Source: an uncultured Lachnospiraceae bacterium (lineage in GTDB: Bacteria > Bacillota > Clostridia > Lachnospirales > Lachnospiraceae). Taken from it: DNA of 64,000 bases. The notes under the pieces are model-generated. The model was not told the origin of the DNA. It saw nothing but the letters and a program-made list of their open reading frames with translations, and made no database searches. This document shows, piece after piece, positions 1-64,000 of this stretch. Location of the stretch: the NCBI GenBank assembly GCA_947652735.1, contig CANTEG010000015.1:2165-66164 (forward strand), in the 5' to 3' direction. Positions within the stretch are counted from its first letter, which is position 1; each line of letters starts with the position of its first letter. The position numbers and the translations under genes are program-made.

Positions 1-1526
1 TTGATTTCTTCATAGGTAGCTTTGCTCTCCGCAGCCGTCAAATCAAGCTCATCCATCGTGAGTTCAACCTCAATATGATGCTCGACATTGAGTTTGGACA
101 ATAAACATACCGTCTCCACATGCCCCGTCCCAGGAAATTCATCTATCGCACACGCCCGCTTTACCTCATAACCCCTACTCGTTATTACTTCCAAATCCCT
201 TGCAAGCGAGGTCGGCTTGCAGCTTATGTACACCATCTCGCTTACATTAAACGCCAGAATTTTTTCCAGCGCCTTAGGGTTAATTCCGTCTCGTGGCGGG
301 TCAAGTATGATAACGTCAGGCTTATCCTCCACAAGGTCGATTGCCTTAAGTACATCCCCCGCAATAAATTCACAGTTGTCAAGACCATTGCACTTTGCAT
401 TTTCCCTTGCCGCCTCAACAGCCTCCCCGACAATCTCTATTCCTATGACCTTTTTGGCAACAGGTGCCATCATCTGGGCAATTGTGCCCGTCCCACTGTA
501 AAGGTCAAAAATAACCTTATCTTTGGCACCACTCACAACAGCATTTTCATTTAATTCTTTGCCCATAACTGTTCCTGACATGATATATTCTCTTGCTTTT
601 GAGTAAAGCACCTCACAGCCTTTCGTGTTTGTCTGGAAAAATGAAAATGGAGAAATCTTGAATTTAAGTCCCATTACTTCCTCAATTATGAAGTCATTTC
701 CCACAAGAATACGCATATTGTCACATGCAACCACATCACCCAAGGAATCATTTTCCGTATATAAAATGCCTGCAATACTGCCGCAGAATTCATCCCCCTC
801 AGATAGAGCCTTCAGTCCATTTGCAAATTCATCAAGAATTAATGTCTCATCAAATCCAAATTTTTCCCACTGGGTAGATGCCACAAGGTTTACAAGAAAC
901 TCCCCTGTTGCAAAGGATTGCCGCACGACAAGATTACGCAAAATGCCCTCATGCCTCATTTTGTGGTAATAAGGAACCCCCTTATCCTTAAAAAAATCCA
1001 AGGTAAAATCAAGGATTTTACCCCACTCCTTTTTTATGATACAGCATTCGCTTACCTTTAATATGTCATGGAAGCTTCCCTTCTTGTGAAGTCCAAGACA
1101 AAGTGGTCCATCCTTAAACTCGTCCCCAAAGGTAAACTCCATTTTATTTCTATATTCGTATCTCATGGGCGAGGCAAATATCCCCTCCCAAATACATTGT
1201 GTATCAACATATTTTCCTATAAGTTTTTTTACCATCTTTTCTTTTAACAAAAGCTGATTTTCATAAGACATTGTCTGATAAGAACAGCCACCGCACATTC
1301 CAAAATATGGACACTTCGGCGACTCATTTTCCATTGGCGATTTTTCAAGAACCTCAAGAAGCTTTCCCTCTGCCATTCCACTCTTTCTTTTTGTAATCAT
1401 AAAACGCACCTTTTGTCCCTCAAGTGCCCCCTTTATAATTACCTTTCTATCCTCATATATAAGACTTCCCTTATTGGGAAAATCGTATCCTGTTATAATC
1501 CCCTCGCAAATATCTCCCTTTTTCAA
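1..1526 (-). CDS. rlmD: 23S rRNA (uracil-C5)-methyltransferase RlmD/RumA; 3' end runs off the window
   Basis: Not in the ORF track; translated by hand from TTG at 1526. Shows TRAM-like N-terminus, Fe-S motif CPYFGMCGGC, FFQTNT, DLYSGTGTI, ILDPPRDG, catalytic YISCKPTSLARD and DEFPGTGHVETV. The frame is still open at base 1. Confidence 0.93.
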   Translation of the reverse strand, partial: MKKGDICEGIITGYDFPNKGSLIYEDRKVIIKGALEGQKVRFMITKRKSGMAEGKLLEVLEKSPMENESPKCPYFGMCGGCSYQTMSYENQLLLKEKMVKKLIGKYVDTQCIWEGIFASPMRYEYRNKMEFTFGDEFKDGPLCLGLHKKGSFHDILKVSECCIIKKEWGKILDFTLDFFKDKGVPYYHKMRHEGILRNLVVRQSFATGEFLVNLVASTQWEKFGFDETLILDEFANGLKALSEGDEFCGSIAGILYTENDSLGDVVACDNMRILVGNDFIIEEVMGLKFKISPFSFFQTNTKGCEVLYSKAREYIMSGTVMGKELNENAVVSGAKDKVIFDLYSGTGTIAQMMAPVAKKVIGIEIVGEAVEAARENAKCNGLDNCEFIAGDVLKAIDLVEDKPDVIILDPPRDGINPKALEKILAFNVSEMVYISCKPTSLARDLEVITSRGYEVKRACAIDEFPGTGHVETVCLLSKLNVEHHIEVELTMDELDLTAAESKATYEEI

Positions 1527-1546
1527 TTAGGCAGTTCCTCCATCTT

Positions 1547-2029
1547 CTATATATGCTCAAACGTATACGTCACATTTTCATCGTCATCTATTTCCATAAT
1601 TATAAATGTTTTCTCATGTCCTGTCTGTCTCGGATAGGTCAAGCTCCCTGGATTTAACACGGTCACATCCCCATCCTCGTCCAAAAACGGCACATGGGTG
1701 TGCCCATACATAACAATATCACAGTCATTTTCCAGTGCCTTGTACACGAGCAAATCAGGGCCAAAATGTACATTATATCTGTGTCCATGAACTGCAAGCA
1801 CCTTATGGCTTCCTATGTAAAACATAAGCATGTCCCGCAATCCCATACCATAGTCATTATTTCCCGCGACCATATAGGTAGGCACGCCTGACATATGCTC
1901 CACTTCCAGATAGTCATATCCGATATCACCGAGATGTATCATCATGTCTATCTTTCCTGCCTTTTTTATTGCCTTTTGCACGTTTTCATTACGCCCATGC
2001 GAATCACTGACAATCAGAATTCTTCTCAT
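1547..2029 (-). CDS. Metallophosphoesterase (YfcE/YsnB, calcineurin-like)
   Basis: Motifs SDSHG, HLGD, VAGNND, VHGH, YGHTHVP, LNPGS. Start moved to MRRIL because of a GGAGG RBS. Confidence 0.9.
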   Translation of the reverse strand: MRRILIVSDSHGRNENVQKAIKKAGKIDMMIHLGDIGYDYLEVEHMSGVPTYMVAGNNDYGMGLRDMLMFYIGSHKVLAVHGHRYNVHFGPDLLVYKALENDCDIVMYGHTHVPFLDEDGDVTVLNPGSLTYPRQTGHEKTFIIMEIDDDENVTYTFEHI

Positions 2030-2198
2030 AATTCCTCCAATAAATCTGAACCCCAAACAATCGCAAAACCCCTCATATTAATAAATAGTCATGCACAAAA
2101 CGAAACTTTTGTAGAAATACGTTGTACAACTAGATTTTAGTATTCGTACGTTAGCTTATGGCATGATAAACAGAGTTTCGCAATTGCCTAATCTAAAT

Positions 2199-2780
2199 CT
2201 ATAATACCTCTTTAATCATCCTAAGCGCTTTGCCCCTATGACTGATTTTATTCTTCTCCTCAGGGTCAAGCTGGGCAGTCGTTTTGCCATACTCAGGAAC
2301 ATAAAAAATCGGGTCGTAACCAAATCCATTTTCGCCCGCTGGCTCATGTGCAATTGTTCCCTCGATTGTTCCACGTCTTGTTTCAACCCTGCCGTCAGGC
2401 CATGCGGCGGCTATGGCACACACAAACCTTGCAGTCCGCTCTTCTTCAGGAAGTCCTTCGAGCTTGTCCATAATAATTTTATTTTTTACGGAATAAGGGG
2501 TGTCAACGCCCTCAAATCTGGCGGAATAAATTCCAGGTGCACCATCCATGGCATCTACCTCAAGTCCGCTGTCATCTGCAAGCACAAGACATCCTGCCAG
2601 CTTGCTTATAGCGGTTGCCTTAATCACTGCATTTTCCTCAAATGTACTGCCATCCTCAACGATATCCACATCAATTCCAGCCTCCTTCATTGACATGATT
2701 TCGTACCCTGAATCAGCCAGAATCATTCTGATTTCCTTCATCTTGTCCGCATTTCCAGTCGCAAAAATTAATCGTTCCAT
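2199..2780 (-). CDS. rdgB: Non-canonical purine NTP pyrophosphatase (RdgB/HAM1)
   Basis: FATGNADK, EDGSTFEENA, ADDSGLEVDA, GAPGIYSAR, GFGYDPIF, KISHRGKA. Start moved to MERLIF (RBS GAGGAAAG). Confidence 0.95.
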   Translation of the reverse strand: MERLIFATGNADKMKEIRMILADSGYEIMSMKEAGIDVDIVEDGSTFEENAVIKATAISKLAGCLVLADDSGLEVDAMDGAPGIYSARFEGVDTPYSVKNKIIMDKLEGLPEEERTARFVCAIAAAWPDGRVETRRGTIEGTIAHEPAGENGFGYDPIFYVPEYGKTTAQLDPEEKNKISHRGKALRMIKEVL

Positions 2781-2824
2781 ATCTTTCCTCACAATCTTAA
2801 AATTATTTATATTATCAAAAAGCA

Positions 2825-2976
2825 GTTGTGCAATATAGACAATATCACACACAAGACATTGGGGAGCCGTCGGTACTTAGGTGACGAATATTCTGAGGAC
2901 AAAGTCACCTTATGTACCGTTACGTGCGACGCATAGCGAAAGCGTGTCTTGTGGTGTTTTGTCTATATTGTGCAAC
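2825..2976 (+). ncRNA. Candidate 6S-like rod-shaped RNA
   Basis: Outer stem 2825-2858 with 2945-2976, inner stem 2871-2885 with 2904-2919, separated by an asymmetric central bubble. Outer-stem mismatches are G-U wobbles only on the + strand. Bubble-flanking TTGGGGAGCC resembles Firmicute 6S RNA (recalled, not searched). Confidence 0.55.
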
Positions 2977-3004
2977 GGAAGTTTGCAAAAACTTAATTGT
3001 ACAA

Positions 3005-4708
3005 TCACCTGTTATTTGTAAATGCCTTAAGGCAAATATTACACTTTTCCGTTTTCTCTGCACTGTGCCACAATTCACCGTAAAGGCTGATATAGCCCTC
3101 ACCGTCAGTGATATCAAAGTTTTCTGTTCTCTCGTCATCCTCAATATTATACTCAATCGCAATTGGATGAATTGCTTTCGGCGTCTTCACTCTGACAACC
3201 ACTGCAAATTTCCCATCATCGTTAAGCTCTATCGCCTTAGGAAGCTCAACGGTATAATATCCCGCATATTTCATGCTTCCCGCCACAATAAATTCCTTAT
3301 CTGCAAATGATTTCGTGTCCTGAAAATCCTTGACAATATAAATCTCGAACTCCGTATCCTTGTCCGTTGCATAAAATGACACGGCGGCAAGCTCCTCATT
3401 TTTTCCTGCCGTGTAGACATTGGAAAAATATGCCTCCTCCTTTCCAAAGCCCATCTGCCCAATCCAGCCAAGCAGGTCTGCCTGATAAATATTATCAAAA
3501 TTATCCGCCTTGCCAACCTTTGTATAGACAACAGATTTTCGGCAAATATTTACATCCTCATAGGACACATAGAAAAATCCATCCTCACCGAAGCTGTCAC
3601 CCCAGCTGTTTTTACAAATAAATGCACCGTCATTTTCAGGTTGTATTGTAAAATTCTCCTTAGGATAATTGTCATCCCAGCCGACTACGACAACATCGTG
3701 GTTCGGCTCCTCGTCACCATCATAATAATAGGTGCAGTTTTCCTCCGAGTAGTAAGCAGAAACACTGTCAAAATATTCCATCTGGGAATATAATGACGTC
3801 TCAATTCCACCATACCGGAAAATGGCACTCTTAATCGTATCAATTTCCTTGCCGTTTATAACAAGAGCCTCCTCAAGATGCTTAACCGCCTCAAGCGACG
3901 GGTCTGTAACACCGTCCCCATACGGGTCATCCCTCTCATATACAGGTCCTTGCCATGCCGCAAGGTAAGCAATACTCATCGTATGCTCTCCGCCCTTATT
4001 CAGGTCAAGATTATAACTGTTACACAGTGTCATGTGATCCGTGGAAAACATATTGCTTTCCGACGGAAGAAGCGTTGTCTCAAGTGCTCCCAAAGATGCA
4101 AATGCCCAGCATGTACCATATCTTCCCTGATCCCTTACCTCCGTAACCCTGTCGTAATCCCTCATGTCATAGGCGGCAGGAAGCTTTTTTTCTTCGCTTA
4201 CAAGAACAATATCAATCCACTGTTTTTCTACATGATACTCAACTCCATAGCTTATATATTCCGCTATCTCATCAAATGGAATAAACAGTGTGCTATCCTG
4301 AAACATAACTTTCGTTCCAAGCTTTACGCTGTCATAATCATTTACAACCGCAATATCAGAGCCTATCTCCATGACTATGGAGCAGTCGCCTTTCATCACA
4401 AGCACTTTTCCGTCACTGTACCTTAATACAGAACAAGACATCGGACCACGAAGAAAATCTCCCTCAACCATCAGTTTCAACTCATCGCTGACAAAAAAAT
4501 CATATCCAAGTCCCTCCACATTGGCACCAAAAACCGTGAAAACTGTCCCATCGGAATTTAATTTTTTCACAAGCTCAATCTGGAATTCATCTGCACAGCT
4601 TTCAAACCGTTTCGATTTATCAACCGTTACCACTGGATTCCTGTTTAACAAATATGCAATTACAACAAGTGACAAAACAGTTGCCACTACCGTACATATT
4701 CTTCTCAT
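3005..4708 (-). CDS. Membrane-anchored papain-family (C1) cysteine protease with copper-amine-oxidase-like stalk and C-terminal lectin-like domain
   Basis: VRDQGRYGTCWAFA (oxyanion Q, catalytic C), NHDVVVVGWDD (H), KNSWG (N). N-terminal hydrophobic anchor. Confidence 0.88.
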   Translation of the reverse strand: MRRICTVVATVLSLVVIAYLLNRNPVVTVDKSKRFESCADEFQIELVKKLNSDGTVFTVFGANVEGLGYDFFVSDELKLMVEGDFLRGPMSCSVLRYSDGKVLVMKGDCSIVMEIGSDIAVVNDYDSVKLGTKVMFQDSTLFIPFDEIAEYISYGVEYHVEKQWIDIVLVSEEKKLPAAYDMRDYDRVTEVRDQGRYGTCWAFASLGALETTLLPSESNMFSTDHMTLCNSYNLDLNKGGEHTMSIAYLAAWQGPVYERDDPYGDGVTDPSLEAVKHLEEALVINGKEIDTIKSAIFRYGGIETSLYSQMEYFDSVSAYYSEENCTYYYDGDEEPNHDVVVVGWDDNYPKENFTIQPENDGAFICKNSWGDSFGEDGFFYVSYEDVNICRKSVVYTKVGKADNFDNIYQADLLGWIGQMGFGKEEAYFSNVYTAGKNEELAAVSFYATDKDTEFEIYIVKDFQDTKSFADKEFIVAGSMKYAGYYTVELPKAIELNDDGKFAVVVRVKTPKAIHPIAIEYNIEDDERTENFDITDGEGYISLYGELWHSAEKTEKCNICLKAFTNNR

Positions 4709-4712
4709 TTTG

Positions 4713-5864
4713 TTACACTCTCTTCCTAGGTGGTTTCGGTCCCATAAACTGATAAAAATATGCTTTAATCATACCATTATATATTTTTCTGTTCTTATCT
4801 GCCCGTCTGCCGATATATTTCTCTGCATCCTCATAGGAGGTAATAAGATACATGGACCAGTCGCTAAGTCCTGCGAAGCTTTCCCCAATTGTTTTGTATA
4901 GTGCGGGCAATGCTTCCTTTTCCTCAAGCCGCTCCCCATATGGAGGGTTTGTAATGATAAATCCATAATGCTTCGGATGCTTCAAATCCTTTATATCTCT
5001 TGCCTGAAAATGTATGTATTTGTCGACCTCTGCTGCCTTTGCATTTGCCATGGCACACTTTACCGTTTCCGGGTCCAAATCATACCCCTGTATGTTCATT
5101 TCCACATCATGTCTAATCACATCATGTGCTTCATCGTAAGCATTGTACCATACTTTTTTTGAAATCAGCTTACCCCATGAATCGGCTGTAAACTCCCTGT
5201 TAATGCCCGGGGCAATATTGGCTCCTATGAGTGCCGCTTCAATTGGAAATGTACCGCTTCCGCAAAACGGATCGACCAGAACCCTGTCCTTGTTCCACGG
5301 TGTCAGCATGATAAGGGCGGCAGCAAGCGTTTCCGAAATCGGTGCTTTGGCAACAAGCTGTCTGTATCCTCTCTTGTGCAATGAGGTTCCCGTTGTGTCA
5401 AGTCCTATTGTTACCATATCCTTGAAAATAAATACGCGGATAGGATATTCGTCCCCATCCTCCTCAAAACGACTTACCTTATAGGTTTGACTCATTTTTT
5501 CCACAATCGCCTTTTTGACAATTGACTGTATTGCACTTCCTGAAAACAATGTACTCTTATTCGTCGTTGCCTTTGTAACCCAGAACTTGGCATCCCTTGG
5601 AAGAACCGCCTCCCATGCAATCGCCTTTGTTCCCTCAAAAAGCTCATCAAAAGTTGTTGCTTTAAAGCTTCCCATTTTCAGCAAAATTCTCTCTGCCGTT
5701 CTTATAAATATATTAGCCCTCGGAATAGCGGTCTCGTCCCCCTGAAATGTAACTCGTCCATCTTCTACGGATATAACCTCATATCCAAGGTCAATAATCT
5801 CCTTTTTTAATACTGCCTCAAGACCAAAATGGCATGGTGCAATCAATTCATACAGGTTGTCCAT
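4713..5864 (-). CDS. THUMP-domain class I SAM RNA methyltransferase (YpsC/RlmL-like)
   Basis: SLHKRGYR, APISETLAAA, DPFCGSGT, TNPPYGERL. Start at MDNLYE after a GAGG RBS. Confidence 0.92.
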   Translation of the reverse strand: MDNLYELIAPCHFGLEAVLKKEIIDLGYEVISVEDGRVTFQGDETAIPRANIFIRTAERILLKMGSFKATTFDELFEGTKAIAWEAVLPRDAKFWVTKATTNKSTLFSGSAIQSIVKKAIVEKMSQTYKVSRFEEDGDEYPIRVFIFKDMVTIGLDTTGTSLHKRGYRQLVAKAPISETLAAALIMLTPWNKDRVLVDPFCGSGTFPIEAALIGANIAPGINREFTADSWGKLISKKVWYNAYDEAHDVIRHDVEMNIQGYDLDPETVKCAMANAKAAEVDKYIHFQARDIKDLKHPKHYGFIITNPPYGERLEEKEALPALYKTIGESFAGLSDWSMYLITSYEDAEKYIGRRADKNRKIYNGMIKAYFYQFMGPKPPRKRV

Positions 5865-5928
5865 CTTTACCTCACATTTATCGTTTAAAAAATACAATTA
5901 TACTCTTAACATTTTATAGACAGGAGCA

Positions 5929-5978
5929 AAAGACGTCAAGTGCTAATAACAAAAAATCACCAAAGCACTGACGTCTTC
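5929..5978 (-). terminator. Inverted repeat downstream of the rhodanese gene (possible terminator, large loop)
   Basis: AAGACGTCAAGTGCT ... AGCACTGACGTCTT. Confidence 0.35.
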
Positions 5979-5994
5979 AAACAGCTTCCAAATG

Positions 5995-6318
5995 TTATCG
6001 CGATACGCCCTTTGACGGCTTAGTTAATGGCCCTCGATATTCCTTAAGCCCACCGATAGTGTTTATGACATTGAAACCTCTCTCTGCCAAAAGCTTTGCC
6101 CCCATTGAGCTTTTACCTGAATTTTCACAGTACAATAACAGTACCTTTGTCTTAGGCAGCGAATAATTGCCACATTGTATATCTTCCAGAGGCAGATTAA
6201 TAGCCATGGGAATATGTCCCCTGGCAAACTCTTCACTACTTCTTACGTCTACTATTATTCCTCCATAGTTCAGGGCTTCATTTAATATATTTCTAATATT
6301 AATATTGTGAAATCTCAC
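5995..6318 (-). CDS. Rhodanese-like domain protein
   Basis: IVDVRSSEEFARGHIPMAINLPL, LLYCENSGKS. Confidence 0.85.
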   Translation of the reverse strand: MRFHNINIRNILNEALNYGGIIVDVRSSEEFARGHIPMAINLPLEDIQCGNYSLPKTKVLLLYCENSGKSSMGAKLLAERGFNVINTIGGLKEYRGPLTKPSKGVSR

Positions 6319-6391
6319 CGTTTTCCGCCTCCTTTTTCTTACTTTAGTCTATTCAGAAAAAGTTCATATGTGACATGGCGGACACCCATAG

Positions 6392-6424
6392 AAAAAAGCC
6401 ACCGACATATGCCGATGGCTTTTG
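6392..6424 (-). terminator. Intrinsic terminator after the small Asn/Gln-rich gene
   Basis: AAAAAAGCCA...TGGCTTTT hairpin followed by a U-tract on the minus strand. Confidence 0.6.
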
Positions 6425-6434
6425 GGATTAGCAA

Positions 6435-6599
6435 CTACTGGTAACTGTTGAAGTCATTGCTCTCGCTATTGTTCTTCTGGCTGTTACTCTGATTGTTGTT
6501 CTTCTGGCTGTTGTTTTGCTTATTGTTCTGGTTGCTCTGGTTACTTTGACCATTGCTTGTAGTATTCTTTGTGTTGTTTGACTGATTATTCTGTGCCAT
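6435..6599 (-). CDS. 54-aa Asn/Gln/Ser-rich small protein (possibly gamma-type SASP-like spore protein)
   Basis: Not in the ORF track. AGGAGG RBS then MAQNNQSNNTKNTTSNGQSNQSNQNNKQNNSQKNNNQSNSQKNNSESNDFNSYQ, with its own promoter and terminator. Confidence 0.75.
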   Translation of the reverse strand: MAQNNQSNNTKNTTSNGQSNQSNQNNKQNNSQKNNNQSNSQKNNSESNDFNSYQ

Positions 6600-6667
6600 A
6601 ATGTCCTCCTAATTAGGGGTTTCCCCAACATATTTGCTCCATCTGATAGTTCAGATGTGACATAATA

Positions 6668-6697
6668 AAGTATGCCCGACAAATAAATGTTTTATAC
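6668..6697 (-). promoter_or_regulatory. Sporulation sigma (sigG/sigE-type) promoter
   Basis: GTATA-N18-CATACTT on the minus strand; the established sigG consensus is GHATA-N18-CATAxTA. Confidence 0.55.
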
Positions 6698-6716
6698 AGA
6701 CATTGACACATTTTTA

Positions 6717-8072
6717 TTATTTTCCCAGTCTTGCAAGAAGCTCCTTACGCTTCTCCTCATTTCCAGGCTTTCCTAAAAGTGCAAACATGTTTTTCTTGTA
6801 GCTCTCAACGCCCGGCTGGTTAAATGGATTTACACCAAGTACATATCCGCTCATTCCACATGCAAATTCAAACACGTAGAACAGCTCTCCAAGAGATGCC
6901 TCGTCAATTTTCTCCATATTAACAAGAATATTTGGAACTCCTCCGTCAACATGGGCAAGAATTGTTCCGTTCATAGCACATTTATTTATAAAATCAACTG
7001 ACTTTCCTGTAAGATAATTAAGACCGTCAAGGTCAACAGGCTCTTCCTCCATAATAACCTCAAGCTTTGGATTTAACACATTGATAACAGTCTCAAAATG
7101 GTTCTTCGTACCCTCCTGAATAAACTGTCCCAGTGAGTGAAGGTCTGTTGTAAAGTCAACAGCCGTTGGGAATATACCCTTGCCGTCTTTTCCTTCGCTC
7201 TCACCGTAAAGCTGCTTCCACCACTCAGAAACATAATGCAGTGACGGCTCATAATTTGCAAGAATTTCCATGCCAAGACCCTTGCTGTGAAGTACATTTC
7301 TGACTGCCGCATACTTCATTGCATCGTTTCCGTCAAAATCATTTGCAAGGCAGTATTCCCTTGCATTTGCTGCACCTGCCATAAGTGCATCTATGTCTGC
7401 TCCGCTTGCCGCTATCGGAAGAAGTCCTACAGGCGTGAGCACGGAGAAACGTCCGCCTACATCATCAGGTACTACAAATGTCTCGTAGCCCTCCTCAGTT
7501 GCAAGTGTTTTAAGGGCACCCTTTGCTGCATCTGTCGTTGCATATATTCTCTTTGCTGCCTCAGACTTACCATACTTAGCTTCAAGCTTTTTCTTGAAAA
7601 TTCGGAATGCAATTGCAGGCTCCGTTGTCGTACCTGACTTTGAAATAACATTTACGGAAAAATCCTTATCTCCTATAACATCCATAAGCTGTGAAAGATA
7701 AGTGCTGCTTATATTATTTCCACAATAATAAATTTCAGGAGTTTTTCTAATCTCCTTGCTCACACAATTATAAAATCCGTGTCTTAACGCCTCAATTGCA
7801 GCTCTTGCTCCAAGATAGGAACCGCCAATTCCGATTACAATAAGAACATCTGAATCGCTCTGAATTTTTGCTGCTGCCTTCTTAATTCTTGCGAACTCAT
7901 CCTTGTCATAATTTACAGGCAAATCAATCCATCCAAGGAAATCATTTCCCTCACCTGTCTTGTCCAAAAGAGTTTTCTTAGCCGCTACAACTTTCTCAGA
8001 CATAGCTGCAACTTCATCCTTTGACGCCATAAACTCTGTGTTACTAAAATCAAATTTAATTGTCTGTGCCAT
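6717..8072 (-). CDS. pgi: Glucose-6-phosphate isomerase
   Basis: [38 protein letters not shown]. Confidence 0.97.
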
Positions 8073-8233
8073 CTTTCTTCTCCTTATTATTATCCTCTTT
8101 TTTCCGTTCTACCGCCCAGGTATATCTGCTTAAATGGATATACTTTTATGGTTCGCGGCTCATGTAAGCTATTATACCTTTGTTGCCAATTTTTTACAAG
8201 GCGAAATTAGGCATTACCATGCCATCATTTATT

Positions 8234-8698
8234 TTAACCTTTATTGACTGCATTATCCCGTTCAAGCTCCCTAAGTCTTTCATTAATCCTTTTTGCCTCA
8301 TTTCGGTTAAACATATAAAAGCAAAACCAGATTGCCATAAAAATGCCACAGGAGAATAAAAATTGAAAAACCGTGTAAAGCGGCCTATCCGAATAGAAAG
8401 GAATCCATCCCAAATAAACAGCCGTAGGGTAAAAAATACCCATTCCAACGCAAAAATGTATGATTACTTTTGCAAATTCGGATGGTCGGTTGAATTGGTA
8501 AATAACCGCCGTCCCGCCACATGCGATACCCACCAGCATCGCACCGACAGACTGCCTTGCAAAATCCTTAACGATTGGCATCAATGCATTTTCCCCACCG
8601 CCAATCAGGAAAGACAAACACATAATTACAAAACAGGTGCAGCCCCATGAAATACCGTACAAAATATATTTAATCACTAATTTAACCATTTGCTTCAT
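8234..8698 (-). CDS. DUF3021-type membrane protein (inhibitor partner of a LytTR regulatory system)
   Basis: Four hydrophobic segments and C-terminal EAKRINERL; overlaps the LytTR gene by 4 nt. Confidence 0.75.
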   Translation of the reverse strand: MKQMVKLVIKYILYGISWGCTCFVIMCLSFLIGGGENALMPIVKDFARQSVGAMLVGIACGGTAVIYQFNRPSEFAKVIIHFCVGMGIFYPTAVYLGWIPFYSDRPLYTVFQFLFSCGIFMAIWFCFYMFNRNEAKRINERLRELERDNAVNKG

Positions 8699-9144
8699 TT
8701 TAACCCCAACCTTTCTTTGAATGATTTTCGGAAGCTTCTGGAAATGTAATCCGTAATGCCATTTTTCATTACCAATTCCATTGTTCCATTAAAGCCAGCC
8801 TCAACATGGTGAATTTGCCTGATATTTATAATTGCAGATTTTGAAATCCGCACAAACTCTGTTCCGAGTATATGTTCCAGCTCATACAAAGGTCTGTTCA
8901 GGCTATATCTGTTTTTGCACTTATCATAACAGACGATTTCCCGTCCCTCCGTGCGGACTAATTCTATATTTTGCGGCTCAAGAAAATAGGTCTTTCGCTC
9001 TTTCACTGCAATGAGTGCCAATGAGCCGTTATCCTCCCGTTCCAGCATGGAAATAATTTCCGCAATGGGCTGTGTCATCTCCTTTATATGGATAACCGCA
9101 TATGGTTCTTTACAATCTACACTTATGTTACATTCCACTCTCAT
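8695..9144 (-). CDS. Stand-alone LytTR-family transcriptional regulator
   Basis: LYELEHILGTEFVRISKSAIINI...ISRSFRKSFKERL; no receiver domain. Confidence 0.88.
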   Translation of the reverse strand: MRVECNISVDCKEPYAVIHIKEMTQPIAEIISMLEREDNGSLALIAVKERKTYFLEPQNIELVRTEGREIVCYDKCKNRYSLNRPLYELEHILGTEFVRISKSAIINIRQIHHVEAGFNGTMELVMKNGITDYISRSFRKSFKERLGLK

Positions 9145-9377
9145 GGATATGTCTCCTCCTTTCCTTTGAATGTTAATTGTTAATCGTCAATTGCGAAATT
9201 CTGTCTTTTAAAAATATTTCTTATACAATATAGCTTAAGCTTATAATGATTATAACATAGCATCGTAAACCACGCGTGCATTTGAGCCGCAAATTTTGAC
9301 CACTTACACAATACAATCTGCCGCTTCCTGTTGCAATTCGTCAAGGATTTTTTCATCAGAAAAAAGTTCTCTCAACC

Positions 9378-9406
9378 TTGACAAAATATGTATTGATGCA
9401 TACAAT
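9378..9406 (+). promoter_or_regulatory. sigA promoter of marR
   Basis: TTGACA-N17-TACAAT. Confidence 0.8.
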
Positions 9407-9420
9407 GTATGCTAGCAAAC
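9407..9420. promoter_or_regulatory. Putative MarR operator 1
   Basis: GTATGCTAGCAAAC immediately after the -10; near-identical to the palindrome at 9911. Confidence 0.6.
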
Positions 9421-9429
9421 TAAAAAGAG

Positions 9430-9870
9430 GTGAAGCTTTTGCATACCGCATTTGGACTTAAAATTAAACATCTTAATAATCTGATTACAAAAAAAGTTTA
9501 TGCATTATTTACGAATGATGAATACCCTTTTATCAGTCATTCCAGTTTTTTAGTAATTGATTATCTATATGAAAACAAAGATCATGAAGTTACACAAAAA
9601 GATATTGAAAAAGCTCTTGTAATCAATAGAGCCACTACTTCCAAAATGCTGCTTCTTTTGGAACAAAAAGGATTTATTTCGAGAATGAACAGTACAGAGG
9701 ACGCAAGGAAAAAAATTGTGGTCTTAACTGAACGGGGGCACGATTTCCGAACGCACAATCTCATGAAAGCAGAAGAATTAAACCATTTTTTTTCAGAAGT
9801 TTTATCAGAGGAAGATTTTATAGCCTTTAACCAGCTTTATGAGAAACTGCGTAATGCTTTAGAAGAATAA
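9430..9870 (+). CDS. MarR-family regulator
   Basis: TQKDIEKALVINRATTSKML...GFISR...DARKKIVVLT winged helix; GTG start. Confidence 0.9.
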   Translation: MKLLHTAFGLKIKHLNNLITKKVYALFTNDEYPFISHSSFLVIDYLYENKDHEVTQKDIEKALVINRATTSKMLLLLEQKGFISRMNSTEDARKKIVVLTERGHDFRTHNLMKAEELNHFFSEVLSEEDFIAFNQLYEKLRNALEE

Positions 9871-9910
9871 AGACGGAAACAATTTATGTTTCCTTTTTTA
9901 TCCCCTTATA

Positions 9911-9924
9911 GTTTGCTTGCAAAC
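9911..9924. promoter_or_regulatory. Putative MarR operator 2
   Basis: Palindrome GTTTGC-TT-GCAAAC upstream of the MATE gene, overlapping a TATAGT -10-like hexamer. Confidence 0.6.
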
Positions 9925-9950
9925 AAGCTTTATGACAGGAGGCATATTTT

Positions 9951-11342
9951 ATGAACAAAGTACAAAACAACAAGGAGGAAATAACATTGAATCACAATAC
10001 AAACGCCTTTGAAAGTCTAAGTGTGCCAAAAGCATTATCAAAATTTATTCTGCCTGCTGTAATCAGCCAGCTTGCAACACTAATCCTAAACTTAACAGAT
10101 GCCTTTTTTGTAGGCAGGACAGGGGATACGTTCCAAATTTCTGCAATGACTGTCACACTCCCTTTGGTTATGACAATGACTGTAATCGCTACAATTTTTG
10201 GTGCAGGAGGAAACGCAAATGTAGCTGCTTCTCTAGGAACAAAAAATCCTAAGAGGGCAAAAACATTTTCCGTATTTGCCATATATACAGCAATCACTGT
10301 CATTGCCGTTATTTCCTTAATCATCTTTCTGTTTGAAAAACAACTTTTGGGGATTTTAGGCGCAGACGAAAATTCTTTCGGATTTTGTCAGGGATATGTC
10401 CTTTGGGTTTTGCATGCAGCATGTGTCCCTATGGTCTTTTCACAAGTAATGGCACAATTATTTACGGCAGAGGGAGAAACAAAACTTGCAAGTATTGGAA
10501 TTGCCGGGGCAGGATTACTGAATGTGGTTCTTGACCCGATATTTATTTTTGTTTTCAAACAGGGAATCGCGGGGGCAGGTATGGCTACTTGTATCTCAAA
10601 TTATTGCTCTATGGCATTTTTCTTATTCCAATATTACAAGAGACGAAACGTGACTGTTATTTCCCTTAATCCACGGGGATATTCTGCTAATAATGGTATT
10701 TGCAAAAGTGTACTATCTATCGGCATTCCGGCAGGATTAAGTATTTTTCTGATGAACTGCGTAGATTTCCTGCGTAATTACGTATTAGGCATACATGGGA
10801 CACAGGCGGATCTTGCTGCATGGGGTGTTGTTCAAAAATTGGGAAACGCATTTCTGCAAATTGCTATTGGTATTGAACAAGGTGTCCGTCCGCTGATTTC
10901 ATACAATTATAACGCTGCTTTGGGAAAACGCACAAAATCCCTTATCAATGGTTCAATGGTTGTTATGGGGATATATACATTAGCGTGTTTTTGCTTTGTC
11001 ATGCTGTTTCCAAATGCAATGGTTCGTTTATTTTTACCGATTGCAGATGTAATGCCAGTGGCAGTAGGTTTTCTCCGTATCTACATTTTCAGTATTTTCG
11101 GGATTGGCTTTTTAGAGTTGTTTAATGCTATTTTTCAAGCAATGGGGCAATGGAAAACCGCTACGGTTGGTATTGTGATTGGCAAGATTGTGTTAATGGT
11201 TCCGGCATTGCTTATTTTCTCCAAAATATGGAATGTGACTGGAATAATCGCCGCACAGCCATTTGCTGAAACATTAACCGTTGTTATACTGGCGATTGCT
11301 TATATACGATTTATACGCAAAAAAAAGGATTTATTTAACTGA
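9951..11342 (+). CDS. MATE-family efflux transporter
   Basis: About 12 TM segments; LNVVLDPIFIF...GIAGAGMAT, PLISYNYNA. Alternative TTG start at 9987. Confidence 0.92.
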   Translation: MNKVQNNKEEITLNHNTNAFESLSVPKALSKFILPAVISQLATLILNLTDAFFVGRTGDTFQISAMTVTLPLVMTMTVIATIFGAGGNANVAASLGTKNPKRAKTFSVFAIYTAITVIAVISLIIFLFEKQLLGILGADENSFGFCQGYVLWVLHAACVPMVFSQVMAQLFTAEGETKLASIGIAGAGLLNVVLDPIFIFVFKQGIAGAGMATCISNYCSMAFFLFQYYKRRNVTVISLNPRGYSANNGICKSVLSIGIPAGLSIFLMNCVDFLRNYVLGIHGTQADLAAWGVVQKLGNAFLQIAIGIEQGVRPLISYNYNAALGKRTKSLINGSMVVMGIYTLACFCFVMLFPNAMVRLFLPIADVMPVAVGFLRIYIFSIFGIGFLELFNAIFQAMGQWKTATVGIVIGKIVLMVPALLIFSKIWNVTGIIAAQPFAETLTVVILAIAYIRFIRKKKDLFN

Positions 11343-11439
11343 AACATATATTTACCGATTTCTTTTATGGTTTGGTTATCATTTTTCAGACGATACAGCC
11401 ATAGGAACATTACAGTCAGGTGGTGGTAGCATGGAAAGC

Positions 11440-12519
11440 AATAGCTGTCATTCAAGCGTTTCAAGGCTCGCATTCGGATATTTTAACTCTGCATTCTTTG
11501 TAAGCCTTGCAATCAGGCGGTTCTGCCTTCCTGTAATAATCCGCACCCCATATAATGCCGCACCCCTGTTTTTCTGTATCCCCGGTCTTTGCTTTATTCC
11601 TCTTGCCTTTCGATATTTCTTTTATATAAGGAATCAGTGTATTGTATGTGACCGCATGAAAATCCTTTAAAGCCTTTCTGCAGGCTTCTTCCAGAAGTTC
11701 TTCTCCATATACTCCTGCTATATCAAGGACTGATCTGGCATCCATAAGAGCCTGTTCTTTTATTTTTGCATTCTCATAAATCCTGCATACCACGGTTTTG
11801 GTGTTTGCTCCTATTTCTTCCGCTTTTGCGGTAGTTGACTCTATGGTTTCCGGAATGTATCGAGGATAGGGAAGATGTGACAGCTTGGTCCTCTTACCAT
11901 TTTTTATACCGAATGGAAGACGTTGATGTTCTGCAATAAGTTTATGTGACGAACAAATATAAACCGCTCGGTTGTTATACCTTACATCAACATACCGGTC
12001 CAAATAATCACTGGGGACAGAATACTGCCCTTTATCAAACCATATGTGGGAATTGGGACCGACCAGTCTACTTCAAGTGCAACACCGGTTTTATGCTCCA
12101 CATGGCTGGTGTAATTCCTGCTGACGGTATATCTTTTGTATCCTCTCGCAAATGTAGGATAAGAACAGGCTTTTTCACCTTCCTTCTTACACTTTTCACA
12201 GCATTCCTCCCAGAGAAGCATCCCAGTGACTCCAACTTTACTGAGTCCCCTGTGGCAGTTGTCGGAAATCTGTCTGATCCTTGCGACAGAATTCCGGGAA
12301 ACATCAAGAACACCAGAAATCTCCCAGTCACTTAGTTTTTTTGAAGCAGTTCTATGATCTGCCTCACTCTTGTTTTCTTGAACATAAAGAAAACCTCCTT
12401 AAAGTGTATTTGAAAGACAGGATCTTTCATGAAAGACAGTTTAAAAGAGGATGGCATGCCATATCAATATACTATTGCCGCCACAATATATAGTGGTGGC
12501 TCTCAAGTGTGAGAATACA
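11440..12519 (-). mobile_element. Degenerate IS21-family element (istA/istB remnants)
   Basis: istA start at 12385 (MFKKTRVRQIIELLQK, frameshift, HTH ISGVLDVSRNSV), then VGVTGMLLWEE, HKTGVALEVDW joined directly to the C-terminal domain, then an istB-like fragment QNRLIARLTKNAELKYPNASLE. Probable left end TGTATT at 12519; right end not resolved. Confidence 0.75.
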
Positions 12520-12530
12520 GCAGATTTTAG

Positions 12531-12650
12531 TGGTTCCCAACGACAATTTCCCGCATTAAAGCGAATAAAAGTATAACGCTGGTCACTTTAGAAAAGCTTT
12601 GCAAAACTCTAGACTGTACACCCAACGATATTGTAAAATTTACGGATTGG
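12531..12650 (+). pseudogene. 5'-truncated Cro/C1-type HTH gene fragment
   Basis: PTTISRIKANKSITLVTLEKLCKTLDCTPNDIVKF with no start codon; abuts the IS21 end. Confidence 0.6.
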
Positions 12651-12738
12651 TTTCCCTTTATACTAATAGTTTATATGCTGTCGAAGCCAAGGGCTTCTTC
12701 ATTAAGAGATTTCCCCTAACATAAGAAGCCCTCAAAAT

Positions 12739-13749
12739 CTACGGCAGTTCATTCAAGCTTGCAAAGCGATAACCCTCTTTTTTCAAATTTTTTATAACAG
12801 TTCCAAGTGCATCCTTATTTGATTCCGAAACATTATGCATTAAAACAATTGCCCCACTGTGATGATATTTTTCAAAATGCTTGATAACATAGTCAGCTCC
12901 CGGTTGCTTATTTACATCATAATCCAAATATGCCATGCTCCAAAATATAGTTTTGTAACCTAAGTCACGGGTAATTGAAAGAGTTCTGGCACTGTACTCT
13001 CCCATAGGCGGGCGCAGGTACGGATCCATATCGTATCCGGTCACCTCTTTCATATAATTGGCAGTTCCCTCGACCTCTTCAATAATTTCCTCATATGACT
13101 TTGTAGGCATGGACGGATGGGTTATGGTATGGTTTCCAACCTGATGACCATCCTCTTTCATTCTCTTTGCCAGTGCAACATTGTCGCGTATGTATGTCTT
13201 TGTAACAAAAAAACATGCAGGAACATCTTCTTCACGAAGCACATTAAGTATCTGCTCCGTATATCCGTTTTCATATCCGCAATCAAACGTTAAATAAATT
13301 ATTTTCTCATCCAACGATAATGAAGCATCGCCTGGTGTTGCATTTACCCCCTCATTTAAAACTCTGTAATCCACATAGTAGGCGCTATACTCTGTGAGAT
13401 CTAGAGCGTCATCACAGCCACTTGGCTCATGGGTATCATTTCTTTTAAACCACCATGCATACTTTTCGTTGGAACACTTATAATATTCTTCCTTATCTTT
13501 AATTTTACTCACAATCGGAATACATTTATATCGGGCATCCTCCTTGATTTCACCGATTTTGGCATCCCCATCCGTATTTTCACTTTCCCCACTGTTTTCA
13601 TAAATGCCATCCTCTGTACCACCACCAGTCTCATTTTTATAAGTTATGAATTTCAAATCATGAAGAAGACATGACAGATACCCTCCCTTAATCAAAAACA
13701 CAATCAAAACAATAGCAGCTACACATAAAACAATTATTTTCTTTTTCAA
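12739..13749 (-). CDS. pdaA: Polysaccharide deacetylase, PdaA-like (muramic delta-lactam formation)
   Basis: IYLTFDCGYENGYT, GNHTITHPSM, RPPMGEYS, LMHNVS; N-terminal membrane anchor. Confidence 0.8.
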   Translation of the reverse strand: MKKKIIVLCVAAIVLIVFLIKGGYLSCLLHDLKFITYKNETGGGTEDGIYENSGESENTDGDAKIGEIKEDARYKCIPIVSKIKDKEEYYKCSNEKYAWWFKRNDTHEPSGCDDALDLTEYSAYYVDYRVLNEGVNATPGDASLSLDEKIIYLTFDCGYENGYTEQILNVLREEDVPACFFVTKTYIRDNVALAKRMKEDGHQVGNHTITHPSMPTKSYEEIIEEVEGTANYMKEVTGYDMDPYLRPPMGEYSARTLSITRDLGYKTIFWSMAYLDYDVNKQPGADYVIKHFEKYHHSGAIVLMHNVSESNKDALGTVIKNLKKEGYRFASLNELP

Positions 13750-14528
13750 GAGAAAAATTCCTTTAGAAAGCTGTCAAGGACCTTATCACTTTCAATCTGC
13801 GGAGAGGCTCGTTCCTCCGCAGAGCTTTCCTGTTTCCCAGCGGCTTCCTCAAAAAAAGCATCTGATTCCTGCTCCCTCTGCCGCTGTTTTACAACCTGTT
13901 TTATCTGATTTACCATTTCAGGGGCTGTCTGCCCTGTATTTTCAGCATATGCTCTTGCCTCAGTAACCGCAGCCTCCCCCTTTGCTGTCGGTCTTAGCGT
14001 TGCACGCTGCACGGCATACTCTCTGGCAGGTGTCAGATTGTCAATATAATCCCTGATATTCGCTTTCAATATTTCCACTTTATTCTTAATTACAAATATA
14101 TTCTCAAGTGCGAGCAAAAATGCACATACCATAATTCCATTCGCCAAAAAATCTACCATTGCAGGACTTCCCCGCCATGTAACATCATAGTATAGGAATG
14201 CACCTGCCATCAGCATACAGTCAAGCAATGCCAGGGACACCCCCCATTGCTGCCAAAATGCAAACGTCCGCCCCATAAATCTCATATTCTTTATGTTCTT
14301 ATCAACATAGGCATCACTGTTTTTTCCACTTATCCCAAGACTCTGTCTGTTCTTACATTTCCTTGCCAGTATCTGAAGCTTTTTATTCTTTGTCAATGCC
14401 ATATTTTCAGAAGCCTTTATCAAAGATTTAAGGTATGTATTTGCCATCATTTTAAGTAGTAACCCCAGCACTCCTATCCCCCACAGGACGTAAACATATG
14501 TATCCACTTTCATGATTCTTTCAAACAT
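13746..14528 (-). CDS. Hypothetical membrane protein
   Basis: Long ORF with three hydrophobic segments and a charged tail; overlaps pdaA by 4 nt; start moved to MFERIM. Confidence 0.7.
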   Translation of the reverse strand: MFERIMKVDTYVYVLWGIGVLGLLLKMMANTYLKSLIKASENMALTKNKKLQILARKCKNRQSLGISGKNSDAYVDKNIKNMRFMGRTFAFWQQWGVSLALLDCMLMAGAFLYYDVTWRGSPAMVDFLANGIMVCAFLLALENIFVIKNKVEILKANIRDYIDNLTPAREYAVQRATLRPTAKGEAAVTEARAYAENTGQTAPEMVNQIKQVVKQRQREQESDAFFEEAAGKQESSAEERASPQIESDKVLDSFLKEFFS

Positions 14529-14760
14529 ACTTTTCCCTCTTTCTTTCCTTTTTAAAAATATCATCGCATCAGTCACATACAAGGTGTATTCTTACACTCA
14601 CACAAACAGCATATACTGCAAATATACGGGTAAACCCACAGTGTTTACACAGCTCTCTTTGCCACTGACCTTTTGATGTGGTGATTATAAGAAAGGCGAA
14701 GTTAAGAAATCAAGCAGTTTCCAACAACAAATAAATACATATAGTGACAGAAATCTTTCT

Positions 14761-14788
14761 TTAATACCTTAATGTGTTGTGGTATAAT
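14761..14788 (+). promoter_or_regulatory. sigA promoter with extended -10
   Basis: TTAATA-N16-TATAAT preceded by TG. Confidence 0.55.
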
Positions 14789-14810
14789 ATGTCCAAAGGA
14801 GGGACCCACG

Positions 14811-14882
14811 ATGCGGGAGAATGTAGCAAGGTCTGAAAGACCGTGCCCATCGAAAATGGAAAGGTCCTTAGGTCTAACATAA
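14811..14882 (+). other. 23-codon uORF or structured leader RNA upstream of the TSCPD gene
   Basis: AAGGAGG-8nt-ATG giving MRENVARSERPCPSKMERSLGLT. The same bases also fold into a multi-stem structure (see findings). Confidence 0.4.
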
Positions 14883-14933
14883 TTAACGATGACATATTAT
14901 ACACGATTTATTCTAAGAAAAGAGGGATATACT

Positions 14934-15170
14934 ATGAGATATAAAACAACAGGAACCTGCTCTGCTGCCATAGACTTTAATATAGTTGATGGCAAATTAA
15001 CCGATGTAAAATTTCTTGGGGGCTGTAACGGAAATACTCAGGGTATCAGTAAATTGGTTGAGGGGATGAAAGTGGAAGACGTTATAGCAAGATTAGAGGG
15101 CATTCAATGCGGTACGAAAGGCACATCCTGTCCTGACCAGCTTGCTAAGGCACTCAGACAGACATTATAG
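14934..15170 (+). CDS. Small TSCPD-domain protein (TIGR03905-like)
   Basis: TTGTCS, GGCNGN, GIQCGTKGTSCPDQLA. Confidence 0.85.
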   Translation: MRYKTTGTCSAAIDFNIVDGKLTDVKFLGGCNGNTQGISKLVEGMKVEDVIARLEGIQCGTKGTSCPDQLAKALRQTL

Positions 15171-15181
15171 CGGAGGGATTT

Positions 15182-16246
15182 ATGAAAAGAATAATACTTA
15201 CGGGCGGCGGCACCGCCGGGCATGTTACACCGAATATGGCGCTTGTTCCTTTTCTCAAGGATAAAGGATATGACATACATTATATAGGCTCCTATGAGGG
15301 TATTGAAAAAAAGCTGATTGAAGACATCGGCATTCCATACCACGGCATTTCCACAGGAAAGCTCAGGCGGTATTTTGACCTGAAAAATTTGTCTGACCCT
15401 TTTCGTGTCATAAAGGGTTTTTCACAGGCAAAGTCTCTTATGAAAGAGCTAAAGCCTGATGTAGTTTTCTCAAAGGGAGGATTTGTTTCCGTTCCTGTAG
15501 TGCTTGCTGCCAGCTCCAAAAAGGTTCCCTGTATCATACATGAGTCTGACATGACACCCGGACTTGCAAACAAAATCGCTATCCCTAAGGCAGATAAGAT
15601 TTGCTGCAACTTTCCTGAAACAGTTCAGAATCTGCCTACAGGCAAAGCGATTGTGACAGGAACACCGATACGAAAGGAACTGTTTGAGGGAGACGCTGCT
15701 GCCGCCACGACCTTTTGCGGCTTCACGGAGGTACGCCCGACACTTCTTATCATAGGCGGAAGTTCAGGCAGCGTAAAGGTAAATGAAGCAATTTGGTCAT
15801 GTCTTGACCGTATACTTGAAACCTTTAATGTTATCCACCTGTGCGGAAAGGGCAACCTTAACACCTCTTATTCAGGCAGGAAAAATTATGTGCAATTTGA
15901 ATACATTAAGCAGGAGCTTGCAAACCTGCTTGCCTTAGCTGATGTTGTTGTTTCCCGTGCAGGAGCAAATGCCATATGTGAACTTTTGTCACTGAAAAAG
16001 CCAAGTGTTCTTATTCCACTTTCTCTTGCAGCAAGCAGAGGCGACCAGATATTAAATGCACAGTCTTTTGACAAGAGCGGCTACGCTAAGCTTCTCATGG
16101 AGGAAGATGTAAATGATACTTCATTACTTGAATCCATCACCTATGTTTACAAAAACAGAGATACTTATATTCGTGCAATGGAATGCAGTACAAGACACGA
16201 TTCCATTACACTCATTATGAATATGATTGAAGAGCTTGCAGGATAA
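15182..16246 (+). CDS. murG: Undecaprenyldiphospho-muramoylpentapeptide beta-N-acetylglucosaminyltransferase
   Basis: TGGGTAGHVTP, KGGFVSVP, HESDMTPGLAN, GGSSGS, SRAGA. Confidence 0.93.
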   Translation: MKRIILTGGGTAGHVTPNMALVPFLKDKGYDIHYIGSYEGIEKKLIEDIGIPYHGISTGKLRRYFDLKNLSDPFRVIKGFSQAKSLMKELKPDVVFSKGGFVSVPVVLAASSKKVPCIIHESDMTPGLANKIAIPKADKICCNFPETVQNLPTGKAIVTGTPIRKELFEGDAAAATTFCGFTEVRPTLLIIGGSSGSVKVNEAIWSCLDRILETFNVIHLCGKGNLNTSYSGRKNYVQFEYIKQELANLLALADVVVSRAGANAICELLSLKKPSVLIPLSLAASRGDQILNAQSFDKSGYAKLLMEEDVNDTSLLESITYVYKNRDTYIRAMECSTRHDSITLIMNMIEELAG

Positions 16247-16256
16247 GCTTACAATA

Positions 16257-16364
16257 GAACAAAGTGCTTTCAGCACTCTTTATGCCACCACTACTTTTAT
16301 GGCATTTTATAGCAGGATTTTTAATCCGGTCTTATAGGAAAGTACATAGAACTTTTCTATAAAG
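16257..16364 (+). repeat. Dispersed multi-hairpin intergenic repeat, copy A
   Basis: GAACAAAGTGC...AGCAGGATTTTTAATCC...TATAGGAAA...TTCTATAA; homologous to copies at 17021, 26401 and 41836. Confidence 0.85.
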
Positions 16365-16394
16365 TAAAAAGCACCCTTTCAGGTGCTTTTTACT
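16364..16394. terminator. Bidirectional terminator between murG and the HD gene
   Basis: GTAAAAAGCACC-CTTTCA-GGTGCTTTTTAC. Confidence 0.75.
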
Positions 16395-16398
16395 TTCC

Positions 16399-16989
16399 TT
16401 AAAATAACTCTTTTTCAAGCTGATATATATAGTTTTCTATCATCTGCATACGCTTCGTATACTCAGCCCTTGCAGCGTCTGTCTTGCATCTTCTTATCTT
16501 CGGCTTGTTAATCCTATAGTAATTCTTTATTCTATAGTATGCTTTTTTATAAGTAGGATCTTCCTCATTTGCAGTTGCCATTGCATCCCACAATATTCCT
16601 ACTGCTCCCACCTCATCAAGAAGGTCAGCATCCATAACTATTTTACATTCCAACGAAAGCTCTTTTTCAGTATCCTTATCCGTATGCATCATAATAATTT
16701 CACCGACCCTCTTTATGATAACAGGGTCAACACCGATGCTGTCAAGATATTCAACTGCAAGCTCAGCACCAACCTCAGCATGAGGACGAACTTCATCCCA
16801 GCCTATGTCATGCAATAAGGCAGCAAGTGCTATGACATCCAAATCGCCGCCTAACTTAGATTGGAGCTTTATAGCCCATCTATACACTCTCATCGTATGT
16901 TCATATCGGCTCCTGAACGGATAATTTGGTGGTCTGCCGTTTTCGGCAGTCATTTTTTTAACGTATTCTATTACCTCTGCGTAGTTCAT
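16399..16989 (-). CDS. HD-domain phosphohydrolase
   Basis: RYEHTMRV, ALLHDIG, DADLLD. Confidence 0.88.
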   Translation of the reverse strand: MNYAEVIEYVKKMTAENGRPPNYPFRSRYEHTMRVYRWAIKLQSKLGGDLDVIALAALLHDIGWDEVRPHAEVGAELAVEYLDSIGVDPVIIKRVGEIIMMHTDKDTEKELSLECKIVMDADLLDEVGAVGILWDAMATANEEDPTYKKAYYRIKNYYRINKPKIRRCKTDAARAEYTKRMQMIENYIYQLEKELF

Positions 16990-17020
16990 ATTACAGCCCC
17001 TTTAGTCAACAAATTCTTCA

Positions 17021-17136
17021 GAACAAAGTGCCTTTGGCACGCTCTATGCCGTCACTACCTCTATGGCACTTTGGGCGAATCTTAGCAGGATTTTTAATCC
17101 TGCCTTATAGGAAATTCAGAGAAATTTCCTATAAAG
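17021..17136 (+). repeat. Dispersed multi-hairpin intergenic repeat, copy B (long form)
   Basis: Same modules as copy A plus a GGGCGAATCTT segment. Confidence 0.85.
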
Positions 17137-17229
17137 CAAGGTAAGCATTATATTAAATCATAACATTTTTTCAAAAAAATATCTATACATTTTTCAAAAT
17201 ATATAATAACACTTTTCTATTAAATAAAA

Positions 17230-17491
17230 CCGTGCGGTTGGCTTTGTGAAGCTCTCATAGACGTTACCTTAACAGTTAACTCAGCCCAGGCACCCTCGCG
17301 GCGCACAAGAGTTCCTACTTAGTGCTGCTTCGTTCCCGACCTGACACGGTTCATAGGTTCCTGTCGCGCAAGACCCAAACATCAACGCCACTTACTAAGG
17401 GCAGCTCTACAAGAAACAACCCGAGACCAACCATCACTCCTGCTGTAGCGGATTGCAGGTACAGGGCACCGCTAACTCCCCAGCTGCACGG
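17230..17491 (-). ncRNA. ffs: Large (Bacillus/Clostridium-type) SRP RNA
   Basis: Minus strand has Alu-domain GGGGAGTTAGCGGTGCCCTGTACCTGCAATCCGC and S-domain GAACCGTGTCAGGTCGGGAACGAAGCAGC; ends pair (CCGTGC/GCACGG); lies downstream of tadA. Confidence 0.95.
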
Positions 17492-17585
17492 AAATTTTAT
17501 AACAATATAATATGCCTATAGTGACACCTTTAAAGTATACCCAAAATATTATGTTAAGTCAAGTTTTTTCACACATGCCACACAA

Positions 17586-18074
17586 TTATAATTTCTTCTT
17601 ATTATTTCTAAGCTCCGCAAAAAACATTTTCATCATATCGGCACATTCAGCCTCCAAAACGCCTTTCATTGTCTCAACCTGATGGTTAAATTGTTTGATA
17701 TCCAACAAATTAATAATGGAGCCTGCACATCCCGCCTTAGGGTTCATACATCCGATTACTACCCTTGGAATTCGTGCCTGCACAATGGCTCCTGCGCACA
17801 TTTGGCACGGTTCAAGAGTCACATACATGGTACAGTCCTCCAACCGCCAGTCACCTAAAATCTTTGACGCCTTTTTTATCGCTAAAATTTCGGCATGTGC
17901 CAATGTGGTTTTATCTAAATTTCTTCTGTTATAACCTCTTGCAATAATCTTTCCCTCATAAACGATTATACACCCAATGGGAACATCTCCATTTGCCCAT
18001 GCCTTTTTTGCCAAACGGACAGCCTGCCTCATATATTTTTCGTGTTCCTTTATGTTATCAACAGAAGCTTCCAT
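17586..18074 (-). CDS. tadA: tRNA adenosine(34) deaminase
   Basis: AHAEI, TLEPCQMCAGA, NPKAG, NHQV. Confidence 0.93.
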   Translation of the reverse strand: MEASVDNIKEHEKYMRQAVRLAKKAWANGDVPIGCIIVYEGKIIARGYNRRNLDKTTLAHAEILAIKKASKILGDWRLEDCTMYVTLEPCQMCAGAIVQARIPRVVIGCMNPKAGCAGSIINLLDIKQFNHQVETMKGVLEAECADMMKMFFAELRNNKKKL

Positions 18075-18276
18075 TATTTTTCTCCCTCTTTTGAATATAC
18101 TTGATACAGCCTTTCGAAGTATACTTTATCCTTGCAATGCTAAGAATAAATCATTATTATATACTTTAACAGGAATGTAATGTTCCCCATTAAATTTAAC
18201 AATCAAGCATCTTGAAGTATACACTATTAATATAATATTTTAAAGAAGTTTCCTATAAAACTCAAAGGAGGCTGCT

Positions 18277-18834
18277 ATGGGTCCATCTGTTAAATTTGCA
18301 GATAATCTAATTTTAAAGGTTGAAAATGAAAGCTGTGCAAAGAATGTTTTAGAATTATACAAACGTAACAAATTAATCTTTGAACAGTTTGAGCCAACAC
18401 GCCCAAATGGTTTTTATACATTAGAATACCATAAACACATGTTACACAGAGAATATATGGCATATCTTTCAGGTAAGTTTATCAGATATTACATTTACTC
18501 TGACAAAAATTCCTCCCGGATATTAGGTTCCATCAATTATAACATTATAAATACTGATAAAAATAAATATGCAGAATTGGGATACAAGGTAGATATTATG
18601 CACCAACGACAGGGTATTGCTTATAATGCCTGCCTGTCCACATTTGACATACTCTCCAATGAATATGGCATTGACCGCATAGATGCCCGTATACATCCTG
18701 ACAATATTGCATCTATCAGGCTGGCAGAGAAAATCGGTTTTAAACCGATTTGTCTTGAGCCTAAGAGTGCAAATATACTTGGTCACTATGTTGACTTAAT
18801 CCGTTATTCAGTTAATATTTCCGAAATCCAGTAG
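18277..18834 (+). CDS. GNAT N-acetyltransferase (RimJ/RimL-like)
   Basis: AELGYKV...HQRQGIA...IHPDNIASIRLAEKIGF. Confidence 0.85.
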   Translation: MGPSVKFADNLILKVENESCAKNVLELYKRNKLIFEQFEPTRPNGFYTLEYHKHMLHREYMAYLSGKFIRYYIYSDKNSSRILGSINYNIINTDKNKYAELGYKVDIMHQRQGIAYNACLSTFDILSNEYGIDRIDARIHPDNIASIRLAEKIGFKPICLEPKSANILGHYVDLIRYSVNISEIQ

Positions 18835-20135
18835 CCAAAGTTTCCTGTCATAAGCTTTGTTCTTTTTGCAGGCACGAAAATGTTAAATCCAAACATATTG
18901 GCAAGATACTTTTCTTTGTTTGTATATACGCCTGGAACCCCTATAACGTAGGCTTCCTTTCTCTCAAACTTTACCTTTCCCATCATTATGTATCTGTAAT
19001 GATAATATCCATGCGATAAAAAGCTGTTTATACCAAGCTTCCAATTGCTCATGGCAAGCCGCCCTATATCGTGGGGAACAATTTTTACACACTCTACAAA
19101 CTGACTGTCTGCAAAAAGCGGCAGCCTTGGAAATGTATCAAGCATTTCCCTGCATACATCCATACAGCTTTTATTTTCCTGCGCTTCCTGATTATTTTCC
19201 CTGCTGCTTTTTTTGTTTCCATTATCAATGGCAGTTTCATCCATGCAGTCTTCACTTGTCCCTGCCATATCCTCTTGGTCTTCCTGATTATCTTGGGAAT
19301 TTACAACTTCCTCTACGTCCCTCTCATCAGTATCTGTCATGTTTCCTCTCGTTACATGAGCATTGTCGATACCATCTGCCTGACTCATGTCAGCCTCACT
19401 GGTATCTCTCATATTTTCACTGGGCATATTGACAGTTTCGGCACCTTCTGACTGCATTATATTAGCGCCACCCACATCATCATCAAATACACGATTATTC
19501 CCAACACTGCCATCTCGGCTTACATCATCTTCCTTAGCAACTGTCATATCATTACTGACATTTTCCGTTTTGTCATCCTGATTATTCCTAACATTCTCTG
19601 CAACGGTTTTATTTACACTATTTCCAGCTTTCCCTGTCTGACTCCTGCCACCTTGATTTTCTTTCTCTGTGGCAGCATTTATTCCGTCTATCTTTATCTC
19701 CTCAGGCTTAAATGGGTATTCATCCCACATACCCGCCAAAATTTCTCCATCATCGCACACAAAAAAAAGACCATCGTATGTATCAAAGGATGCCCCATCA
19801 CCTAACGGGCTATCCCAATCAAGCTCAAACCTTTTTGTAATGGTGTCCCGTTCTTCAGGAGTAAAATGCATTTCCTCCAAGAAGCGAACCTTTGGGGCTA
19901 TTGCACCCTCCGGTCTGTACATAAGATACACAAGGCACCTGCAAGCTTGTCTTTTATACATTTTCATTCCGACCTGTATTCGTGCCGTATCTGTTTTTTT
20001 GTCCATCTTATTTCGTCTTGAGGAAACAACCCTGTATTCAGATGCGACACGCTGCACTTTTATAAAACCTGCATTCTCACATCTTGTGTTATTTCGGTAT
20101 TTGAATATATAGGATACCCATCTACCTTGCTGCAT
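18804..20135 (-). CDS. Hypothetical protein (DUF6128-like C-terminus, low-complexity acidic centre)
   Basis: C-terminal DIGRL...NSFLSHGYYHY...GVPG...MFGF; N/D/E/S-rich middle. Convergent overlap of 31 nt with the GNAT gene. Confidence 0.6.
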   Translation of the reverse strand: MQQGRWVSYIFKYRNNTRCENAGFIKVQRVASEYRVVSSRRNKMDKKTDTARIQVGMKMYKRQACRCLVYLMYRPEGAIAPKVRFLEEMHFTPEERDTITKRFELDWDSPLGDGASFDTYDGLFFVCDDGEILAGMWDEYPFKPEEIKIDGINAATEKENQGGRSQTGKAGNSVNKTVAENVRNNQDDKTENVSNDMTVAKEDDVSRDGSVGNNRVFDDDVGGANIMQSEGAETVNMPSENMRDTSEADMSQADGIDNAHVTRGNMTDTDERDVEEVVNSQDNQEDQEDMAGTSEDCMDETAIDNGNKKSSRENNQEAQENKSCMDVCREMLDTFPRLPLFADSQFVECVKIVPHDIGRLAMSNWKLGINSFLSHGYYHYRYIMMGKVKFERKEAYVIGVPGVYTNKEKYLANMFGFNIFVPAKRTKLMTGNFGYWISEILTE

Positions 20136-20343
20136 AGCAAAACCTCACTTCCCCTTAATTATTGTCCGAGCCATAAGGCGAAAATCTCCACACGCTTTTG
20201 CGCCTCTCCGTCATAAGCCGGTGAACCTGCGTCCAATAACACTTATAAATATATATGCCATGTGAGGTGAAAATATAACACGCTTATTAGAAATATCATA
20301 TACATTACCTATAATAAAAAATATAGTGTAAAATATTAAAACC

Positions 20344-20372
20344 TTGAATACATGTTATTTGCGTGTTATACT
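20344..20372 (+). promoter_or_regulatory. sigA promoter of the small toxin-like gene
   Basis: TTGAAT-N17-TATACT with extended TG. Confidence 0.75.
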
Positions 20373-20453
20373 ACACTTGTATAATTGAAAAGAAAGTCGG
20401 ATGTGGTTTTCGATTGTCAAATGCCCTCTAGTATTAAAGGAGGGTGATGCCCC

Positions 20454-20540
20454 ATGAACACATTAGAAGTTCTCACTCTATTGTTAGTTGTTTTTGCGGC
20501 TTTGTCATACATAGACAGTCATTTTAACAAAAAGAAATAG
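20454..20540 (+). CDS. 28-aa type I toxin-like membrane peptide
   Basis: Not in the ORF track. AAAGGAGGGTGA RBS; MNTLEVLTLLLVVFAALSYIDSHFNKKK is one TM helix plus a basic tail. Confidence 0.75.
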   Translation: MNTLEVLTLLLVVFAALSYIDSHFNKKK

Positions 20541-20632
20541 CATCCTGACCCCTAAGAAAAGTTTAGATGCTAGTTCTTTTACATTTTGAATTTTACTGAG
20601 GGCGCATCGGAACTATATCCGATTGCCTTTCT
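20529..20632 (-). ncRNA. Putative antisense antitoxin RNA
   Basis: Own promoter at 20639-20667; terminator hairpin TAGCATC/GATGCTA (20538-20572) followed by a U-tract that overlaps the toxin stop codon. Confidence 0.65.
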
Positions 20633-20638
20633 GATTAA

Positions 20639-20667
20639 ATTATACACTAGGGTGGCTGAGAAATCAA
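20639..20667 (-). promoter_or_regulatory. sigA promoter of the antisense RNA
   Basis: TTGATT-N17-TATAAT on the minus strand. Confidence 0.75.
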
Positions 20668-20704
20668 CTACCCTTTTAAATTTGTATATATTTGACACAT
20701 TAGC

Positions 20705-21190
20705 TTATTTCCCTACCAAACTATCATATTCCTGATTTGCCAGTTCCAGTTGTTTTATATAATCTGCTTTCATACGCTCGTGCCTTTTTATCTGATACAC
20801 AAAATTGTTCAAATTGGCGGAGCCACCCTTTTCCTCCTGCTTACAATGTATGTACATCGGGAAATGTTTCATAACACGTCTTACTGTATATCCAACAAAT
20901 GAAACAATTCCACCAAATATAATGATAGTAACATATGTATACGACAGCATATTCATTAAAAAGCCATATGGATTTGTAAGTATCCACATAAGCATCACTA
21001 TTGATATTACAACAAATACACATGTTGTCTTAAAGTCATTGTTTAATCTTTCTAATGCAAGCTTAAAACTGCTTATCTCTTTTTCCTCAATACCAACACT
21101 GATTCCAAGACTTTCAATTTTGGCCTCAAGCTGTTTCATCTGCTTATACTGTTCTGTGGTAACGTCATCTTCTTTATATGATAACTGCAC
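20705..21190 (-). CDS. Hypothetical 161-aa protein (coiled coil - 2 TM - coiled coil), paralog 1
   Basis: GTG start with GAGGGG RBS; colinear with 24112-24597. Confidence 0.75.
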   Translation of the reverse strand: MQLSYKEDDVTTEQYKQMKQLEAKIESLGISVGIEEKEISSFKLALERLNNDFKTTCVFVVISIVMLMWILTNPYGFLMNMLSYTYVTIIIFGGIVSFVGYTVRRVMKHFPMYIHCKQEEKGGSANLNNFVYQIKRHERMKADYIKQLELANQEYDSLVGK

Positions 21191-21207
21191 ACTGATTCCT
21201 CCCCTCG

Positions 21208-21891
21208 TTACACATCAGCCTGCAAGAGCTGTCCAGCATGGTTAAAGACATATTGTACGCCAACCCTACCTGCAATGTCCAAATCATGTGTAACAATTAT
21301 AACAGTCTTTCCTCTTTCATTTAGCTTACATAACTGTTCCACAATTATATCTTTGTTGTCCACATCCAATGCACCTGTAGGTTCATCTGCCAAAATAACC
21401 TCAGGGTCATTTACAATCGCCCTTGCTATCGATATCCGCTGCTTTTCTCCACCTGATAATTCATTCACATTTCTGTGCATATAGTCCGCCATATTTACAT
21501 CTTCAAGGGCTTTCTCTATCTTCTCTTTGTATTCACACTTTCTAATTTTTTTATCAAACATAAGCGGCACTGATACATTGTCATACACATTTCTATATGG
21601 TATTAAACCATTATTTTGCAATACATATCCAAAATATTTATTTCTGACATGTGACTTTTCACGCTCCGTATAATCATCAGTATTAATGCTATTTAAAAAA
21701 TACTGTCCTGATGTAATCTTGTCTATGCAGCCAATTATATTAAGTAATGTGGATTTGCCTATACCTGAAGGACCCGTAATGGCAATGAAATCCCCCTTAT
21801 TTACACGGAAATTAACATTATTTAATGGTGTGATTTTTTTATTCTTACCATCACTATATTCTTTTTTTACTCCCTTAAGTTCAATTATCAT
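21208..21891 (-). CDS. ABC transporter ATP-binding protein (LolD/MacB-type)
   Basis: GPSGIGKST, LSGGEKQR, LADEPTGALD, IVTHD. Confidence 0.93.
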   Translation of the reverse strand: MIIELKGVKKEYSDGKNKKITPLNNVNFRVNKGDFIAITGPSGIGKSTLLNIIGCIDKITSGQYFLNSINTDDYTEREKSHVRNKYFGYVLQNNGLIPYRNVYDNVSVPLMFDKKIRKCEYKEKIEKALEDVNMADYMHRNVNELSGGEKQRISIARAIVNDPEVILADEPTGALDVDNKDIIVEQLCKLNERGKTVIIVTHDLDIAGRVGVQYVFNHAGQLLQADV

Positions 21892-21913
21892 AACGCACTC
21901 CAATTCCAAAATA

Positions 21914-23056
21914 TTAAATATCTCTCTCAATTAAATCTATAATATGTTCCCGTTTCCAACATGCTCCAACAATCAGGGTCGAACCCATATACAATAAAAC
22001 AATAATCAAAAGTACAGCCAAACTATAATAAAGACTTATATAACCATCTAAAATTCCCTTTTTCATTAAAATGATGGAAACCGTCTCTCCCACAACCGAA
22101 CCAAGCACCGCCGATAATAATCCGTTAATTTTTATGAGCATTAATGCTTCCGTATAACCTGCTCCTTCAAGAAGCAGCACACCCAATTCCCGTCTTCTTC
22201 TGATAACGGAAATGTATATGCTTCCCAAAAACACAGATAACCCAACAATAAGCCCTGCTATCACAAATACCTTTTTCTGGTTTTTTTCATATATCAGATG
22301 CTCCTCGTTTACTCCGATTACATCATTACCATCACTTACATCACCGATATTTTCAAACAAAGACTCGAGCACATCACTTTCATACTTGTCATTAGGTTCC
22401 AATGTAAAAATACCCATATTGTCATCTCCACCGTAAAATGCATTGTCTGTCGTTATGATTGCATCTGCCAAATAAAGTTCATCATCCAAATCCACAATAA
22501 GCATATCATATATGAGATTCCCCTTGCCTGTCGGATAGTAAACCGCGTCCATGTCAAGAATACCACATACAGTTTTTTTCTTTTCAATAGGGGTTCCTGC
22601 CATATCATATCCTGAAACCTTTACAGTGTCTCCTATATCATATAGTTTCCCCAAGGACTTTGAAATAATTACCTGATTGTCACTTTCAATCGCTTTACCT
22701 TTTTTAAAGCTGTACGATATTGTATCTGCCAGAAATTTGTCATAAACATATGCCTCGCATACATTTTCGTCACACATCACACCTGTATGTCCGACAAAAT
22801 GTAACGTCCCATATTCCCGTGTTAGTTTTTCTATATCTGAATATGTATAATCCTCATTTTCAACAGTAATAAAGACCGTGTTTGAAAGCCTTTCCAATAA
22901 ACGGATATGCTTCTTTACATATCCCATGTTACAGAAGAAAAACAAACCTACAAAAGAAAGGGCAACTGAAAATATAAATATTCTGAAATTTTCTCTTTTG
23001 TCTGTCAAAAGGTCTTTTAAAACATAATTTATTTTCTTCAAAATTCCACCTGCCAT
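21914..23056 (-). CDS. ABC transporter permease (FtsX/MacB-like)
   Basis: N-terminal TM, large extracellular loop, RRRRELGVLLLEGA, three C-terminal TMs. Confidence 0.8.
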   Translation of the reverse strand: MAGGILKKINYVLKDLLTDKRENFRIFIFSVALSFVGLFFFCNMGYVKKHIRLLERLSNTVFITVENEDYTYSDIEKLTREYGTLHFVGHTGVMCDENVCEAYVYDKFLADTISYSFKKGKAIESDNQVIISKSLGKLYDIGDTVKVSGYDMAGTPIEKKKTVCGILDMDAVYYPTGKGNLIYDMLIVDLDDELYLADAIITTDNAFYGGDDNMGIFTLEPNDKYESDVLESLFENIGDVSDGNDVIGVNEEHLIYEKNQKKVFVIAGLIVGLSVFLGSIYISVIRRRRELGVLLLEGAGYTEALMLIKINGLLSAVLGSVVGETVSIILMKKGILDGYISLYYSLAVLLIIVLLYMGSTLIVGACWKREHIIDLIERDI

Positions 23057-23086
23057 TTTATCGTTTGATATGATTTGATGCCATCC

Positions 23087-23802
23087 TTAACATTCCCTGC
23101 TTATCATGCTGCCTGTATAATTTAGTGTAACTCTTATATATATCAATGCTTCAACTATATAACAGAGCATAAAAGCCAAAAACGTAATAAGATATGTGAC
23201 CGCTTTTATTTTATTAAAATTAAAATCTGTAACCATTAAAAGCAGGTTGCAGAGTACGGCACCAATTACAAAGCTTATAACACCTGCTCCAATTACCTGA
23301 ACAAGATATATTCTTCTGATATCCGATTTTGTCGCACCGCATCTCCTTAAAACAGCAATATCCAAGCTTTGCATATGCATAATTATTTCTACAAATACAA
23401 GTGCAGAATATAGCTTTGAGACGCACCATCAAACTTTCCATATGATAAATACTGATTTCTTTCCTCATTTTCCTGTGCATCAAAAACCAAATAGGAAGAA
23501 ATTTGATATTCATTTCCCCCAGAGCCCTCATTTGAATTTGATGCAGCAAGAAGCTCAATCACATTTATGTTTTTGTTGTTAATGTCATTTGGCATTTCAT
23601 CTACAATATCTATGCCAATACCCTCATCAAAATAGTAAGTATAATAATATTTCCCATCATCAGCTTTCTCACAGCTTTCATAAAAAAACTGCACCAGTAA
23701 AATATTTGAACACACAATCAGGCTCAAAACCGAAAGAAATACCGCAACCATAAACTTATTATACTTTGCCCATCCCAATACAAATTTTATTTGTTCCTTC
23801 AT
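23087..23802 (-). pseudogene. Internally deleted and frameshifted FtsX-like permease
   Basis: The N-terminal half (23389-23802) ends out of frame with the C-terminal FtsX half (YSALVFVEIIMHMQSLDIAVLRRCGA). Together they are much shorter than the neighbouring permease. Confidence 0.65.
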
Positions 23803-24111
23803 ATGTTCTCCTAACGCAAATGCCTACAGTAATTTAAAACTACTGTAGGTATAATATCTTTTTCATTTTTCAATTTTTACAATTAATAAGGGGGTATTTG
23901 TCCAACTGATACTATTACGCATAGTACCGCCTTGATTTTTTAAATTTATGATTTTTCTCCCCTTTTTTCAATTATGGGCATCAGCCCATCCCAAGATTGT
24001 TATAAACAACACCAGTATAAAAAATTAAATTTGTAAAATCAACTATTTTTTACACAATCTGACTTTTTTCAACTTTGTGAATAATAAATTGGCTCATGCC
24101 CTTACTTCAAG

Positions 24112-24597
24112 CTACTCTCCCTTTAAATTCACGTATTCTTGATTTAGCGGCTCTAACTCCTTTATGTACTCTGCTTTCCTGCGCTCATGCATTTTTATCT
24201 GATACACATAATTGGTCACGTCAGCAGAACCACCCTTTTCTTCCTGCCTGCAATGTATGTACATAGGAAAATGTTTTCTTGCCCGTTTAACAGTATATGC
24301 GATAAATAAAATGGTTCCGCAAAAAGTAAGAATGGCAATATGAAGTGTTGATATCATATTTAAAAAAAATCCATATGGATTTATAAATACCCTCACAGCT
24401 AACAATGCCGAAACTGCAACGAATAGACAAGTCACCTTAAATTCTCCCCTTAAAATTTCCAAGTCATGCTTTAAGTTATTTATCTCCTGCTCCTCAGCTT
24501 CAATATTTTTCTCAAGACTTATTATTTTTCTCTCAACCTCTGCCATCTGCTTATACTGTTCCTTAGGAATGTCATCTTTCCTGTGTACTAACTGCAT
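24112..24597 (-). CDS. Hypothetical 161-aa protein, paralog 2
   Basis: Start moved to MQLVHRK (RBS GGAGGGGAG); shares EQYKQM, NPYGF, KHFPMYIHCxQEEKGGSA and YQIKxHER with paralog 1. Confidence 0.75.
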   Translation of the reverse strand: MQLVHRKDDIPKEQYKQMAEVERKIISLEKNIEAEEQEINNLKHDLEILRGEFKVTCLFVAVSALLAVRVFINPYGFFLNMISTLHIAILTFCGTILFIAYTVKRARKHFPMYIHCRQEEKGGSADVTNYVYQIKMHERRKAEYIKELEPLNQEYVNLKGE

Positions 24598-24833
24598 ACT
24601 TTCTCCCCTCCCTTGAACATTATTCCGTTTTTTCTTTACCCTCTGCTTAAAACTATACTGTACTTGAACCTGAGCTGCAACATTGAATATTCGCATTGAC
24701 ACACATTTTATTCTATCATACCTGATACAAACAAATTTAGTAACGAAAAAACAAATACAAGATACTTTACACACTATATGTCCTTTGATAAAATTATATT
24801 GTTAATAAAATACATACTAAGGAGGATTTAAAC

Positions 24834-26372
24834 ATGGAATCAAAACATATGACTGCATTAGACGATTACATCAATAAGGTATATACTATAGTATTGCTTG
24901 CTGTTCCCGGCGCTTGTCAGGCTGCGGGCATTTTATATACCTTAGAAAAAGTAATTGGTTTACTGCCAACTGTAAGCTGGGCATTATTAATTGTATTTGA
25001 TTGCACCTGCTTATTATATCTTGCTATTGGTATATTTTTTGTTAAAACGGGATTTGAAAATCACATGGTGCTTCGACGAAAATTAACACAAGGTAAACTG
25101 TTTCTTATTATCATTATGTTTACCCAATTTAATTTTATTTTATATATGATTCCCTCATCTGACTTTTGGGCTTTTGCCTTTTTATTTACGATAGCCACTG
25201 CACTTTTTCTGGACAGCAAAATGGTAATTGCCACCAGCATCGAAATTACATTATCGCTAATCGTAGCATGGATTATACGGAGCAATGTACTGTTACCGGC
25301 TGACAATGAATATTTTATGCCAAACATAATAAACCGTTGCGTCTGTATTGTACTATCGTTGGCATTTATCTGGCTGCTCACCTGGCTTGTAGAACATTTT
25401 TTGGTCAATGCCAAAAAGGATGAAATGGAACAAAATAATGAACGCATTCAAGGTATGCTGATTTCCGTTTCACAATTATCAGAACAGTTAGGCAATGCTG
25501 GCGCCGTACTCTCCAATATTTCAGCAAGCGAAAGTGCTTCTGCCGAGGAACTTGCAGCAACCAGTGAAAACTTATTGACAAACAATACCAAGCTTCGCAG
25601 GAAAAGTGATGACAGCCTTGAAAATTTGACAGAATTACAGCACTGGGAATCCATTGTGAGTGAATATGTTGCACAGGTAGAAAGCAGTTCCAAGGATTTA
25701 TTAGAACGCTCACATGACAACGAAAAACGTCTGCAAGCGTTAAAGGAAATTAATATGTCCGTTGCAGATTCCATGGAATGCACGAATCAGGTTGCCGAAA
25801 AGCTGTCAGAAGCTGTGGAGGAAATCGGCATAACCCTGAATATCATAAGCGAAATATCTGCTTCCACAAATTTACTTGCACTGAATGCATCCATTGAAGC
25901 AGCAAGAGCAGGCGAAGCAGGAAGAGGCTTTGCTGTTGTTGCCGCCTCTGTAGGTTCTTTGGCAAACGATACGAAAGACTCCTTGGAGCAGGTGACTAAG
26001 GTTATAACAAACGTACAACAAAATGTTTCCAACATGTCAAAATATGTAGAGCAAAACATGGAACAGCTCCAACAGCAGGACAATCATTTTCAGGCTGTGT
26101 TCGCAGGCATTCAGGAAATGATTCATATATTATATACCTCTATGGAGCGTATAAATGCAATGGGTGAGGCCCATCAAAAACAAGCTGAAGTGATTAAGAA
26201 TACCGTTACAATCAACGAAACTATAGCAGATAGTATTAAACAGGAAAATACTGAATTTTCCAATATAAATGATATGGTTGAAAATACTACGAAAGATTTG
26301 ACTCAAATGATGGAGCAGGTAACTGTTTTAAATCAGATGGTGGAGCAAATCAATCAATTGTTATCAGCATAA
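24834..26372 (+). CDS. Methyl-accepting chemotaxis protein with multi-TM N-terminus
   Basis: [26 protein letters not shown] hairpin-tip motif. Confidence 0.9.
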
Positions 26373-26400
26373 TATGTTAAAGCTCCTCAATCATAAGTAA

Positions 26401-26507
26401 GAACAAAGTGCTTTGGGCACTCTTTATACCGCCACTACTTTTATAGCACTTTATAGCAGGATTTTTAATCCTGCCTTATAGGAAAATACAGAGTACTTTC
26501 CTATAAA
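26401..26507 (+). repeat. Dispersed multi-hairpin intergenic repeat, copy C
   Basis: Short form like copy A; lies between convergent chemoreceptor genes. Confidence 0.85.
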
Positions 26508-26517
26508 ATAAAAACAA

Positions 26518-26553
26518 GCAGTTGACAGTTTCGGGGAAGAAACTGTCACTGCC
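26518..26553 (-). terminator. Intrinsic terminator
   Basis: GCAG-T-TGACAGTTT...AAACTGTCA-CTGC with a downstream U-rich tract on the minus strand. Confidence 0.6.
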
Positions 26554-26665
26554 TGTTTAAGGGGAGAGAGGATTCAATATATGAAAAGCTCTTACAGGTT
26601 TTAATATAACAACAAAATGTGTAAAAAGTATGTTTTCAATGTGAAATGATGTTCACAAATTGACA

Positions 26666-27265
26666 TTACTCACATTCCCTGCCCATATCCTGAATTGCCT
26701 CATCTAACTGTCGCAAGGTTTTCTGGATTGCATCATTGATGGTTCCTGATTCGTGTGCCATCTTACCAAACTCATGAGCAACAACAGTAAATCCTTTACC
26801 TGCCTCTCCTGCTCTTGCCGCCTCAATTGATGCGTTCAATGCAAGTATATTCTGCTTATTCTCAATTTTCTTAAGTCCTTGTGATTTTATGGTCAGTTCC
26901 TTAATAAGGTCAGATGCATTACTTGTTTCCGTACTAAAGCTTGAAAGCTTATCCGTATAAAACAGCTTATTATATGAAGCCTCAAGTAAATTACGGATGG
27001 ACATTACAAGAAGCTCAGCCGCAGCCTCAACCTTCTCCTCGTCTTCATCCTCATCTAAAGGTCCTCCTACAACAGATGCAACAACAACATCATCAACCTC
27101 TATATCCTCACTGAAAGCCTCGATGTTATCACGGGAAAATCCTAATGCATTTGACAGGAAGTTCCCTTCGTCATCAAGAACTACACATATCATATTTGTA
27201 GAAGCTGCCCACTTCTTAAGTAACTCGTCCAACTCACCTATATCCAAATAATCATTTATAGACAT
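26666..27265 (-). CDS. Soluble chemoreceptor-like protein (shortened PocR-like N-terminus plus MCP signalling tip)
   Basis: [25 protein letters not shown]; no TM segments. Confidence 0.8.
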
Positions 27266-27411
27266 ATCAACTTACCTCCGTTCAGCATGTGATACTCTCA
27301 TTCTATACAATTTTTACATAAATTTCAACAGCGATTATATAAATGTTTGAAAAAATATTTACAAATCCCCACTGAGAAATTAGAATGTATATGTCAGTTC
27401 GGAGGTATGAT

Positions 27412-28212
27412 ATGTATAAAATATTTGAAACACACGCTCATTTTGATGATGAATATTTTGATGATGACCGAAATGAGCTTCTTTTGTCAATGAAAAACAA
27501 CGGTATAGAAAAGCTTGTCAACATAGGTGCAAGCCTTTCCTCCTGTAAAAATACATTGCAGCTTATGGAACGCTACGACTTTATATACGGTGCCATTGGG
27601 GTTCATCCCTCTGATGTGTCAGACCTTGAGTGCTATGATGGTGGTGATAGTGCTGCAATAAATGCATTAAGGCAAATAGCACTGTCAAACGACAAGGTAG
27701 TTGCCATCGGGGAAATCGGCTTGGATTACCACTACGACAACACCGATAAAACACTGCAAAAAAAATGGTTTGTAGCACAGATGGCGCTTGCAGATGAATT
27801 AAAGCTTCCCATTGTTGTCCACAGCAGGGATGCCGCCGCAGATACAGTGGATATTATGAAAGAAAACCATGCCCAAAAGCTGGGAGGTGTCATTCACTGC
27901 TATTCGTACACAAAAGAGCTGGCAAAGGTATTTCTTGACATGGGATACTTTTTCGGCATAGGCGGTGTAATAACATTTAAAAATGCAAGAAAGCTTGTGG
28001 AAACCGTGGAATATCTTCCCCTTGAAAGCATTGTACTAGAGACGGACAGCCCCTATCTGGCACCCGAACCATACAGAGGAAAACGAAATTCATCACTGAA
28101 TCTTCCATATGTAGCCGAGGCTATCGCAAAAATAAAAAATATATCCGTTGAGGATGTGTACCTTGCAACGTGGAATAATGCCATGCGGCTTTATAATATG
28201 GATAGGAGATAA
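27412..28212 (+). CDS. tatD: TatD-family hydrolase
   Basis: ETHAH, GVHP, IGEIGLDY, VHSRDA, HCYS, LETDSPYL. Confidence 0.92.
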   Translation: MYKIFETHAHFDDEYFDDDRNELLLSMKNNGIEKLVNIGASLSSCKNTLQLMERYDFIYGAIGVHPSDVSDLECYDGGDSAAINALRQIALSNDKVVAIGEIGLDYHYDNTDKTLQKKWFVAQMALADELKLPIVVHSRDAAADTVDIMKENHAQKLGGVIHCYSYTKELAKVFLDMGYFFGIGGVITFKNARKLVETVEYLPLESIVLETDSPYLAPEPYRGKRNSSLNLPYVAEAIAKIKNISVEDVYLATWNNAMRLYNMDRR

Positions 28213-28214
28213 AT

Positions 28215-29087
28215 GTGGATAAATTAAGCAACCCTAAAGTTACCATCGAAATAATTAAAAAATATAACTTCGCCTTTCAAAAAAGATTCGGTCAAAACTT
28301 TCTGATAGACGGACATGTGATTGAGAAAATAAGCAGTGCGGCAGACATTTCAAAAGATGATGTGATTTTGGAAATTGGTCCGGGAATAGGCACTATGACA
28401 CAGTATTTGGCAGAAGCAGCAGGACATGTTTACGCTGTGGAAATAGACAAAAACCTGATTCCTGTCCTTGACGAAACATTATCCGAATATAATAATGTTG
28501 ACATCATTAATGAAGATATATTAAAGGTTGATATTGAAACGCTTTTGGGAAAAGGCAAAGCCTGCAAGGTAGTAGCCAACCTGCCGTATTATATAACAAC
28601 CCCAATTATAATGAAGTTGTTCGAGGAGCATATACCTGCACACTCCATTATCGTAATGGTTCAAAAAGAAGTGGCAGACAGAATGAAAGCCAAACCTGGC
28701 ACAAAGGATTATGGCGCGCTTACGCTTGCCGTACAATACTATGCTGAGCCTTACATAGCAGCAAATGTCCCGCCAAACTGCTTTATGCCAAGACCAAATG
28801 TTGGGTCAGCCGTCATAAGACTTAGCAGTTGGGGCTCCCCTCCTGTTAATGTCGTTGATGAACGTCTCATGTTTCAGCTCATACGTGCTTCTTTTAATCA
28901 ACGGAGAAAAACACTTCAAAACGGTATAAACAACTCACCTGAGCTTTCATTTACAAAGGAACAGGTGGCTGCTGCCTTATCCCATATGGGGCTTAACGAC
29001 TCCGTAAGAGGTGAGACCTTAAGCCTTTCACAGTTTGCAGAGCTTACGAATGTGCTTACCCAACTGTTTACAACGAATGCAATTTAG
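28215..29087 (+). CDS. rsmA: 16S rRNA m6,2A dimethyltransferase
   Basis: KRFGQNFLID, EIGPGIG, ANLPYYITTP, RRKTL. Confidence 0.96.
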   Translation: MDKLSNPKVTIEIIKKYNFAFQKRFGQNFLIDGHVIEKISSAADISKDDVILEIGPGIGTMTQYLAEAAGHVYAVEIDKNLIPVLDETLSEYNNVDIINEDILKVDIETLLGKGKACKVVANLPYYITTPIIMKLFEEHIPAHSIIVMVQKEVADRMKAKPGTKDYGALTLAVQYYAEPYIAANVPPNCFMPRPNVGSAVIRLSSWGSPPVNVVDERLMFQLIRASFNQRRKTLQNGINNSPELSFTKEQVAAALSHMGLNDSVRGETLSLSQFAELTNVLTQLFTTNAI

Positions 29088-29207
29088 GGATATAATGATA
29101 TATCTCATTCATTTATAAAACGACCATCTGCAAAACTGTATTTGCACGATTTTTTTGTATTCATCTTTGCAGATTTACACTAAAATACACGAAGGAGCTA
29201 TAACAAT

Positions 29208-30398
29208 ATGATTAATGAACTGTACAAGGATATGACAGGCAAAGGCTCTGTCATACGACAATTTTTTGCTTATGCAAATGAAAGGGCAAAGGAGGTAGGC
29301 TCAGAAAACGTTTTTAATTTTTCAATTGGAAACCCGTCAGTTCCGACTCCTCAAATTTTTACGGACTACATGGTTGAACTTCTGAATACAAAAGACCCTG
29401 TTGCACTCCACGGCTACAGCCCTACCTTAGGAATAGACTCCACAAGGGCAGCCATTGCCGATTCCTTAAACAAACGGTTTGGCATGAACTATACGGCTGA
29501 ACACATTTTTATGACAACAGGTGCCGCAGGTGCAATTGCACATGCAGTCAGGTGTGTGGTTACCGATAGTGATGAGGTTCTCACATTTGCCCCATATTTC
29601 CCTGAATATGTACCATATATAACAGGCACAGGTGCAAAGCTCACTATCGTCCCGGCAGATATTGATACATTCCAGATAAACTTTAACGAATTCGAAAAGG
29701 CACTGAATCCTAATGTTCAGGCTATTTTAATTAACTCCCCTAACAATCCTTCGGGTATTGTTTACTCTACAGAAACAATTAAAAAGCTTGCGGAAATTTT
29801 AAATGCAAAACAAAAAGAATATGGCCACGATATATACCTTATTTCAGATGAGCCATACAGGGAAATCGTTTTTGAAGGAACGGATTCTCCTTTTATATCA
29901 GCTTTTTACGACAACAGTATTTGCTGTTACTCTTTCAGTAAATCGGTATCTCTGCCAGGCGAACGTATGGGATATGTCGCTGTAAATCCTGCCTGTAAAG
30001 ATGCGGCACTTATTGTGCTTATGTGTGGTCAGATATCCCGTTTTACAGGACACAACTGCCCGCCATCCATTATTCAGCTCGCAGTTGAAAAAATACTTGA
30101 TACAACAAGCGACCTCAGTATATATGAGAAAAATAAAAACATACTATACAAAGAGCTTACGAGGATAGGCTATCATATTGTTGAACCGGGCGGAACCTTT
30201 TATATGTTCCCTCGTTCCCTTACGGATGATGCAAACGAATTCTGCTGGAAAGCAGCAAAGGAGCTTGACCTTATCACCGTTCCGGGCGACAGCTTTAACT
30301 GTCCGGGGCACTTCAGAATATCCTACTGTGTTACTACTGATATGATTGAACGGTCAATTCCTCTTTTTGAAAAGTTATACAAAATGTACCGCGATTAA
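29208..30398 (+). CDS. Class I/II PLP-dependent aminotransferase
   Basis: NSPNNPSG, SDEPY, SFSKSVSLPGERMGY. Confidence 0.92.
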   Translation: MINELYKDMTGKGSVIRQFFAYANERAKEVGSENVFNFSIGNPSVPTPQIFTDYMVELLNTKDPVALHGYSPTLGIDSTRAAIADSLNKRFGMNYTAEHIFMTTGAAGAIAHAVRCVVTDSDEVLTFAPYFPEYVPYITGTGAKLTIVPADIDTFQINFNEFEKALNPNVQAILINSPNNPSGIVYSTETIKKLAEILNAKQKEYGHDIYLISDEPYREIVFEGTDSPFISAFYDNSICCYSFSKSVSLPGERMGYVAVNPACKDAALIVLMCGQISRFTGHNCPPSIIQLAVEKILDTTSDLSIYEKNKNILYKELTRIGYHIVEPGGTFYMFPRSLTDDANEFCWKAAKELDLITVPGDSFNCPGHFRISYCVTTDMIERSIPLFEKLYKMYRD

Positions 30399-30493
30399 TG
30401 ATTGTATTTTAATCCCATATTTTGTATAATGAAACTTGATGCATTTAACAGGCATCATTGAAAGGTTTATAGTGTTCTTAGGAGGAAATATAC

Positions 30494-32026
30494 ATGTTAA
30501 CGAATAACAGTGCCGGAAAGAAACCGAAAAAATATACCGGCATACTTTTACATCCGACCTCCTTTCCGGGACCTTACGGAATAGGAGAGCTTGGTGACAG
30601 TGCTTACAAATTTATTGATTTTCTTGAACGTTCAGGACTTAATACATGGCAGGTTCTGCCCCTTGGACATACGGGATTCGGCGATTCCCCTTATCAGCCG
30701 TTTTCTGCGTTTGCAGGACAGCCTCTTATCATAAGTTTAGACCACTTAAAGCAGCTTGGACTTCTTGTTGAAAATGACTTTACAAATATGCCGTCATGGA
30801 ACCCTGAGCAGGTAAGCTACGGCGACCTGATTGAGTTTAAGACAAATTTGCTCAAAACTGCTTATGAACGTTTTTCAGATGAAGAATATCACGACAATTT
30901 TTCAGGAAGCAGCGAGCTTATGGAAAGATATACTGACTTTTGTGACAACTCCTACTGGCTGGAGGATTACGCTCTCTTTATGGCTGGAAAAGATTACCAT
31001 GATGGTATGCCGTGGTACATGTGGGAGGACGATTTAAAGAAACCGACAAAACGTCAAAAAACAGCGTGGATAAAGAAACTGGCAAAGGAAATGGGCTACT
31101 ACAAATTTATTCAGTTTATGTTTTACATTGAGTGGATGGACCTCAAAAAATACGCCAATGATAAAGGAATTTCCATCATTGGCGATATCCCTATTTTCAT
31201 GGCATGGGACAGTGTGGATGTATGGGCTGACCAAAGTCTGTTTTTATTGGATAGCGACGGTTACCCTACGGTTGTTGCAGGTGTTCCGCCTGATTACTTT
31301 TCAGCGACAGGGCAGCTTTGGGGCAATCCGCTTTACAATTGGAAAAACCATACGAAAACAGGCTATGACTGGTGGCTGAACCGCATTAAATTCCAGCTTA
31401 CGTTAACAGACTTCCTCAGAATAGACCACTTCAGAGGCTTCGACAAATTTTGGGCAGTTCCTTATGGTGAGGAAACTGCAATGAACGGAGAATGGCTTGA
31501 GGCTCCGGGTGTAAACTTCTTTACACAGCTTGAAGCAACGCTCGGTTACCATCTTCCGATTATTGCCGAGGACCTTGGAGAAATAGATGACTCCGTTATA
31601 GAGCTTCGGGACAAATTTGGATTCCCGGGTATGAAAATACTCCAATTTGCATTTGAAAATCCTGAGGAAAATGATTTCCTCCCTCATAATTATGTGAGAA
31701 ACTGTGTCTGCTATACCGGTACACACGACAATGACACAACTTTAGGCTGGTATAACCACGCATATGAGGCATCTAAGGATAAGCTTAGAAGGTACTTTTC
31801 AACGGATGGATTTGATATTTGTTGGATTCTCATACGGGCATGCTTTGGTTCAGTTGCCAATATGGCGATTGTACCATTACAGGATGTACTCTCTCTTGAC
31901 TCATGGGCAAGATTTAATACACCTGGTGTCGGTGAGGGCAACTGGGCATGGCGATACACTCAAAATGCACTGACCCCTGCACTGGAAGCAAGACTCTATG
32001 AGACATGTAAAATGTTTGGCAGGTAA
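30494..32026 (+). CDS. malQ: 4-alpha-glucanotransferase
   Basis: GILLHPTSFPG, AGVPPDYFSATGQLWGNP, RIDHFRG, AEDLG, YTGTHDN. Confidence 0.96.
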   Translation: MLTNNSAGKKPKKYTGILLHPTSFPGPYGIGELGDSAYKFIDFLERSGLNTWQVLPLGHTGFGDSPYQPFSAFAGQPLIISLDHLKQLGLLVENDFTNMPSWNPEQVSYGDLIEFKTNLLKTAYERFSDEEYHDNFSGSSELMERYTDFCDNSYWLEDYALFMAGKDYHDGMPWYMWEDDLKKPTKRQKTAWIKKLAKEMGYYKFIQFMFYIEWMDLKKYANDKGISIIGDIPIFMAWDSVDVWADQSLFLLDSDGYPTVVAGVPPDYFSATGQLWGNPLYNWKNHTKTGYDWWLNRIKFQLTLTDFLRIDHFRGFDKFWAVPYGEETAMNGEWLEAPGVNFFTQLEATLGYHLPIIAEDLGEIDDSVIELRDKFGFPGMKILQFAFENPEENDFLPHNYVRNCVCYTGTHDNDTTLGWYNHAYEASKDKLRRYFSTDGFDICWILIRACFGSVANMAIVPLQDVLSLDSWARFNTPGVGEGNWAWRYTQNALTPALEARLYETCKMFGR

Positions 32027-32031
32027 CGTGT

Positions 32032-32760
32032 ATGAAAACTATCGGAGTATTTATATTTCTTATGATTGCTTTGTTTTTTTCGCTTCCGTACCACTGGTAC
32101 TTAAAGAAGCTTTGGAAGAAAAACCCAAGCAAATCATGGGAAAAAAGTAGAAAATATGTTTCAGGGTTTTTTAGGGCGGAGCTTAAAATTTCCGGCTGTA
32201 AGCCTGAAATTATTGGAAAAGAAAATATCCCTGCAAATTCACCCGTTCTTTATGTGGGTAATCACAGAAGCTATTTTGATATACTTGTTTACCATGAAGC
32301 CATCGGTAAACCTGTAGGCTTTATAGCAAAGATGGAAATGCGTAAAATTCCGCTTTTGCCTTTGTACATGGATGATATAGGTTGTCTGTTTTTGGAGAGG
32401 GATAACATAAAACAGGGACTTGCAATTATCAATCAGGGAGCGGAGTTTTTAAAAATGGGACATTCCATGATTTTGTTTCCTGAGGGGCACCGAAATCAGG
32501 GTGAAACGCTTCTTCCATTCAGGGAGGGCGGCTATAAAATGGCAGAAAAAGCCAAGTGTCCGATTGTTCCGGTCGCTATTTCCGGTTCCGATTTACTTTT
32601 GGAATCAGCACCTAAAAAACAGGTCAGAAAAGGTAAGGTAATTATTGAATTCGGTAAACCGCTTTATCCTATGGAGCTTCCTCCAAAGGAAAGAAAAGCG
32701 TTACTTGCAACACTGCCTGATATTATTCAGGAAATGAAAGATAAACACGAAATTAATTAG
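32032..32760 (+). CDS. plsC: 1-acyl-sn-glycerol-3-phosphate acyltransferase
   Basis: NHRSYFD, FPEGHR. Confidence 0.85.
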   Translation: MKTIGVFIFLMIALFFSLPYHWYLKKLWKKNPSKSWEKSRKYVSGFFRAELKISGCKPEIIGKENIPANSPVLYVGNHRSYFDILVYHEAIGKPVGFIAKMEMRKIPLLPLYMDDIGCLFLERDNIKQGLAIINQGAEFLKMGHSMILFPEGHRNQGETLLPFREGGYKMAEKAKCPIVPVAISGSDLLLESAPKKQVRKGKVIIEFGKPLYPMELPPKERKALLATLPDIIQEMKDKHEIN

Positions 32761-32776
32761 AGGAGGTAACACACTT

Positions 32777-33367
32777 ATGCCTTGGTGGGGAATAATGCTT
32801 ATTATAATGGCGGTAGCCCTTGTAATACTTTTCGTACTATACAAAGTCGGTGATAAGTTACAGAAGAAACAAATGGCTCAGAAGGAGCAGATTGCAGAGG
32901 CGGCTCAACCTGCTTCAATGCTTGTCATAGATAAAAAAATCTTGCCGCTTAAGGACGCTAATCTTCCAAAAATGGTTATGGAACAAACGCCTAAAAGATA
33001 TCAGAAAGCGAAGCTTCCTATCGTTAAAGCTAAGGTTGGTCCGCAAATTATGAACTTCATCTGTGACGAGGCAATATTTGAAGATGTGCCTGTGAAAGGC
33101 GAAGTGAAAGCAATGATTAGCGGAATATACATAATCAGCGTAAAGAGTGTCCGTGGCAGAAAGAATAATCAACCTGTAGAGGAAGAGAATGGAAAGAAGA
33201 AAAAGAAGAGCTTTAGGGCAAAAATGGCTGCCAAGCAGGCAGAATACCAGAGACAGTTAAACGAAGAGCTTCTTTCTAAAAAGGACAATAAGGCAAAAGA
33301 AAAAACAAAGGAAGAAATTAAAAAAGAAAAAGAAAGAGCAAAGAAGATTAAAGATGGAATTAAATAA
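32777..33367 (+). CDS. Hypothetical protein with N-terminal TM anchor and Lys-rich tail
   Basis: GGAGG RBS; co-oriented in the operon. Confidence 0.75.
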   Translation: MPWWGIMLIIMAVALVILFVLYKVGDKLQKKQMAQKEQIAEAAQPASMLVIDKKILPLKDANLPKMVMEQTPKRYQKAKLPIVKAKVGPQIMNFICDEAIFEDVPVKGEVKAMISGIYIISVKSVRGRKNNQPVEEENGKKKKKSFRAKMAAKQAEYQRQLNEELLSKKDNKAKEKTKEEIKKEKERAKKIKDGIK

Positions 33368-34223
33368 AAGCTTAAAAATAAAAGATATCGTTTTTATGTT
33401 TTTACCATTGATTATTATGGTGGTTATTCAATGTGCCGTCAATGCATTTGATGTGTTAATCATTTTTATTTCAAATTTGATTTCTGACGAAAAAACGGTC
33501 AGGGTACGTACCATTGAATCAATTATGTCTGATGCTTACAGACAGCCTATGAATATCGCCTACATGACTCTTGCCAGATATATTTTATATATTCTTATTT
33601 TCGGTATATGGCTTTACCACATCAGTTCTTCTGATGAACGTAAGTCAATTGTTCGCCGCCCGGCTATACTTACAACGGCTCTGCTCGTTGCAGCCGGTTG
33701 GAGCGGACAAATTTTTGTTGACAGCATTCTTACTCTTGTAAGACCTTATTTCCCAAATACATTTGAAAATTATGACAAGCTGACAACAAATGTTACAGGT
33801 GCAGGTTCATCATGGGTGCTGCTCTTGGCCGTTTTTGTTGCCGCACCTATCGGTGAAGAACTGCTATTTCGTGGCCTTATGCAAAGATATATAAAGACCT
33901 TCTTTGGAAAGGTCTTTACGAAAAACGTTGCTATTTTTACGGTGCTGACACAGGCACTTTTGTTTGCGTTATATCACGGAAATATTGTACAGGGCATTTA
34001 TGCTTTTATTATGGGTATTTTTCTCGGTGTCCTCGCCCTGCAGTTTGGCAGCCTCATCCCCGGCATCCTATTTCACATGGCTATCAACATCAGTATTCTT
34101 CTTGTGCCTAAAATATTTTTTGCCACAACGACAGCAACCGTAGTCAGCGGTATTTTATGTCTCGCGGCATTTTTATTATTTATCATTTTGATATACCGCA
34201 TGAATTCGGCTAAGAAAGCTTAA
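33354..34223 (+). CDS. CPBP (CAAX/Abi) intramembrane metalloprotease
   Basis: PIGEELLFRG, LFALYHGN, ILFHMAIN. Confidence 0.9.
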   Translation: MELNKSLKIKDIVFMFLPLIIMVVIQCAVNAFDVLIIFISNLISDEKTVRVRTIESIMSDAYRQPMNIAYMTLARYILYILIFGIWLYHISSSDERKSIVRRPAILTTALLVAAGWSGQIFVDSILTLVRPYFPNTFENYDKLTTNVTGAGSSWVLLLAVFVAAPIGEELLFRGLMQRYIKTFFGKVFTKNVAIFTVLTQALLFALYHGNIVQGIYAFIMGIFLGVLALQFGSLIPGILFHMAINISILLVPKIFFATTTATVVSGILCLAAFLLFIILIYRMNSAKKA

Positions 34224-34236
34224 ACCGTAGCTTCTT

Positions 34237-34890
34237 CTATTGCTCAAGCTCGTATATATATACTTTCTCGTCAGGGTCAAACCTGTAAGCAGGAAGCTTT
34301 ATAATACTTGAAAGCTTAAACGGCGTAGACCTCATTGTCTCCATCATGGCATACGTACAATAATATAAAATCACCGTCACTTTTCTCGGAAAGTGCTTCA
34401 CAGACGCCACCAGCTTATTCAAAAAGTCCTCCAAAATATCTTTGGAAAACGGATTGAACATATAAAAGAAATTATCCTTTGACTCTATCACATAATCCTC
34501 AGCTTTCATGTTAAGGAGACAGAACTTTCTTTCCTGATTTTTAAATCTCACATGATAGTATGCCGCATTATCCTGCAAACGGTCATATATTTCCTTATCG
34601 TACTCCACACCCGTCACATTGCACATGAATCTCTGGTTGCAATAAAACAAAACCCTGCCCATACCACATCCAATATCAACAAGTGTATCCTGAGGTGTAA
34701 GGGTAACTTCATCAAATATTTTAATTAAACCCTCATACTCGGATGCCTCATAAGGATAATATTGTCCCTTTTCATTTCTTTTGCTAAATTCCTTATTTGC
34801 AAATACCACCTCCTCGTCAGCAGTATTCACGCCAAGAAATTTTTCAAACATTTCTTCCCTATCCACTATAGTACCCCTATCCTTGAACAT
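34237..34890 (-). CDS. Class I SAM-dependent methyltransferase
   Basis: VDIGCGMGR, GVEYD, YMFNPF. Confidence 0.8.
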   Translation of the reverse strand: MFKDRGTIVDREEMFEKFLGVNTADEEVVFANKEFSKRNEKGQYYPYEASEYEGLIKIFDEVTLTPQDTLVDIGCGMGRVLFYCNQRFMCNVTGVEYDKEIYDRLQDNAAYYHVRFKNQERKFCLLNMKAEDYVIESKDNFFYMFNPFSKDILEDFLNKLVASVKHFPRKVTVILYYCTYAMMETMRSTPFKLSSIIKLPAYRFDPDEKVYIYELEQ

Positions 34891-34962
34891 CCGTACATTC
34901 CAAATCTACTTGCACAAATTACTCTGATATACCATTCTGAGTTTCATAAAACTTGGCATATA

Positions 34963-35382
34963 TCATGCACGTTCTGTTATCAGAATATACAGGTTCATCA
35001 ATTGCGGCGGTTCCTTATCTCCATTCATGCTTAGTAAATATGTCACATCTACCACCTTACTTCCGTCTACGCGTTCCTCAAACAGGTACTCCTCCGTCTT
35101 TACGGAAACTGGTATCGTTCCAAATGCAAGTCCATATACCGCATGATGCACAAGACCTTCTTCGTAAATCAAATCTGATGTGACCTCACCGCGTTTTGTC
35201 ACTCTCATATTTTGGGGATTAATTTGTAAGGTTGAGCGTGTCATTTTTTTATTGCCTGACAAATCCTCAACATAGACAAGCCGATAACTGCGTTTCCCCT
35301 GTTTTTCCATTACCGCAAAAACATCTGACTCTGTACTATCCCCATTTTCATCTGTAGTAATAAACTTTATATTAACCTTCAT
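34963..35382 (-). CDS. DUF1934-like protein
   Basis: Beta-rich; YGLAFGTIPVSVKT resembles the family motif. Confidence 0.6.
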   Translation of the reverse strand: MKVNIKFITTDENGDSTESDVFAVMEKQGKRSYRLVYVEDLSGNKKMTRSTLQINPQNMRVTKRGEVTSDLIYEEGLVHHAVYGLAFGTIPVSVKTEEYLFEERVDGSKVVDVTYLLSMNGDKEPPQLMNLYILITERA

Positions 35383-35439
35383 ATATGAAATCCCTTTTTA
35401 CTTTGTTAGCTTTAATATATACAAATTTCAAATATTTAA

Positions 35440-36243
35440 TTAATAACTTTCTATATCAATAATATTTACACCGTCAACATGTATCGGTAAAACGCTGTTT
35501 GCAAAGGATTTAAATTTATCCACACCGTCACTTACATAAAAATCATAAACCGGTGACTTATCCTTTGAGCATACTAATCCATTTTCCCTAAGTATATTTT
35601 TAAGTTCCTTTGCCGTTTCGTAAGCAGGATTAACCAGCGTTACATTTTCTCCCATATATCTTTGTATCGGATTTGCAAGAAGCGGATAATGTGTACAGCC
35701 AAGCACAAGCACATCAACGTTATATGCCTTAAGCTCTGACAAATACCTGTCGACCATATCGTCAGTTATCCTGTCCTCAATCAGCCCCTCCTCAACCAGA
35801 GGCACAAACAGTGGACATGCCTTACCGATAACCGTTACATCACTGTCAATCTGTCTTATGTACTCCGTGTATATCCCTGACTTTACGGTCCCCTCCGTGG
35901 CAATGATACCTACACTTTTGGTCTTGGATTTTTCGGCAGCCATTTTTGCACCTGGTCTTACAACACCAACTACAGGCACCTCCATATCCGTTCTCATATC
36001 CTCAAGTGCAAGTGCACTTGCCGTGTTGCAGGCAACTACAATAGCCTTAACCTTTTTTGTCATCAAAAACCGTACAATCTGTTTTGAATACTTAAGCACA
36101 GTCTGTTTGGATTTACTGCCGTACGGAACTCTTGCTGTATCTCCAAAATAAATAACATCCTCACTGGGAAGCTGGCGCATAATTTCTCTCACAACGGTAA
36201 GTCCGCCTACTCCCGAATCAAATACTCCTATCGGCGCGTCCAT
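35440..36243 (-). CDS. murI: Glutamate racemase
   Basis: FDSGVGGLTV, VACNTASA, LGCTHYP. Confidence 0.96.
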   Translation of the reverse strand: MDAPIGVFDSGVGGLTVVREIMRQLPSEDVIYFGDTARVPYGSKSKQTVLKYSKQIVRFLMTKKVKAIVVACNTASALALEDMRTDMEVPVVGVVRPGAKMAAEKSKTKSVGIIATEGTVKSGIYTEYIRQIDSDVTVIGKACPLFVPLVEEGLIEDRITDDMVDRYLSELKAYNVDVLVLGCTHYPLLANPIQRYMGENVTLVNPAYETAKELKNILRENGLVCSKDKSPVYDFYVSDGVDKFKSFANSVLPIHVDGVNIIDIESY

Positions 36244-36252
36244 GCTTTCCTC

Positions 36253-37323
36253 CTACTCTCTTTCTCCTGACATTTCAATCAGCGTATCGACAAGCTTTTT
36301 TATATCATATCCCTTAGCATCCCAAAGCATTGGATACATGCTGATTGATGTAAAGCCCGGAAGTGTATTTATCTCGTTAAATACAACTTCGTTTGTTTCA
36401 TTTTCTAAGAAGAAATCTACCCGTGAAAGACCAAATCCATCAAGTGCATTAAAAATGCTGACTGCATCTTTCCTGATTTCATCCTCCACTCCTAGTGGAA
36501 GCTCAGGGCCTATTACAGTCTTGGACTCCCCGCTGTAATATTTTGCATCAAAATCATAGAAATCTGCTGCCGCAAGTATCTCACCCACACCCGATGCCCT
36601 TGCAGTCTTGTCATGTCCCAAAACCGCACACTCAAGCTCTCTTCCAAAAATTGTTTCCTCGACCAGAATTTTATAGTCATGCTCTGCCGCAATATTCAGT
36701 GCCGAAATAAGCCCTTCCCTGTCCTCTGCCTTTGAAACACCCTTGGACGAACCTGCCTTTGAAGGCTTTACAAAAACAGGATAATCAAGTTCTGCTTCCA
36801 CCCTGCCTACAACCTCATCCATGTCTGTCAACTGGTTCTTAAGAACGGGAACATATTTCGCCTGCCTGATATTCAGTGTATCAACAATCAGCTTTGTATA
36901 AAACTTATCCATTGCTGCTGCCGATGCAAGAACACCACATCCCACATACGGAATACCTGCTATCTCAAACAGCCCCTGTATCGTTCCGTCCTCTCCATAC
37001 ATTCCGTGAAGTACAGGGAAGACAACATCTATTTTAACACGTTCGGCATTTGTAACTGTATTTCCCTCAACCATTCCAACAATCATTTCACCTTTCGCAT
37101 CAGGTGATATAATTGCACTTTTTTTGCTCTGCCTCCAGCTTCCATCCTCAATAGATGCCATGCTGTCCGCCAGCAGCCACGTTCCCTCTTCTGTGATTCC
37201 AATCAAATAAGTGTTATATTTTTGCTCATCTATAGCTTTTGCAATCGTAACAACTGACATGCACGATATTTCATGCTCCGATGACCTTCCTCCGAATATA
37301 ACTGCGATATTTTTCTTTTCCAT
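36253..37323 (-). CDS. ddl: D-alanine--D-alanine ligase
   Basis: GGRSSEHEIS, LHGMYGEDG, GSSKG, FYDFDAKY, NEINTLPG. Start moved to MEKK (GGAGG RBS). Confidence 0.95.
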   Translation of the reverse strand: MEKKNIAVIFGGRSSEHEISCMSVVTIAKAIDEQKYNTYLIGITEEGTWLLADSMASIEDGSWRQSKKSAIISPDAKGEMIVGMVEGNTVTNAERVKIDVVFPVLHGMYGEDGTIQGLFEIAGIPYVGCGVLASAAAMDKFYTKLIVDTLNIRQAKYVPVLKNQLTDMDEVVGRVEAELDYPVFVKPSKAGSSKGVSKAEDREGLISALNIAAEHDYKILVEETIFGRELECAVLGHDKTARASGVGEILAAADFYDFDAKYYSGESKTVIGPELPLGVEDEIRKDAVSIFNALDGFGLSRVDFFLENETNEVVFNEINTLPGFTSISMYPMLWDAKGYDIKKLVDTLIEMSGERE

Positions 37324-37532
37324 GTTTTCCTCCGTATAATAAATCATTTATATATAATAAATGTTTTCAACTGTAATAAAAGAACTTCCTCATTATATCA
37401 TGTCGCCTATCGGCTCCATGTTTTTTTCGCATTATAGGTTTTTGTGCAAGCACAAAACCTGCAATGCTCATTATATCATTTGTCCATATGCAAAAGCAAT
37501 AGAAAAGGACAGACCCAGTCTGTCCCTTTATG

Positions 37533-38282
37533 CTATAGTATCCAGTCGAGAATTTTAAATCTTACTTTTACTTTGTCTCTTTTTACTTCTCTCGTTACAA
37601 ATAATTTTTCGTATTCCTCAGGTGATATACATCTGGCTATTTCCTCTGCATCCTCATTTGTCAAAACTGCTGCCGACTCATAGGTATAACATGTCATCGG
37701 ATATAAAACACACCAAAAGTTTTCCCCCTGCGCCTGCCCGATATCTATACGGAGTGCCTGATATTCGCCTGCCGGAAAAACCATGTCACCGTACTGTCTC
37801 ATTGGAAAATAATCATTGGAAATATACACATTTACGGGATATGCAAATCCTTTTTCTGTCACGGTATCAGCAGCTATGTCTTGTATATGCCACAAATTTG
37901 CGGCCAGATAATCCATTACCTCCTCTCTTGTTTTGTTTCCCTCAAGCTCACCGCCTATCTCCATAAGGACCGCATCCCTTACCGCATATTTTAATGCTAT
38001 ATCCTCGTCACTGTTACTGTTTGCTTTAACGTGAAATCTAAGTATTACATCCTCAAGACTGGTACATTCCGGTGGATTTGTGTTCGCAGTCAAAAGAGCA
38101 TCCGCATCTGACTGTTCATTTTCACCAAATACATTTACCACATTATCTGTATATTTATTTGCCATATTTCCATCTATAATTTTTTTAAAATGCATACCGT
38201 AGGATAAACCTAAGCCGCCTACCACACCTATAAATATACCGATAAATGCCCCACGCATTATTCTTCCCATATTACTTCTCAT
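37533..38282 (-). CDS. spoIIR: Stage II sporulation protein R
   Basis: LRFHVKANSNSDED, FPMRQYG, PAGEYQALRI, ENFWCVLYP. Confidence 0.92.
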   Translation of the reverse strand: MRSNMGRIMRGAFIGIFIGVVGGLGLSYGMHFKKIIDGNMANKYTDNVVNVFGENEQSDADALLTANTNPPECTSLEDVILRFHVKANSNSDEDIALKYAVRDAVLMEIGGELEGNKTREEVMDYLAANLWHIQDIAADTVTEKGFAYPVNVYISNDYFPMRQYGDMVFPAGEYQALRIDIGQAQGENFWCVLYPMTCYTYESAAVLTNEDAEEIARCISPEEYEKLFVTREVKRDKVKVRFKILDWIL

Positions 38283-38586
38283 AACATTACCTCCTAATTT
38301 GAATTACAGAAACCGGCAAAACTCTATTTTTTGCAGACATCGCTTGTACAATACTTTAGAAATCATGTGTTTTGCCCACCTCCGAAATTTACCTTCTGCA
38401 TATTGCATTTTGCCTACTTTCAATAGCATTCTTTCATAATAATTCCCATATTTTGGATTTTTAAACCTTGTTATTCTTTATTGAACATGTGGCTTTTTAA
38501 AATGGTAATTTTTTGTTTTTTTGCATGATAAGAAAAAAATGGTACATACTATCTCTACTATTTTTAAATATTTAAGAGGGATTGAC

Positions 38587-40134
38587 ATGGCAAATAATAA
38601 TCAAAACACCAATGTGGAAAGTTTATTTGACAGTAATAACAAATTAAAGGTTAACATTAAACCAAGCCTTGATGAAAATGTGTCCGTATTAAATACACTT
38701 TTTGACAAGTGTGGAGATGCGGTTCAAAAGCCATTTATTATAGAACGGGAACAAGGTCCCGTCCGAATTCACATTATTTATATTGATGGTCTTACGGATA
38801 ACGGCATGGTGGAAGAAACAATCATTAAACCTGTTTCCTACGAGTGGCGGTATGAAAATGAAAAAGACATATGGGATTCCATACTTTACCGTGAAGCACA
38901 AACCGTTGATATAAAAGAGGAAACATCCTTCGACCTTGTTATAGGCTCTGTGCTTAAGGGTGATACTGCCATATTTGTGGATGGATATGCCAAGGCACTT
39001 ATCATGTCCACAAAAAAGCTTCCGCTCAGGGGCATAAACACAAATGACAGCGAGGCAGGCATGAGGGGGCCCAGAGACAGCTTTAACGAAGGATTCCGTC
39101 AGTCAACAGCCCTCATCCGAAGACGTATCCGCGATTCTAAGCTTAAGGTTGAGCAAAGCTTTATCGGTCAACGTTCAAGAACTGACTATGCAATTATGTA
39201 TTTGTCAGACATTGCAAAACCTGAGCTTGTAGAGGAAATTAAAAACCGTCTAGAAAAATATGATATTGATGCAATATACGACAGTGGAATGGCGGAACAT
39301 CTTCTTGAAGAAACACCTTATTCCCCATTTCCTGTTTTTCAGTCAACGACACGCCCTGATAAGGTTGCAGCAGCAATTACCGAAGGGCGCGTTGCAATCG
39401 TGTTTGATAACTCGCCCGAAGTCATCATTGCTCCTGCAAATTTTAACATGCTGCTACAGACGTCTGATGACTACTACAACCGATGGGCTGTGGGTACATT
39501 TGCCAGAATTCTCCGATATATAGCAACCTTTATTTCTGTTACACTTCCCGGATTCTATGTGGCAATTACCGTTTACCAGAGTGAAATAATTCCGACAAAG
39601 CTTTTATATGCCATATCCTCCGCAAGGTCTCTTGTCACGTTCCCCATTGTGTTAGAGGTCTTGATAATGGAATTTTTATTTGAGCTTCTACGGGAAGCGG
39701 GCATACGTCTCCCTGGTCCTTTGGGCAACACAATCGGAGTAGTTGGAGGTCTTATCGTCGGACAGTCAGCCGTGGAGGCAGGAATCGTCAGCACAATGGT
39801 TGTCATAGTCGTTGCACTGACGGCAATTGCTTCATTTGCAATACCAAATGAAGTATTTGCATCCGTTTTCCGCCTGCTAAAATTTTTCATCCTTTTGACC
39901 TCTGCATGTTTTGGTCTTTACGGATTTATACTTGGACTTCTTATTATAGCAATCCATCTGTCTGAGCTTACAAGCTTTGGTGTTCCTTATATGGCACCAA
40001 CAGTAGGCGGCGGCATAAACGGAATGGCAGGAAGTCAGGACTTTATCGTCAGGTCTCCAATTAAAGTAATGGTGAACCGTCCTATATGGGCACAAAAGAA
40101 AAGCAGAAGAAGATTAAAGCAAAAGGGAGAGTGA
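38587..40134 (+). CDS. Spore germination receptor A subunit (GerA family)
   Basis: RGPRDSFNE, TRPDKVA, LREAGIRLPGPLG, VGQSAVEAG. Confidence 0.92.
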   Translation: MANNNQNTNVESLFDSNNKLKVNIKPSLDENVSVLNTLFDKCGDAVQKPFIIEREQGPVRIHIIYIDGLTDNGMVEETIIKPVSYEWRYENEKDIWDSILYREAQTVDIKEETSFDLVIGSVLKGDTAIFVDGYAKALIMSTKKLPLRGINTNDSEAGMRGPRDSFNEGFRQSTALIRRRIRDSKLKVEQSFIGQRSRTDYAIMYLSDIAKPELVEEIKNRLEKYDIDAIYDSGMAEHLLEETPYSPFPVFQSTTRPDKVAAAITEGRVAIVFDNSPEVIIAPANFNMLLQTSDDYYNRWAVGTFARILRYIATFISVTLPGFYVAITVYQSEIIPTKLLYAISSARSLVTFPIVLEVLIMEFLFELLREAGIRLPGPLGNTIGVVGGLIVGQSAVEAGIVSTMVVIVVALTAIASFAIPNEVFASVFRLLKFFILLTSACFGLYGFILGLLIIAIHLSELTSFGVPYMAPTVGGGINGMAGSQDFIVRSPIKVMVNRPIWAQKKSRRRLKQKGE

Positions 40135-40140
40135 TAATAA

Positions 40141-41799
40141 ATGTATCTTGATAACGGAAAAATATCTACAAGACAGGTTCTCCGTATAGGAATTTTGGAA
40201 AATATACCGATAGGAATTATTCTTGTTCCTTTTATCACAACAAAACTTGCAGGCCCCTACCATATTTTTGCCCTCCTGTTCGGGCTTATATTGTTTAGCT
40301 TATATTGCCTTATCATTTATGGTTTTTCCAGAAGCTTTCCTTTGGGATTTATAGATACGCTTCACACCTCAATGGGACTGTTCGGCCGTATACTGGAAGG
40401 CGTTTATTCATTGAGATATATTATTAAGGCTTCCTTAGTTGCCCTGTTTTTTTCACTTATTGTCCAACAGTACATGCTCAGAAGCTTTAACCTTTGGGTA
40501 ATTATTATTTCCTTTGTGCTGATATGCGGTTATGGCTCAGCACGTGATATTGAAAAACGTGGACGGCTTTTGGAGTTTTTATTTTGGTGGATGATAGTTC
40601 CCCTTATTTTTGTTGTCGTATTCTCCATAACAAATATTCAGTGGGATGTTTTTTCCATTCCAAAGATGGACATTTCAGTAATTACGTCAGGAAATTTGTG
40701 GGCGGGAAGCTATGGCGTTTTAATTGTCTTAAGCTCTGTGGAGCTTATGATAATGACAATTTACAGGGAACGAAAGCATCAATGGAAAAACAGCCTTAAC
40801 ATTTTTATATGGATTGTCATTGCCATCATACTTGCATACATTTATGTTGTGGGTATTCTCGGCGAAGGATGGGTAAGGAACGGCCAGGGCTCAGCCTTAA
40901 ATGTAATGCAGGCATCCTCATTTGCCAACGGAACCATTGAACGATTGGACTATCCTATTTTTGCATTTTGGATAATTGGCATTTTCGCAACAGCGAGCGG
41001 ATTCATGTTTTATGCAAAAGAATTTGCAGGCTCAATGTTACGGCTTGAACGTGCAAAAAGCTACAAATGGGTTACATTTGCAACAACGCTTTTGGTGCTT
41101 ATCACAATGATACTTTATAATGTATCCTGGTTCAGGGAATTTGTCGTGGCATATATCCTATGGGCAGACATTGCCATAAGCATTCTTGTGCCTTCCATTT
41201 TATGGATTGTTCAGAAATCAAAGCAAATTGCAAAGCAAAGAACACCAAAAGCAGCCGCAAAAAAAATCCCTGCCGGAAATGTAATTAAGCTTTTTCTTTT
41301 CATGGCATGTACCTCTGTCATTTTGACAGGCTGCGAGGGCGAAGATATTGTAAATGATCTTGTGGGCGGCATATCACAAAGTAACGCCATAGACCGAAAA
41401 ACACCATCCTTAGAGGGCAGATCCTATGTTATCCGACTTGGAATTTCAACAGACACGGAAGCTTCCGAATCGTCATATGGTTTTGCATTTGAAACAGCAG
41501 ACCTTTCCGAATATTCAGGTGACGCAGGCGGCTCTCTCAAAACAAATTCCTACTCCTGCAAAGCAACCAGTGTTGACGAAGCGATTGAACTGTTTTTTAG
41601 CGAAAACGGAACAACCCCTGATATGGGGCATATGGAAACTCTCTTGTTTGACGGAGACTGGCACAATTACACAGAGCTGCTTAAGGAGCTAAGCACTATG
41701 CCAAATATAAGCAAAGCCATTTCCGTCACCGACTCTTTGGGTAGTGAATATACACTTCGGGAGCTGATTAAAACCATGTATGATACGGTTTCTTATTAA
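40141..41799 (+). CDS. Spore germination B-type permease fused to a short GerC-like lipoprotein domain
   Basis: About 360 aa of polytopic permease (ERLDYP motif), then LTGC lipobox and LEGRSYVIRLGI. Confidence 0.75.
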   Translation: MYLDNGKISTRQVLRIGILENIPIGIILVPFITTKLAGPYHIFALLFGLILFSLYCLIIYGFSRSFPLGFIDTLHTSMGLFGRILEGVYSLRYIIKASLVALFFSLIVQQYMLRSFNLWVIIISFVLICGYGSARDIEKRGRLLEFLFWWMIVPLIFVVVFSITNIQWDVFSIPKMDISVITSGNLWAGSYGVLIVLSSVELMIMTIYRERKHQWKNSLNIFIWIVIAIILAYIYVVGILGEGWVRNGQGSALNVMQASSFANGTIERLDYPIFAFWIIGIFATASGFMFYAKEFAGSMLRLERAKSYKWVTFATTLLVLITMILYNVSWFREFVVAYILWADIAISILVPSILWIVQKSKQIAKQRTPKAAAKKIPAGNVIKLFLFMACTSVILTGCEGEDIVNDLVGGISQSNAIDRKTPSLEGRSYVIRLGISTDTEASESSYGFAFETADLSEYSGDAGGSLKTNSYSCKATSVDEAIELFFSENGTTPDMGHMETLLFDGDWHNYTELLKELSTMPNISKAISVTDSLGSEYTLRELIKTMYDTVSY

Positions 41800-41835
41800 A
41801 TAAAAAAAGCGAAACAATGTTTCGCTTTTTTTATT
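41799..41835. terminator. Bidirectional terminator
   Basis: AAAAAAAGCGAAACA-A-TGTTTCGCTTTTTTT. Confidence 0.8.
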
Positions 41836-41949
41836 TAATAGGAAAGCCTCCGTACTTTCCTATAAGGCAGGATTAAAAATCCTGCTAAGATTCGCCCAAA
41901 GTGCCATAAAAATAGTGGTGGCATAGAAAATGCCGAAAGCACTTTGTTC
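41836..41949 (-). repeat. Dispersed multi-hairpin intergenic repeat, copy D (long form, inverted)
   Basis: Reverse complement aligns with copy B. Confidence 0.85.
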
Positions 41950-41973
41950 TTGCTATCTGCTATGTAGTTCTCA

Positions 41974-42582
41974 CTACTTTCCTTCGTCAGCCCACTGATC
42001 AAAAAGCTCATTTACTCTGTCGCGTGTCTTCTCTGATATTTCAGGAAGTGAACTTCCCCAAGTCTTAGTAGCAGCCTTGTATCCCTTTTCAACAGCTTTT
42101 CTCATCTCTTCAATCTTCTCTGAATCTCCTCCAGTTAAAGCCTTTGCAAAATCTACGATTCTAGATGCTGTCTGCTCAACACCCCAGTATCCGTCATCTG
42201 CAACATCCTTCTTAGCCTGCTCAACAGTAGCTGCATCTACTGTAATCTTGCCATCCTTAACTGCTGTCATTAGGTCACTGAGCGTTGCATACTTGTGCGT
42301 CTCACTCTGCTTTGTAAGGAGCTTATCAACCAATGACTGAAGCTGTGAAAAACGAGCCTCCGCATCTGCTTTTAATTTCTCAATCGTTGCTGCGTCAGCC
42401 TTACCTGAACTCTTTGTTGCTGCTGTGTAAGTAGCTGAAGCTGTTTTACTTGAAGCCTCTGATTTTTCGTATACTACAGCTGAATCCTCCGCAGATGCAA
42501 CAACTGTTTCTTTCTTAGCAGTACTGCTTGTAGCAGAATAAGATGCTGTGTATACACTTGAATTAACTCCATTTAATTCCAT
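41974..42582 (-). CDS. Conserved hypothetical protein (S/A/T/K-rich N-terminus)
   Basis: GGAGG RBS; DDGYWGVEQTASRIVDFAKALTGGD core. Confidence 0.8.
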   Translation of the reverse strand: MELNGVNSSVYTASYSATSSTAKKETVVASAEDSAVVYEKSEASSKTASATYTAATKSSGKADAATIEKLKADAEARFSQLQSLVDKLLTKQSETHKYATLSDLMTAVKDGKITVDAATVEQAKKDVADDGYWGVEQTASRIVDFAKALTGGDSEKIEEMRKAVEKGYKAATKTWGSSLPEISEKTRDRVNELFDQWADEGK

Positions 42583-42754
42583 ACCTATACCCTCCTTGGT
42601 TTTACATGTTGATAGAAACTATGTTTTCTTTATTCTAACAGCCAATATATTTGGATGCTAGATTAAGCCCCTCCAACTCTGTGATACCATCACACCTTAG
42701 CTGAAAGAGCTTTATATCTTTTATAGGTTTGTACTTTCAATATATATATCGTCC

Positions 42755-43357
42755 CTAATTTGGATTAGTTAACCCTAAACTAGAAAAAATTTCCCTTCTT
42801 AGCTTCATGTACATGCCCGTTTCCTTTAAATCATCCGCAATGTCTACATTATATTTACTGTATCTTGCGGTTGTGAGCAGATATATCTTTTCATGCTGTC
42901 CGAAATTCACATCCTGAAGTTCCTTAAGAAACAAAATATATTCATTGTCCGCCCGCATCCAATAGTACCCCTCTGTAGACATAACATAATCCCCCTCTGG
43001 GAAATAATAAATTGGCTCAAATACTGATATCGTATCCGTTTCCACTTCTCCCTTATATACTTCCACAACATCAACTGTTGATACCGTATTTGAATCTACA
43101 CGCTTTCTTTCCGCATCCCTTTTTACTGATACCCTTACAATTACATCTGCCGTTTCTTCCAGATTTTTGGCATTAGATATTGTATAATCTATGTAAACGT
43201 CATTCAGTATGGGTGCAAGTACAATTTTGAGATTTTCATTATCAATATATTCCCACTGGGACATATCATCATAATATGAATTTTTTGTCACAAAGCCAAC
43301 TGCAACCGCTGCCAATATTACAAGTAATGATAAAATGATTATCAACTTATTTTTCAT
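42755..43357 (-). CDS. Membrane-anchored extracellular protein, last gene of the ABC cassette
   Basis: N-terminal TM; overlaps the ATPase stop. Confidence 0.7.
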   Translation of the reverse strand: MKNKLIIILSLLVILAAVAVGFVTKNSYYDDMSQWEYIDNENLKIVLAPILNDVYIDYTISNAKNLEETADVIVRVSVKRDAERKRVDSNTVSTVDVVEVYKGEVETDTISVFEPIYYFPEGDYVMSTEGYYWMRADNEYILFLKELQDVNFGQHEKIYLLTTARYSKYNVDIADDLKETGMYMKLRREIFSSLGLTNPN

Positions 43358-43991
43358 GCTCCACAACCTTTCCGTTTTCAATTTTTATTACTTCATCATA
43401 GTCCATTTCAAATTCACCATCATTGTGCAGTGCAATTACAACAACAGCCCCCCGCTCTCTCTCCTCAGTGATAACCTTTTGAAATAACCGTATTGTTTCA
43501 CTGTCCAACGCATTAAGCGGCTCATCAAGCAGCAAAATATCAGGCTTTTCCATGATTGCCTGAATAATACCAAGCTTTTGCTTCATTCCTAGGGAATATT
43601 TTCCTATTTTACGTTTATCATCCGGTGAGAGTCCCATTTTCTCCATGGAAGCCTTTATATCCTCATCTGTTATATTATTTTTTATGCTTGCCAAATATCT
43701 CAATACTTCAAGTCCCGTGTATTCCCGCCAAAAGGATGGATTTTCAATTAACACGCCTAAGCTTGCAGGATATGTACAGTTTTTCTTTATTTCCACATCA
43801 TTTACATAGATTGCCCCAGTAGTAGGGTAAATCAGCCCTGCTATTGCACGGAGCAGCATAGTCTTTCCACTTCCGTTTGTTCCTTTTAGCTTATATAGTT
43901 TCCCCGATTTCATTTCAAGGCTTATATCTTTTAAAATTTCTGTTTTTTTAAGAATTTTTGTATATTCTTCAAATCTGATTATTGTTTCCAC
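43347..43991 (-). CDS. ABC transporter ATP-binding protein
   Basis: GTNGSGKT, YSLGMKQKLGI, LLDEPLN. Confidence 0.92.
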   Translation of the reverse strand: METIIRFEEYTKILKKTEILKDISLEMKSGKLYKLKGTNGSGKTMLLRAIAGLIYPTTGAIYVNDVEIKKNCTYPASLGVLIENPSFWREYTGLEVLRYLASIKNNITDEDIKASMEKMGLSPDDKRKIGKYSLGMKQKLGIIQAIMEKPDILLLDEPLNALDSETIRLFQKVITEERERGAVVVIALHNDGEFEMDYDEVIKIENGKVVEHEK

Positions 43992-44692
43992 TATACCACT
44001 TCCCTCGTTTTCATAATTTTTATCCCTATCATATTTAGCAAAATAAATGCAACCACTATCGGTGCCAACGCATATGGCAGGTTGGAAGCCATGCCATTTT
44101 TTAAATATTGAAATACTCCAAAAAATTTGTCTCCCAAAGCAATGCCAATAAAATTATCAATGAATACTTCCACAGTTAACAATATGACTAAAAAAAGCTT
44201 TACATCTACCAGCATAGTCATAACATTAATCAATAATATATATGTAACCAGAAAAAGCATTGCATATAAAAAATACATCACATCAAATGTTTTCGTTTTA
44301 TTTTTGTAACACAAAACCATTGCGGAAGTTCCGTACAAAAGCACATAAAGAATACTTGTGTTTAATACAAGCTTAATTGTTCCTTTTTGAAACAAACCTT
44401 TTCTTTTTTTTGCCCGCGTAAACAACAGCTCCTGATTGCTCAAAATATCGTCTCTGTAAAAGCCTCCCAAAAAAACAATCAATATGCACTGATACAAAAA
44501 GAAATCCGTAACATGTATCAGATTGAAGCCCATATCCGCTATTCCTGTATATAAAAAACAAAGATAAATCAAATCCTTCATTTCATATACATTAAACTGC
44601 ATAAAATGAAGCCTTTTTGCAATAAACAGCACAATCAGAAAATATGCAGGTATAAGCTTCCTTGCTTCAATTAACCTCACTTTTTGCCTCAT
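43991..44692 (-). CDS. Putative ABC permease, membrane protein
   Basis: About 6 TM segments; coupled to the ATPase. Confidence 0.65.
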   Translation of the reverse strand: MRQKVRLIEARKLIPAYFLIVLFIAKRLHFMQFNVYEMKDLIYLCFLYTGIADMGFNLIHVTDFFLYQCILIVFLGGFYRDDILSNQELLFTRAKKRKGLFQKGTIKLVLNTSILYVLLYGTSAMVLCYKNKTKTFDVMYFLYAMLFLVTYILLINVMTMLVDVKLFLVILLTVEVFIDNFIGIALGDKFFGVFQYLKNGMASNLPYALAPIVVAFILLNMIGIKIMKTREVV

Positions 44693-45392
44693 CTCCCCAT
44701 ATAGGTTTTTTAAAATACAGCACACATGATAAAATAAATACCAATACCCCCTGTGCTATGCTTTTTAATATTTGGACAACAATTTGATATGGCTGTTTTT
44801 CATATATATCAATTACCATTTGATAATACAAATCAATAAACCACTCCTTAAACACAAATGTTGCAGAATGGGCAAATAGTATAAAGCCGATAATTAATAT
44901 TGTTATAATCATACTAAAAATTGTTTTGTCAGTAAGGTTTACAAAAAGAATGTAAATATTACCTATAAATATCCAGCCAAAGCACTGAGCCAGAATATTA
45001 CAACACAAAACATAAAATATATTAGCGGCGTCCAGCCCTCCCTCAAAGGTTGTTACTATAAATATTAATATCGTAGCATTTGTCACTAAAGCCATCTCAA
45101 TTGACTGAATTACCGTTTCATATATTTCTGCAATTAAAATATCCCGCTTCCTGTTATATCTTGAAATAACCGCTGTATGTAATAAAAATTTTATTCTGTT
45201 CATTAAGAAAAACAAAAATAATGGAACATAAATAAAAGCAATGTCAATATAACTCCAGCATACTTGATAAAACATATTTAAACCAAACAAATAGCTTTTC
45301 ATTTCATATATGTGAGTGTCCTTTATACTAATGAATGTAAATATACCTACAAACGTATATAAAAATATTTTTTTCCATATACCGTTTTTCAT
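44667..45392 (-). CDS. Putative ABC permease, membrane protein
   Basis: About 6 TM segments; operon context. Confidence 0.65.
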   Translation of the reverse strand: MKNGIWKKIFLYTFVGIFTFISIKDTHIYEMKSYLFGLNMFYQVCWSYIDIAFIYVPLFLFFLMNRIKFLLHTAVISRYNRKRDILIAEIYETVIQSIEMALVTNATILIFIVTTFEGGLDAANIFYVLCCNILAQCFGWIFIGNIYILFVNLTDKTIFSMIITILIIGFILFAHSATFVFKEWFIDLYYQMVIDIYEKQPYQIVVQILKSIAQGVLVFILSCVLYFKKPIWGDEAKSEVN

Positions 45393-46244
45393 TTATACCT
45401 CCTCTTTCTTTATTCCGACAGACACTGTTACAAAAATAATAAAACAATAAAATATAATATCCTTAAAATATGTGAGCAGATTGCCTGATGGGTTCACCTG
45501 AAGGAGCCCTGAGCACACAAGCTGCCCTAATGTTGTATTAGCTATACCAATATGCATAAAATACGAATCCATAATTGCTTCAATGAATTCTACAACATTG
45601 TAGATAAAAAATGCTGCCAAAAAAACCACATATTTATTTAACTTTCCTATAAATGATATTCCATATGAAAGAAGTGCAAACATTCCCGCTATCAGTGCCC
45701 GCATAATGGTAAAAAACATAATATTAATATATGGATGGCAAAAGCTTAATCTTTCGAGAACATTATACGGTTCATAACTGCTATCCTCCATCTGTATTAA
45801 CCTTTCTACTATTAATCCAAACGGGTTCAAGCCATTCAAAGGAAATGCAATAAGGCATAACAATAAACTTAAAAGCAGGGCTGCAAAAGCTGATACGCTT
45901 ACCACAAGAAAGATTGCCAATGCCTGTGTTTTTATATATGACCGCCTGTTTATTCTGGTAATGATATATGTATTAATCTGTTTCTTTTTATCTGTAAAAT
46001 ACATATCTGATGCAACAATACTTGCAACAATTGGTAGCGCAACCGTAAAAATAATTCTAATTGGTTGTCGGGAAATATTATTTAATATCATCATTTCATT
46101 GGCAGAGTAAACGGAAGATAGTTTGTTCCCATAAAAATTATAGCAATTTACCAAAAAATCAATTATTACAGCCGAAAACATCAATATCATTACATATAAA
46201 TATTCTTTTTTGTGTAATATTTTTTTTATTTCCAATTTTAACAT
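45393..46244 (-). CDS. Putative ABC permease, membrane protein
   Basis: About 6 TM segments; YIITRINRRSY motif of ABC-2-like permeases. Confidence 0.65.
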   Translation of the reverse strand: MLKLEIKKILHKKEYLYVMILMFSAVIIDFLVNCYNFYGNKLSSVYSANEMMILNNISRQPIRIIFTVALPIVASIVASDMYFTDKKKQINTYIITRINRRSYIKTQALAIFLVVSVSAFAALLLSLLLCLIAFPLNGLNPFGLIVERLIQMEDSSYEPYNVLERLSFCHPYINIMFFTIMRALIAGMFALLSYGISFIGKLNKYVVFLAAFFIYNVVEFIEAIMDSYFMHIGIANTTLGQLVCSGLLQVNPSGNLLTYFKDIIFYCFIIFVTVSVGIKKEEV

Positions 46245-46286
46245 GCTTAATTTCTTCCCCTAATTTATCTAGTTTAAATTTTGTCA

Positions 46287-46320
46287 GGTTGTCATTTGAA
46301 AATATTATCAAATGACAACC
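46287..46320. terminator. Stem-loop between the secreted-protein gene and the transporter genes
   Basis: GGTTGTCATTTGA-N8-TCAAATGACAACC. Confidence 0.65.
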
Positions 46321-46335
46321 CATGTAACTTAAAAC

Positions 46336-46758
46336 TTAATTATAATTCACATACCCCTCCACCTCATGGTGTAACAGTTGAGTATTCTCCAAATCTTCAA
46401 TACCTAATCGCACCGATGAGCCAGAAGCCATATTGCTTGTATATGTAACAACATACTTTTGATTTAATGCAGAACACGTTGTTATATGTGAGCATCGGTT
46501 TGTATTTGCATCACAAAACCATGCATTAATGCCTCCACACTTTTTAGCTTTAGCCACCAAATAAATATAGCCTTTTCCATAATTTGACTGCTTTGTTCTT
46601 GTTTGAAAATATGCATTTGCATACCCATACGGCAATTTACTTGAAAAATATCTCTCTGTTCCTGCACTTGGAATCGAAGCCGCCATAACAGGAATCCCCA
46701 CTGTCAACATCATTAATGCAGTAAGTATTACAATTAATTTCTTTGTCTTTTTTACCAT
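46336..46758 (-). CDS. Small Sec-secreted beta-rich protein with Cys residues (possible bacteriocin-like cargo)
   Basis: Signal peptide MVKKTKKLIVILTALMMLTVGIPVMAA; four Cys in the mature part; heads the ABC cassette. Confidence 0.75.
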   Translation of the reverse strand: MVKKTKKLIVILTALMMLTVGIPVMAASIPSAGTERYFSSKLPYGYANAYFQTRTKQSNYGKGYIYLVAKAKKCGGINAWFCDANTNRCSHITTCSALNQKYVVTYTSNMASGSSVRLGIEDLENTQLLHHEVEGYVNYN

Positions 46759-47055
46759 AGTTAACCTTCTTTCTTCATCAGTCCATTCCACATTTGCTTT
46801 TTGCAAATAAACAGACTACTCCCGTCAAATTTTCAGAATAAAAATTGACATACCCCTTGTTTTTATAATGTAATACACAATGGAAATTTAAATTTGAACA
46901 TACGAATTTTATAATTTCAGAATATACTTGTAGTGCAAAAAAACGGTTGTCCCTTAATATCCTCCCCTCTATATTAATTTCCCACCGTATAGCTACATTT
47001 TATTACTGTTTTTTTACATATATGGGTTGTATCCCTTTACCAAGATTATGAGTTT

Positions 47056-47084
47056 ATTTTAGATTACATGTCATATTTTGTCAA
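47056..47084 (-). promoter_or_regulatory. sigA promoter of the secreted-protein cassette
   Basis: TTGACA-N17-TAAAAT on the minus strand. Confidence 0.6.
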
Positions 47085-47090
47085 TATAAA

Positions 47091-47126
47091 AAATGGGGTT
47101 ACCACTACGCTTGTGGTAACCCCATT
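47091..47126 (-). terminator. Terminator after the LytTR response regulator
   Basis: AATGGGGTTACCAC...GTGGTAACCCCATT with a U-tract on the minus strand. Confidence 0.75.
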
Positions 47127-47853
47127 AATCATCAAAGAAATCTTCTCCCAAAATCAGCATACACTTTTTGCGAATTTTCTTTCGTCGTTCTTCACTGATT
47201 TGAAGCTCCGTGCCATCTAATAAAACAACCTTTGAGAAAGATATATTTTTAATATATCTATAGTTGACAAGATATGACTGGTGAATTCTTAAAAAATGAA
47301 TTTTTCCATCATCCAACTGTTTTTCTATGTTGTTTAGCTTTCCGTAAAATTTATCATTTCCTTCTTTCGAGTAAATGCTGATTACCCGCCTTGAGCTTTC
47401 AAAATACATAATATTTTTTGTTGAAATCTTCTTGGTTACCCTGTTGAAATTATACTCAAAAAATGCGTCGTCAGCTATTATTCTCTCATATGCCTTCTTG
47501 AAATAATCAAAGAATTTATTTTCCTCAACAGGTTTCTTAATAAATCTGAATGGCTCTACTTCAAACAATTCCATGCAATATTTCTCATGGTTTGAAATAT
47601 ATATTATAATTGTGTTTATATTGTTTTCCCTTATCTTTTTTGCAACTTCGATGCCATCTAACGAGTCCATTTCAATATCTAAATATAGTAAATCAAATTT
47701 CTTACCATTTAGTAAATCGTTCCAAAGCTCAACCCCATCCGAATATACTTCAATTGATACCTTAATAAATAATTTTTTTGATATTTCCAGTAATAATGAT
47801 TCTATTTGAGTAGCAAACATAATCTCATCGTCACATATTGCTATGTTTAACAA
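47125..47853 (-). CDS. LytR/AlgR-family response regulator (REC + LytTR), no adjacent kinase
   Basis: IAICDDE, LYLDIEM, FRFIKKP, FLRIHQSYLVN. Confidence 0.93.
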   Translation of the reverse strand: MLNIAICDDEIMFATQIESLLLEISKKLFIKVSIEVYSDGVELWNDLLNGKKFDLLYLDIEMDSLDGIEVAKKIRENNINTIIIYISNHEKYCMELFEVEPFRFIKKPVEENKFFDYFKKAYERIIADDAFFEYNFNRVTKKISTKNIMYFESSRRVISIYSKEGNDKFYGKLNNIEKQLDDGKIHFLRIHQSYLVNYRYIKNISFSKVVLLDGTELQISEERRKKIRKKCMLILGEDFFDD

Positions 47854-47854
47854 T

Positions 47855-48235
47855 TTAATTTTTCTCCTTTTGTACTTCCCAAAGTCTGTCCATCAAAATC
47901 ATCAAAGTTTTTCTGTTCTCATCATTGAGCTGTTTGTACATAGAAACTAATTCGTAAAATTCGTCTATTTCCTTATTAACCTGGAGCTGGACTTCAAGGT
48001 TTCTTTTTGTATCTGATAAACACAATAAATAATCCACTGTCACTTTAAAATGATTTGATATATTTACTATCAAATCTAATGGAGGTATACACTTTTCGTT
48101 TTCTACTCTACTAATTGTTTGTTGAGAGGACGCGACAAAATCAGCCAACACTGCCTGACCCATACCATGTTCTTCCCGTAATTCCCTTATTCGAGTCTTC
48201 AAACTATCACCCCACTCTTTTGTAATGATAGTCAT
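47855..48235 (-). CDS. XRE-family HTH regulator
   Basis: RIRELREEHGMGQAVLADFVASSQQTISRVE; true start possibly TTG at 48202. Confidence 0.88.
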   Translation of the reverse strand: MTIITKEWGDSLKTRIRELREEHGMGQAVLADFVASSQQTISRVENEKCIPPLDLIVNISNHFKVTVDYLLCLSDTKRNLEVQLQVNKEIDEFYELVSMYKQLNDENRKTLMILMDRLWEVQKEKN

Positions 48236-48352
48236 ATTTTACTCAAATACCGTTTCTGATATACCCGTATTTTATATGTTGCAATACCCAAAATGTAGTT
48301 ATAAAATAATCAAATTCCGAAGCTTTCGCAGTATCCCTAAAAACTCCCATGT

Positions 48353-49018
48353 TTACTTATTTGTCACATTCTTAATTACTATCTGCTCCTGATTGTATAT
48401 ATGTTCATTCATAACACGTTCCGCAGTTTCTGCATTACCGAGCAAAATTGCGTTGGTAATCTGGTCATGCTCAGTTACAAGATTATCATGGTAGGAAAAG
48501 TCTTTTACATATTCCACCCTGTAACGGTATACCTGCTCCCGAAGATTAAGGGCAATGGTTATAAGGCGTGGATTTTTTGTAAGCTGGTATATTGTGTTGT
48601 GAAAGGCCTCATCTGCTTCGACAATGGCAGGAACAAGCTTTGAGTTTATTGCTTCCCTGAAAGCTATACAAACCTGCTTTAGTTCTTCCTTACCCTTATC
48701 ATCAATCCGCTCACAAGCAAGCCGCACGGATAATGCCTCAATTGCCATTCTTACCTCAAGTGCATCCTTAAGGTCTTTTACCGTAATATTTGCAACCTCT
48801 GCACCTTTACGGGGTATCATTACAACAAGCCCCTCCAGCTCAAGCATTCGGATTGCCTCTCTCACAGGGGTACGGCTGACACCAAGCTTATTGGCAAGGG
48901 TTACCTCCATAAGACGCTCACCTGGCTGAAATTCACCTTGTACGATTGCATTTCTAAGAGTTCTGAAGACTACCTCCCTTAATGGAAGATACTCGTCAAT
49001 ATTTATATCAAGTTTCAT
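48353..49018 (-). CDS. GntR-family regulator (FCD domain)
   Basis: LREVVFRTLRNAI, GVSRTPVREA. Confidence 0.92.
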   Translation of the reverse strand: MKLDINIDEYLPLREVVFRTLRNAIVQGEFQPGERLMEVTLANKLGVSRTPVREAIRMLELEGLVVMIPRKGAEVANITVKDLKDALEVRMAIEALSVRLACERIDDKGKEELKQVCIAFREAINSKLVPAIVEADEAFHNTIYQLTKNPRLITIALNLREQVYRYRVEYVKDFSYHDNLVTEHDQITNAILLGNAETAERVMNEHIYNQEQIVIKNVTNK

Positions 49019-49085
49019 TTTTACTGCTCATTCCTTTCAATTTGTACAGGCAAATCGTAATTATATATCATTTCCTGTACAGGCC

Positions 49086-50000
49086 TTAACCGTTTATGGG
49101 GTTTGTTACAAATACATCTGTTGCAAGCTCAAGGTCACCAATATGAAGTGCCGCCGACCATGCTTTTTCCGAATCATCAAAAATTCCAAATACCGTTGGC
49201 CCACTGCCACTCATTATCGCATTTAATGCTCCACATGTTTTCATGGCGTCCTTTATTTGGTTTATTTCTGGATACAAGCCTGTGGTAACGGTTTCCATAA
49301 CATTTTCCATATTTGAAGCGACCTTTTCTATATTATGGTCTTTCAGTGCCTGAAGCATACTATCTATGTCAGGGCGTGAATGAAGCTCCCCACATTTTAT
49401 GTTATTATATATCAAAGCAGTGCTGACACCGACGGGTGGCTTAACCACAAGCACCGAACAATCCGAAAGCCCTGTCACGGGAGTAAGTATTTCTCCGATA
49501 CCCTCAGATAATGCGGTTTTTCCCAGTACACAGAAAGGAACATCAGCCCCAAGCTTAACCCCAAGCTTCATCAGGTCATCTATTGTGGCATTCAGTGAAA
49601 ATATATCGTTCATTGCCTTAAGCGTTGCTGCACAATCCGAGCTCCCGCCTGCCATACCTGCTTCAATCGGAATATTTTTAGTCAGCTTAACGTGAACATT
49701 TCCACTTATATTATATTCCTGAAACATAAGACGGATAGCCCTATAAATAAGATTGTCCCCATCTGTAGGAAGCTCTGGTTTATTTGTCTCTATCTCAATA
49801 TGATAATCTTCATCATTGGAATAAGTTGACATATTTTCCATGTATTTAAGATTTGAAACCGTGAATTCAAGCTCATCATATATATTCAAATTTTGCATAA
49901 CCATACGGACATCGTGATATCCGTCAGGCCGCTTTCCAAGTACGTCAAGTGCAAGGTTTACCTTGGCATATGCCTTATAAGCTTTTGTGATAGTGTCCAT
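49086..50000 (-). CDS. ispE: 4-diphosphocytidyl-2-C-methyl-D-erythritol kinase
   Basis: AKVNLALDV, KNIPIEAGMAGGSSD, GADVPF, MSGSGPTVF. Confidence 0.95.
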   Translation of the reverse strand: MDTITKAYKAYAKVNLALDVLGKRPDGYHDVRMVMQNLNIYDELEFTVSNLKYMENMSTYSNDEDYHIEIETNKPELPTDGDNLIYRAIRLMFQEYNISGNVHVKLTKNIPIEAGMAGGSSDCAATLKAMNDIFSLNATIDDLMKLGVKLGADVPFCVLGKTALSEGIGEILTPVTGLSDCSVLVVKPPVGVSTALIYNNIKCGELHSRPDIDSMLQALKDHNIEKVASNMENVMETVTTGLYPEINQIKDAMKTCGALNAIMSGSGPTVFGIFDDSEKAWSAALHIGDLELATDVFVTNPING

Positions 50001-50196
50001 ATTGCCTCCATGAATTAGGATGCTTTCATAGTATCAGTTTTAAATTATTTTGTCTAGCAGAAGCTGGGTAAATGAGCAAAAAAGAGCTGCCACTCATGGT
50101 CTGCATGAATACATGATTTTTATGTTACCATATATTCATACAAACAACTTTGTGTGGCAGCCTCATTGCTGTTATTTTGTAATAGCCCGATATGTT

Positions 50197-51798
50197 CTAG
50201 GATTTTACTACGATAAGTCTATCACCCTCCTTTATTACATCTGACTCCAAATTGTTTACCTTCCTGATTGACTCTGTTGTCGCATAATATTTTCTGGCAA
50301 TTGACCATATGGTATCGCCTTTTTTTACAATATAGCCTACGATTCCCGGCATGGATGCCTTTTTTTCATAATCAATATCACAAAGCTTCATGTCGGTTAT
50401 AACCTTGGAGGATGTTTTTGCAAATACTGATATGCCAAGGCTTACCTGTGCCTTAATTTCCAATTCCTCACTGTTAAGAAGATTTGCACCAAGCTGGTCT
50501 AAGCCTGGAACAATTCGTATAGACTCATCACCACAAAGTGGAACAGTTTCCACTACATATTCAAATGGCACATGTATGCTCATGCAGCTCATTGGGTCAT
50601 CACTGTTTGATATGTATAACACATTGCACTTAACGACGCCTGAAATAAATATGCTTCCATTTGCATCAGCCCCATTATCTCCGCCATCCTCATCCATCAC
50701 CTCATCCGGCTTTTCCGTCCTCACATCGTCTATGTCCACACTCCCGTATACATGGCATATCTGCAACAGCTTTGTGCTTTCCCCATTAATACGCTTCCTG
50801 TGGCTTACTTTTGCCTTTGCAACATTTCGCATCAGTAGATTTTCGTACTCAAACATTTCCGTTTCAGGTTCACACTCTACCTGCGGAGAATAAAGGTCAC
50901 TTAAAATCGTCACCTCTTTGTCCTCATACATTTTTATGCTCATGTCAACGCAGTATTCAACCCCTATAACTCTTGGCTCTCCGTCTGAATCCTGCCTTAC
51001 AACAACATCACCTTTTCCAAGGGTACAATTTGATTCAAGTATCATGCCTTCCTTTGCACCCTGACACTCTATTTCCTTTGTGATTGACCTTACGGAAAAC
51101 AGGTATTGAATAGGCAAATGTTCATCCTGACCCTTGTAAACAACAAATATCTCTACTTCTCCCCTTATCAGAAGCGAATTGTCTCCCGCCTTTGTCTCCA
51201 TATTGCGAAGCTCTACCGATGACCAAAGCACATTACATATATTGGGTTTACTTTTCGGTATATCTATATCCTCTTTTATTCGGAACACATCATGCTTACA
51301 TATGACAGTTTCAGTAAATGCCGTTTTCTTATACTGACATTCTATTCCCTGTGCATTTTCCAAATTGATGGCAGCATTTACCTTATCCTCCTTGAATACG
51401 CACACCTCATTTCCAATAAGCCCGCGAACCTCAAGCTTTCGTGAATTAATAACACTTACCGTCAAATCCTCTATCTGGCATCTGCTCTCTACCCTGTTTG
51501 CCTTTGTTACACCGTCAACATTTACGATATCCTCAAATGGTATTTCTCCTGTATATACCTCTAAATTTTGTTTATCCTTGTCTGTCTTGTACAATGCTTT
51601 AAAGAAAACCGTCCCCACGACCCGAACTTTTCCCTCGTCGGCAATTACATCATCCACAACAACACAGCCATCTGTCGCAATTATTTTTTCTATATCATCC
51701 TTGTAATCCGGAATATTGAAATCATCATCTATCGTAAGCTGAGAGTATTTTGAAGCCTTCAAAATACTGGTATGTATATCTTTCCTTATAAAATCCAT
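50197..51798 (-). CDS. Spore coat assembly protein (SPOCS/DUF3794 repeats plus C-terminal LysM), SipL-like
   Basis: Repeated SPOCS-like segments; YIVKKGDTIWSIARKY LysM. Confidence 0.88.
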   Translation of the reverse strand: MDFIRKDIHTSILKASKYSQLTIDDDFNIPDYKDDIEKIIATDGCVVVDDVIADEGKVRVVGTVFFKALYKTDKDKQNLEVYTGEIPFEDIVNVDGVTKANRVESRCQIEDLTVSVINSRKLEVRGLIGNEVCVFKEDKVNAAINLENAQGIECQYKKTAFTETVICKHDVFRIKEDIDIPKSKPNICNVLWSSVELRNMETKAGDNSLLIRGEVEIFVVYKGQDEHLPIQYLFSVRSITKEIECQGAKEGMILESNCTLGKGDVVVRQDSDGEPRVIGVEYCVDMSIKMYEDKEVTILSDLYSPQVECEPETEMFEYENLLMRNVAKAKVSHRKRINGESTKLLQICHVYGSVDIDDVRTEKPDEVMDEDGGDNGADANGSIFISGVVKCNVLYISNSDDPMSCMSIHVPFEYVVETVPLCGDESIRIVPGLDQLGANLLNSEELEIKAQVSLGISVFAKTSSKVITDMKLCDIDYEKKASMPGIVGYIVKKGDTIWSIARKYYATTESIRKVNNLESDVIKEGDRLIVVKS

Positions 51799-51881
51799 AC
51801 GACCTCCATACTACCCAATTTTAATTCTCTATGATTTATATATATTCCCAAATATTTTCTTTTATTCTTAAAATAACTTGC

Positions 51882-52364
51882 TTAGTCAACGTTAAACACG
51901 ACAGGCTTGTTTATTTTTTCGCATTTTATTACAATATACGGATACATGGATGGTGCTCCGATATTATTTGCGGCATCTGATTTTGTTCCCTCCTCCGTCC
52001 GCAAATCCGCATCGAAGTAAAGTGCATTTTCCGTTGAAAACAAATCGTTTACAACTACGCTGTAGGTTGCCCTGCTGTGCTCTCCGTATCCTACGGCAAT
52101 GTAAAGATACTCCCCGCTTATGTATGTTAATTTAAACATTTTCCCCTTTTTTTCTTCGATTATCTGTTTCAGCTCATCAGGCAGCCTCGTATCATCACAC
52201 ACTGTAAATTCAATATTTTTTCTCACCTCCTTGTCGCCTACACCCTTGCATCCGGTCAGCAAAGCTGATGTGATGCAAAACATAAACACCAAAACACTGA
52301 TAACTATTTTCTTTATACCAATCGCCACCCTTATGATTGGTCGGCAAATAATTTTTGCCGACAC
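51882..52364 (-). CDS. PrcB-C-terminal-domain lipoprotein
   Basis: LTGC lipobox; YIAVGYGE...PYIVIK. Start uncertain. Confidence 0.65.
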   Translation of the reverse strand: MSAKIICRPIIRVAIGIKKIVISVLVFMFCITSALLTGCKGVGDKEVRKNIEFTVCDDTRLPDELKQIIEEKKGKMFKLTYISGEYLYIAVGYGEHSRATYSVVVNDLFSTENALYFDADLRTEEGTKSDAANNIGAPSMYPYIVIKCEKINKPVVFNVD

Positions 52365-52478
52365 ATCTTTTAAACCATAATATGACTGATTCGTGAAAAT
52401 AATTCCTTTTTAAATACATATAGGCTGCCGCACTTTTCACACAACAGCCCCTAAGAAATAAAAACTTTATTTATGATT

Positions 52479-53240
52479 TTAAAAGGACTTATCCACAAAT
52501 GGAATTGCTTTATGAATTAATGTTATATCCTCGGTCTTGTCATATGTGATTGCAATATTTACATTTACCTTTTCACCATCCTGATAAACATATTCATTTA
52601 TGTCACTGCTATACGCATAAACACATATGCCGTCCTCAAGCTCAATGCGTTTAATTTCTGTGGCATCCATACTCTTGATAAACGCATTTATTTCCGTTTC
52701 TATTTCTGTATCTACAAGTTTTCCCTTATTCTGTGTACAAATATAAATATTTGTATTTGCTTTCATGCCAAGGTCATTACAAAGCTTGGTAAGCTTTTCC
52801 TTGTAATCATACACAGCCTGTCCTGCGGAACCCTTAAGCTCTATATCAATCAGCACATAATTTTCCCATGTCTGCTGCCCATAATCATCTGTTACAGCAA
52901 TGGAAATAAGCCTTATGGTTGTGTCTCCCTGCTTTCCCTGCTTGGATAATTCCGTTGTCTCATTGTCCTTATCACTTCTGTGATTTATTTCATAACCGGA
53001 AGTAATTCCTAAATTCCTCGCAAGCTTTTTTACCATTGTCTCCTTGGCACTCGCCCCAATTTCTTCCTCACCGTAAAATGCATATGCTCTCACGCTGCCC
53101 TCCGTCAGATTTTCAACGCCCTGACTCATTGCCTCCGTAACCATTCTCTTTTCCCTGTTCACAGATGCATTAATAAAAAGTTGAATTAAAACTGCCGCCC
53201 AAATAAGGGCAAGTAAGTATATTTTAGATCTCCTATTCAA
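52479..53240 (-). CDS. YwmB-like protein
   Basis: N-terminal TM; C-terminal KVNVNIAITYD...IPFVDKSF; sporulation-gene context. Confidence 0.6.
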   Translation of the reverse strand: MNRRSKIYLLALIWAAVLIQLFINASVNREKRMVTEAMSQGVENLTEGSVRAYAFYGEEEIGASAKETMVKKLARNLGITSGYEINHRSDKDNETTELSKQGKQGDTTIRLISIAVTDDYGQQTWENYVLIDIELKGSAGQAVYDYKEKLTKLCNDLGMKANTNIYICTQNKGKLVDTEIETEINAFIKSMDATEIKRIELEDGICVYAYSSDINEYVYQDGEKVNVNIAITYDKTEDITLIHKAIPFVDKSF

Positions 53241-53462
53241 AACAAAAACCTCCTAAAAATAATTTGCATAGCCATGAGCATAACTATATTTTACTCATCT
53301 CTATAATTCTTATATAAAGATTATTGACACTTGTTTTTTAAAAAATACGTCTGTAACATAACATACATAGGCACAGTGAAATTATAGGTTCATTTAAGCT
53401 GGGATGTTGGTTTGCAATAAATTACAAATGTATGATATACTGTCATCAGATAGGAGTAATTT

Positions 53463-54179
53463 ATGGAACGCTTAAAAACTTATATAGAAAATATAACAAA
53501 CGGAGCACATACGCTGACAGGTGAGCAGCTTGAGCAATTTGACACATTTTATAAAATGCTCATTGAGCAAAATAAGGTGATGAACCTGACTGCAATAACA
53601 GAGCGGGATGATGTTATTTTGAAGCATTTTATAGACAGTATTGCACTTGCGGGATATTTTGACTTGTCAAAAAGCAGGAATGTCATTGATGTTGGAACAG
53701 GTGCCGGTTTTCCCGGACTTCCCCTTAAAATAGCATTTCCGTGGCTAAATGTAACCTTGTATGATTCTCTCAACAAGCGGGTCAATTTTCTTTTAAAGGT
53801 TATAGACACCCTGTCTCTTAAAGACTGCACCGCCTTACATGGACGGGCAGAGGACGGTGGAAAGGATAAGCAGCTTCGGGAACATTTTGACTTAGCTGTT
53901 TCAAGAGCAGTAGCAAACATGTCCGTATTATCCGAATATTGTCTTCCATTTGTAAAGATAAACGGATATTTTATTCCATACAAAACTGATTCTGTTGCAG
54001 AAGAATTGAAAAACGCAAAAAAAGCCATAACAATTCTTGGCGGAACCCATGAAAAAACGGTCACACTTACCCTTCCTGATTCGGATATCGGAAGAAGCCT
54101 TGCTTTTATTAAAAAAATCAAAAAAACACCTGCTCTTTATCCACGGAAAGCAGGGACAGCAAGCAAACAGCCCCTTTAA
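53463..54179 (+). CDS. rsmG: 16S rRNA m7G527 methyltransferase
   Basis: MNLTAI, KHFIDS, DVGTGAGFPG, SRAVA, YPRKAG. Confidence 0.93.
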   Translation: MERLKTYIENITNGAHTLTGEQLEQFDTFYKMLIEQNKVMNLTAITERDDVILKHFIDSIALAGYFDLSKSRNVIDVGTGAGFPGLPLKIAFPWLNVTLYDSLNKRVNFLLKVIDTLSLKDCTALHGRAEDGGKDKQLREHFDLAVSRAVANMSVLSEYCLPFVKINGYFIPYKTDSVAEELKNAKKAITILGGTHEKTVTLTLPDSDIGRSLAFIKKIKKTPALYPRKAGTASKQPL

Positions 54180-54196
54180 TCAAAGGGGCTGTCTGC

Positions 54197-55168
54197 TTAC
54201 TGTTCGGATAAATGTCTTTTCTTTTTTATATGTCTTTTTTCCTGACGCTTTTCTCTTAATTCATTTTGTCTTTCTCTGATATTTTCCATTCCCACTTTAT
54301 CTGTTGGAAGCATTGTCTTTATAGCAAATACTTTACCATCTTTTGTCTGTTTAAAACGAATTCTGCCTGCCACCAATCCATGATACCAACAGCGGCCTAC
54401 ACATGCATAAGCGTTTTGCGAATTCACAAACCATTTTATCTTTTTTGATGTCTTCTTGCCGCATTTATAACATCTTATTGTTAATAATTCCTTGTCAGAC
54501 AAAGCCTCCGCCTTGTCTTCAAACACCCTTGTAATATGTTCCATATAATGCTTATGATAGGATATAATCTCTTCATCCTTCTCCATTGGCACATTGTAAA
54601 CGTCATAGGTGTATCGGTCGTCTAAATCCTTCGGTTTTATTTTTGCCAGAATTCTGCCAGTATAGTATGCATCATTTACCGCTGAATGGAACGGTCTGTC
54701 TATTTCCAAATTCATATGGGCAACTGCTTTCTCCAGCTTGGATATCTGACCATCCTCGCTTGCAACATCTGCATATATCTGCTGGACATTATAATATTTA
54801 AGCGGCTTCTCCAGTTGCTTCATGTAGTAATAATCCATGTTATTCTGAAGATAACTCAAATCCATAGTTCCCCATGTACAGAATATATAATCCTCGCCAC
54901 ACCATTTTATAAACTCCCTACAAACCATATCAAAAGGACGCCCTTTTTTCAACGTTGCTTCATCATAATTTAGTATCGCTTTAATATGAGGTTGAAGCTT
55001 TTTATACAATCTTGGCTTTATTATGCTTGAATAGAAATCTGTAATATTAAATTTTTCATCGAGCTTCACAGCTCCGATTTCGATTATCTCAAATGGCATC
55101 CGCGGGTTTTCATGTTCATGTCCCCCATAGCATTGATTCCATTCAAGGTCTAAAACTATATAGTTCAT
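54197..55168 (-). CDS. DEDDh 3'-5' exonuclease-domain protein with C-terminal Cys/His extension
   Basis: VLDLEWN, EIIEIGAV, HSAVNDA. Confidence 0.85.
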   Translation of the reverse strand: MNYIVLDLEWNQCYGGHEHENPRMPFEIIEIGAVKLDEKFNITDFYSSIIKPRLYKKLQPHIKAILNYDEATLKKGRPFDMVCREFIKWCGEDYIFCTWGTMDLSYLQNNMDYYYMKQLEKPLKYYNVQQIYADVASEDGQISKLEKAVAHMNLEIDRPFHSAVNDAYYTGRILAKIKPKDLDDRYTYDVYNVPMEKDEEIISYHKHYMEHITRVFEDKAEALSDKELLTIRCYKCGKKTSKKIKWFVNSQNAYACVGRCWYHGLVAGRIRFKQTKDGKVFAIKTMLPTDKVGMENIRERQNELREKRQEKRHIKKKRHLSEQ

Positions 55169-55189
55169 ACATCATTCCTGCCATGTGGA

Positions 55190-56851
55190 CTATAATTCCA
55201 TCATTCGTAAATGCGGATATCGTGCCACTCCTTGTTCTTTATTGTCTTCCCTGGATTTTTGGTAAATATCATTAAGCTCTGTATGTCCTTCATTCAGCTT
55301 TCGGTAAATATCGTCCAACTCCGTATCTTCATCACCGAGCCTCTGATAAATTCCGTCAAATGCTGTATCATCATCCAACCTTCGATAAATTCCATCAAAT
55401 TCCATGTCATCATCATCCAGTCGTTGATAAATTCCATCAAATTCCGAATCATTATAATCGGCCTTAAAATATCTTCTTTCGTTCCCTATATCATCATCCC
55501 GATAAGCACCATCCGTTCTTGTGCCATTCGCATTGGGATAAACTTTCTCGAACATTGTATTATCAAATCTTCGGTAATCCTTGTCAGATGTCATATCTTC
55601 CGTTGCTGCTTCTTCAGACTTTCCATAACCGTCCTTAAAATTATCTGACTGTTGGTAATTTTTTTCAAACCCTGCTTCTTCAAACTTCGGATACTCATCC
55701 TCAAACCATATATCGTCATCGTCCAGCTCACGATAACTTTCCTCAGAGCCCCGATAGCTGTCAAATCTTATATCATCATCGGCAATCTCACGATAATTTC
55801 CATCTGGTACGACTTCATCCGTCTCTTGATAACGTTCCTCAAAATTTGTGTTGTCATCCTCCCAAGTATCCACTTCAAAATCTATGTCCTCATCCGACAT
55901 TTGATTTTTCTCTTTAAAGTTCATGCTGTCGTCTGATTTTTTGTCAGCTTCATTGAAAGCCATCTCATTATTTGGCTTTCGATTATTCTCTTCGAAACCC
56001 ATTCCATTATCTATGTTTCGTGCTGTGTCCTCAAAATTCATTCCATCACTTAGCTCTTGGTTTACTTCCCCGAAACCCGTATTTTCATCTGTGCTTCGTG
56101 CAGCGTTCCCAAAATCCATATCGTCATCTGATTTGTTGTTAGCTTCTTCAAAACCCACCTTATTATCTATATTTCGGTCAGTTCCTTCGAAATCCGCTTC
56201 GTCATCTGACTTTGGGGTTGGATAACCACCCTCAAGCTTTCTATGGGATTTTATTGCATCCTCAAGCTTCTGATATTCATTCCTGAACTCTGCATATTCT
56301 GCATCAACATCTGCTTTGCTCTCCTCAAGCCGCTTCTGCATTTCATTTAATATCTCAATGGACTCATCCTGGGACTTTGCATTTGCTGCCGCCATCTGTG
56401 CAAGCAGAACTGCAATTCTCTCATTGCTGTTTACCATCTTAGTCGTATTGTCCATATCCTTTTTAATAAACAGCTTTGCCAACAGCTTATCCTGCTCCAT
56501 GAGTTGCTCTGTCATTCTTTCATTTTCGTCTTTCATATCAAGCACCACATCGATAATGGCTGACATACTCTGTCCTCTTGATATTTCCTCACGCTTTGCG
56601 ACTGAATAGATTCCCTTTTCCACCTTTGTAAGCTCATTTTGCTTGTCAATATTAATGGAAACAACCTCATCAACCTTTGCAAGAATTCCATCAACAAGAA
56701 AATAGGTGTCCACAATAACAATAAGTGAAACAGCTATAATAAGCTCTATGTTAGAAGCCGCTGCAAATATTAAATACATATCAACCAAAAAAGCAGCAAC
56801 AAATGCAACTGCACTAATTGTAAGTATTGATTGCGATCTTCCCGATTTCAT
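55190..56851 (-). CDS. Hypothetical protein: 2 TM, coiled coil, long acidic repeat tail
   Basis: Long ORF with a GGAGG-like RBS; D/E/F-rich repeats. Confidence 0.75.
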   Translation of the reverse strand: MKSGRSQSILTISAVAFVAAFLVDMYLIFAAASNIELIIAVSLIVIVDTYFLVDGILAKVDEVVSINIDKQNELTKVEKGIYSVAKREEISRGQSMSAIIDVVLDMKDENERMTEQLMEQDKLLAKLFIKKDMDNTTKMVNSNERIAVLLAQMAAANAKSQDESIEILNEMQKRLEESKADVDAEYAEFRNEYQKLEDAIKSHRKLEGGYPTPKSDDEADFEGTDRNIDNKVGFEEANNKSDDDMDFGNAARSTDENTGFGEVNQELSDGMNFEDTARNIDNGMGFEENNRKPNNEMAFNEADKKSDDSMNFKEKNQMSDEDIDFEVDTWEDDNTNFEERYQETDEVVPDGNYREIADDDIRFDSYRGSEESYRELDDDDIWFEDEYPKFEEAGFEKNYQQSDNFKDGYGKSEEAATEDMTSDKDYRRFDNTMFEKVYPNANGTRTDGAYRDDDIGNERRYFKADYNDSEFDGIYQRLDDDDMEFDGIYRRLDDDTAFDGIYQRLGDEDTELDDIYRKLNEGHTELNDIYQKSREDNKEQGVARYPHLRMMEL

Positions 56852-56958
56852 CTGTACCCTCCGAATTTAGAGTTATAATAACTCTTCCTATTATTTAAAA
56901 CTAATACTACAAATAATATCACAACAAGTTCAATTTTGCAATAAGTGCTGTAGGTGCT

Positions 56959-58308
56959 TTAGTGCGACAGCTTTTTCATCCTGCCACGCTTGTCATAACT
57001 TATCGTTATCTCGATTTTTTCAGGTATGGAGGATACAACCTCATAATTTTCACCTTTCACCACTCCATAAAGACCACCGTATTTTCCCTCCGTTATTGCC
57101 CTTACGTTTTCCAGACCATATCCATGGTATAGCTCCCAAAATTCATTTTTTTCAAGCTGTTTTTTAGGAACAATAGGGTTGATGGTATGTATGATTAGAT
57201 TTTTGTTGTGCATATAAATGCGTAATTTGACAAAACGCGTCCTGACAGACTGTATCTGCATACATGCTTTTATGCTGTTATTTAACATATTTCCAAGTAT
57301 AATACACAAGTCATAATCCTCAATGGGAAGTTTCATGTTTGATATGGAAATAGCGGTTTCCATTTGTATGTCCTCCTGTTCGGCAACTGAAACATAATGA
57401 CTTACAAGTGCATCAATGACAAGATTGCCTGTATTTATTTTTGTGTAACTGTTTTCCAGGTTATCGACAAGCTGCTTCATATAATCAGCGGCAGCCTGAT
57501 ACTGTTCTTTTTTAATACAGGCATCAATAAAAAAGTAATGCTCCTTTACATCGTGCACAATATGTCTGGTGTTCTTGTATGCACCGGAAAGCTGCTCGTA
57601 TCTTTCCTGCTGAAGAACGACGTTTGTCTGTTCCCTTGCATACTTTAGCTTTAAATCCGCAAGCTGGAGTACGTTGTCAAAAAGAACAAAATTAACAATA
57701 TTGATTACGATGATGCCAATAATCAGAAATAAAAAAAATGTTGTTGCACTTTCCAGAGTAAGAATTTCCAATGGAATAGACATCGGTATGGAAATCGTTA
57801 TAAAAGGTATGACAAATACGAGAAGCTTGTACTTTTTTGTGTATGATTTGGAATGTCTGTTCCAAAATATATTCGACGCATATGTAAATATAAGGACAAA
57901 TAGTTCCATGCCTGCCGTCACAAAATTATCAAGCATCAGAGGACTTATGTTAAATAGCTCCCTGTTGAATACGGATACTATAATCACAAACAAAATTTCT
58001 CCCATTACGGTAAATGCTACATAAATAATGGATGAAAATATATGCTGTAATAAGGACCCCTTATAAAGATTTGATAATACAAAGGCAGTTAAAAAACTGA
58101 TTCCTGTAGTTATTATCGTTTTGTAAAAACCAGTGTCCCCCGTAAAAGCCAATTTATTTGCATACAAAATAATCTGCACTAAGATATAAGAAACAGGTAC
58201 AAGAACATGAGGAATTTTCGAGTATTTATTTTTAAATACGGTTTTAAAGTAAATGTATTGCACAAATGCGTCAAATATGGCTGAAAGCACAGATAAAAAA
58301 ATTTCCAT
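56959..58308 (-). CDS. GHKL (AgrC/VirS-like) sensor histidine kinase
   Basis: Multi-TM N-terminus; HIVHDVKEH, NTGNLVIDA, LGNMLNNSIKA, HGYGLENV. Confidence 0.9.
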   Translation of the reverse strand: MEIFLSVLSAIFDAFVQYIYFKTVFKNKYSKIPHVLVPVSYILVQIILYANKLAFTGDTGFYKTIITTGISFLTAFVLSNLYKGSLLQHIFSSIIYVAFTVMGEILFVIIVSVFNRELFNISPLMLDNFVTAGMELFVLIFTYASNIFWNRHSKSYTKKYKLLVFVIPFITISIPMSIPLEILTLESATTFFLFLIIGIIVINIVNFVLFDNVLQLADLKLKYAREQTNVVLQQERYEQLSGAYKNTRHIVHDVKEHYFFIDACIKKEQYQAAADYMKQLVDNLENSYTKINTGNLVIDALVSHYVSVAEQEDIQMETAISISNMKLPIEDYDLCIILGNMLNNSIKACMQIQSVRTRFVKLRIYMHNKNLIIHTINPIVPKKQLEKNEFWELYHGYGLENVRAITEGKYGGLYGVVKGENYEVVSSIPEKIEITISYDKRGRMKKLSH

Positions 58309-58323
58309 TTTATAATCTCCGGT

Positions 58324-59058
58324 TTAGTTTATTTTTAGTTCAGTCACATTGTTTAACAGTCTTGCATAGATTGCGGATGCATATTTACGGCTTAATGGCA
58401 GGGATGTTCCATTGTTAAGCGTTATTTTATTGTTATTTACCTGATGTATGTGTCTGATGTTTACAAGTATACTGCGGAAACATTGCCAAAAACCATAAGG
58501 CTCAAGTTTCTTTATCCAATCGGTTAGTATACCTGATGTGACAATTATTTCTTTTAGCGTATGAAATATAAGCTCGTTTCTTTTGCCATATGAAATCTCA
58601 ATAAAAAGAATATCCGATACATGTATCAGCGCTTCTGATAAATCCGTTTTAATCAGAGTTACCATATTGGAGGTATCTGTAATTTCATCTAGCAGACTGT
58701 CAAGTATACGGCAAAAATCCTCATACGCTATGGGCTTGCACATATAGTAAAAGGGATGAACAAGAAAGCTGTCCTGCATATATTGCGGGTAGCTGCTTAT
58801 AAATATAATGTTTACGTGCTTGTCATATTGTTGTTTTAGTTTTTTTGCAGTATCAAGACCATTTATGCCCGGCAGCTCCACATCAAGAAGTACAAGCTCA
58901 AAGCCCTGAATATTTGGGGACGCCAGAAGAGAAACTCCATCGTCAAAACAGGTAATATTAAAATCAATATCTTTTTCAAATTGATATTCAAGGAGAAAAG
59001 CCTTTAATTTTTCCTGCATTTCCTTATTATCGTCACATATTGCAACATTTAGTAACAT
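58324..59058 (-). CDS. LytTR-family response regulator (AgrA/VirR-like)
   Basis: VAICDDN, LLDVELPG, CFRSILVN, LPLSRKY. Confidence 0.92.
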   Translation of the reverse strand: MLLNVAICDDNKEMQEKLKAFLLEYQFEKDIDFNITCFDDGVSLLASPNIQGFELVLLDVELPGINGLDTAKKLKQQYDKHVNIIFISSYPQYMQDSFLVHPFYYMCKPIAYEDFCRILDSLLDEITDTSNMVTLIKTDLSEALIHVSDILFIEISYGKRNELIFHTLKEIIVTSGILTDWIKKLEPYGFWQCFRSILVNIRHIHQVNNNKITLNNGTSLPLSRKYASAIYARLLNNVTELKIN

Positions 59059-59215
59059 GACTATTCCTTCCTTCCGTATATTCCGATTAATTAAAATACC
59101 TGTCGACTAGGAAACAGCTATTAAGGCAAGGCTTAAATGATTGTCCATACAGTACAGACCCTTGTTCTTATAGTAGCATAACACAAATAAAAGAGAAAGT
59201 GCTTTATCAGATTCC

Positions 59216-59358
59216 CTGCATTCGTTATTGGAAATATTGGGCATATATTCACACTGTTGTCCGCATTATGTATGAATTAAGCTCTAAAATGCATTTCATG
59301 TACGTTTTTTTACCTCTTATGCAAAAATCAGAATTTTTAAAATAAAAAAATGTATAAT
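59216..59358 (+). repeat. Duplicated promoter block, copy 1, with LytTR-type direct repeat
   Basis: Near-identical to 61693-61835; GCATTTCAT(59291)-N12-ACCTCTTAT-N32-TATAAT(59353); no -35 consensus. Confidence 0.85.
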
Positions 59359-59534
59359 TAGTGCACATCATATGATATGGCAACATAAGATTTTGAGACG
59401 GAATTAAGAGTGAGACCATTTAAAGGAGGGAGGCAGAAAAAAGATTAGAATTGAATTAGTAAATATGATTTGTCACTGTTGAAAAAAATGAAACAGCTTA
59501 CATGAAAGATGCATTTTGAAAGGGGATTAAAGCT

Positions 59535-60368
59535 ATGAATGTTAACAAAATGAAAAACAATATGTTTATTATTTTATTTGCAGTTGTCTTTTGCTTCATT
59601 TTTCCGTCAAATGTGCAGGCACAGGACAAGGACACGGAGGAGGAAATAAAGGAACAGATATTGAAGGAATTTGAAAATAACGGGGAATTTGCAAGGATGC
59701 AGGCTTACAGCAGTGAGATTGCAGACGCTTATATTGATGAATTGGTAAAAGACCGGATAAATCAGATGAATGAGGCATCACCACTGGCAACAGATACCTA
59801 TGGAAAAACCGCTTATTGCACTGTTCCTGTAAAAAAACAGACAACAACATCAAACTGTTCCGCTGCAACTTTATTACAGACAATGTATGGTCTGGGAAAA
59901 CAAAGCAGCATATCAGGAAGCACCGATGCACAAAAAATGGCAACCTTGTACAATCGGTACGATAACGCAAGTGCCCCGGGGGCAAGACATGAAAACAGCA
60001 CAGGTCCATTATATGTATACGAGATTGCATTATACTTAAATGGTTTTGTATCAAGCCACAAGTATACATATGTAGATGTGAGGGGGCAGGGGGTATCACA
60101 GCCCCAGTTTCAGAATAAAATATGGGACAGTCTTGTGCACGGCAGACCGATCCTTTTACATGCAATCACAAGCCCATTGTCATATTACAACGGAGCATAC
60201 TATGCACATTATTTGTCATTAGATTCCTATAACAGAGAAACAGGTACAGTTACAATTAAGGATTGTCATTATGATACAAGATATGGCGGTGCCCATCAGG
60301 TTTCTGTTAAGGATGCGTATAACTCTGTAACAATAGAAACTGGCAGGTATCTTATATATGGGCAGTAA
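59535..60368 (+). CDS. Secreted papain-fold cysteine peptidase (C39-like)
   Basis: Signal peptide ending VQA; KKQTTTSNCSAAT (Q...C), GRPILLH, AHYLSL (H), IKD (D). Confidence 0.75.
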   Translation: MNVNKMKNNMFIILFAVVFCFIFPSNVQAQDKDTEEEIKEQILKEFENNGEFARMQAYSSEIADAYIDELVKDRINQMNEASPLATDTYGKTAYCTVPVKKQTTTSNCSAATLLQTMYGLGKQSSISGSTDAQKMATLYNRYDNASAPGARHENSTGPLYVYEIALYLNGFVSSHKYTYVDVRGQGVSQPQFQNKIWDSLVHGRPILLHAITSPLSYYNGAYYAHYLSLDSYNRETGTVTIKDCHYDTRYGGAHQVSVKDAYNSVTIETGRYLIYGQ

Positions 60369-60379
60369 AGGAGTTGTTT

Positions 60380-61435
60380 ATGAAGAAAAAACTGAATTGT
60401 CTGATGCTGGCACTATTCATGATTGCCTGCTGCATGACTGGCTGTTCACCGAAGGATGCTTCCACTCATAAACAGGGCATAACCATGAAAACCCTGTCGG
60501 TACATGAACTTCCCTTTGTAGACAACGAATCCATAAAAAAAGGAAACAAAACGGGAGAAAAAATTGAGATAGATATGTCACAGGTTTTTCCTGATGAAGA
60601 TTACAGACCCGGTTATTCAAGGGGAATGGTATCAGACTATATTTTACATGACGGCTATATGTATTACCTCGTGTATTACCGGGCGGAGGAAGCAGCAGAA
60701 TTTGTATGGCCTAATCAGATGGTGGTTTTCAGACAGGATATTGAAAACGGAACAATGGAATATATGTTCCATCATATATATGACAGTTCTTTTATGACCT
60801 TAACAGGTATCCAATATAATGAAAATCTTGAATGGTTCAGGCAGGACAGCAGTGAAATTATATACCATGATACCTTAAAGGATGGTGAAATCATTACAAG
60901 GGTTCCAAGTATTGAGGAGGCATATTTTATAGATGAGAACCCTGATACCAGCTGGCAAAACGGTATAAAAGAAGAACTATTAACGGGAGATATTTACCTT
61001 ACGCTTGATTCAGATAAATATATTATATGGGACCAGTTTGAAAATCACGAAAATTATTATGAAAAATCTTACATAAACATATACAATAAGACAAGCGGGG
61101 AATATAACCAGATAGACAAAGAAGAGTATGGCGGTTATTTTCCACATGCACCAGTTGCATATGGAAATATCCTTGTATTTATTTGTGGTGATGATATTAA
61201 ATCTTATACAGATGAAAATGATTCTTTCGCCAGTGTATATTATGTTGAGCTTGATACAATGGAAAGCCGTTTATTGGTAAAGGGCAATGGGAATATGAAT
61301 AATATGGAAAGCACGTTCTTTGCGCCAATCAAACAAAATGATGGATATATATACTTTGAATCACTGGTAAATCCTTATGAAACCATTCCTCTTGGTGCCC
61401 AGCCATATGATACAATGTATATTATAAGTCAATAA
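60380..61435 (+). CDS. Hypothetical lipoprotein
   Basis: Lipobox MTGC; acidic and aromatic beta-rich body; coupled to the peptidase (AAGGAG RBS). Confidence 0.75.
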   Translation: MKKKLNCLMLALFMIACCMTGCSPKDASTHKQGITMKTLSVHELPFVDNESIKKGNKTGEKIEIDMSQVFPDEDYRPGYSRGMVSDYILHDGYMYYLVYYRAEEAAEFVWPNQMVVFRQDIENGTMEYMFHHIYDSSFMTLTGIQYNENLEWFRQDSSEIIYHDTLKDGEIITRVPSIEEAYFIDENPDTSWQNGIKEELLTGDIYLTLDSDKYIIWDQFENHENYYEKSYINIYNKTSGEYNQIDKEEYGGYFPHAPVAYGNILVFICGDDIKSYTDENDSFASVYYVELDTMESRLLVKGNGNMNNMESTFFAPIKQNDGYIYFESLVNPYETIPLGAQPYDTMYIISQ

Positions 61436-61516
61436 ACTACTGTAATAAATGCCTCGTTACAAAAAGCCAGATACGCAAAAAAATGCGTGGTTTTACAAAA
61501 AGGGTAAAAGAATGCA

Positions 61517-61561
61517 GGCTGTCACACATAGGCAGAAGCCTTACTGTGACAGCCATTTTTT
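61517..61561 (+). terminator. Terminator of the peptidase-lipoprotein operon
   Basis: GGCTGTCAC...GTGACAGCC followed by a T-tract. Confidence 0.7.
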
Positions 61562-61692
61562 CCTTGATTATTTCATTAGTAATATTTTAATAGTTTCTCT
61601 AATTTTTAATCATTCAAAATAGGCTTACCTCCAGCCTTACAGGATTGCAACAAAATAAGCTGCATACCCGATTAGCAGCAGTGCGCCATGTC

Positions 61693-61835
61693 CTGCATTC
61701 GTTATTGGAAATATTGGGCATATATTCACGCTGTTACCCGCATTATGTATAAATCAAACTCCAAAATGCATTTCATGTACGTTTTTTTACCTCTTATGCA
61801 CAAATTAAAAATTTGGAGATTAAAAAAAGTATAAT
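61693..61835 (+). repeat. Duplicated promoter block, copy 2, with LytTR-type direct repeat
   Basis: GCATTTCAT(61768)-N12-ACCTCTTAT-N32-TATAAT(61830). Confidence 0.85.
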
Positions 61836-62028
61836 TAATATATGGGATGTAATGCGGCAATATAAAAAATTGAGGAGGTAAAAATTTTTCATGTGTATTG
61901 TCCATTCAAGCCTTTTAAAATGAAAGGAGGCAGTTAAAATAAAGCGATAAAATTATACCCTTGTATAAATTTATCACTTTATTTGAAGCACGTTGAGATT
62001 AAAACAAAAATGTTAGGAGGAAAATACA

Positions 62029-62418
62029 ATGAAATATGGAAAATATGTTATGGCATTGACTTTTTTATGTGTTCTGTTTTTTTATTCATCGAAAAGTGCA
62101 TTGGCATCAGCAAGTAAACCCTATGGAAACTATAGTACAACTATTTCCGGTGGAATTGTGGCAACTTCGACTATAACAAAATGCAGTTGTAATCCAGTAA
62201 ATAATTATTTGATGGCATCTATACAGATTCAATATAAAGCAGGTGGAAATTATTATTGGTCGCCATCTTCGACAACATATAATTACAGCGATGGTTATAA
62301 CACGGAAAGCAAAACAAAAAGTATAACACATACCGGTATTACATATGCAAAAGGCTGGTTTAAAGCAAGATGTGGCTCGGGCAGTGTAAAAGAGTATTAT
62401 GACACGGCTACAAATTGA
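62029..62418 (+). CDS. Small Sec-secreted Cys-containing protein (lactococcin-972-like architecture)
   Basis: AGGAGG RBS; signal peptide ending ALA; about 100-aa S/T/Y/G-rich mature part; followed by a stem-loop and permeases. Confidence 0.7.
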   Translation: MKYGKYVMALTFLCVLFFYSSKSALASASKPYGNYSTTISGGIVATSTITKCSCNPVNNYLMASIQIQYKAGGNYYWSPSSTTYNYSDGYNTESKTKSITHTGITYAKGWFKARCGSGSVKEYYDTATN

Positions 62419-62490
62419 TGTTTTGTGAAAGAAAGGGTATTATAGATTAGGGTAGTCCCCTAGTTTATGATATTACTAGGGGGTAAACTT

Positions 62491-63606
62491 ATGATTGCAT
62501 TCCATTTATTAAAAAAACATATACAAATGCATAAATCAGTATCGGCATTGCTTTTTTGTGGTATTGTAGTATGCATATACTGCATAAGCGTAATGCTTGG
62601 GATTGCAGTTGGACAATATAATATGATTGCAAGTTCAAATGATTATGCTTCGATTACATTTGATATTGGTGAGGGTACTTCAAAAAAAATGGATGAAGTG
62701 TCAGAATATATTAATAATATTTCAAACAACGGTGTCATAAATGTTATTTATTTAAGCAGAATTTCGGACAATTTGATTGTTGCAGGGTGGGATGGAACAA
62801 AGGGGCAAAATTGGTTTCCCTTAACCACAGGCAGATTTTTCAATGAGGAGGAAATGTCCGACGGCAAAAAATCGGCATTTGTTTCAGACAATATTGGAAA
62901 TGAGATTTTGTCAAATAAAACTGTTGAAATTAGACAGACTTCTTATAATATTATTGGAAGTGCATGGATTGTTCCATGGAATTTTTTTACAGCTATGTCT
63001 TCAAATTCAATTGTTCATGTAATAAGGGAGGATGATACGGAATTTAATCTTTCCTTTATCATTATTCCATTTAAATGTTATAAAGAGGAATTTGTACCAC
63101 AGCAAATATTAATACAATTTAATTCTGCATCTTATACCGAATTAAAAAAATACGCAGATGAGATAGAAAGCAGATATGGGGATTCAAAAGCATATCCGCC
63201 TGATAAAAACTCTGATGGCATATTATATGAAAATAAAATAAGATATGGAAAAATGGCAGTGATTTTATGCTTTATCGCAGGATTGACGGTAATGAGGCTT
63301 ATGGCTGAATGGATAAGGCTTTATCAAAAGGAAATGTATGTGTTGAGACTTTGCGGTATGACAGGGCTGCGATGCACATCCATTATATATGGGCATTTAT
63401 TGTTGTATTTTATTTTAGGCGGTTGTATTGCGATATTTATACATTATCGTACATTTTTCCTGCTTAAACCAATCTATGGAAATTGCTTTCCTATAATGGA
63501 TGCATTAATAAAAATACTTACAATTATGTTTGTGCTGTCTGTTATTTGTACGGTTCCAGTGACAAGAAGGATAGTTGTTATGGGAAAAGAGGTGGCAGGT
63601 ACATGA
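62491..63606 (+). CDS. ABC transporter permease (FtsX/MacB-like)
   Basis: N-terminal TM, GRFFNEEE periplasmic-core motif, QKEMYVLRLCG, three C-terminal TMs. Confidence 0.8.
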   Translation: MIAFHLLKKHIQMHKSVSALLFCGIVVCIYCISVMLGIAVGQYNMIASSNDYASITFDIGEGTSKKMDEVSEYINNISNNGVINVIYLSRISDNLIVAGWDGTKGQNWFPLTTGRFFNEEEMSDGKKSAFVSDNIGNEILSNKTVEIRQTSYNIIGSAWIVPWNFFTAMSSNSIVHVIREDDTEFNLSFIIIPFKCYKEEFVPQQILIQFNSASYTELKKYADEIESRYGDSKAYPPDKNSDGILYENKIRYGKMAVILCFIAGLTVMRLMAEWIRLYQKEMYVLRLCGMTGLRCTSIIYGHLLLYFILGGCIAIFIHYRTFFLLKPIYGNCFPIMDALIKILTIMFVLSVICTVPVTRRIVVMGKEVAGT

Positions 63607-64000
63607 ATTTTTTAAGGATATGCAAAAATCTTTATTCAAAATATTTTCTTAGCGAAGTGATTTTGTTATTTCAGCTTGTATGTATGATAGGGTTTTCCTT
63701 TGCGGTACTAAATCCAATCGATGCATTTATACAGAAAAAAAATGCACTAAATCATGTGTATAAACTTGATATAGATGATGCCATTCATTTTAGTAAAAGC
63801 AATGCGGTTTATGAACAGGAAAAGCATGATGATTTTTCTTCATCTGATAAAATATACAACAAAATATGTGAAACGGAAGGGGTAGACAATGTACTTCGGT
63901 TTCGGCTTGCCAATGGTATATACGAAACCGAAACGATAGACCCCAATACAAATGAAGCAAAATTGGAAAGTGCAAATTTGTTTATATATTCAGAAGAAAC
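63603..64000 (+). CDS. Second ABC permease, truncated by the window end
   Basis: Not in the ORF track. ATGA overlap with the previous stop; MNFLRICKNLYSKYFLSEVILLFQLVCMIGFSFAVLNP... open to base 64000. Confidence 0.7.
   Translation, partial: MNFLRICKNLYSKYFLSEVILLFQLVCMIGFSFAVLNPIDAFIQKKNALNHVYKLDIDDAIHFSKSNAVYEQEKHDDFSSSDKIYNKICETEGVDNVLRFRLANGIYETETIDPNTNEAKLESANLFIYSEE

Follow-up and report, generated by a model that had tools for sequence, protein, structure and literature searches.

The window, i.e. the whole 64,000-nt stretch of Lachnospiraceae DNA analysed here, contains four copies of a repeat of 108–116 nt. The question raised by this locus is what kind of element these copies represent, and how it came to stand beside genes that have little in common.

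Repeat copies in the window

The copies were identified by direct reading, with limits from a covariance model: copy A (16257–16364, + strand, 108 nt, 94.4 bits), copy B (17021–17136, + strand, 116 nt, the full long form, 119.6 bits), copy C (26401–26508, + strand, 108 nt, 96.3 bits) and copy D (41834–41949, − strand, 116 nt, long form, 114.9 bits). All four lie where a preliminary description had placed them, and a covariance-model search of the whole window gave no fifth copy. Chance is excluded as the origin of these repeats; a 31-nt core pattern with up to 3 mismatches has 4 matches in the window against 0.00 expected, and a 15-nt start motif has 4 against 0.35 expected. Moreover, all four copies fold much better than shuffled sequence on both strands (z from −4.3 to −7.0).

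Around the copies are housekeeping genes whose orientation is mixed (murG-like, SRP RNA, methyl-accepting chemotaxis protein (MCP) and germination genes). The description of all copies as lying at gene 3′ ends holds for copies A, C and D, which are found 11 nt past the stop codon of the MurG-like gene, 29 nt past that of the MCP gene and 25 nt past that of a 202-aa gene, respectively, but not for copy B. This copy is antisense within the 5′ leader of the HD-domain gene (16399–16989, − strand), between the ribosome-binding site of that gene and its promoter-like site (17147–17174, − strand, TTGAAA-16-TATAAT, 11/12 matches); it starts 10 nt downstream of the −10 hexamer, and 94 nt separate it from the 3′ end of the SRP RNA gene. 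Relatives without the element have kept the equivalent −10 region.

Separate terminator-like hairpins, which had also been described, were found after copies A, C and D. A bidirectional terminator hairpin at 16366–16391 (AAAAAGCACC-CTTTCA-GGTGCTTTTT) abuts the 3′ end of copy A and, because it is present at the empty site too, belongs to the target. Copy C is followed by a terminator-like hairpin at 26515–26555, and the 3′ end of copy D abuts a bidirectional terminator at 41802–41832 (A7-GCGAAACATTGTTTCGC-T7). The element itself was rejected as an intrinsic terminator: its forward form has no GC-rich hairpin with a U-run, and the terminators are these adjacent hairpins.

Structure of the unit

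The unit consists of three different hairpins in fixed order over about 87–117 nt. The 5′ domain (domain I) opens with bases (GAACAAAG...) that pair with a segment further inside; this domain is a simple hairpin in the short form of the element, and in the long form the loop of that hairpin holds an insert of ~29 nt. Domain I of copy B (17021–17076, + strand) pairs CAAAGTGCC (17024–17032) with GGCACTTTG (17065–17073), or alternatively folds as GTGCC/GGCAC (17028–17040) plus TGCCG/TGGCA (17047–17068), and the two folds are mutually exclusive. The second part is an invariant-looking 7-bp hairpin with the stem GCAGGAT/ATCCTGC or swapped stems (hairpin 3; in copy B GCAGGAT-TTTTA-ATCCTGC, 17085–17103, + strand), and the third is an A/T-rich hairpin of 12–14 bp ending ...TATAAAG (hairpin 4; in copy B TTATAGGAAATT-CAGAGA-AATTTCCTATAA, 17105–17134, + strand).

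The hairpins GTGC..GCAC, GCAGGAT-TTTTA-ATCCTGC and TATAGGAAA..TTTCCTATA of the preliminary description could be located in the window copies, with the reservation that hairpin 3 is degenerate in copy A (ATCCGGT; AGGATTTTTAATCCG). Its fold of hairpin 1 plus hairpin 2 did not stand as given, since it competes with the long-range CAAAGTGCC/GGCACTTTG stem, which is better kept. The 9-nt linker segment GGGCGAATC was found as described, at 17073–17081 in copy B and 41889–41897 in copy D, and is missing in A and C.

The two ends of the element, 5′ GAACAAAGTGCC and 3′ ...CTTTCTTATAAAG, do not match, the reverse complement of the latter being CTTTATAAGAAA, and direct comparison of ends detected terminal inverted repeats in none of the 46 distinct copies. 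In this the element differs from a miniature inverted-repeat element (MITE) of the terminal-inverted-repeat type, whose ends would be reverse complements. An integron attC site was rejected: the ends read GAACAAAG and TATAAAG where R''/R' core sites (RYYYAAC...GTTRRRY) would stand, and instead of arrays of co-oriented cassettes the copies have housekeeping genes of either orientation beside them. Neither strand has the better folding energy, and the last hairpin of the reverse strand resembles a terminator only weakly (5–8 bp plus TTTGTTCT).

Conservation of base pairing

Base pairing of the element is conserved through compensatory changes. Across the family 92.6% of cells are paired, compared with 35–51% in controls in which the partners were slid, and two-sided changes occur in 15 of the 36 pairs (69 cells). 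Not one of 500 shuffles reached any of the five pairing measures, a control that overstates significance as the copies are related by descent. Hairpin 4 carries two-sided changes in 9 of its 14 pairs across the family; examples of compensatory change are GTGCC/GGCAC versus GCGTC/GACGC and, at locus L058, AAAC/GTTT versus GAAC/GTTC. In other copies the whole stem of hairpin 3 is swapped (GCTTC/GAAGC, GGTCC/GGACC or GCTCC/GGAGC). At paired positions G.T outnumbers A.C by 86 to 34, which fits folding as a single strand. The earlier claim of covarying stems is thus borne out for the element as a whole, but not for the TATGCC..GGCA stem, which has no two-sided changes and competes with the long-range CAAAGTGCC/GGCACTTTG stem.

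Copy number and distribution in relatives

About 45 further copies were found in four related gut MAGs (GTDB representatives). Together, the window, these four MAGs and one metagenome contig (L091) gave 51 covariance-model matches, 46 of them distinct. Because the 20-mer of hairpin 3 was the search probe for further copies, the apparent invariance of this hairpin and the narrow host range are partly matters of ascertainment. In the related MAGs the element occurs in a long (~117 nt) and a short (~89 nt) form, and in some places units form head-to-tail arrays in which they abut directly with zero nt between them. The two subfamilies proposed from the window exist in the sense that indels define subfamilies; the A/C form, however, is an unusual deletion variant in the wider family, and the B/D form is not. 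That many copies would exist genome-wide was a correct expectation, with contig depth over the element 10–70 times that of its flanks in addition to the copies in the MAGs. No copy was present in the 10–20 kb sampled per genome from six relatives, and the covariance model gave none in four more distant ones.

Within one group of Lachnospiraceae from the mouse gut the element has come to occupy dozens of intergenic sites, and it is a previously uncatalogued family within a well-known class of bacterial "junk" repeats. A match to a known Rfam family, which would have contradicted this, was not obtained: nothing in the window except the SRP RNA exceeded the gathering threshold, and a search at permissive E-value with copies A and B, L003 and the L055 array gave at best 16–28 bits against thresholds of 43–106 bits. 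Nor was the element matched among plasmids, phages or viral contigs or in the literature.

Presence and absence at orthologous sites

Comparison of filled and empty sites, which had been suggested as a check, demonstrated that the element is mobile, copies having been inserted and lost at individual intergenic sites. Copy A is missing from a ~93%-identical strain (runs X5 and X7) by a clean 110-nt skip that joins 16254 to 16365. Copy B is missing from a congener and four other relatives (absences recorded in run X9, with ‘TT’ in its place, and in relatives L063–L069), and is tandemly duplicated in runs X5 and X7. A third filled/empty pair comes from the related MAGs, where L205 has the element directly after the T-tract of a terminator and L204 is empty. 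Orthologous arrays also differ (L055 versus L006). The site of copy C holds 111 other letters in run X5, and that of copy D is filled in the X5-type strain (L201) and has a different terminator without the element in L202 and L203.

The junctions were then compared with the products of known mechanisms. The empty site of copy A keeps a 2-nt TA overlap that fits either side, copy B has CA on both sides, and L205 has TTTTG on both sides; a target duplication of constant length was not seen, most copies having unlike flanks. The TA at copy A would be expected of a classical MITE that moves by cut and paste in the manner of IS630/Tc1-mariner, as RUP and Correia elements do, and duplicates its TA target. 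TA also stands on both sides in L004, L035 and L044, and size and intergenic location are compatible with such an origin. It is nevertheless highly improbable in our judgement: the terminal inverted repeats are absent, by hand tally only about 12 of 41 copies have TA as their left flank, the dinucleotides of the two flanks agree in about 5 of 16 scorable copies, and tandem units are joined without intervening nucleotides.

The same 2-nt identities at both junctions of copies A (TA) and B (CA) would also suit a site-specific recombinase of the IS110/bridge-RNA-like or IS607-like kind, which carries out strand exchange at a short core and leaves a junction repeat of 0–2 nt without terminal inverted repeats, and orientation-specific insertion beside a structured target agrees with this mechanism. 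Yet the core dinucleotide varies, targets are heterogeneous beyond the T-run, no such recombinase is found near any copy, and the non-coding ends of known IS110 elements are much longer than this ~100-nt element, so that we consider such a recombinase very unlikely.

Insertion sites, orientation and transcripts

The element usually abuts the A/T tract of a terminator hairpin in fixed orientation. In 18 of 33 non-tandem copies (~55%) the 3′ flank begins with TAAA, i.e. the flank on the reverse strand ends ...TTTA; the remaining reverse-strand flanks end TTTG, TTGA, CTTG, TATA or GTTC. Of the 33 copies, 9 have a strict hairpin no more than 12 nt away on the 3′ side, and 2 have one on the 5′ side. 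As judged from local GC skew, which is confounded with gene orientation, the GAACAAAG form is on the C-rich strand in 40 of 48 copies (p = 3e-6); this strand bias could stem from terminator targeting or from selection on transcripts. Location at gene 3′ ends is not a rule of the family, as most copies in relatives are antisense between a terminator and the start of the next gene (22/25 co-directional cases). Among co-directional gene pairs, 23 of 26 have the element in antisense orientation.

Selection on transcripts is the basis of an alternative reading, in which the element is a portable structured RNA module and mobility is secondary, the sense form serving as a 3′-UTR stabiliser or processing site and the reverse form as a 5′ leader or attenuator. 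Such a module would explain why the stems covary with G.U in excess and why domain I has two mutually exclusive folds. The three window copies past stop codons precede a terminator and would be co-transcribed; copy B lies entirely inside a 5′ leader, the reverse form in relatives is often 18–50 nt upstream of a start codon, and the reverse strand ends with the terminator-like hairpin described above. On the other hand, both orientations relative to genes occur beside unrelated genes, single copies are dispensable as seen from filled and empty sites, and most copies in relatives follow a terminator, a position at which they would be little transcribed; folding energies do not favour either strand, and an Rfam match is absent. 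On balance this reading appears unlikely, if by no means negligible. We think it quite improbable that the element goes beyond selfish DNA and is a terminator-seeking mobile module which is functional once inserted (a portable leader/attenuator or an insulator between terminator and gene), or the partner of a new recombinase class. If so, the two exclusive folds of domain I would be functional, and the recombinase class would be one not yet known to mobilise ~100-nt satellites, with the element as its RNA or DNA partner.

Proposed mobilisation and relation to known systems

The reading that we favour, with slightly better than even confidence, is a family of small non-autonomous mobile DNA elements with terminator-adjacent insertion, moved in trans, most plausibly by an HUH/Y1 transposase. 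It starts from what was observed directly: a repeat family whose pairing is conserved, orthologous sites with and without a copy, a preferred flank and a bias in strand. Copies land preferentially at the A/T tract beside an intrinsic-terminator hairpin, with their orientation fixed. The hairpins would be recognised in single-stranded DNA by an enzyme acting in trans, plausibly of the IS200/IS605- or RAYT-like HUH/Y1 type and encoded elsewhere in the genome, and effects on neighbouring genes, e.g. of copy B in a 5′ leader, would be a side-effect. Because no transposase of any kind was found near any copy in loci of 8–20 kb, the enzyme is purely what we infer. These loci also contained no full-length parent with the same ends and TnpA (Y1) and/or TnpB, and a crude HUH...Y motif scan of 738 kb of related DNA gave no real candidate. 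The ambiguous junctions of A, B and L205 speak against an HUH enzyme, as does the TTTA flank motif, which at ~55% is looser than the strict 4–5-nt targets of IS200/IS605.

Non-autonomous elements derived from IS200/IS605 (palindrome-associated transposable elements) resemble the present one in lacking terminal inverted repeats and a consistent target duplication, in having hairpins at both ends, and in inserting beside a short T-rich motif on one side only with strong strand bias. Compared with the IS608 type, however, the element has two dissimilar end hairpins that reach its termini, which fall within a stem or 2 nt away from one; its motif in the flank is conserved in only ~55% of copies, and cognate TnpA/TnpB were not found in the sequence examined. 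The G.T-tolerant strand is mostly the C-rich strand, opposite to its location in IS608.

REP/BIME sequences with their RAYT (Y1 HUH) and REPINs are likewise dispersed extragenic palindromic repeats, frequently located behind genes and close to terminators; their make-up is mosaic or modular, and they can form arrays, lack terminal inverted repeats and target duplications, are lineage-specific and are thought to act as single-stranded hairpins. The preliminary label REP/BIME-like fits insofar as structured copies are dispersed between genes, but its anatomy is not that of a REP and was rejected as such. REPs are single imperfect palindromes of 20–40 nt with a conserved GTAG-like 5′ tetranucleotide at the hairpin foot and occur in inverted pairs, whereas the element has three distinct hairpins in 87–117 nt, is arranged head-to-tail and has, 12 nt from hairpin 3 and away from the hairpin foot, a position where GTAG alternates with GCAG, with no conserved GTAG; a RAYT was not found in the sequence examined.

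Pneumococcal BOX (boxA-boxB(n)-boxC), RUP, Correia, ERIC and Bacillus cereus bcr1 share with it a modular, multi-hairpin intergenic organisation of ~100 nt with variable modules, co-transcription with neighbours, tens to hundreds of copies and a narrow clade. For the element, no sequence similarity to anything searched was detected; it has neither the terminal inverted repeats of RUP, Correia and ERIC nor, consistently, their TA duplications, and what varies in it is the insert carried by the loop of hairpin 1, together with a 9-nt linker, instead of the repeated middle box of BOX. As regards targeting, class C group II introns also insert in an orientation-specific manner directly downstream of a terminator stem-loop and T-tract, but they measure at least 0.6–2 kb, have six conserved domains and in most cases carry an RT gene, compared with ~100 nt without intron domains (no Rfam hit) here.

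The family adds a well-defined, covariation-supported repeat to the Lachnospiraceae, a gut clade that is dominant but little characterised and for which catalogues hold hardly any elements of this sort. Through the element, 3′ UTRs and 5′ leaders gain ~100 nt of stable hairpins, e.g. ahead of the HD-domain gene. If a mobilising enzyme is identified, insertion in fixed orientation beside terminator T-tracts would offer a workable example of targeting directed by structure. Presence/absence and tandem-copy number can serve as strain-level markers, and the element breaks short-read assemblies, contigs ending inside it in the Logan assemblies of all runs examined.

Four copies of one structured repeat

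The repeat is real and constitutes a new family of interspersed repeats that are small, structured and non-autonomous, in the tradition of the REP/BIME, BOX and IS200/IS605-satellite elements. Within the limits set by a covariance model, copy A lies at 16257-16364 (+), copy B at 17021-17136 (+), copy C at 26401-26508 (+) and copy D at 41834-41949 (-), and the same model found no fifth copy in the 64 kb. That these are four copies of one element, as the preliminary description held, was borne out by direct reading and by alignment of the four stretches, and the alignment likewise places GGGCGAATC in B and D and not in A and C. The core motifs occur four times each, against 0.00 and 0.35 occurrences expected by chance, and on both strands each copy has a much stronger fold than its shuffled controls (z -4.3 to -7.0). 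No Rfam family matches the element at gathering or permissive thresholds; the sole Rfam match in the window is the large bacterial SRP RNA gene at 17230-17491 (-) (RF01854, 184.6 bits), with 94 nt between its 3' end and copy B.

Siting at gene 3' ends had been proposed for all copies, with three of them between convergent genes. It holds for A, C and D: these lie 11-29 nt past stop codons, with convergent genes on either side and an adjoining bidirectional terminator. It does not hold for B, which is antisense in the 5' leader of the HD-domain gene (16399-16989, -). Copy B starts 10 nt downstream of the -10 hexamer of this gene's promoter, and thus the leader includes the whole reversed element, whose 3' end is a weak terminator-like hairpin plus TTTGTTCT.

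A tRNA-like identity, suggested by GTTCGAATC in the linker, was rejected: the flanks form no T-arm, the motif is variable and ARAGORN was negative; the linker GTTC pairs instead with the 5' GAAC of the element. An internal promoter is not supported, no copy containing a consensus match, and the other copies do not share the small ORF (26 codons) of copy A.

Anatomy and covariation

A modular unit is seen across 46 distinct copies (alignment A4). It opens with Domain I, in which the bases at the very start of the element pair with a segment inside it. Short copies (~89 nt) have GAAC-AA-AGCGTC-TTC-GACGCT-GCA-GTTC here. In long copies (~117 nt), CAAAGTGCC is paired to GGCACTTTG ~32 nt downstream, and the long form thus amounts to the short hairpin enlarged by ~29 nt inserted in the loop. 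The stems described earlier as hairpin 1 (GTGCC/GGCAC) and as TATGCC..GGCA are made of segments of Domain I, and represent a competing fold of them. In long copies the long-range stem is ~97% paired across the GTGCC/GGCAC core, with hardly any variation. Six copies have a degenerate 3' arm in hairpin 1, and no two-sided change was seen in the TGCC/GGCA stem. A T-A compensation in copy A favours hairpin 1, and T12-A45 in copy C favours the long-range stem.

Domain I is followed by a variable linker (..GAATCCTA) and by hairpin 3, GCAGGAT-TTTTA-ATCCTGC, the inner stem of which is wholly swapped in a few copies (GCTTC/GAAGC, GGTCC/GGACC, GCTCC/GGAGC). Hairpin 4 is an A/T-rich stem of 12-14 bp with the end ...TATAAAG.

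The bases pair in 92.6% of cells, compared with 35-51% when the partners are slid, two-sided change occurs in 15/36 pairs (69 cells), and none of 500 shuffles matched any covariation measure. The copies share descent, and A4 is an alignment fitted to the model, so these figures lend support without amounting to a strict test; a MAFFT-only alignment gave covariation in the same direction. Covariation of the element, like its mobility (described below), is well supported. At paired positions G.T outnumbers A.C by 86 to 34, an excess hinting that the GAACAAAG strand is the folding strand, with many of those cells inherited; minimum free energies did not differ between strands. The excess counts for, and the equal energies against, a less likely rival reading in which the element would be an RNA-level module.

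In MAGs labelled 'NALB', hairpins of another type, GGGCTGTC...GACAGCCC, are found repeatedly right beside elements (loci L003 at ~4178-4205, L050, L053, L054 at ~3725-3775 and L057), and in L054 one such hairpin (~3725-3775) takes the place of the inner part of hairpin 4. Such hairpins might represent a second family, of repeats or of terminators.

Filled and empty sites

Comparison with sequencing runs (X5, X7 and X9) and with related MAGs showed the element to be mobile. In the X5/X7 strain (~93% identity) one contig joins 16254 to 16365, skipping exactly the 110 nt of copy A, and the empty site in X5 and X7 reads ...CTTACAA-TA-AAAAGCACC..., with an ambiguity of 2 nt (TA). This empty site keeps the A-run and the terminator, and thus both belong to the target. 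At copy B, X9 has 'TT' in place of the element, and four other relatives lack the copy while keeping the promoter and leader of the gene; X5 and X7 have a tandem duplication that takes in copy B and 5 flanking bases, a slippage-type event. A third filled/empty pair comes from the gene encoding a 202-aa protein that neighbours copy D: in L205 (MAG JAMPEW) a reversed element stands directly 3' of this gene's terminator hairpin and T-tract, and in L204 the same site is empty. Orthologous arrays also differ, with three short units and remnants in L055 and one long unit and one truncated short unit in L006. Mouse-gut runs gave no clean junction at the NALB locus L003, owing to divergence of the intergenic region.

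Truncated copies of both polarities were found. Retroposition, in which target-primed insertion would leave an A-tail, was rejected, since the only empty site with a clean resolution, that of copy A, assigns the A-run to the target and since 3'-truncated copies are as frequent as 5'-truncated ones.

At the C site (26379-26509) X5 has 111 unalignable letters instead of the window sequence, and at the D site (41736-41960) X9 and X10 have 108; either stretch could hold another terminator, or else a copy of the element that is divergent or inverted.

Flanks, orientation and a putative mobilising enzyme

The element has no terminal inverted repeats and its flanks reveal no constant target duplication. 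TA or CA stands on both sides in ~5/16 scorable copies (hand tally), and tandem units abut as AAAG|GAAC with no base between them. Two rivals, both much less likely, are a MITE that duplicates TA and a recombinase acting at a core dinucleotide: the TA ambiguity at the empty site of copy A speaks for either, the lack of terminal inverted repeats against the MITE, and the changing dinucleotide against the recombinase.

The two sides of the element are unequal. The base 5' of it is A in ~80% of copies (hand tally), TAAA opens the 3' flank in 18/33 non-tandem copies, and 9/33 have the start of a strict hairpin no more than 12 nt away on the 3' side, against 2/33 on the 5' side. Read on the other strand, the order is gene, terminator hairpin, T-run plus A, and reversed element. 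The 3'-side neighbour gene is oriented towards the element in 30/42 cases, the GAACAAAG form is antisense in 23/26 co-directional gene pairs, and in 40 of 48 copies the locally C-rich strand carries it (p = 3e-6). This placement by terminators, with its orientation bias, is of interest; as causes of the bias, the data do not discriminate between terminator targeting, selection at transcript level and a bias of the replication strand.

Single-strand, hairpin-directed mobilisation by a putative HUH/Y1 enzyme, the kind of transposase raised in the preliminary description, fits best. It would accommodate jointly the lack of terminal inverted repeats and of a fixed duplication, the covarying hairpins that reach the ends, the one-sided T-rich flank motif and the strong strand bias, although several details of the element differ from IS608-type ends. 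Nothing transposase-like was found near any copy. Pfam scans of the 28 window proteins gave no transposase or integrase, a search for a multi-copy (IS) protein among the ORFs of 59 loci returned orthologues only, and 738 kb of related DNA, scanned crudely by motif, gave no IS200-like HUH...Y protein, the matches being spurious antisense frames.

Host and distribution

The window derives from a mouse-gut metagenome organism, a spore-forming Lachnospiraceae in which sporulation and germination genes were found; the HD-domain protein shares 83% identity with its counterpart in Coprococcus sp. CAG:782. When a single genome of each species was scanned for the hairpin-3 20-mer, ~45 true copies emerged, spread over four MAGs (three 'NALB', one other). 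Since the probe is hairpin 3 itself, the apparent invariance of this hairpin and the narrow host range are partly ascertainment. X9 and X10 are 100% identical to one NALB MAG across locus L003 and, by this match, are likely its source. Contig depth on the element is 10-70 times the flanking depth, which implies tens of copies per genome. Six relatives, sampled over 10-20 kb each, had no copies, plasmid and phage BLAST gave no match, and viral-contig scans yielded no real copy. The metagenome scan pattern, GAACAAAGYGYC-N(15-45)-AGCAGG-N(9-16)-TGCC, was too permissive: L091 is the sole true copy among the matches listed, the rest being chance hits in soil and marine contigs. Literature searches by keyword and for the exact hairpin-3 sequence returned nothing relevant.

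Several loci come from MAGs labelled 'Bacteroides sp.' (L001-L004, L009, L011 etc. from JAMPBO01; L028, L048 and L058 from CAZWNL01). They are orthologous to 'Clostridium sp.' MAGs (L004 vs L008) and to the Lachnospiraceae window, and the labels of both MAGs look wrong.

Other features of the window

A 183-nt direct repeat (59215-59397 and 61692-61874; 83% identity, 2.5 kb apart) is unrelated to the element. Another, of 217 nt and 74% identity (20718-20934 and 24125-24341), is shared by ORFs 20705-21190 (-) and 24112-24774 (-), which are probably paralogues. Four to five 42-nt (14-codon) tandem repeats (55286-55450 and 55775-55816) lie in ORF 55190-56851 (-), which encodes 553 aa without a Pfam match. 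The stretch at 43991-46244 (~44-48 kb) is low in GC (0.31 vs ~0.39 elsewhere), has three consecutive ORFs without a Pfam match and adjoins a LytTR response regulator (47125-47853). The X5-type strain (L201) has this stretch too, which is a candidate accessory or bacteriocin-like cluster. The LytTR regulator and a paralogous one (58324-59058), with a GHKL histidine kinase (56959-58308), form agr-like modules, and each regulator gene has a 38-nt repeat at its start.

Follow-up and report, generated by a model that had tools for sequence, protein, structure and literature searches.

The question raised by this locus is whether ~340 bases of DNA, at positions 20344–20685, hold a toxin gene together with its RNA antitoxin and, if so, of what kind. 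A sequence-only reading of the window (the whole stretch of 64,000 nucleotides that was analyzed) had called the site a type I toxin-antitoxin-like locus and had ended it at 20667; we found that the element extends past this point. We put at roughly 70% the probability that 20344–20685 carries, in intact form, a type I toxin-antitoxin-like module not described before and common among Lachnospiraceae and their temperate phages. Judged by its sequence, the anatomy would be that of a type I system, with a 28-residue candidate toxin peptide and a convergent predicted antisense RNA. The gene pair is conserved, and is so far without a name. Searches of the window with blastn and tblastn revealed no second copy.

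Anatomy of the locus

The promoters, open reading frame, predicted antisense RNA, hairpin and pairing listed in the sequence-only reading were all recovered where it had placed them (Table 1). The plus strand would yield an mRNA of ~300 nt for a single-helix membrane peptide of 28 residues, the presumed toxin, and the convergent promoter would yield an antisense RNA of ~105 nt, the presumed antitoxin, with full complementarity to the mRNA 3′ UTR. Promoter-like matches alone were not significant in this AT-rich region (7 observed versus 5.5 expected); we took the two promoters as real because they are conserved in relatives. The sense promoter scored 9–11 of 12 in 69 of 78 relatives and had a 17-nt spacer in 62 of 78. 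For the antisense promoter, TATAAT was present in 74 of 78 relatives, the 17-nt spacer in 75 of 78, and a score of 10–11 of 12 was reached in 72 of 78. The antisense −35 box sits within the mRNA 3′ hairpin, and in the relatives listed it always starts with TTG despite a stem that covaries freely.

Table 1. Features of the element, with positions in the window
Feature	Positions	Strand	Basis or remark
Sense (toxin mRNA) promoter, TTGAAT-17-TGn-TATACT	20344–20372	+	9/12 matches, TG-extended
Predicted toxin mRNA, ~300 nt	20379–20685	+	Fold; start predicted 7 nt past the −10 box
5′ strand of long-range pairing: GUAUAAUU, AGAAAG, UCGGAUGUGG, UUUUCGAU, GCCCUC-U-AGUA	20379–20433	+	Fold, covariation
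Proposed anti-Shine-Dalgarno element, GCCCUCU	20423–20429	+	Fold; alternative partner GAGGGC in 3′ region (20598–20603)
Shine-Dalgarno region / ribosome-binding site, AAAGGAGGGT (= AAAGGAGGGU)	20436–20445	+	8 nt 5′ of ATG
28-aa open reading frame, candidate toxin, MNTLEVLTLLLVVFAALSYIDSHFNKKK	20454–20540	+	One hydrophobic helix, Lys (KKK) tail
Stop-codon hairpin, predicted antisense terminator	20530–20580		Arms 20530–20544 and 20566–20580
3′ strand of long-range pairing: UACU-GAGGGC, AUCGG, CUAUAUCCGA, CUUUCU, AAUUAUAC	20594–20646	+	Fold, covariation
Predicted antisense (antitoxin) RNA, ~105 nt	20632–20528	−	Fold, conserved promoter and terminator
3′ hairpin, AGGGUGG...CUACCCU then UUUU, predicted toxin mRNA terminator	20649–20678	+	Fold
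Antisense promoter, TTGATT-17-TATAAT	20667–20639	−	10/12 matches

The predicted mRNA ends after the 3′ hairpin and its T-run; like this end, the start sites and the 75-nt 5′ UTR are predictions. The mRNA folded at −92.2 kcal/mol compared with −63.5 ± 5.0 for shuffled sequences (z = −5.7; none of 100 shuffles equaled it). We infer the antisense transcript from its conserved promoter and terminator; its fold (−31.9 kcal/mol, z = −4.0) consisted of a 5′ hairpin (AAUCGGA/UCCGAU), a single-stranded, A/U-rich middle and the terminator hairpin.

Both predicted terminators varied among relatives in a manner that preserved their stems. The core of the stop-codon hairpin, TAGCATC/GATGCTA, includes the stop codon itself, and pairing of an A-tract with a U-tract extends the stem; on the minus strand the hairpin is followed by UUUCUUUUU. 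This stem covaries, such that UAG and UAA switch together with the partner base. The codons of the KKK tail were AAAAAGAAA in all 95 unique tails, which reads as the U-tract of the antisense RNA; synonymous sites of the lysine tail are frozen where they overlap the antisense terminator. For the 3′ hairpin, seven of eight stem pairs had changed on both sides across the family. A simple terminator scan found no site at the locus because the loops of both hairpins exceed its limit.

Selection on the peptide and a proposed RNA switch

The family consensus peptide was MNTxEVLTLLLVIFAALSYIDNHxxKKK, with lengths of 26–28 aa. For codons outside the search pattern pN/pS was 0.275, the entropies at codon positions 1, 2 and 3 were 0.66, 0.21 and 1.21, and the other two frames held stops. 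The reading frame is under purifying selection as a protein. By its size (below the 60 aa of the general type I definition), hydrophobic helix and dedicated predicted mRNA, the peptide agrees with that definition of a membrane-targeted type I product. The Shine-Dalgarno region is conserved across the family as well, and was specifically deleted in three decayed copies (L098, L131 and L023); another relative, L005, retained the same peptide and Shine-Dalgarno sequence between unrelated UTRs. It had been claimed that gene callers miss the locus, which is borne out by the near absence of the peptide from protein databases. Sequence searches of Pfam, NCBIfam, PHROGs, Rfam and PDB gave no family above threshold, and a full-text literature search for the peptide strings found no paper.

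The nested complementarity between the mRNA ends that had been described earlier proved to be real and longer, spanning the two strands given in Table 1 and including GTATAATT/AATTATAC at the extreme 5′ end. Pairs were counted by projecting the minimum-free-energy structure of the window copy onto an alignment of relatives. Helices 1–5 were paired in 85–97.5% of cells across 80 relatives, with compensatory changes. Over all 54 modeled pairs, 88.6% of cells were paired, versus 36–45% when partners were slid; some of the 'unpaired' cells are alignment slips, and the counts are thus conservative. Changes on both sides occurred in 22 pairs compared with 12.3 ± 1.8 in shuffles (none of 500 as high), and the covariation score was 0.161 versus 0.132. 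Cognate 5′ and 3′ strands bound at −42.3 kcal/mol, and non-cognate strands at −39.3 kcal/mol (permutation p ≤ 1e-4). RNAalifold, run on a MAFFT alignment, recovered the GCCCUC:GAGGGC helix alone because indels misplace the other helices. We concluded that the architecture as a whole, with a predicted 3′-overlapping antisense RNA and long-range 5′–3′ pairing as first proposed, is conserved with covariation in more than 100 loci. Together with the selection on the reading frame, this conservation agrees with the type I-like reading.

Helix 1 also takes in the TATAAT of the antisense promoter, the conservation of which could be partly structural.

The predicted antisense RNA targets most of this same 3′ strand, as far as ~20632, and GCCCUCU in the 5′ strand is nearly invariant in the family. 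When the window copy was folded with the 3′ strand absent or blocked, GCCCUCU paired with the Shine-Dalgarno sequence with a probability of 0.99; in the full-length RNA it paired with the 3′ strand with a probability of 0.84. Across 79 relatives, the probability of the anti-Shine-Dalgarno:Shine-Dalgarno helix was 0.20 in full-length RNA and 0.86–0.87 with the 3′ strand removed or blocked. Loss or blockage of the 3′ strand likewise lowered the probability of an unpaired Shine-Dalgarno sequence, in the 79 relatives from 0.22 to 0.04 and in the window copy from 0.34 to 0.01. The full-length fold, too, left this sequence only 22–34% unpaired, owing to a small local hairpin (GG.GG/CCCC). The anti-Shine-Dalgarno:Shine-Dalgarno helix is almost invariant and covariation is therefore uninformative on it. 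The folding suggests a switch, in which GCCCUCU pairs with either the ribosome-binding site or the mRNA 3′ region; since the latter is where the antisense RNA would bind, that binding should shut the ribosome-binding site.

A mechanism can be proposed from these models. During mRNA synthesis, GCCCUCU in the 5′ UTR would pair with the Shine-Dalgarno sequence and keep the ribosome off. Once made, the 3′ UTR would have two competing partners, the 5′ UTR and the antisense RNA. Pairing with the 5′ UTR would give a closed structure of ~40 bp, drawing GCCCUCU off and leaving the ribosome-binding site weakly paired, so that the mRNA would be translatable. Pairing with the antisense RNA would leave the ribosome-binding site locked and produce a duplex of ~100–105 bp, a likely substrate of RNase III; we infer decay of the mRNA/antisense pair by this enzyme from a predicted perfect duplex of ~105 bp. 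Were the supply of antisense RNA to end, ribosomes would translate the stable, closed mRNA, and membrane damage by the peptide would follow.

Our most specific proposal is tentative, and we judge the odds to lie somewhat against it. It holds that the loci form a new type I family, specific to Lachnospiraceae and their temperate phages, that uses a three-partner RNA switch: GCCCUCU would serve both the ribosome-binding site and the 3′ end of the mRNA. The antitoxin RNA would make no contact with the ribosome-binding site but would shut it from ~170 nt away by occupying the 3′ partner of GCCCUCU. Closure of the mRNA by 5′–3′ pairing would then mean 'on', contrary to hok and aapA1.

Distribution, neighbors and alternative readings

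Relatives were sought by tblastn against phages and then by a DNA pattern scan; genome counts are lower bounds. The whole locus was present in 17 phage or viral contigs (L001–L017) and at least 120 further loci (L018–L137) from at least 114 or so species-representative genomes, nearly all of them Lachnospiraceae, with several genomes holding multiple copies. A tblastn search of the peptide against plasmids gave no match. Recurrent neighbors were an integrase, a CI-like repressor, an HNH endonuclease and an ECF-like sigma factor, and in phage copies the module lay within the lysogeny region; the copy in the window is chromosomal, with no mobile-element genes alongside. Because of the lysogeny-region location in phages, the likely role is prophage retention or the exclusion of other phages.

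Transcription of relatives in gut metatranscriptomes also fits the type I-like reading. Unstranded contigs from three runs covered L052 and contigs from four runs covered L003, with no or far less coverage of the flanks. The extent of these contigs (889–1134 for L052 and 7415–7661 for L003) was similar to that of the predicted mRNA. L052 is from the cultured Roseburia faecis JCM 17581, where the locus (822–1137 of L052) lies at ~2,920,800–2,921,140 of NZ_CP173697.1. The window sequence itself was in no RNA run searched.

A location in the lysogeny module would suit a prophage accessory gene ('moron') as well as it would a toxin, and many small single-helix proteins are harmless. The product could therefore be a regulated, non-toxic small membrane protein, acting for example in superinfection exclusion or signaling and tuned by a cis-antisense RNA without addiction or killing, which would accord with the lack of homology above threshold to proven toxins. 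We regard this reading as unlikely. The predicted layers of repression (anti-Shine-Dalgarno pairing, 3′ antisense RNA and closed mRNA) are the signature of a product that must not be made, and the specific loss of the ribosome-binding site from decayed copies and the multiple copies in several genomes also argue against harmlessness. In addition, a 26–28 aa peptide with one helix and a lysine tail resembles the type I toxins of C. difficile phages (PMC6563280).

It is less probable still that the peptide acts in lysis and not as part of a toxin-antitoxin module, as a holin-like or timing peptide encoded by temperate phages and a distant member of Hol-Tox. Many copies do lie on viral contigs, and 10 of 24 members gave weak matches to Hol_Tox (PF16935; best E 0.027), but all of these fell below the Pfam cut-off and did not exceed the strength of chance transmembrane matches, for example SPT_ssu-like ones. 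BLASTP found no similarity, and hhalign against a TxpA-type profile gave a probability of 0.6%, a value to be read with the profile in mind, as it comprised four sequences and the TxpA homolog search had yielded just three proteins, all close and from Bacillus, an insufficient basis for a good profile. Furthermore, the neighbors are an integrase, a CI-like repressor and an HNH endonuclease rather than a lysis cassette, and chromosomal copies such as that in the window have no adjoining phage genes.

The next genes in the window encode a membrane protein of 161 aa, an ABC ATPase and an unknown protein of 380 aa. The best NCBIfam match of the ATPase, TIGR03608 ('putative bacteriocin export ABC transporter'), scored 215.7 bits, below the cut-off of 254.85. 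These neighbors could suggest that the peptide is exported, as a leaderless bacteriocin or modulin-like product served by an adjacent MacB/lactococcin-972-type transporter, the 'ABC island' then providing export or immunity. We consider this highly improbable, because the peptide is uniformly hydrophobic and not amphipathic, phage-borne copies lack a transporter, and a single ortholog, L078, has the ABC neighbor in common. The ABC ATPases near other family loci lie at varied distances and on varied strands and are dissimilar in sequence, having only the ATPase superfamily in common, and we rejected a link of the family as a whole to ABC transporters. On the same grounds the earlier suggestion that the locus stabilizes the adjacent ABC island found no support; its usual neighbors are prophage genes. 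Lastly, a structured non-coding RNA with an incidental reading frame is scarcely credible, since for all the very strong conservation of RNA structure, the pN/pS value, third-position variation, conserved Shine-Dalgarno sequence and ATG, and stops in the other frames all point to a protein, as does retention of peptide and Shine-Dalgarno sequence by L005 despite its unrelated UTRs.

We thus retain the reading as a type I toxin-antitoxin-like module. Lachnospiraceae are among the most abundant mammalian gut bacteria, and gene callers and the protein and RNA family libraries searched had missed a family that is this frequent in their species-representative genomes and also occurs on many gut phage contigs. 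For annotation, the family shows that comparative RNA and codon evidence suffices to call a gene of 28 codons with confidence. Should the peptide prove toxic, gut commensals would have a newly identified, widespread module for retaining prophages or excluding phages, and the 80 natural variants would serve as a model RNA switch, with an antisense RNA bound at the 3′ end governing a ribosome-binding site far away. A toxic peptide would also offer a compact counter-selection marker for the genetically difficult Lachnospiraceae; a title cited in PMC8594479 reports such a use of C. difficile type I toxins.

Comparison with known type I systems

An Rfam 15 cmscan of 19500–21500 at E ≤ 10 returned chance-level matches only (best 21.4 bits versus a gathering score of 43) and no toxin-antitoxin RNA. 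In hok/sok of Gram-negative plasmids and in aapA1/IsoA1 of Helicobacter pylori the two ends of the toxin mRNA pair and so close the molecule, as is predicted here; in hok, a 3′ element (fbi) acts in this pairing. In both systems, structures that form early shut the ribosome-binding site during transcription (PMC6733600). Their long-range pairing is inhibitory and leaves the mRNA inert until 3′ processing, whereas the closed form of the present mRNA is predicted to be translatable; moreover, their antisense RNAs overlap the 5′ or translation-initiation region, whereas the one predicted here overlaps the 3′ strand. Neither system has a sequence relationship to the locus. Membership in hok/sok was rejected, as there was no Hok match, the antisense RNA lies at the 3′ end, and 5′–3′ closure alone is held in common.

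The par system (fst/RNAII) of Enterococcus faecalis pAD1 likewise has two transcription units that converge on a common terminator region, and its short peptide has one membrane helix. The two par RNAs pair through 5′ direct repeats as well, and these span the start region. The present locus has a direct repeat, GATGCCC(T/C), at 20418–20428 and 20447–20453; here the predicted antisense RNA matches the 5′ UTR element in sense. Because the antisense RNA is not complementary to the 5′ UTR, and no Fst was among the Pfam matches, membership in the Fst/RNAII family was rejected. TxpA-like and Fst-like matches in Clostridium bolteae were reportedly listed by Fozo in 2010.

The prophage and CRISPR-adjacent type I modules of C. 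difficile (Maikova 2018; Peltier 2020) are similar, by their description, in being prophage-borne and from Clostridia. Their toxins of 30–56 aa have a hydrophobic N-terminus and a lysine-rich C-terminus; the same review mentions no Lachnospiraceae and reports homology searches that yielded next to nothing from the rest of the Clostridia (PMC6563280). A role of these modules in mobile-element maintenance is reported in a title cited in PMC8594479.

The sequence-only reading had likened the locus to TxpA/RatA- and Fst-like systems. The 3′-overlap layout of TxpA/RatA was upheld for the predicted RNAs, whereas membership of the peptide in the TxpA or Fst families was not. Against the TxpA/BsrG/BsrE family (Hol_Tox), with its gathering threshold of 23.3 bits, the window peptide gave no match and one member scored individually reached 12.7 bits; TxpA, BsrG and BsrE themselves scored 31–51 bits. 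The BsrG and BsrE query sequences were validated solely by their own Hol_Tox matches.

The layout itself is shared with bsrG/SR4, bsrE/SR5, txpA/RatA and yonT/SR6 from prophages and prophage-like elements of B. subtilis. These systems likewise have a small hydrophobic peptide with a basic C-terminus, a prophage location, and a convergent antisense RNA of ~100 nt that overlaps the 3′ end of the mRNA together with the last part of the reading frame (PMC8594479). The T1TAdb paper names 3′-overlapping antisense RNAs, Shine-Dalgarno/anti-Shine-Dalgarno pairs and 5′–3′ interactions as determinants of Gram-positive families; as in the TxpA/RatA and BsrE-G-H organization that it describes, the antisense RNA predicted here overlaps the stop codon and the last lysine codons (PMC8594479). 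Binding of SR4 to the bsrG 3′ region lengthens Shine-Dalgarno sequestration from 4 to 8 bp (PMC3834814), and the same effect, of an antisense RNA at the 3′ region altering distant Shine-Dalgarno pairing, is predicted for our locus. The two groups differ in peptide length (30–59 aa for BsrE, BsrG and TxpA; 26–28 aa here) and in their hosts, which are Bacilli for the Bacillus group and Lachnospiraceae (Clostridia) for the present family. The central feature of the Lachnospiraceae locus is a predicted 5′–3′ closure of ~40 bp, the 3′ strand of which would double as the target of the antisense RNA.

The locus and its relatives

All of the features listed by an earlier, sequence-only reading of this locus were found in place (see table), and the 5'-3' complementarity that it had described proved to extend further, with the first bases of the predicted mRNA also taking part (GUAUAAUU with AAUUAUAC). 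The module sits within a 570-bp spacer, with a DUF6128 gene on one side and an operon on the other. Transcript starts and ends of both RNAs are predictions. The predicted mRNA folded at −92.2 kcal/mol, versus −63.5 ± 5.0 for dinucleotide shuffles (z = −5.7), and the predicted antisense RNA gave a fold z of −4.0. Promoter-like matches in the AT-rich spacer numbered 7 versus 5.5 expected; because this excess is not significant alone, the case depends on comparison with relatives.

Features of the module and its flanks, in window coordinates
Feature	Position	Strand	Basis
Upstream DUF6128 gene	18804-20135	-	
Sense promoter TTGAAT-17-TATACT, TG extension	20344-20372	+	promoter-like match
Predicted mRNA	20379-20685		
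Long-range 5'-3' pairing	20379-20433 with 20594-20646	+	folding
Proposed anti-SD element GCCCUCU	20423-20429		
Shine-Dalgarno (SD) region AAAGGAGGGT	20436-20445	+	sequence
28-codon ORF, product MNTLEVLTLLLVVFAALSYIDSHFNKKK	20454-20540	+	sequence
Stop-codon hairpin, then UUUCUUUUU on the minus strand	arms 20530-20544 and 20566-20580		folding
Loop of stop-codon hairpin	20545-20565		
Single-stranded linker, ~21 nt	20573-20593		predicted fold
3'-region GAGGGC	20598-20603		
Antisense promoter TTGATT-17-TATAAT	20667-20639	-	promoter-like match
ABC operon	20705-23056	-	

The tblastn search of the peptide proposed by that reading gave, in phage records, one weak match to a human-faecal phage scaffold in which the whole locus was conserved; by inspection, promoter, 5' UTR, ORF and 3' region were shared with the window. 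DNA search patterns derived from this pair matched 16 IMG/VR viral contigs, and a degenerate pattern covering only codons 14-23 matched at least 120 loci in ~114 assemblies of species-representative genomes. Among the matches listed, nearly all assemblies were labelled Lachnospiraceae (Roseburia, Agathobacter, Dorea, Lachnospira, Acetatifactor, Hungatella, Lacrimispora, Mediterraneibacter, Hominiventricola and others). Carrier genomes came from human, mouse, pig and ruminant gut, and the window sequence itself matched mouse-gut metagenomes. A few metagenome bins with odd labels (Bacteroides, Alistipes, Tenericutes) are probably binning errors. Several genomes held two or three copies: one locus (L026) was a tandem pair 777 nt apart (283-312, 1060-1089), and five MAGs (CAJLRL01, CANDQP01, CAJTOH01, CAJUEX01, CATNCF01) had two or three copies on separate contigs.

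The window sequence was not found in any RNA run searched. For its relatives, short gut-metatranscriptome contigs covered the locus, with no or far less coverage of the flanks. Contigs for the Roseburia faecis locus (ATG at 904, predicted 3' end ~1134) spanned 889-1134, 764-1060 and 861-1050 (depth 42.6); those for a locus on a viral contig, L003 (ATG at 7485, predicted start ~7408), came from four independent runs (7392-7646, 7415-7661, 7335-7574, 7442-7622). Related variants also occurred in pig-gut RNA runs. These strandless contigs, in which sense and antisense RNA are not separable, show that the relatives' locus is expressed in vivo.

Conservation of peptide, promoters and pairing

Two main peptide types were found: MS[IV]MEVLTLLLV[LI]FAALSYIDNHKKK (26 aa) and MNTxEVLTLxLVIFAALSYID[ND]HN(N)KKK (27-28 aa). 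We limited the selection analysis to codons 2-13; the search pattern did not cover these, so they are unbiased. In these codons pS was 0.62 and pN 0.17 (pN/pS = 0.275), entropy at codon positions 1, 2 and 3 was 0.66, 0.21 and 1.21, and stops interrupted the other two frames in 73/73 and 71/73 sequences. Judged from this comparison, the ORF is a protein-coding gene. Its absence from the ORF track, noted in the sequence-only reading, holds generally, because only two of seven peptide sequences queried (the window's included) occurred in a collection of 15 billion proteins, where the cluster holding those two carried no name beyond 'hypothetical protein'.

In three loci (L098, L131, L023) the SD region was deleted between the 5'-UTR direct repeat GATGCCCT and its second copy before the ATG, leaving the ORF intact but without a ribosome-binding site. 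Such copies appear to have been inactivated, which would be expected were translation harmful. On viral contig L005 (minus strand, ~10354-10375), the peptide MNTMEILTLLLVIFAALSYRDNHCNKKK kept the SD and GGUGAUGCCC spacer between unrelated 5' and 3' UTRs, and the toxin gene may be exchangeable between regulatory RNA modules.

Promoters were compared among 78 representatives (<95% mutual identity, mean 75%). The antisense −10 box was TATAAT in 74 and the spacer 17 nt in 75; the antisense promoter scored 10-11 of 12 in 72 and the sense promoter 9-11 of 12 in 69, with shuffled sequence scoring mostly 7-8. Across the family, the predicted promoters and terminators, two of each, are conserved. At the top of the mRNA 3' hairpin sits the antisense −35 box, which reads TTGATT, TTGAAA or TTGCAA; because the rest of that stem covaries freely (both sides changed in 7/8 pairs), the TTG of the box appears constrained beyond base pairing. 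The KKK tail was spelled AAA-AAG-AAA in 95/95 unique tails out of eight possible synonymous spellings, with synonymous sites outside the tail near saturation. This stretch is also the U-tract of the predicted antisense terminator, and a sequence that serves both as code and as terminator would be expected to have such a fixed spelling. In the loop of the stop-codon hairpin (alignment columns 226-245), the loose pattern ACCGYCCAAAGU occurred in 58 of 104 unique loci, the loop sequence being conserved while the stem covaries; this loop could be a loop-loop first-contact site for mRNA and antisense RNA, as in SR4/bsrG.

We projected the window's minimum-free-energy structure onto an alignment of 80 relatives. 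Its 54 pairs in eight helices were paired in 88.6% of cells, versus 36-45% with 3' partners slid by 1-3 columns, and the five long-range helices in 85-97.5%. Both sides had changed in 22 pairs, versus 12.3 ± 1.8 in shuffles (0/500 as high), and the covariation score was 0.161, versus 0.132 shuffled (0/500 as high) and at most 0.079 slid. Compensations included U-A to C-G at columns 46:306 (42 vs 21 sequences), G-C to A-U at 89:291 and U-A to C-G at 21:334. In an alignment-free comparison, 5' strands paired with their own 3' strand at −42.3 kcal/mol, versus −39.3 with other members' (permutation p ≤ 1e-4); shuffled 3' strands gave −16.8 kcal/mol. By these sequence measures, the long-range pairing is under selection. 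RNAalifold on a MAFFT alignment recovered the GCCCUC:GAGGGC helix only, because indels disturb the remaining helices; some 'unpaired' cells are therefore alignment slips. One locus, L029 (~2070-2150), carried four tandem 17-nt units GAACTTCAGTTCTTTTT in place of the 5' strand, and the 5' UTR of three others (L038, L084, L106) each contained one small inserted palindromic hairpin, GAGAACnnnAGTTCTT. Either repeat expansion or a miniature insertion element may account for these changes.

A proposed RNA switch

The proposed anti-SD element, in the 5' UTR, can pair with either the SD (GGAGGGU) or the 3'-region GAGGGC. We computed partition-function folds for 79 family members, with the 3' strand present, absent (as in nascent RNA) or blocked (mimicking bound antisense RNA). 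In the full-length mRNA, mean pairing probabilities of GCCCUCU were 0.67 with the 3' strand (window, 0.84) and 0.20 with the SD (0.02), and the SD was unpaired at 0.22 (0.34). With the 3' strand absent or blocked these values became 0 (0), 0.86-0.87 (0.99) and 0.04 (0.01), and the shift ran in the same direction in 74/79 sequences.

On the basis of these numbers, we propose that the ribosome-binding site would be shut from the moment of transcription, and that the finished 3' UTR would then be captured by one of two competitors. Capture by the 5' UTR would give a closed, translatable and probably nuclease-resistant mRNA; capture by the antisense RNA would leave the site locked and form a ~105-bp duplex, a likely RNase III substrate. 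The linker and the complementary stop-codon-hairpin loops, seen in predicted folds, would offer the antisense RNA entry points. Even in the closed form the SD folded as partly open at most, and the anti-SD:SD helix is invariant and therefore beyond test by covariation. We hold this specific mechanism tentatively, at somewhat under even odds.

Genomic setting and comparison with known modules

Clustering of neighbour genes around ~110 loci revealed an HNH endonuclease (15 loci), a CI-type HTH repressor (~220 nt downstream, opposite strand), a tyrosine integrase (~620 nt upstream), an ECF-like sigma factor, GmrSD and an 87-95-aa protein just upstream. Because of these recurrent neighbours, we take the usual home, as read from gene content, to be the lysogeny region of temperate phages or other mobile elements. 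Such a home would fit a module that helps to retain the prophage or to exclude other phages, as reported for C. difficile (PMC6563280; Peltier 2020). In 11 loci (L035, for example) the 87-95-aa ORF, which matched nothing in Pfam or PHROGs, lay ~165 nt ahead of the ATG, often ending just short of the sense promoter; on two contigs it was fused in frame to the toxin peptide (protein P0012).

The window had no tRNA gene, and no integrase was among the examined genes beside its module. The upstream neighbour (443 aa, C-terminal DUF6128, long acidic low-complexity middle) is divergent from the toxin gene and starts ~240 nt from the predicted mRNA start. The products of the operon are a membrane protein of 161 aa, an ABC ATPase of the MacB/lactococcin-972 type (closest to 'putative bacteriocin export' TIGR03608, below cut-off, and to MacB/LolD/FtsE types) and a 380-aa protein that matched no family; GC in the operon is 0.34-0.35, versus ~0.40 in the 12 kb upstream. 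On the minus strand no T-run follows the mRNA 3' hairpin, so read-through from the operon could yield further antisense transcripts across the toxin 3' UTR. The suggestion that the module stabilises these ABC genes found no comparative support, since the arrangement was shared only by L078, the ortholog. A family-wide ABC link was rejected: 'ABC' neighbours elsewhere were unrelated ATPases in varied positions and strands.

No family reached threshold in Pfam, NCBIfam, PHROGs, Rfam or PDB. TxpA (sequence confirmed by a homolog search), BsrG and BsrE all matched Pfam Hol_Tox (PF16935) at 31-51 bits. Ten of 24 family peptides matched it, none with an E-value below 0.027 and none more strongly than chance transmembrane matches, and one scored individually reached 12.7 bits (cut-off 23.3). 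Together with an hhalign probability of 0.6% and no BLASTP match, these scores give no ground for placing the module in that peptide family. Full-text search did not find the peptide strings in the papers covered. Fozo, in 2010, reportedly found TxpA/Fst-like matches in Clostridium bolteae and C. asparagiforme, as a review mentions. That Clostridia review describes no Lachnospiraceae family beyond these matches (PMC6563280).

Of the sequence-only reading, the type I toxin-antitoxin-like character stands, and the ABC link and TxpA or Fst family membership fall away. We conclude, with a probability of about 0.7, that the locus represents a new type I toxin-antitoxin-like family carried by Lachnospiraceae and their phages. 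Its members occur widely among dominant gut commensals, escape current annotation and can be tested directly in strains already in culture.

The module is neither Fst-like nor Hok-like. It resembles the TxpA/RatA and BsrG/SR4 class, described as having a 3'-overlapping antisense RNA and SD/anti-SD pairing (PMC8594479), in that its predicted antisense RNA overlaps the 3' end and reaches into the ORF, SD/anti-SD pairing is predicted, and the usual location is prophage. The nearest precedent for the proposed switch is bsrG/SR4, in which SD sequestration lengthens from 4 to 8 bp when the antisense RNA binds in the 3' region, binding that also promotes decay (PMC3834814). In hok and aapA1, long-range pairing is inhibitory, opposite to the role proposed here.

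Follow-up and report, generated by a model that had tools for sequence, protein, structure and literature searches.

A LytTR two-component system beside a duplicated promoter and two secreted-protein operons: the probable sensor-and-output half of an agr-type circuit in an uncultured Lachnospiraceae bacterium

In the 64-kb stretch of gut Lachnospiraceae DNA analysed here (the window, 64,000 nucleotides), genes for a LytTR response regulator and a membrane kinase lie beside the first of two copies of a promoter block, each of which precedes an operon for secreted proteins. Does one regulator control both operons, do their products act together, and where would the inducing signal come from? A peptide-sensing-type two-component system (TCS) very probably switches on the two neighbouring operons through the duplicated promoter, and we read the locus as one half, sensor and outputs, of a peptide quorum-sensing circuit of the agr type (AgrC/AgrA-like), with a cargo of presumed competition effectors (probability about 0.6). 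What is read directly here is sequence architecture, protein folds and domains, conservation of operator geometry and patterns of synteny, and from these we infer regulator binding, TCS dependence, signal identity and cargo function. An extracellular signal, most likely a cyclic autoinducing peptide from agrBD elsewhere in the genome or from neighbouring bacteria, would activate the polytopic kinase, which would phosphorylate the LytTR regulator; a regulator dimer would bind two 9-bp repeats 12 bp apart and recruit RNA polymerase to a promoter with no -35 and with its -10 32 nt downstream. P1 would drive a secreted papain-fold pro-peptidase and its lipoprotein partner, and P2, beyond a terminator that separates the operons, a small secreted beta-sandwich protein and a heteromeric MacB/FtsX-type ABC transporter (two permeases and an ATPase). 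These two portable cargo modules may have been joined under one regulator by a promoter-duplicating rearrangement, and each could be an effector and self-protection pair for density-dependent competition. The locus had been called an undescribed antagonism or quorum module, which is fair for the cargo, since both secreted sets belong to unannotated, uncharacterised families; the wiring follows a well-known kind.

Two-component system and twin promoters

Table 1. Features of the locus, in window positions
Feature	Position	Strand	Basis
AgrC-type (HPK10-like) sensor histidine kinase, 449 aa, polytopic N-terminal sensor and GHKL domain	56959..58308	-	Pfam HATPase_c_5
LytTR-family response regulator, 244 aa, first gene of RR-HK operon	58324..59058	-	Pfam Response_reg and LytTR
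Candidate extended -10 (TGcTACTAT) of RR-HK operon promoter	59170..59178	-	Read from sequence; surroundings conserved in L065
Duplicated promoter block, copy 1 (P1)	59215..59397	+	Repeat family D1, alignment, per-segment identities
Putative LytTR operator 1, GCATTTCAT-N12-ACCTCTTAT	59291..59320	+	Motif scan; L065 site keeps left repeat and spacer
P1 -10 hexamer TATAAT, 32 nt past operator 1, no -35	59353..59358	+	Sequence, promoter scan
Papain-fold cysteine peptidase, secreted, 277 aa; catalytic domain preceded by signal peptide and helical pro-region-like segment (residues 35-77)	59535..60368	+	Alignment, AlphaFold2 model
Partner lipoprotein, 351 aa, lipobox MTG|C	60380..61435	+	Lipobox; directly 3' of peptidase in relatives
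Intrinsic terminator of peptidase-lipoprotein operon	61517..61561	+	Hairpin -29.1 kcal/mol, z -5.4, then U-run
Remnant, last 17 codons of Na/Ca-exchanger gene (51 nt)	61640..61690	-	tblastn 94% over 17 aa against intact L001 gene; DNA alignment
Duplicated promoter block, copy 2 (P2)	61692..61874	+	Repeat alignment, per-segment identities
Putative LytTR operator 2, same letters as operator 1	61768..61797	+	Motif scan
P2 -10 hexamer TATAAT, 32 nt past operator 2	61830..61835	+	Sequence
129-aa Sec-exported protein, mature part ~100 aa, beta-sandwich	62029..62418	+	Signal peptide, alignment, model
MacB/FtsX-type permease 1, 371 aa	62491..63606	+	MacB_PCD over Pfam cut-off
FtsX-type permease 2, runs off window end	63603..64000	+	Full length 411 aa in L001

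The kinase and regulator genes adjoin P1 in divergent orientation (Table 1). Pfam domains bear out their earlier assignment as GHKL kinase and LytTR regulator (HATPase_c_5 in the kinase, E 1.8e-12), and the kinase has at least five hydrophobic segments within residues 1-210. TGcTACTAT may serve as the -10 of their operon. Upstream of this -10 we could recognise no LytTR box, and there is accordingly no sign here of the positive autoregulation that agr systems typically show.

The direct repeat that carries the two promoters, first put at ~140 bp from 59216 and 61693, is real and extends over 183 nt from 59215 and 61692, with 83% identity between the copies. This identity is unevenly spread: 91% in the 76 nt upstream of the box, 100% in the 30-nt box, 72% in the 32-nt spacer (its length kept), 100% in TATAAT and 59% in the 41 nt of leader past it. 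Motif and promoter scans confirm for both copies the box GCATTTCAT-N12-ACCTCTTAT, the 32 nt, the TATAAT and the lack of a -35; a scan demanding a -35 hexamer missed P1 and P2 alike, as befits such promoters. A scan of the 64-kb window for the box finds exactly these two and no third at ≤3 mismatches (0.16 expected by chance). The right repeat, ACCTCTTAT, agrees with the left at only five of nine positions. ComE has 9-bp repeats with a 12-mer between them, and the Streptococcus pneumoniae ComDE/BlpRH systems resemble the window in using two such imperfect repeats, 12 bp apart, as activator site (PMC4005675), in one box common to several operons, and in secreted cargo (here presumptively antagonistic) with immunity/ABC genes; unlike them, the window lacks both a double-glycine pheromone and a peptidase-containing ABC exporter, and its cargo is Sec-dependent and far larger than class II peptides. 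In layout the twin promoters are of the LytTR operator type, and the regulator is predicted to bind them.

Since both boxes lie inside one duplicated block, their identity is no independent proof of function, and independent support for the putative operators comes from other genomes. At the orthologous locus L065 of another Lachnospiraceae MAG (kinase 89% and regulator 83% identical to those of the window), GCATTTCAT-GTACGTTTTTTT-ACATTTTAA-32 nt-TATAAT precedes a lipoprotein gene; the left repeat, spacer and 32-nt distance are kept and the right repeat differs at three positions. In L033, GCATTTCAG-N12-GCGTTTCAG-32 nt-TATAAT lies ahead of agrB, divergent from an HK-RR pair. L018 has an RR-HK pair followed by the exact box, 32 nt, TACTAT and a gene for a secreted S8 protease; in L052, agrB is preceded by the exact box, 32 nt and TATAAT, and an AgrD-like ORF runs divergently; and in L016 two inverted boxes lie between agrB and an operon encoding an AgrD-like peptide, a 132-aa secreted protein, FtsX, FtsX and ABC. 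Because L018, L052 and one L016 site came from a search with the exact box, their evidence lies in flanks and spacing only; among all 47 fetched exact-box stretches, these loci alone combine a -10 at 32-33 nt with adjacent agr/LytTR genes, and five others have a -10-like hexamer at 31-34 nt with no agr/LytTR match. The L018 and window regulators are just 25% identical despite identical boxes. The recurrence of the 9-12-9-32-(-10) geometry beside LytTR/agr genes at the orthologous L065 and at the four unrelated loci L033, L018, L052 and L016 agrees with the LytTR-type promoter reading of the first-pass annotation, and these comparisons support a regulatory role for the duplicated promoter as the probable one.

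The peptidase operon and the transporter cassette

The first operon was correctly assigned to a papain-fold enzyme with a lipoprotein partner. The peptidase has a weak Peptidase_C39_2 match, under the Pfam cut-off; Q102, C108, H225 and D243 are invariant in 22 homologues, and the best PDB matches of its model (pLDDT 88.5) are NsPCS, LahT150 (C39) and prointerpain. The fold gives no substrate identity. The lipoprotein, which has no sequence match in Pfam or PDB, is always encoded immediately downstream of the peptidase in the relatives examined and diverges faster than the enzyme (27-31% vs 47-55% identity). In L065 the peptidase is internally deleted, and two lipoprotein genes (94% identical) are kept along with the orthologous TCS and box; lipoprotein genes kept beside a lost enzyme are a common pattern for orphan immunity genes. 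Peptidase and lipoprotein may be an effector with its inhibitor or immunity protein.

In the second operon the gene for the 129-aa protein precedes FtsX, FtsX and ABC ATPase genes, as it always does in the relatives examined. The signal peptide, three conserved Cys and MacB_PCD match are what was expected of a Sec-exported Cys-containing protein with FtsX-type permeases. Members of the 129-aa family share the motifs K-C-x-C-x-P-V-N-N-Y-L and Y-A-K-G-W-F-x-A-x-C-G, and alignment and model show a mature protein that forms a single compact beta-sandwich, its N-terminus conserved and a pro-region absent; the model (pLDDT 68.7) is a generic Ig/FnIII-like sandwich. It has no Pfam or NCBIfam match, and no bacteriocin family and no hydrolase or adaptor domain was found in it. 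Permease 1 probably starts at 62491, in an ORF that opens at 62467; the gene calls in L071 and L005 give it 371 aa. Contig L001, 100% identical to the window over a 1972-nt overlap, completes the cassette with the whole of permease 2, a 224-aa MacB/LolD/FtsE-type ABC ATPase and a terminator. The cassette varies from strain to strain and is mobile.

For the ATPase the best-scoring models are LolD, FtsE and MacB, and it also scores high on the lactococcin-972-group ABC model TIGR03608 (L_ocin_972_ABC): 196 bits, with 233 bits for the L016 ATPase, whose best match this is, both below the cut-off of 254.85. In the lactococcin 972 cluster, the gene for a Sec-dependent beta-sandwich bacteriocin is followed by membrane protein and ABC ATPase genes with a presumed role in export or immunity. 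Unlike that cluster, the cassette has two 4-TM FtsX permeases in place of one large membrane protein, and its mature protein of ~100 aa has conserved Cys and no sequence match to the Lactococcin_972 family; 2LGN is not among the best 50 Foldseek matches listed for it. The 129-aa protein and transporter may nonetheless be a Sec-dependent bacteriocin-like protein with its immunity transporter, and the most likely function of the cargo as a whole would be density-controlled antagonism, as effector plus self-protection.

It is possible, if rather unlikely, that the cassette is instead a mechanotransducing envelope machine of the MacB/FtsEX/LolCDE/BceAB kind and not a bacteriocin-immunity unit, with the 129-aa protein as extracellular partner or substrate and with a role in surface remodelling, peptide resistance or autoinducer export. 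The MacB_PCD of permease 1, the pairing of two different FtsX-type permeases as in LolCE and the ATPase scores all fit such a machine, and co-transcription with agrD or agrBD (L007, L016, L033) would also fit peptide export; but the L005 cassette lies between rpoC and rpsL with no agr system nearby, the 129-aa protein lacks a hydrolase or adaptor domain, and strain variability and mobility are unusual for a housekeeping envelope function.

Signal source and relation of the two operons

We detected neither AgrB nor AgrD in the 64-kb window, which also lacks a double-glycine peptide gene and a PCAT exporter, much as the first-pass annotation had noted; agrB and agrD are likewise absent from L065 and from the complete locus L071 of another sample. 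The regulon is not, as had been proposed, self-contained: the locus is an agr-type output circuit, a sensor and outputs with no signal synthase, and cassette relatives usually share a transcript with agrB and/or agrD, as in L007, L033 and L016 (L007 and L033 both have agrB; an AgrD-like ORF lies directly before the 127-aa gene of L007, and in L033 agrB is followed by an AgrD-like reading frame). These relatives, an HPK10-type kinase with HATPase_c_5, a LytTR regulator and a direct-repeat operator liken the window to Staphylococcus aureus agrBDCA and clostridial agr loci. It differs from them in lacking agrB and agrD, in gene order (RR-HK, not agrC-agrA), in having no recognisable box ahead of the TCS operon and hence no evident autoregulatory promoter of the agr P2 kind, and, from S. 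aureus, in an output of protein cargo rather than RNAIII. In Clostridium perfringens, agrBD can be distant from the VirS/VirR TCS, whose secreted outputs include the cysteine protease ccp (PMC4963840). Like that regulon, the window has a LytTR regulator and membrane kinase with no adjacent agrBD, few promoters with paired direct-repeat boxes, and secreted-factor outputs; unlike it, the window's GCATTTCAT/ACCTCTTAT differs from the VirR box, the regulator is not closely related to VirR, the cargo belongs to unrelated families, and no regulatory RNA output is seen (Rfam negative).

The kinase might sense a product of its own regulon, in the style of nisin or three-component bacteriocin systems, or eavesdrop on a foreign peptide, instead of sensing an AgrD-type thiolactone. 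The missing agrB and agrD at all three loci would fit this, as would a TCS lineage (RR-HK order, ~25% identical to the TCSs linked to agrBD in L007 and L033) distinct from the agrBD carriers. We consider it unlikely: L016, L033 and L052 each link agrB to a HATPase_c_5/LytTR pair with the same operator type, the window lacks the double-glycine peptide and PCAT exporter, and the C. perfringens case allows for remote agrBD.

Co-occurrence of the two cargo sets was examined over 8-10 kb neighbourhoods, in which each is found without the other and without a regulator: the peptidase-lipoprotein pair lacks the cassette in L010, L012, L031 and L067, and the cassette lacks the peptidase in L005, L007, L032 and L033 and adjoins a LytTR TCS in L007, L032, L033 and the window. 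As they are separate in every other neighbourhood examined, the two are independent units at this scale, which speaks against a role of the peptidase in maturing the 62029 product or in generating a peptide sensed by the kinase. Such coupling has a precedent in Enterococcus faecalis, where the protease GelE is induced by Fsr and goes on to process EntV/enterocin O16, a pro-bacteriocin under the same control. Fsr is a LytTR quorum system that turns on a secreted antimicrobial protein together with a secreted protease operon (PMC5454873), as the window's system would; unlike the window, Fsr has fsrB/fsrD signal genes and a metalloprotease in place of a papain-fold enzyme, and it lacks both a lipoprotein partner and a MacB-type ABC. 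One operator common to both operons, a peptidase fold resembling C39 leader peptidases and the lack of another local signal gene speak for an Fsr-like module here, yet it seems quite improbable: beyond the separate synteny, which gives protease-substrate coupling no local support, L065 retains its TCS and box with the peptidase deleted, the conserved N-terminus of the single-domain 129-aa protein follows right after the signal peptide with no pro-region, and its GG is not conserved in the family.

Terminators and the origin of the second promoter

Under the agr-type reading, each cargo set would have its own promoter. The terminator at 61517-61561 splits the two operons, which would make block copy 2 the promoter of the cassette. 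The Na/Ca-exchanger remnant stops one base before copy 2, and this abutment indicates that P2 arose in a rearrangement. It is very unlikely that the block is just a scar of segmental duplication, with one copy or neither a regulator-dependent promoter: copy 2 does begin exactly at the rearrangement junction, and the 76 nt upstream of the box are not conserved in L065, so part of the P1/P2 identity reflects recent common descent or gene conversion and not function, but box and -10 stayed identical while spacer and leader diverged with length preserved, the strong terminator leaves the cassette in need of its own promoter, and the promoter scan found no alternative sigma-70-like one on the + strand of 61561-62029. 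A near-identical hairpin lies 3' of the ABC ATPase gene in L001, and P2 and the cassette are flanked by the exchanger 3'-end remnant and the duplicated terminator.

Gene order and the twin promoters

The region comprises eight genes in three transcription units (see table). The minus-strand unit is a two-component system whose kinase has the make-up of an agr-type sensor: its N-terminal 210 residues hold at least five hydrophobic segments, and its HPK10-type HATPase_c_5 domain (PF14501) scores 47.5 bits (cut-off 22). Its partner carries the LytTR DNA-binding domain of agr-type regulators. Directly downstream of the kinase gene lies a gene for a 553-aa protein (55190–56851, minus strand) whose N-terminus contains transmembrane segments and which has an extended acidic region built of DD-x-EFDGIYxxL repeats; no Pfam family matches it, and its synteny is kept in two other fetched loci (L070 and L072). 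At the other side, the window end falls within the second permease gene. Contig L001, which is 100% identical to the window across their 1972-nt overlap, shows the operon's continuation: the remainder of this 411-aa permease, a 224-aa MacB/LolD/FtsE-type ABC ATPase and a terminator, beyond which lies a convergent Na/Ca-exchanger gene. The entire locus is present in identical order on L071, a 12-kb contig from another sample, where its borders are the exchanger gene and an alanine racemase gene.

Features of the LytTR-linked regions in window coordinates
Feature	Position	Strand	Remarks
LytTR response regulator	58324–59058	-	PF00072 and PF04397, both over cut-offs
Kinase, 449 aa	56959–58308	-	Downstream of the regulator; HATPase_c_5 GHKL domain behind polytopic N-terminus
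Secreted papain-fold enzyme (peptidase), 277 aa	59535–60368	+	First plus-strand operon
Lipoprotein	60380–61435	+	First plus-strand operon
Intrinsic terminator	61517–61561	+	Strong (-29.1 kcal/mol, z -5.4); closes the peptidase-lipoprotein operon
129-aa Sec-exported protein	62029–62418	+	Second plus-strand operon
MacB/FtsX-type permease 1	62491–63606	+	Second plus-strand operon
MacB/FtsX-type permease 2	63603 onwards	+	Second plus-strand operon
XRE regulator	47855–48235	-	Second LytTR-linked module
Orphan LytTR response regulator	47125–47853	-	Second LytTR-linked module
Sec-signal Cys-containing protein, 156 aa	46336–46806	-	Second LytTR-linked module; no Pfam match
ABC ATPase	43347–43991	-	Second LytTR-linked module

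Each plus-strand operon is preceded by one copy of a 183-nt direct repeat (59215–59397 and 61692–61874; 83% identity). The putative operator within it, GCATTTCAT-N12-ACCTCTTAT, is identical in the two copies, N12 spacer included, and TATAAT lies exactly 32 nt past it in both; a -35 is absent from each, and a scan needing both hexamers detects neither promoter. The first-pass annotation had described just such a duplicated block with its box, 32-nt interval and TATAAT and no -35, and alignment, box scan and promoter scan all bear it out. By segment, the copies are 91% identical upstream of the box, 100% in the box, 72% in the 32-nt spacer, 100% in the -10 and 59% beyond. Both have the form of an agr activator site, in which two direct repeats ∼21 bp apart are followed by a weak promoter. 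No third GCATTTCAT-N12-ACCTCTTAT site was found in the rest of the window, even at three mismatches, and the window scan (≤3 mismatches) found no minus-strand box upstream of the two-component operon, whose candidate promoter is an extended -10 at 59170–59178; a weak ATTTC-core match at 59229–59237 (minus strand) is not conserved in L065, the orthologous locus of another Lachnospiraceae MAG.

Upstream of the box, three GCAT-headed 9-mers (GCATTCGTT, GCATATATT and GCATTATGT) recur at 22–23-nt intervals (59218–59271 and 61695–61748). These (at 59218, 59241 and 59263 in the first copy) are 91% conserved between the two promoters and absent from the L065 promoter, where the 76 nt upstream of the box show no conservation; they may represent further binding sites or just a recent duplication of sequence, and we do not claim them as additional operator sites because of their absence from L065. 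A 48-aa frame open in both copies (59199–59345 and 61688–61834) was rejected as a small-peptide gene, since five of its six differing codons are non-synonymous and a ribosome-binding site is absent. A strong Shine-Dalgarno-like GAAAGGAGG is found in each 5′ leader (59422–59436 and 61922–61933), ∼100 nt before the gene's start codon and not itself followed directly by one; the leader in L033, a locus with agr genes, has it too, and it resembles the STAB-SD stabiliser element of Bacillus cry mRNAs. Rfam gave no matches on 58900–62200.

Just left of the second promoter copy, the 51 nt at 61640–61690 (minus strand) are a relic of the Na/Ca-exchanger gene, of which they retain the final 17 codons, and the terminators that follow the lipoprotein gene and the ABC ATPase gene (L001, 3815–3935 region) are near copies of each other. 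Thus, a unit of terminator plus exchanger 3′ end flanks the second promoter and the cassette of 129-aa protein, permease and ATPase genes; the peptidase operon is in turn flanked by the promoter block. The exchanger remnant and duplicated terminator probably mark the rearrangement behind the twin promoters. In the simplest reading, either two versions of the locus would have been joined unequally and illegitimately, or a tandem duplication would have been followed by cargo replacement; either event would have put this operator in charge of a second cargo module.

Operator and signal genes in related loci

The identity of the two boxes proves little alone, since both sit within one duplicated block, and evidence was therefore sought in other loci. 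In L065/L066 (Lachnospiraceae MAG), whose kinase and regulator share 89% and 83% identity with the window's, GCATTTCAT-GTACGTTTTTTT-ACATTTTAA, 32 nt and TATAAT lie divergent from the regulator gene; left repeat, spacer and 32-nt distance are conserved, and the right repeat has three differences. L033 has GCATTTCAG-N12-GCGTTTCAG, 32 nt and TATAAT upstream of agrB and divergent from a kinase-regulator pair. Three further loci carry the exact box. L018, whose site is the same as that in L046, L050 and L054, has a regulator-kinase pair, the box, 32 nt, an extended -10 and a secreted subtilase gene; in L052 the box, 32 nt and TATAAT stand ahead of agrB, with an AgrD-like ORF divergent; and in L016 two inverted boxes separate agrB from an operon whose first gene is AgrD-like. 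Among 47 fetched exact-box stretches, only these combine a -10 at 32–33 nt with adjacent agr/LytTR genes; five others have a -10-like hexamer at 31–34 nt, and tblastn detected no agr/LytTR gene there. The remaining matches are scattered across unrelated phyla in about the number estimated for chance (∼17 in the genome and metagenome collections, a rough estimate for 18 fixed bases), and we regard most exact-box matches as chance, with only those in L016, L018 and L052 meaningful.

The 9-12-9 repeat arrangement is the documented architecture of the ComE site (PMC4005675), and the LytTR-type geometry proposed from the first reading of the window recurs beside LytTR/agr genes in L065, L033, L018, L052 and L016. 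Judged from sequence, both promoters would be activated by the adjacent response regulator. The regulatory logic is of a known kind, that of the agr, VirSR and ComE-Blp systems, and we put the probability of the regulatory model as a whole at about 0.8.

A tblastn search with three AgrB proteins of related loci gave nothing under E 0.3 within the window, and a motif scan over all its small ORFs (Cys or Ser ring, then acidic/Pro motif) gave no AgrD candidate near the locus; clear AgrD-like ORFs are present for comparison in L007, L016 and L052. AgrB and AgrD were likewise not detected in the complete locus on L071. Two components of an agr system, the AgrB and AgrD genes, were thus not detected at the locus in the window, much as the first-pass annotation had remarked; its description of the regulon as self-contained fails, as only sensor and outputs are present. 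The relatives of the cassette, by comparison, often lie beside such genes. The 129-aa family is small (nine close homologues, ∼70 clusters at 50% identity), and in every neighbourhood examined genes for FtsX, FtsX and an ABC ATPase come after its gene. An AgrD-like ORF precedes the cassette in L007, where the cassette is divergent from agrC-agrA-agrB; in L033 agrB and an AgrD-like frame lie ahead of it, and in L032 a regulator-kinase pair does. In L005 (Clostridium sp. MAG) a lone cassette is inserted between rpoC and rpsL, with no agrB or two-component system within 10 kb of it; an apparent degenerate agrD-like reading frame (..VYEPKIPQALKK..) lies upstream at 9700–9880. An analogous cassette in L016, with an agrD-like gene at its head, encodes a non-homologous 132-aa secreted protein, FtsX, FtsX and ABC; homology of the 129-aa family to this protein was rejected (hhalign probability 0.7%).

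Because no AgrB or AgrD was detected, and given where the cassette's relatives lie, the window appears to contain an agr-type circuit's sensor and outputs, with a signal source that would be elsewhere or foreign. In Clostridium perfringens the agrBD genes are distant from VirSR (PMC4963840); the window's two-component system similarly stands apart from signal-synthesis genes, and it resembles VirSR in having several box-bearing targets (two box promoters, with no agrBD in 64 kb).

Two cargo modules

The signal peptide of the 129-aa protein, read from the sequence, ends in ALASA ahead of SKPYG, and a pro-region is not evident. Its structure model is all-beta (pLDDT 68.7), a generic beta-sandwich with conserved Cys residues, and the family profile found nothing significant among PDB sequences. 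Permease 1 matches MacB_PCD (33.9 bits, cut-off 27) and permease 2 FtsX (26.0 bits, cut-off 25.5), with a 1+3 TM topology, and the ATPase best matches LolD, FtsE and MacB models; a permease with an extracytoplasmic MacB_PCD domain and an FtsX three-helix module at its C-terminus, and a MacB/LolD/FtsE-type ATPase, are together the marks of a MacB/FtsX (type VII) ABC transporter. P0078 (693 aa, eight domain "repeats") was discarded as a low-complexity translation artefact.

A 129-aa protein, a MacB-type transporter and quorum control are arranged here as in Sec-dependent bacteriocin clusters such as that of lactococcin 972, which is also a small beta-sandwich with Sec-dependent export, a feature that is not family-specific. 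Unlike lactococcin 972, the 129-aa protein does not belong to that family (PF09683/TIGR01653): it has no Pfam or NCBIfam match with E limits of 10 or 0.1, ten distant members of the 129-aa family likewise have none, and homology was rejected with a fold match only of the generic Ig/FnIII type. The ATPase scores 195.8 bits against TIGR03608, below the cut-off of 254.85, and this model ranks fourth behind LolD and FtsE models. Antagonism is a tentative reading of the cargo to which we give somewhat less than an even chance; a serious competing reading makes the 129-aa/FtsX/FtsX/ABC set an envelope machine of the FtsEX/Lol/Bce kind.

In the peptidase family (23 homologues), Gln/Cys/His/Asp are invariant, and a homologous lipoprotein gene directly follows in every neighbourhood examined. 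The window's peptidase scores 17.2 bits against PF13529 (Peptidase_C39_2), under the cut-off of 24; several homologues have a precomputed PF13529 match. Its model is of high confidence (pLDDT 88.5) and has a papain fold preceded by a helical, pro-region-like segment. The best structural matches, at modest TM-scores, are a cyanobacterial phytochelatin-synthase-like enzyme, C39 leader peptidases and prointerpain (Foldseek TM 0.36–0.39 against LahT150 and the ComA peptidase domain), which support the predicted papain fold without naming a substrate; peptidase and lipoprotein profiles found nothing significant among PDB sequences. Unlike C39 bacteriocin-processing peptidases, which are cytoplasmic, are fused to or act with an ABC exporter and cut double-glycine leaders, this peptidase is stand-alone with its own Sec signal peptide and a lipoprotein partner, and no GG-leader gene is present near it.

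The pair occurs without regulator or cassette in L010, L012, L031 and L067; in L031 a 45-nt remnant of a kinase 3′ end (9520–9560) indicates that the two-component system was lost. It adjoins agr genes in L013 (Eubacterium MAG), where two divergent pairs surround a truncated LytTR regulator (4630–9882), next to a full kinase-regulator pair, an XRE regulator, a 53-aa AgrD-like ORF and agrB. In L065 the peptidase is cut to an internally deleted 81-aa remnant between two intact lipoprotein genes (11190–11880) that are 94% identical, and the box promoter lies immediately ahead of one of these; a remnant of a kinase 3′ end lies in the same stretch. An effector-immunity (or protease-inhibitor) pair would fit, because the lipoprotein partner is obligatory, evolves faster and was retained and duplicated after peptidase loss, and because the L010 pair sits in a toxin/immunity-like neighbourhood.

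Outside this species the peptidase is never near the cassette in the 8–10 kb neighbourhoods examined, which argues that the two modules are probably independent on that scale. The earlier proposal, which casts the peptidase as the processing enzyme for the 62029 product or as the maker of the signal, has the precedent of Fsr-GelE-EntV (PMC5454873), but it is of low probability, since pair and cassette occur apart in these neighbourhoods and the 129-aa protein shows no pro-region. The whole of a joint reading is doubtful: that the 129-aa protein is a Sec-dependent bacteriocin with a MacB-type immunity pump, the peptidase a new secreted cysteine-protease effector with immunity from its lipoprotein partner, and the modules shuffled by strains between LytTR circuits through promoter duplication. 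If true, gut Lachnospiraceae would have in the cassette a widespread class of agr-type quorum-sensing output that had not been described before.

Literature searches turned up neither the cassette nor the peptidase-lipoprotein pair. New as far as we found are the orphan AgrCA-like pair, the two cargo families, which lack annotation and recur with LytTR systems in Lachnospiraceae, and the apparent re-wiring, by a promoter duplication of ∼110–180 nt, of a cassette that elsewhere travels with agrBD to a different LytTR system. Agr-type circuits are plentiful in gut Clostridia, and the targets they control there are largely unknown; the locus and its relatives supply an operator that can be tested (a 9-12-9 box with its -10 at 32 nt) and two recurrent cargo modules that are candidate density-dependent competition factors in the gut community.

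Other LytTR modules in the window

A second LytTR-linked module (42755–48235, minus strand) has a similar theme; besides the genes in the table it encodes three polytopic membrane proteins and a 208-aa protein. The minus-strand stretch 8234–9144 encodes a 149-aa LytTR protein that stands alone and, after it, a DUF3021 membrane protein, a gene layout like that of LytTR regulatory systems of the HdrRM/BrsRM kind (PMC6193735).
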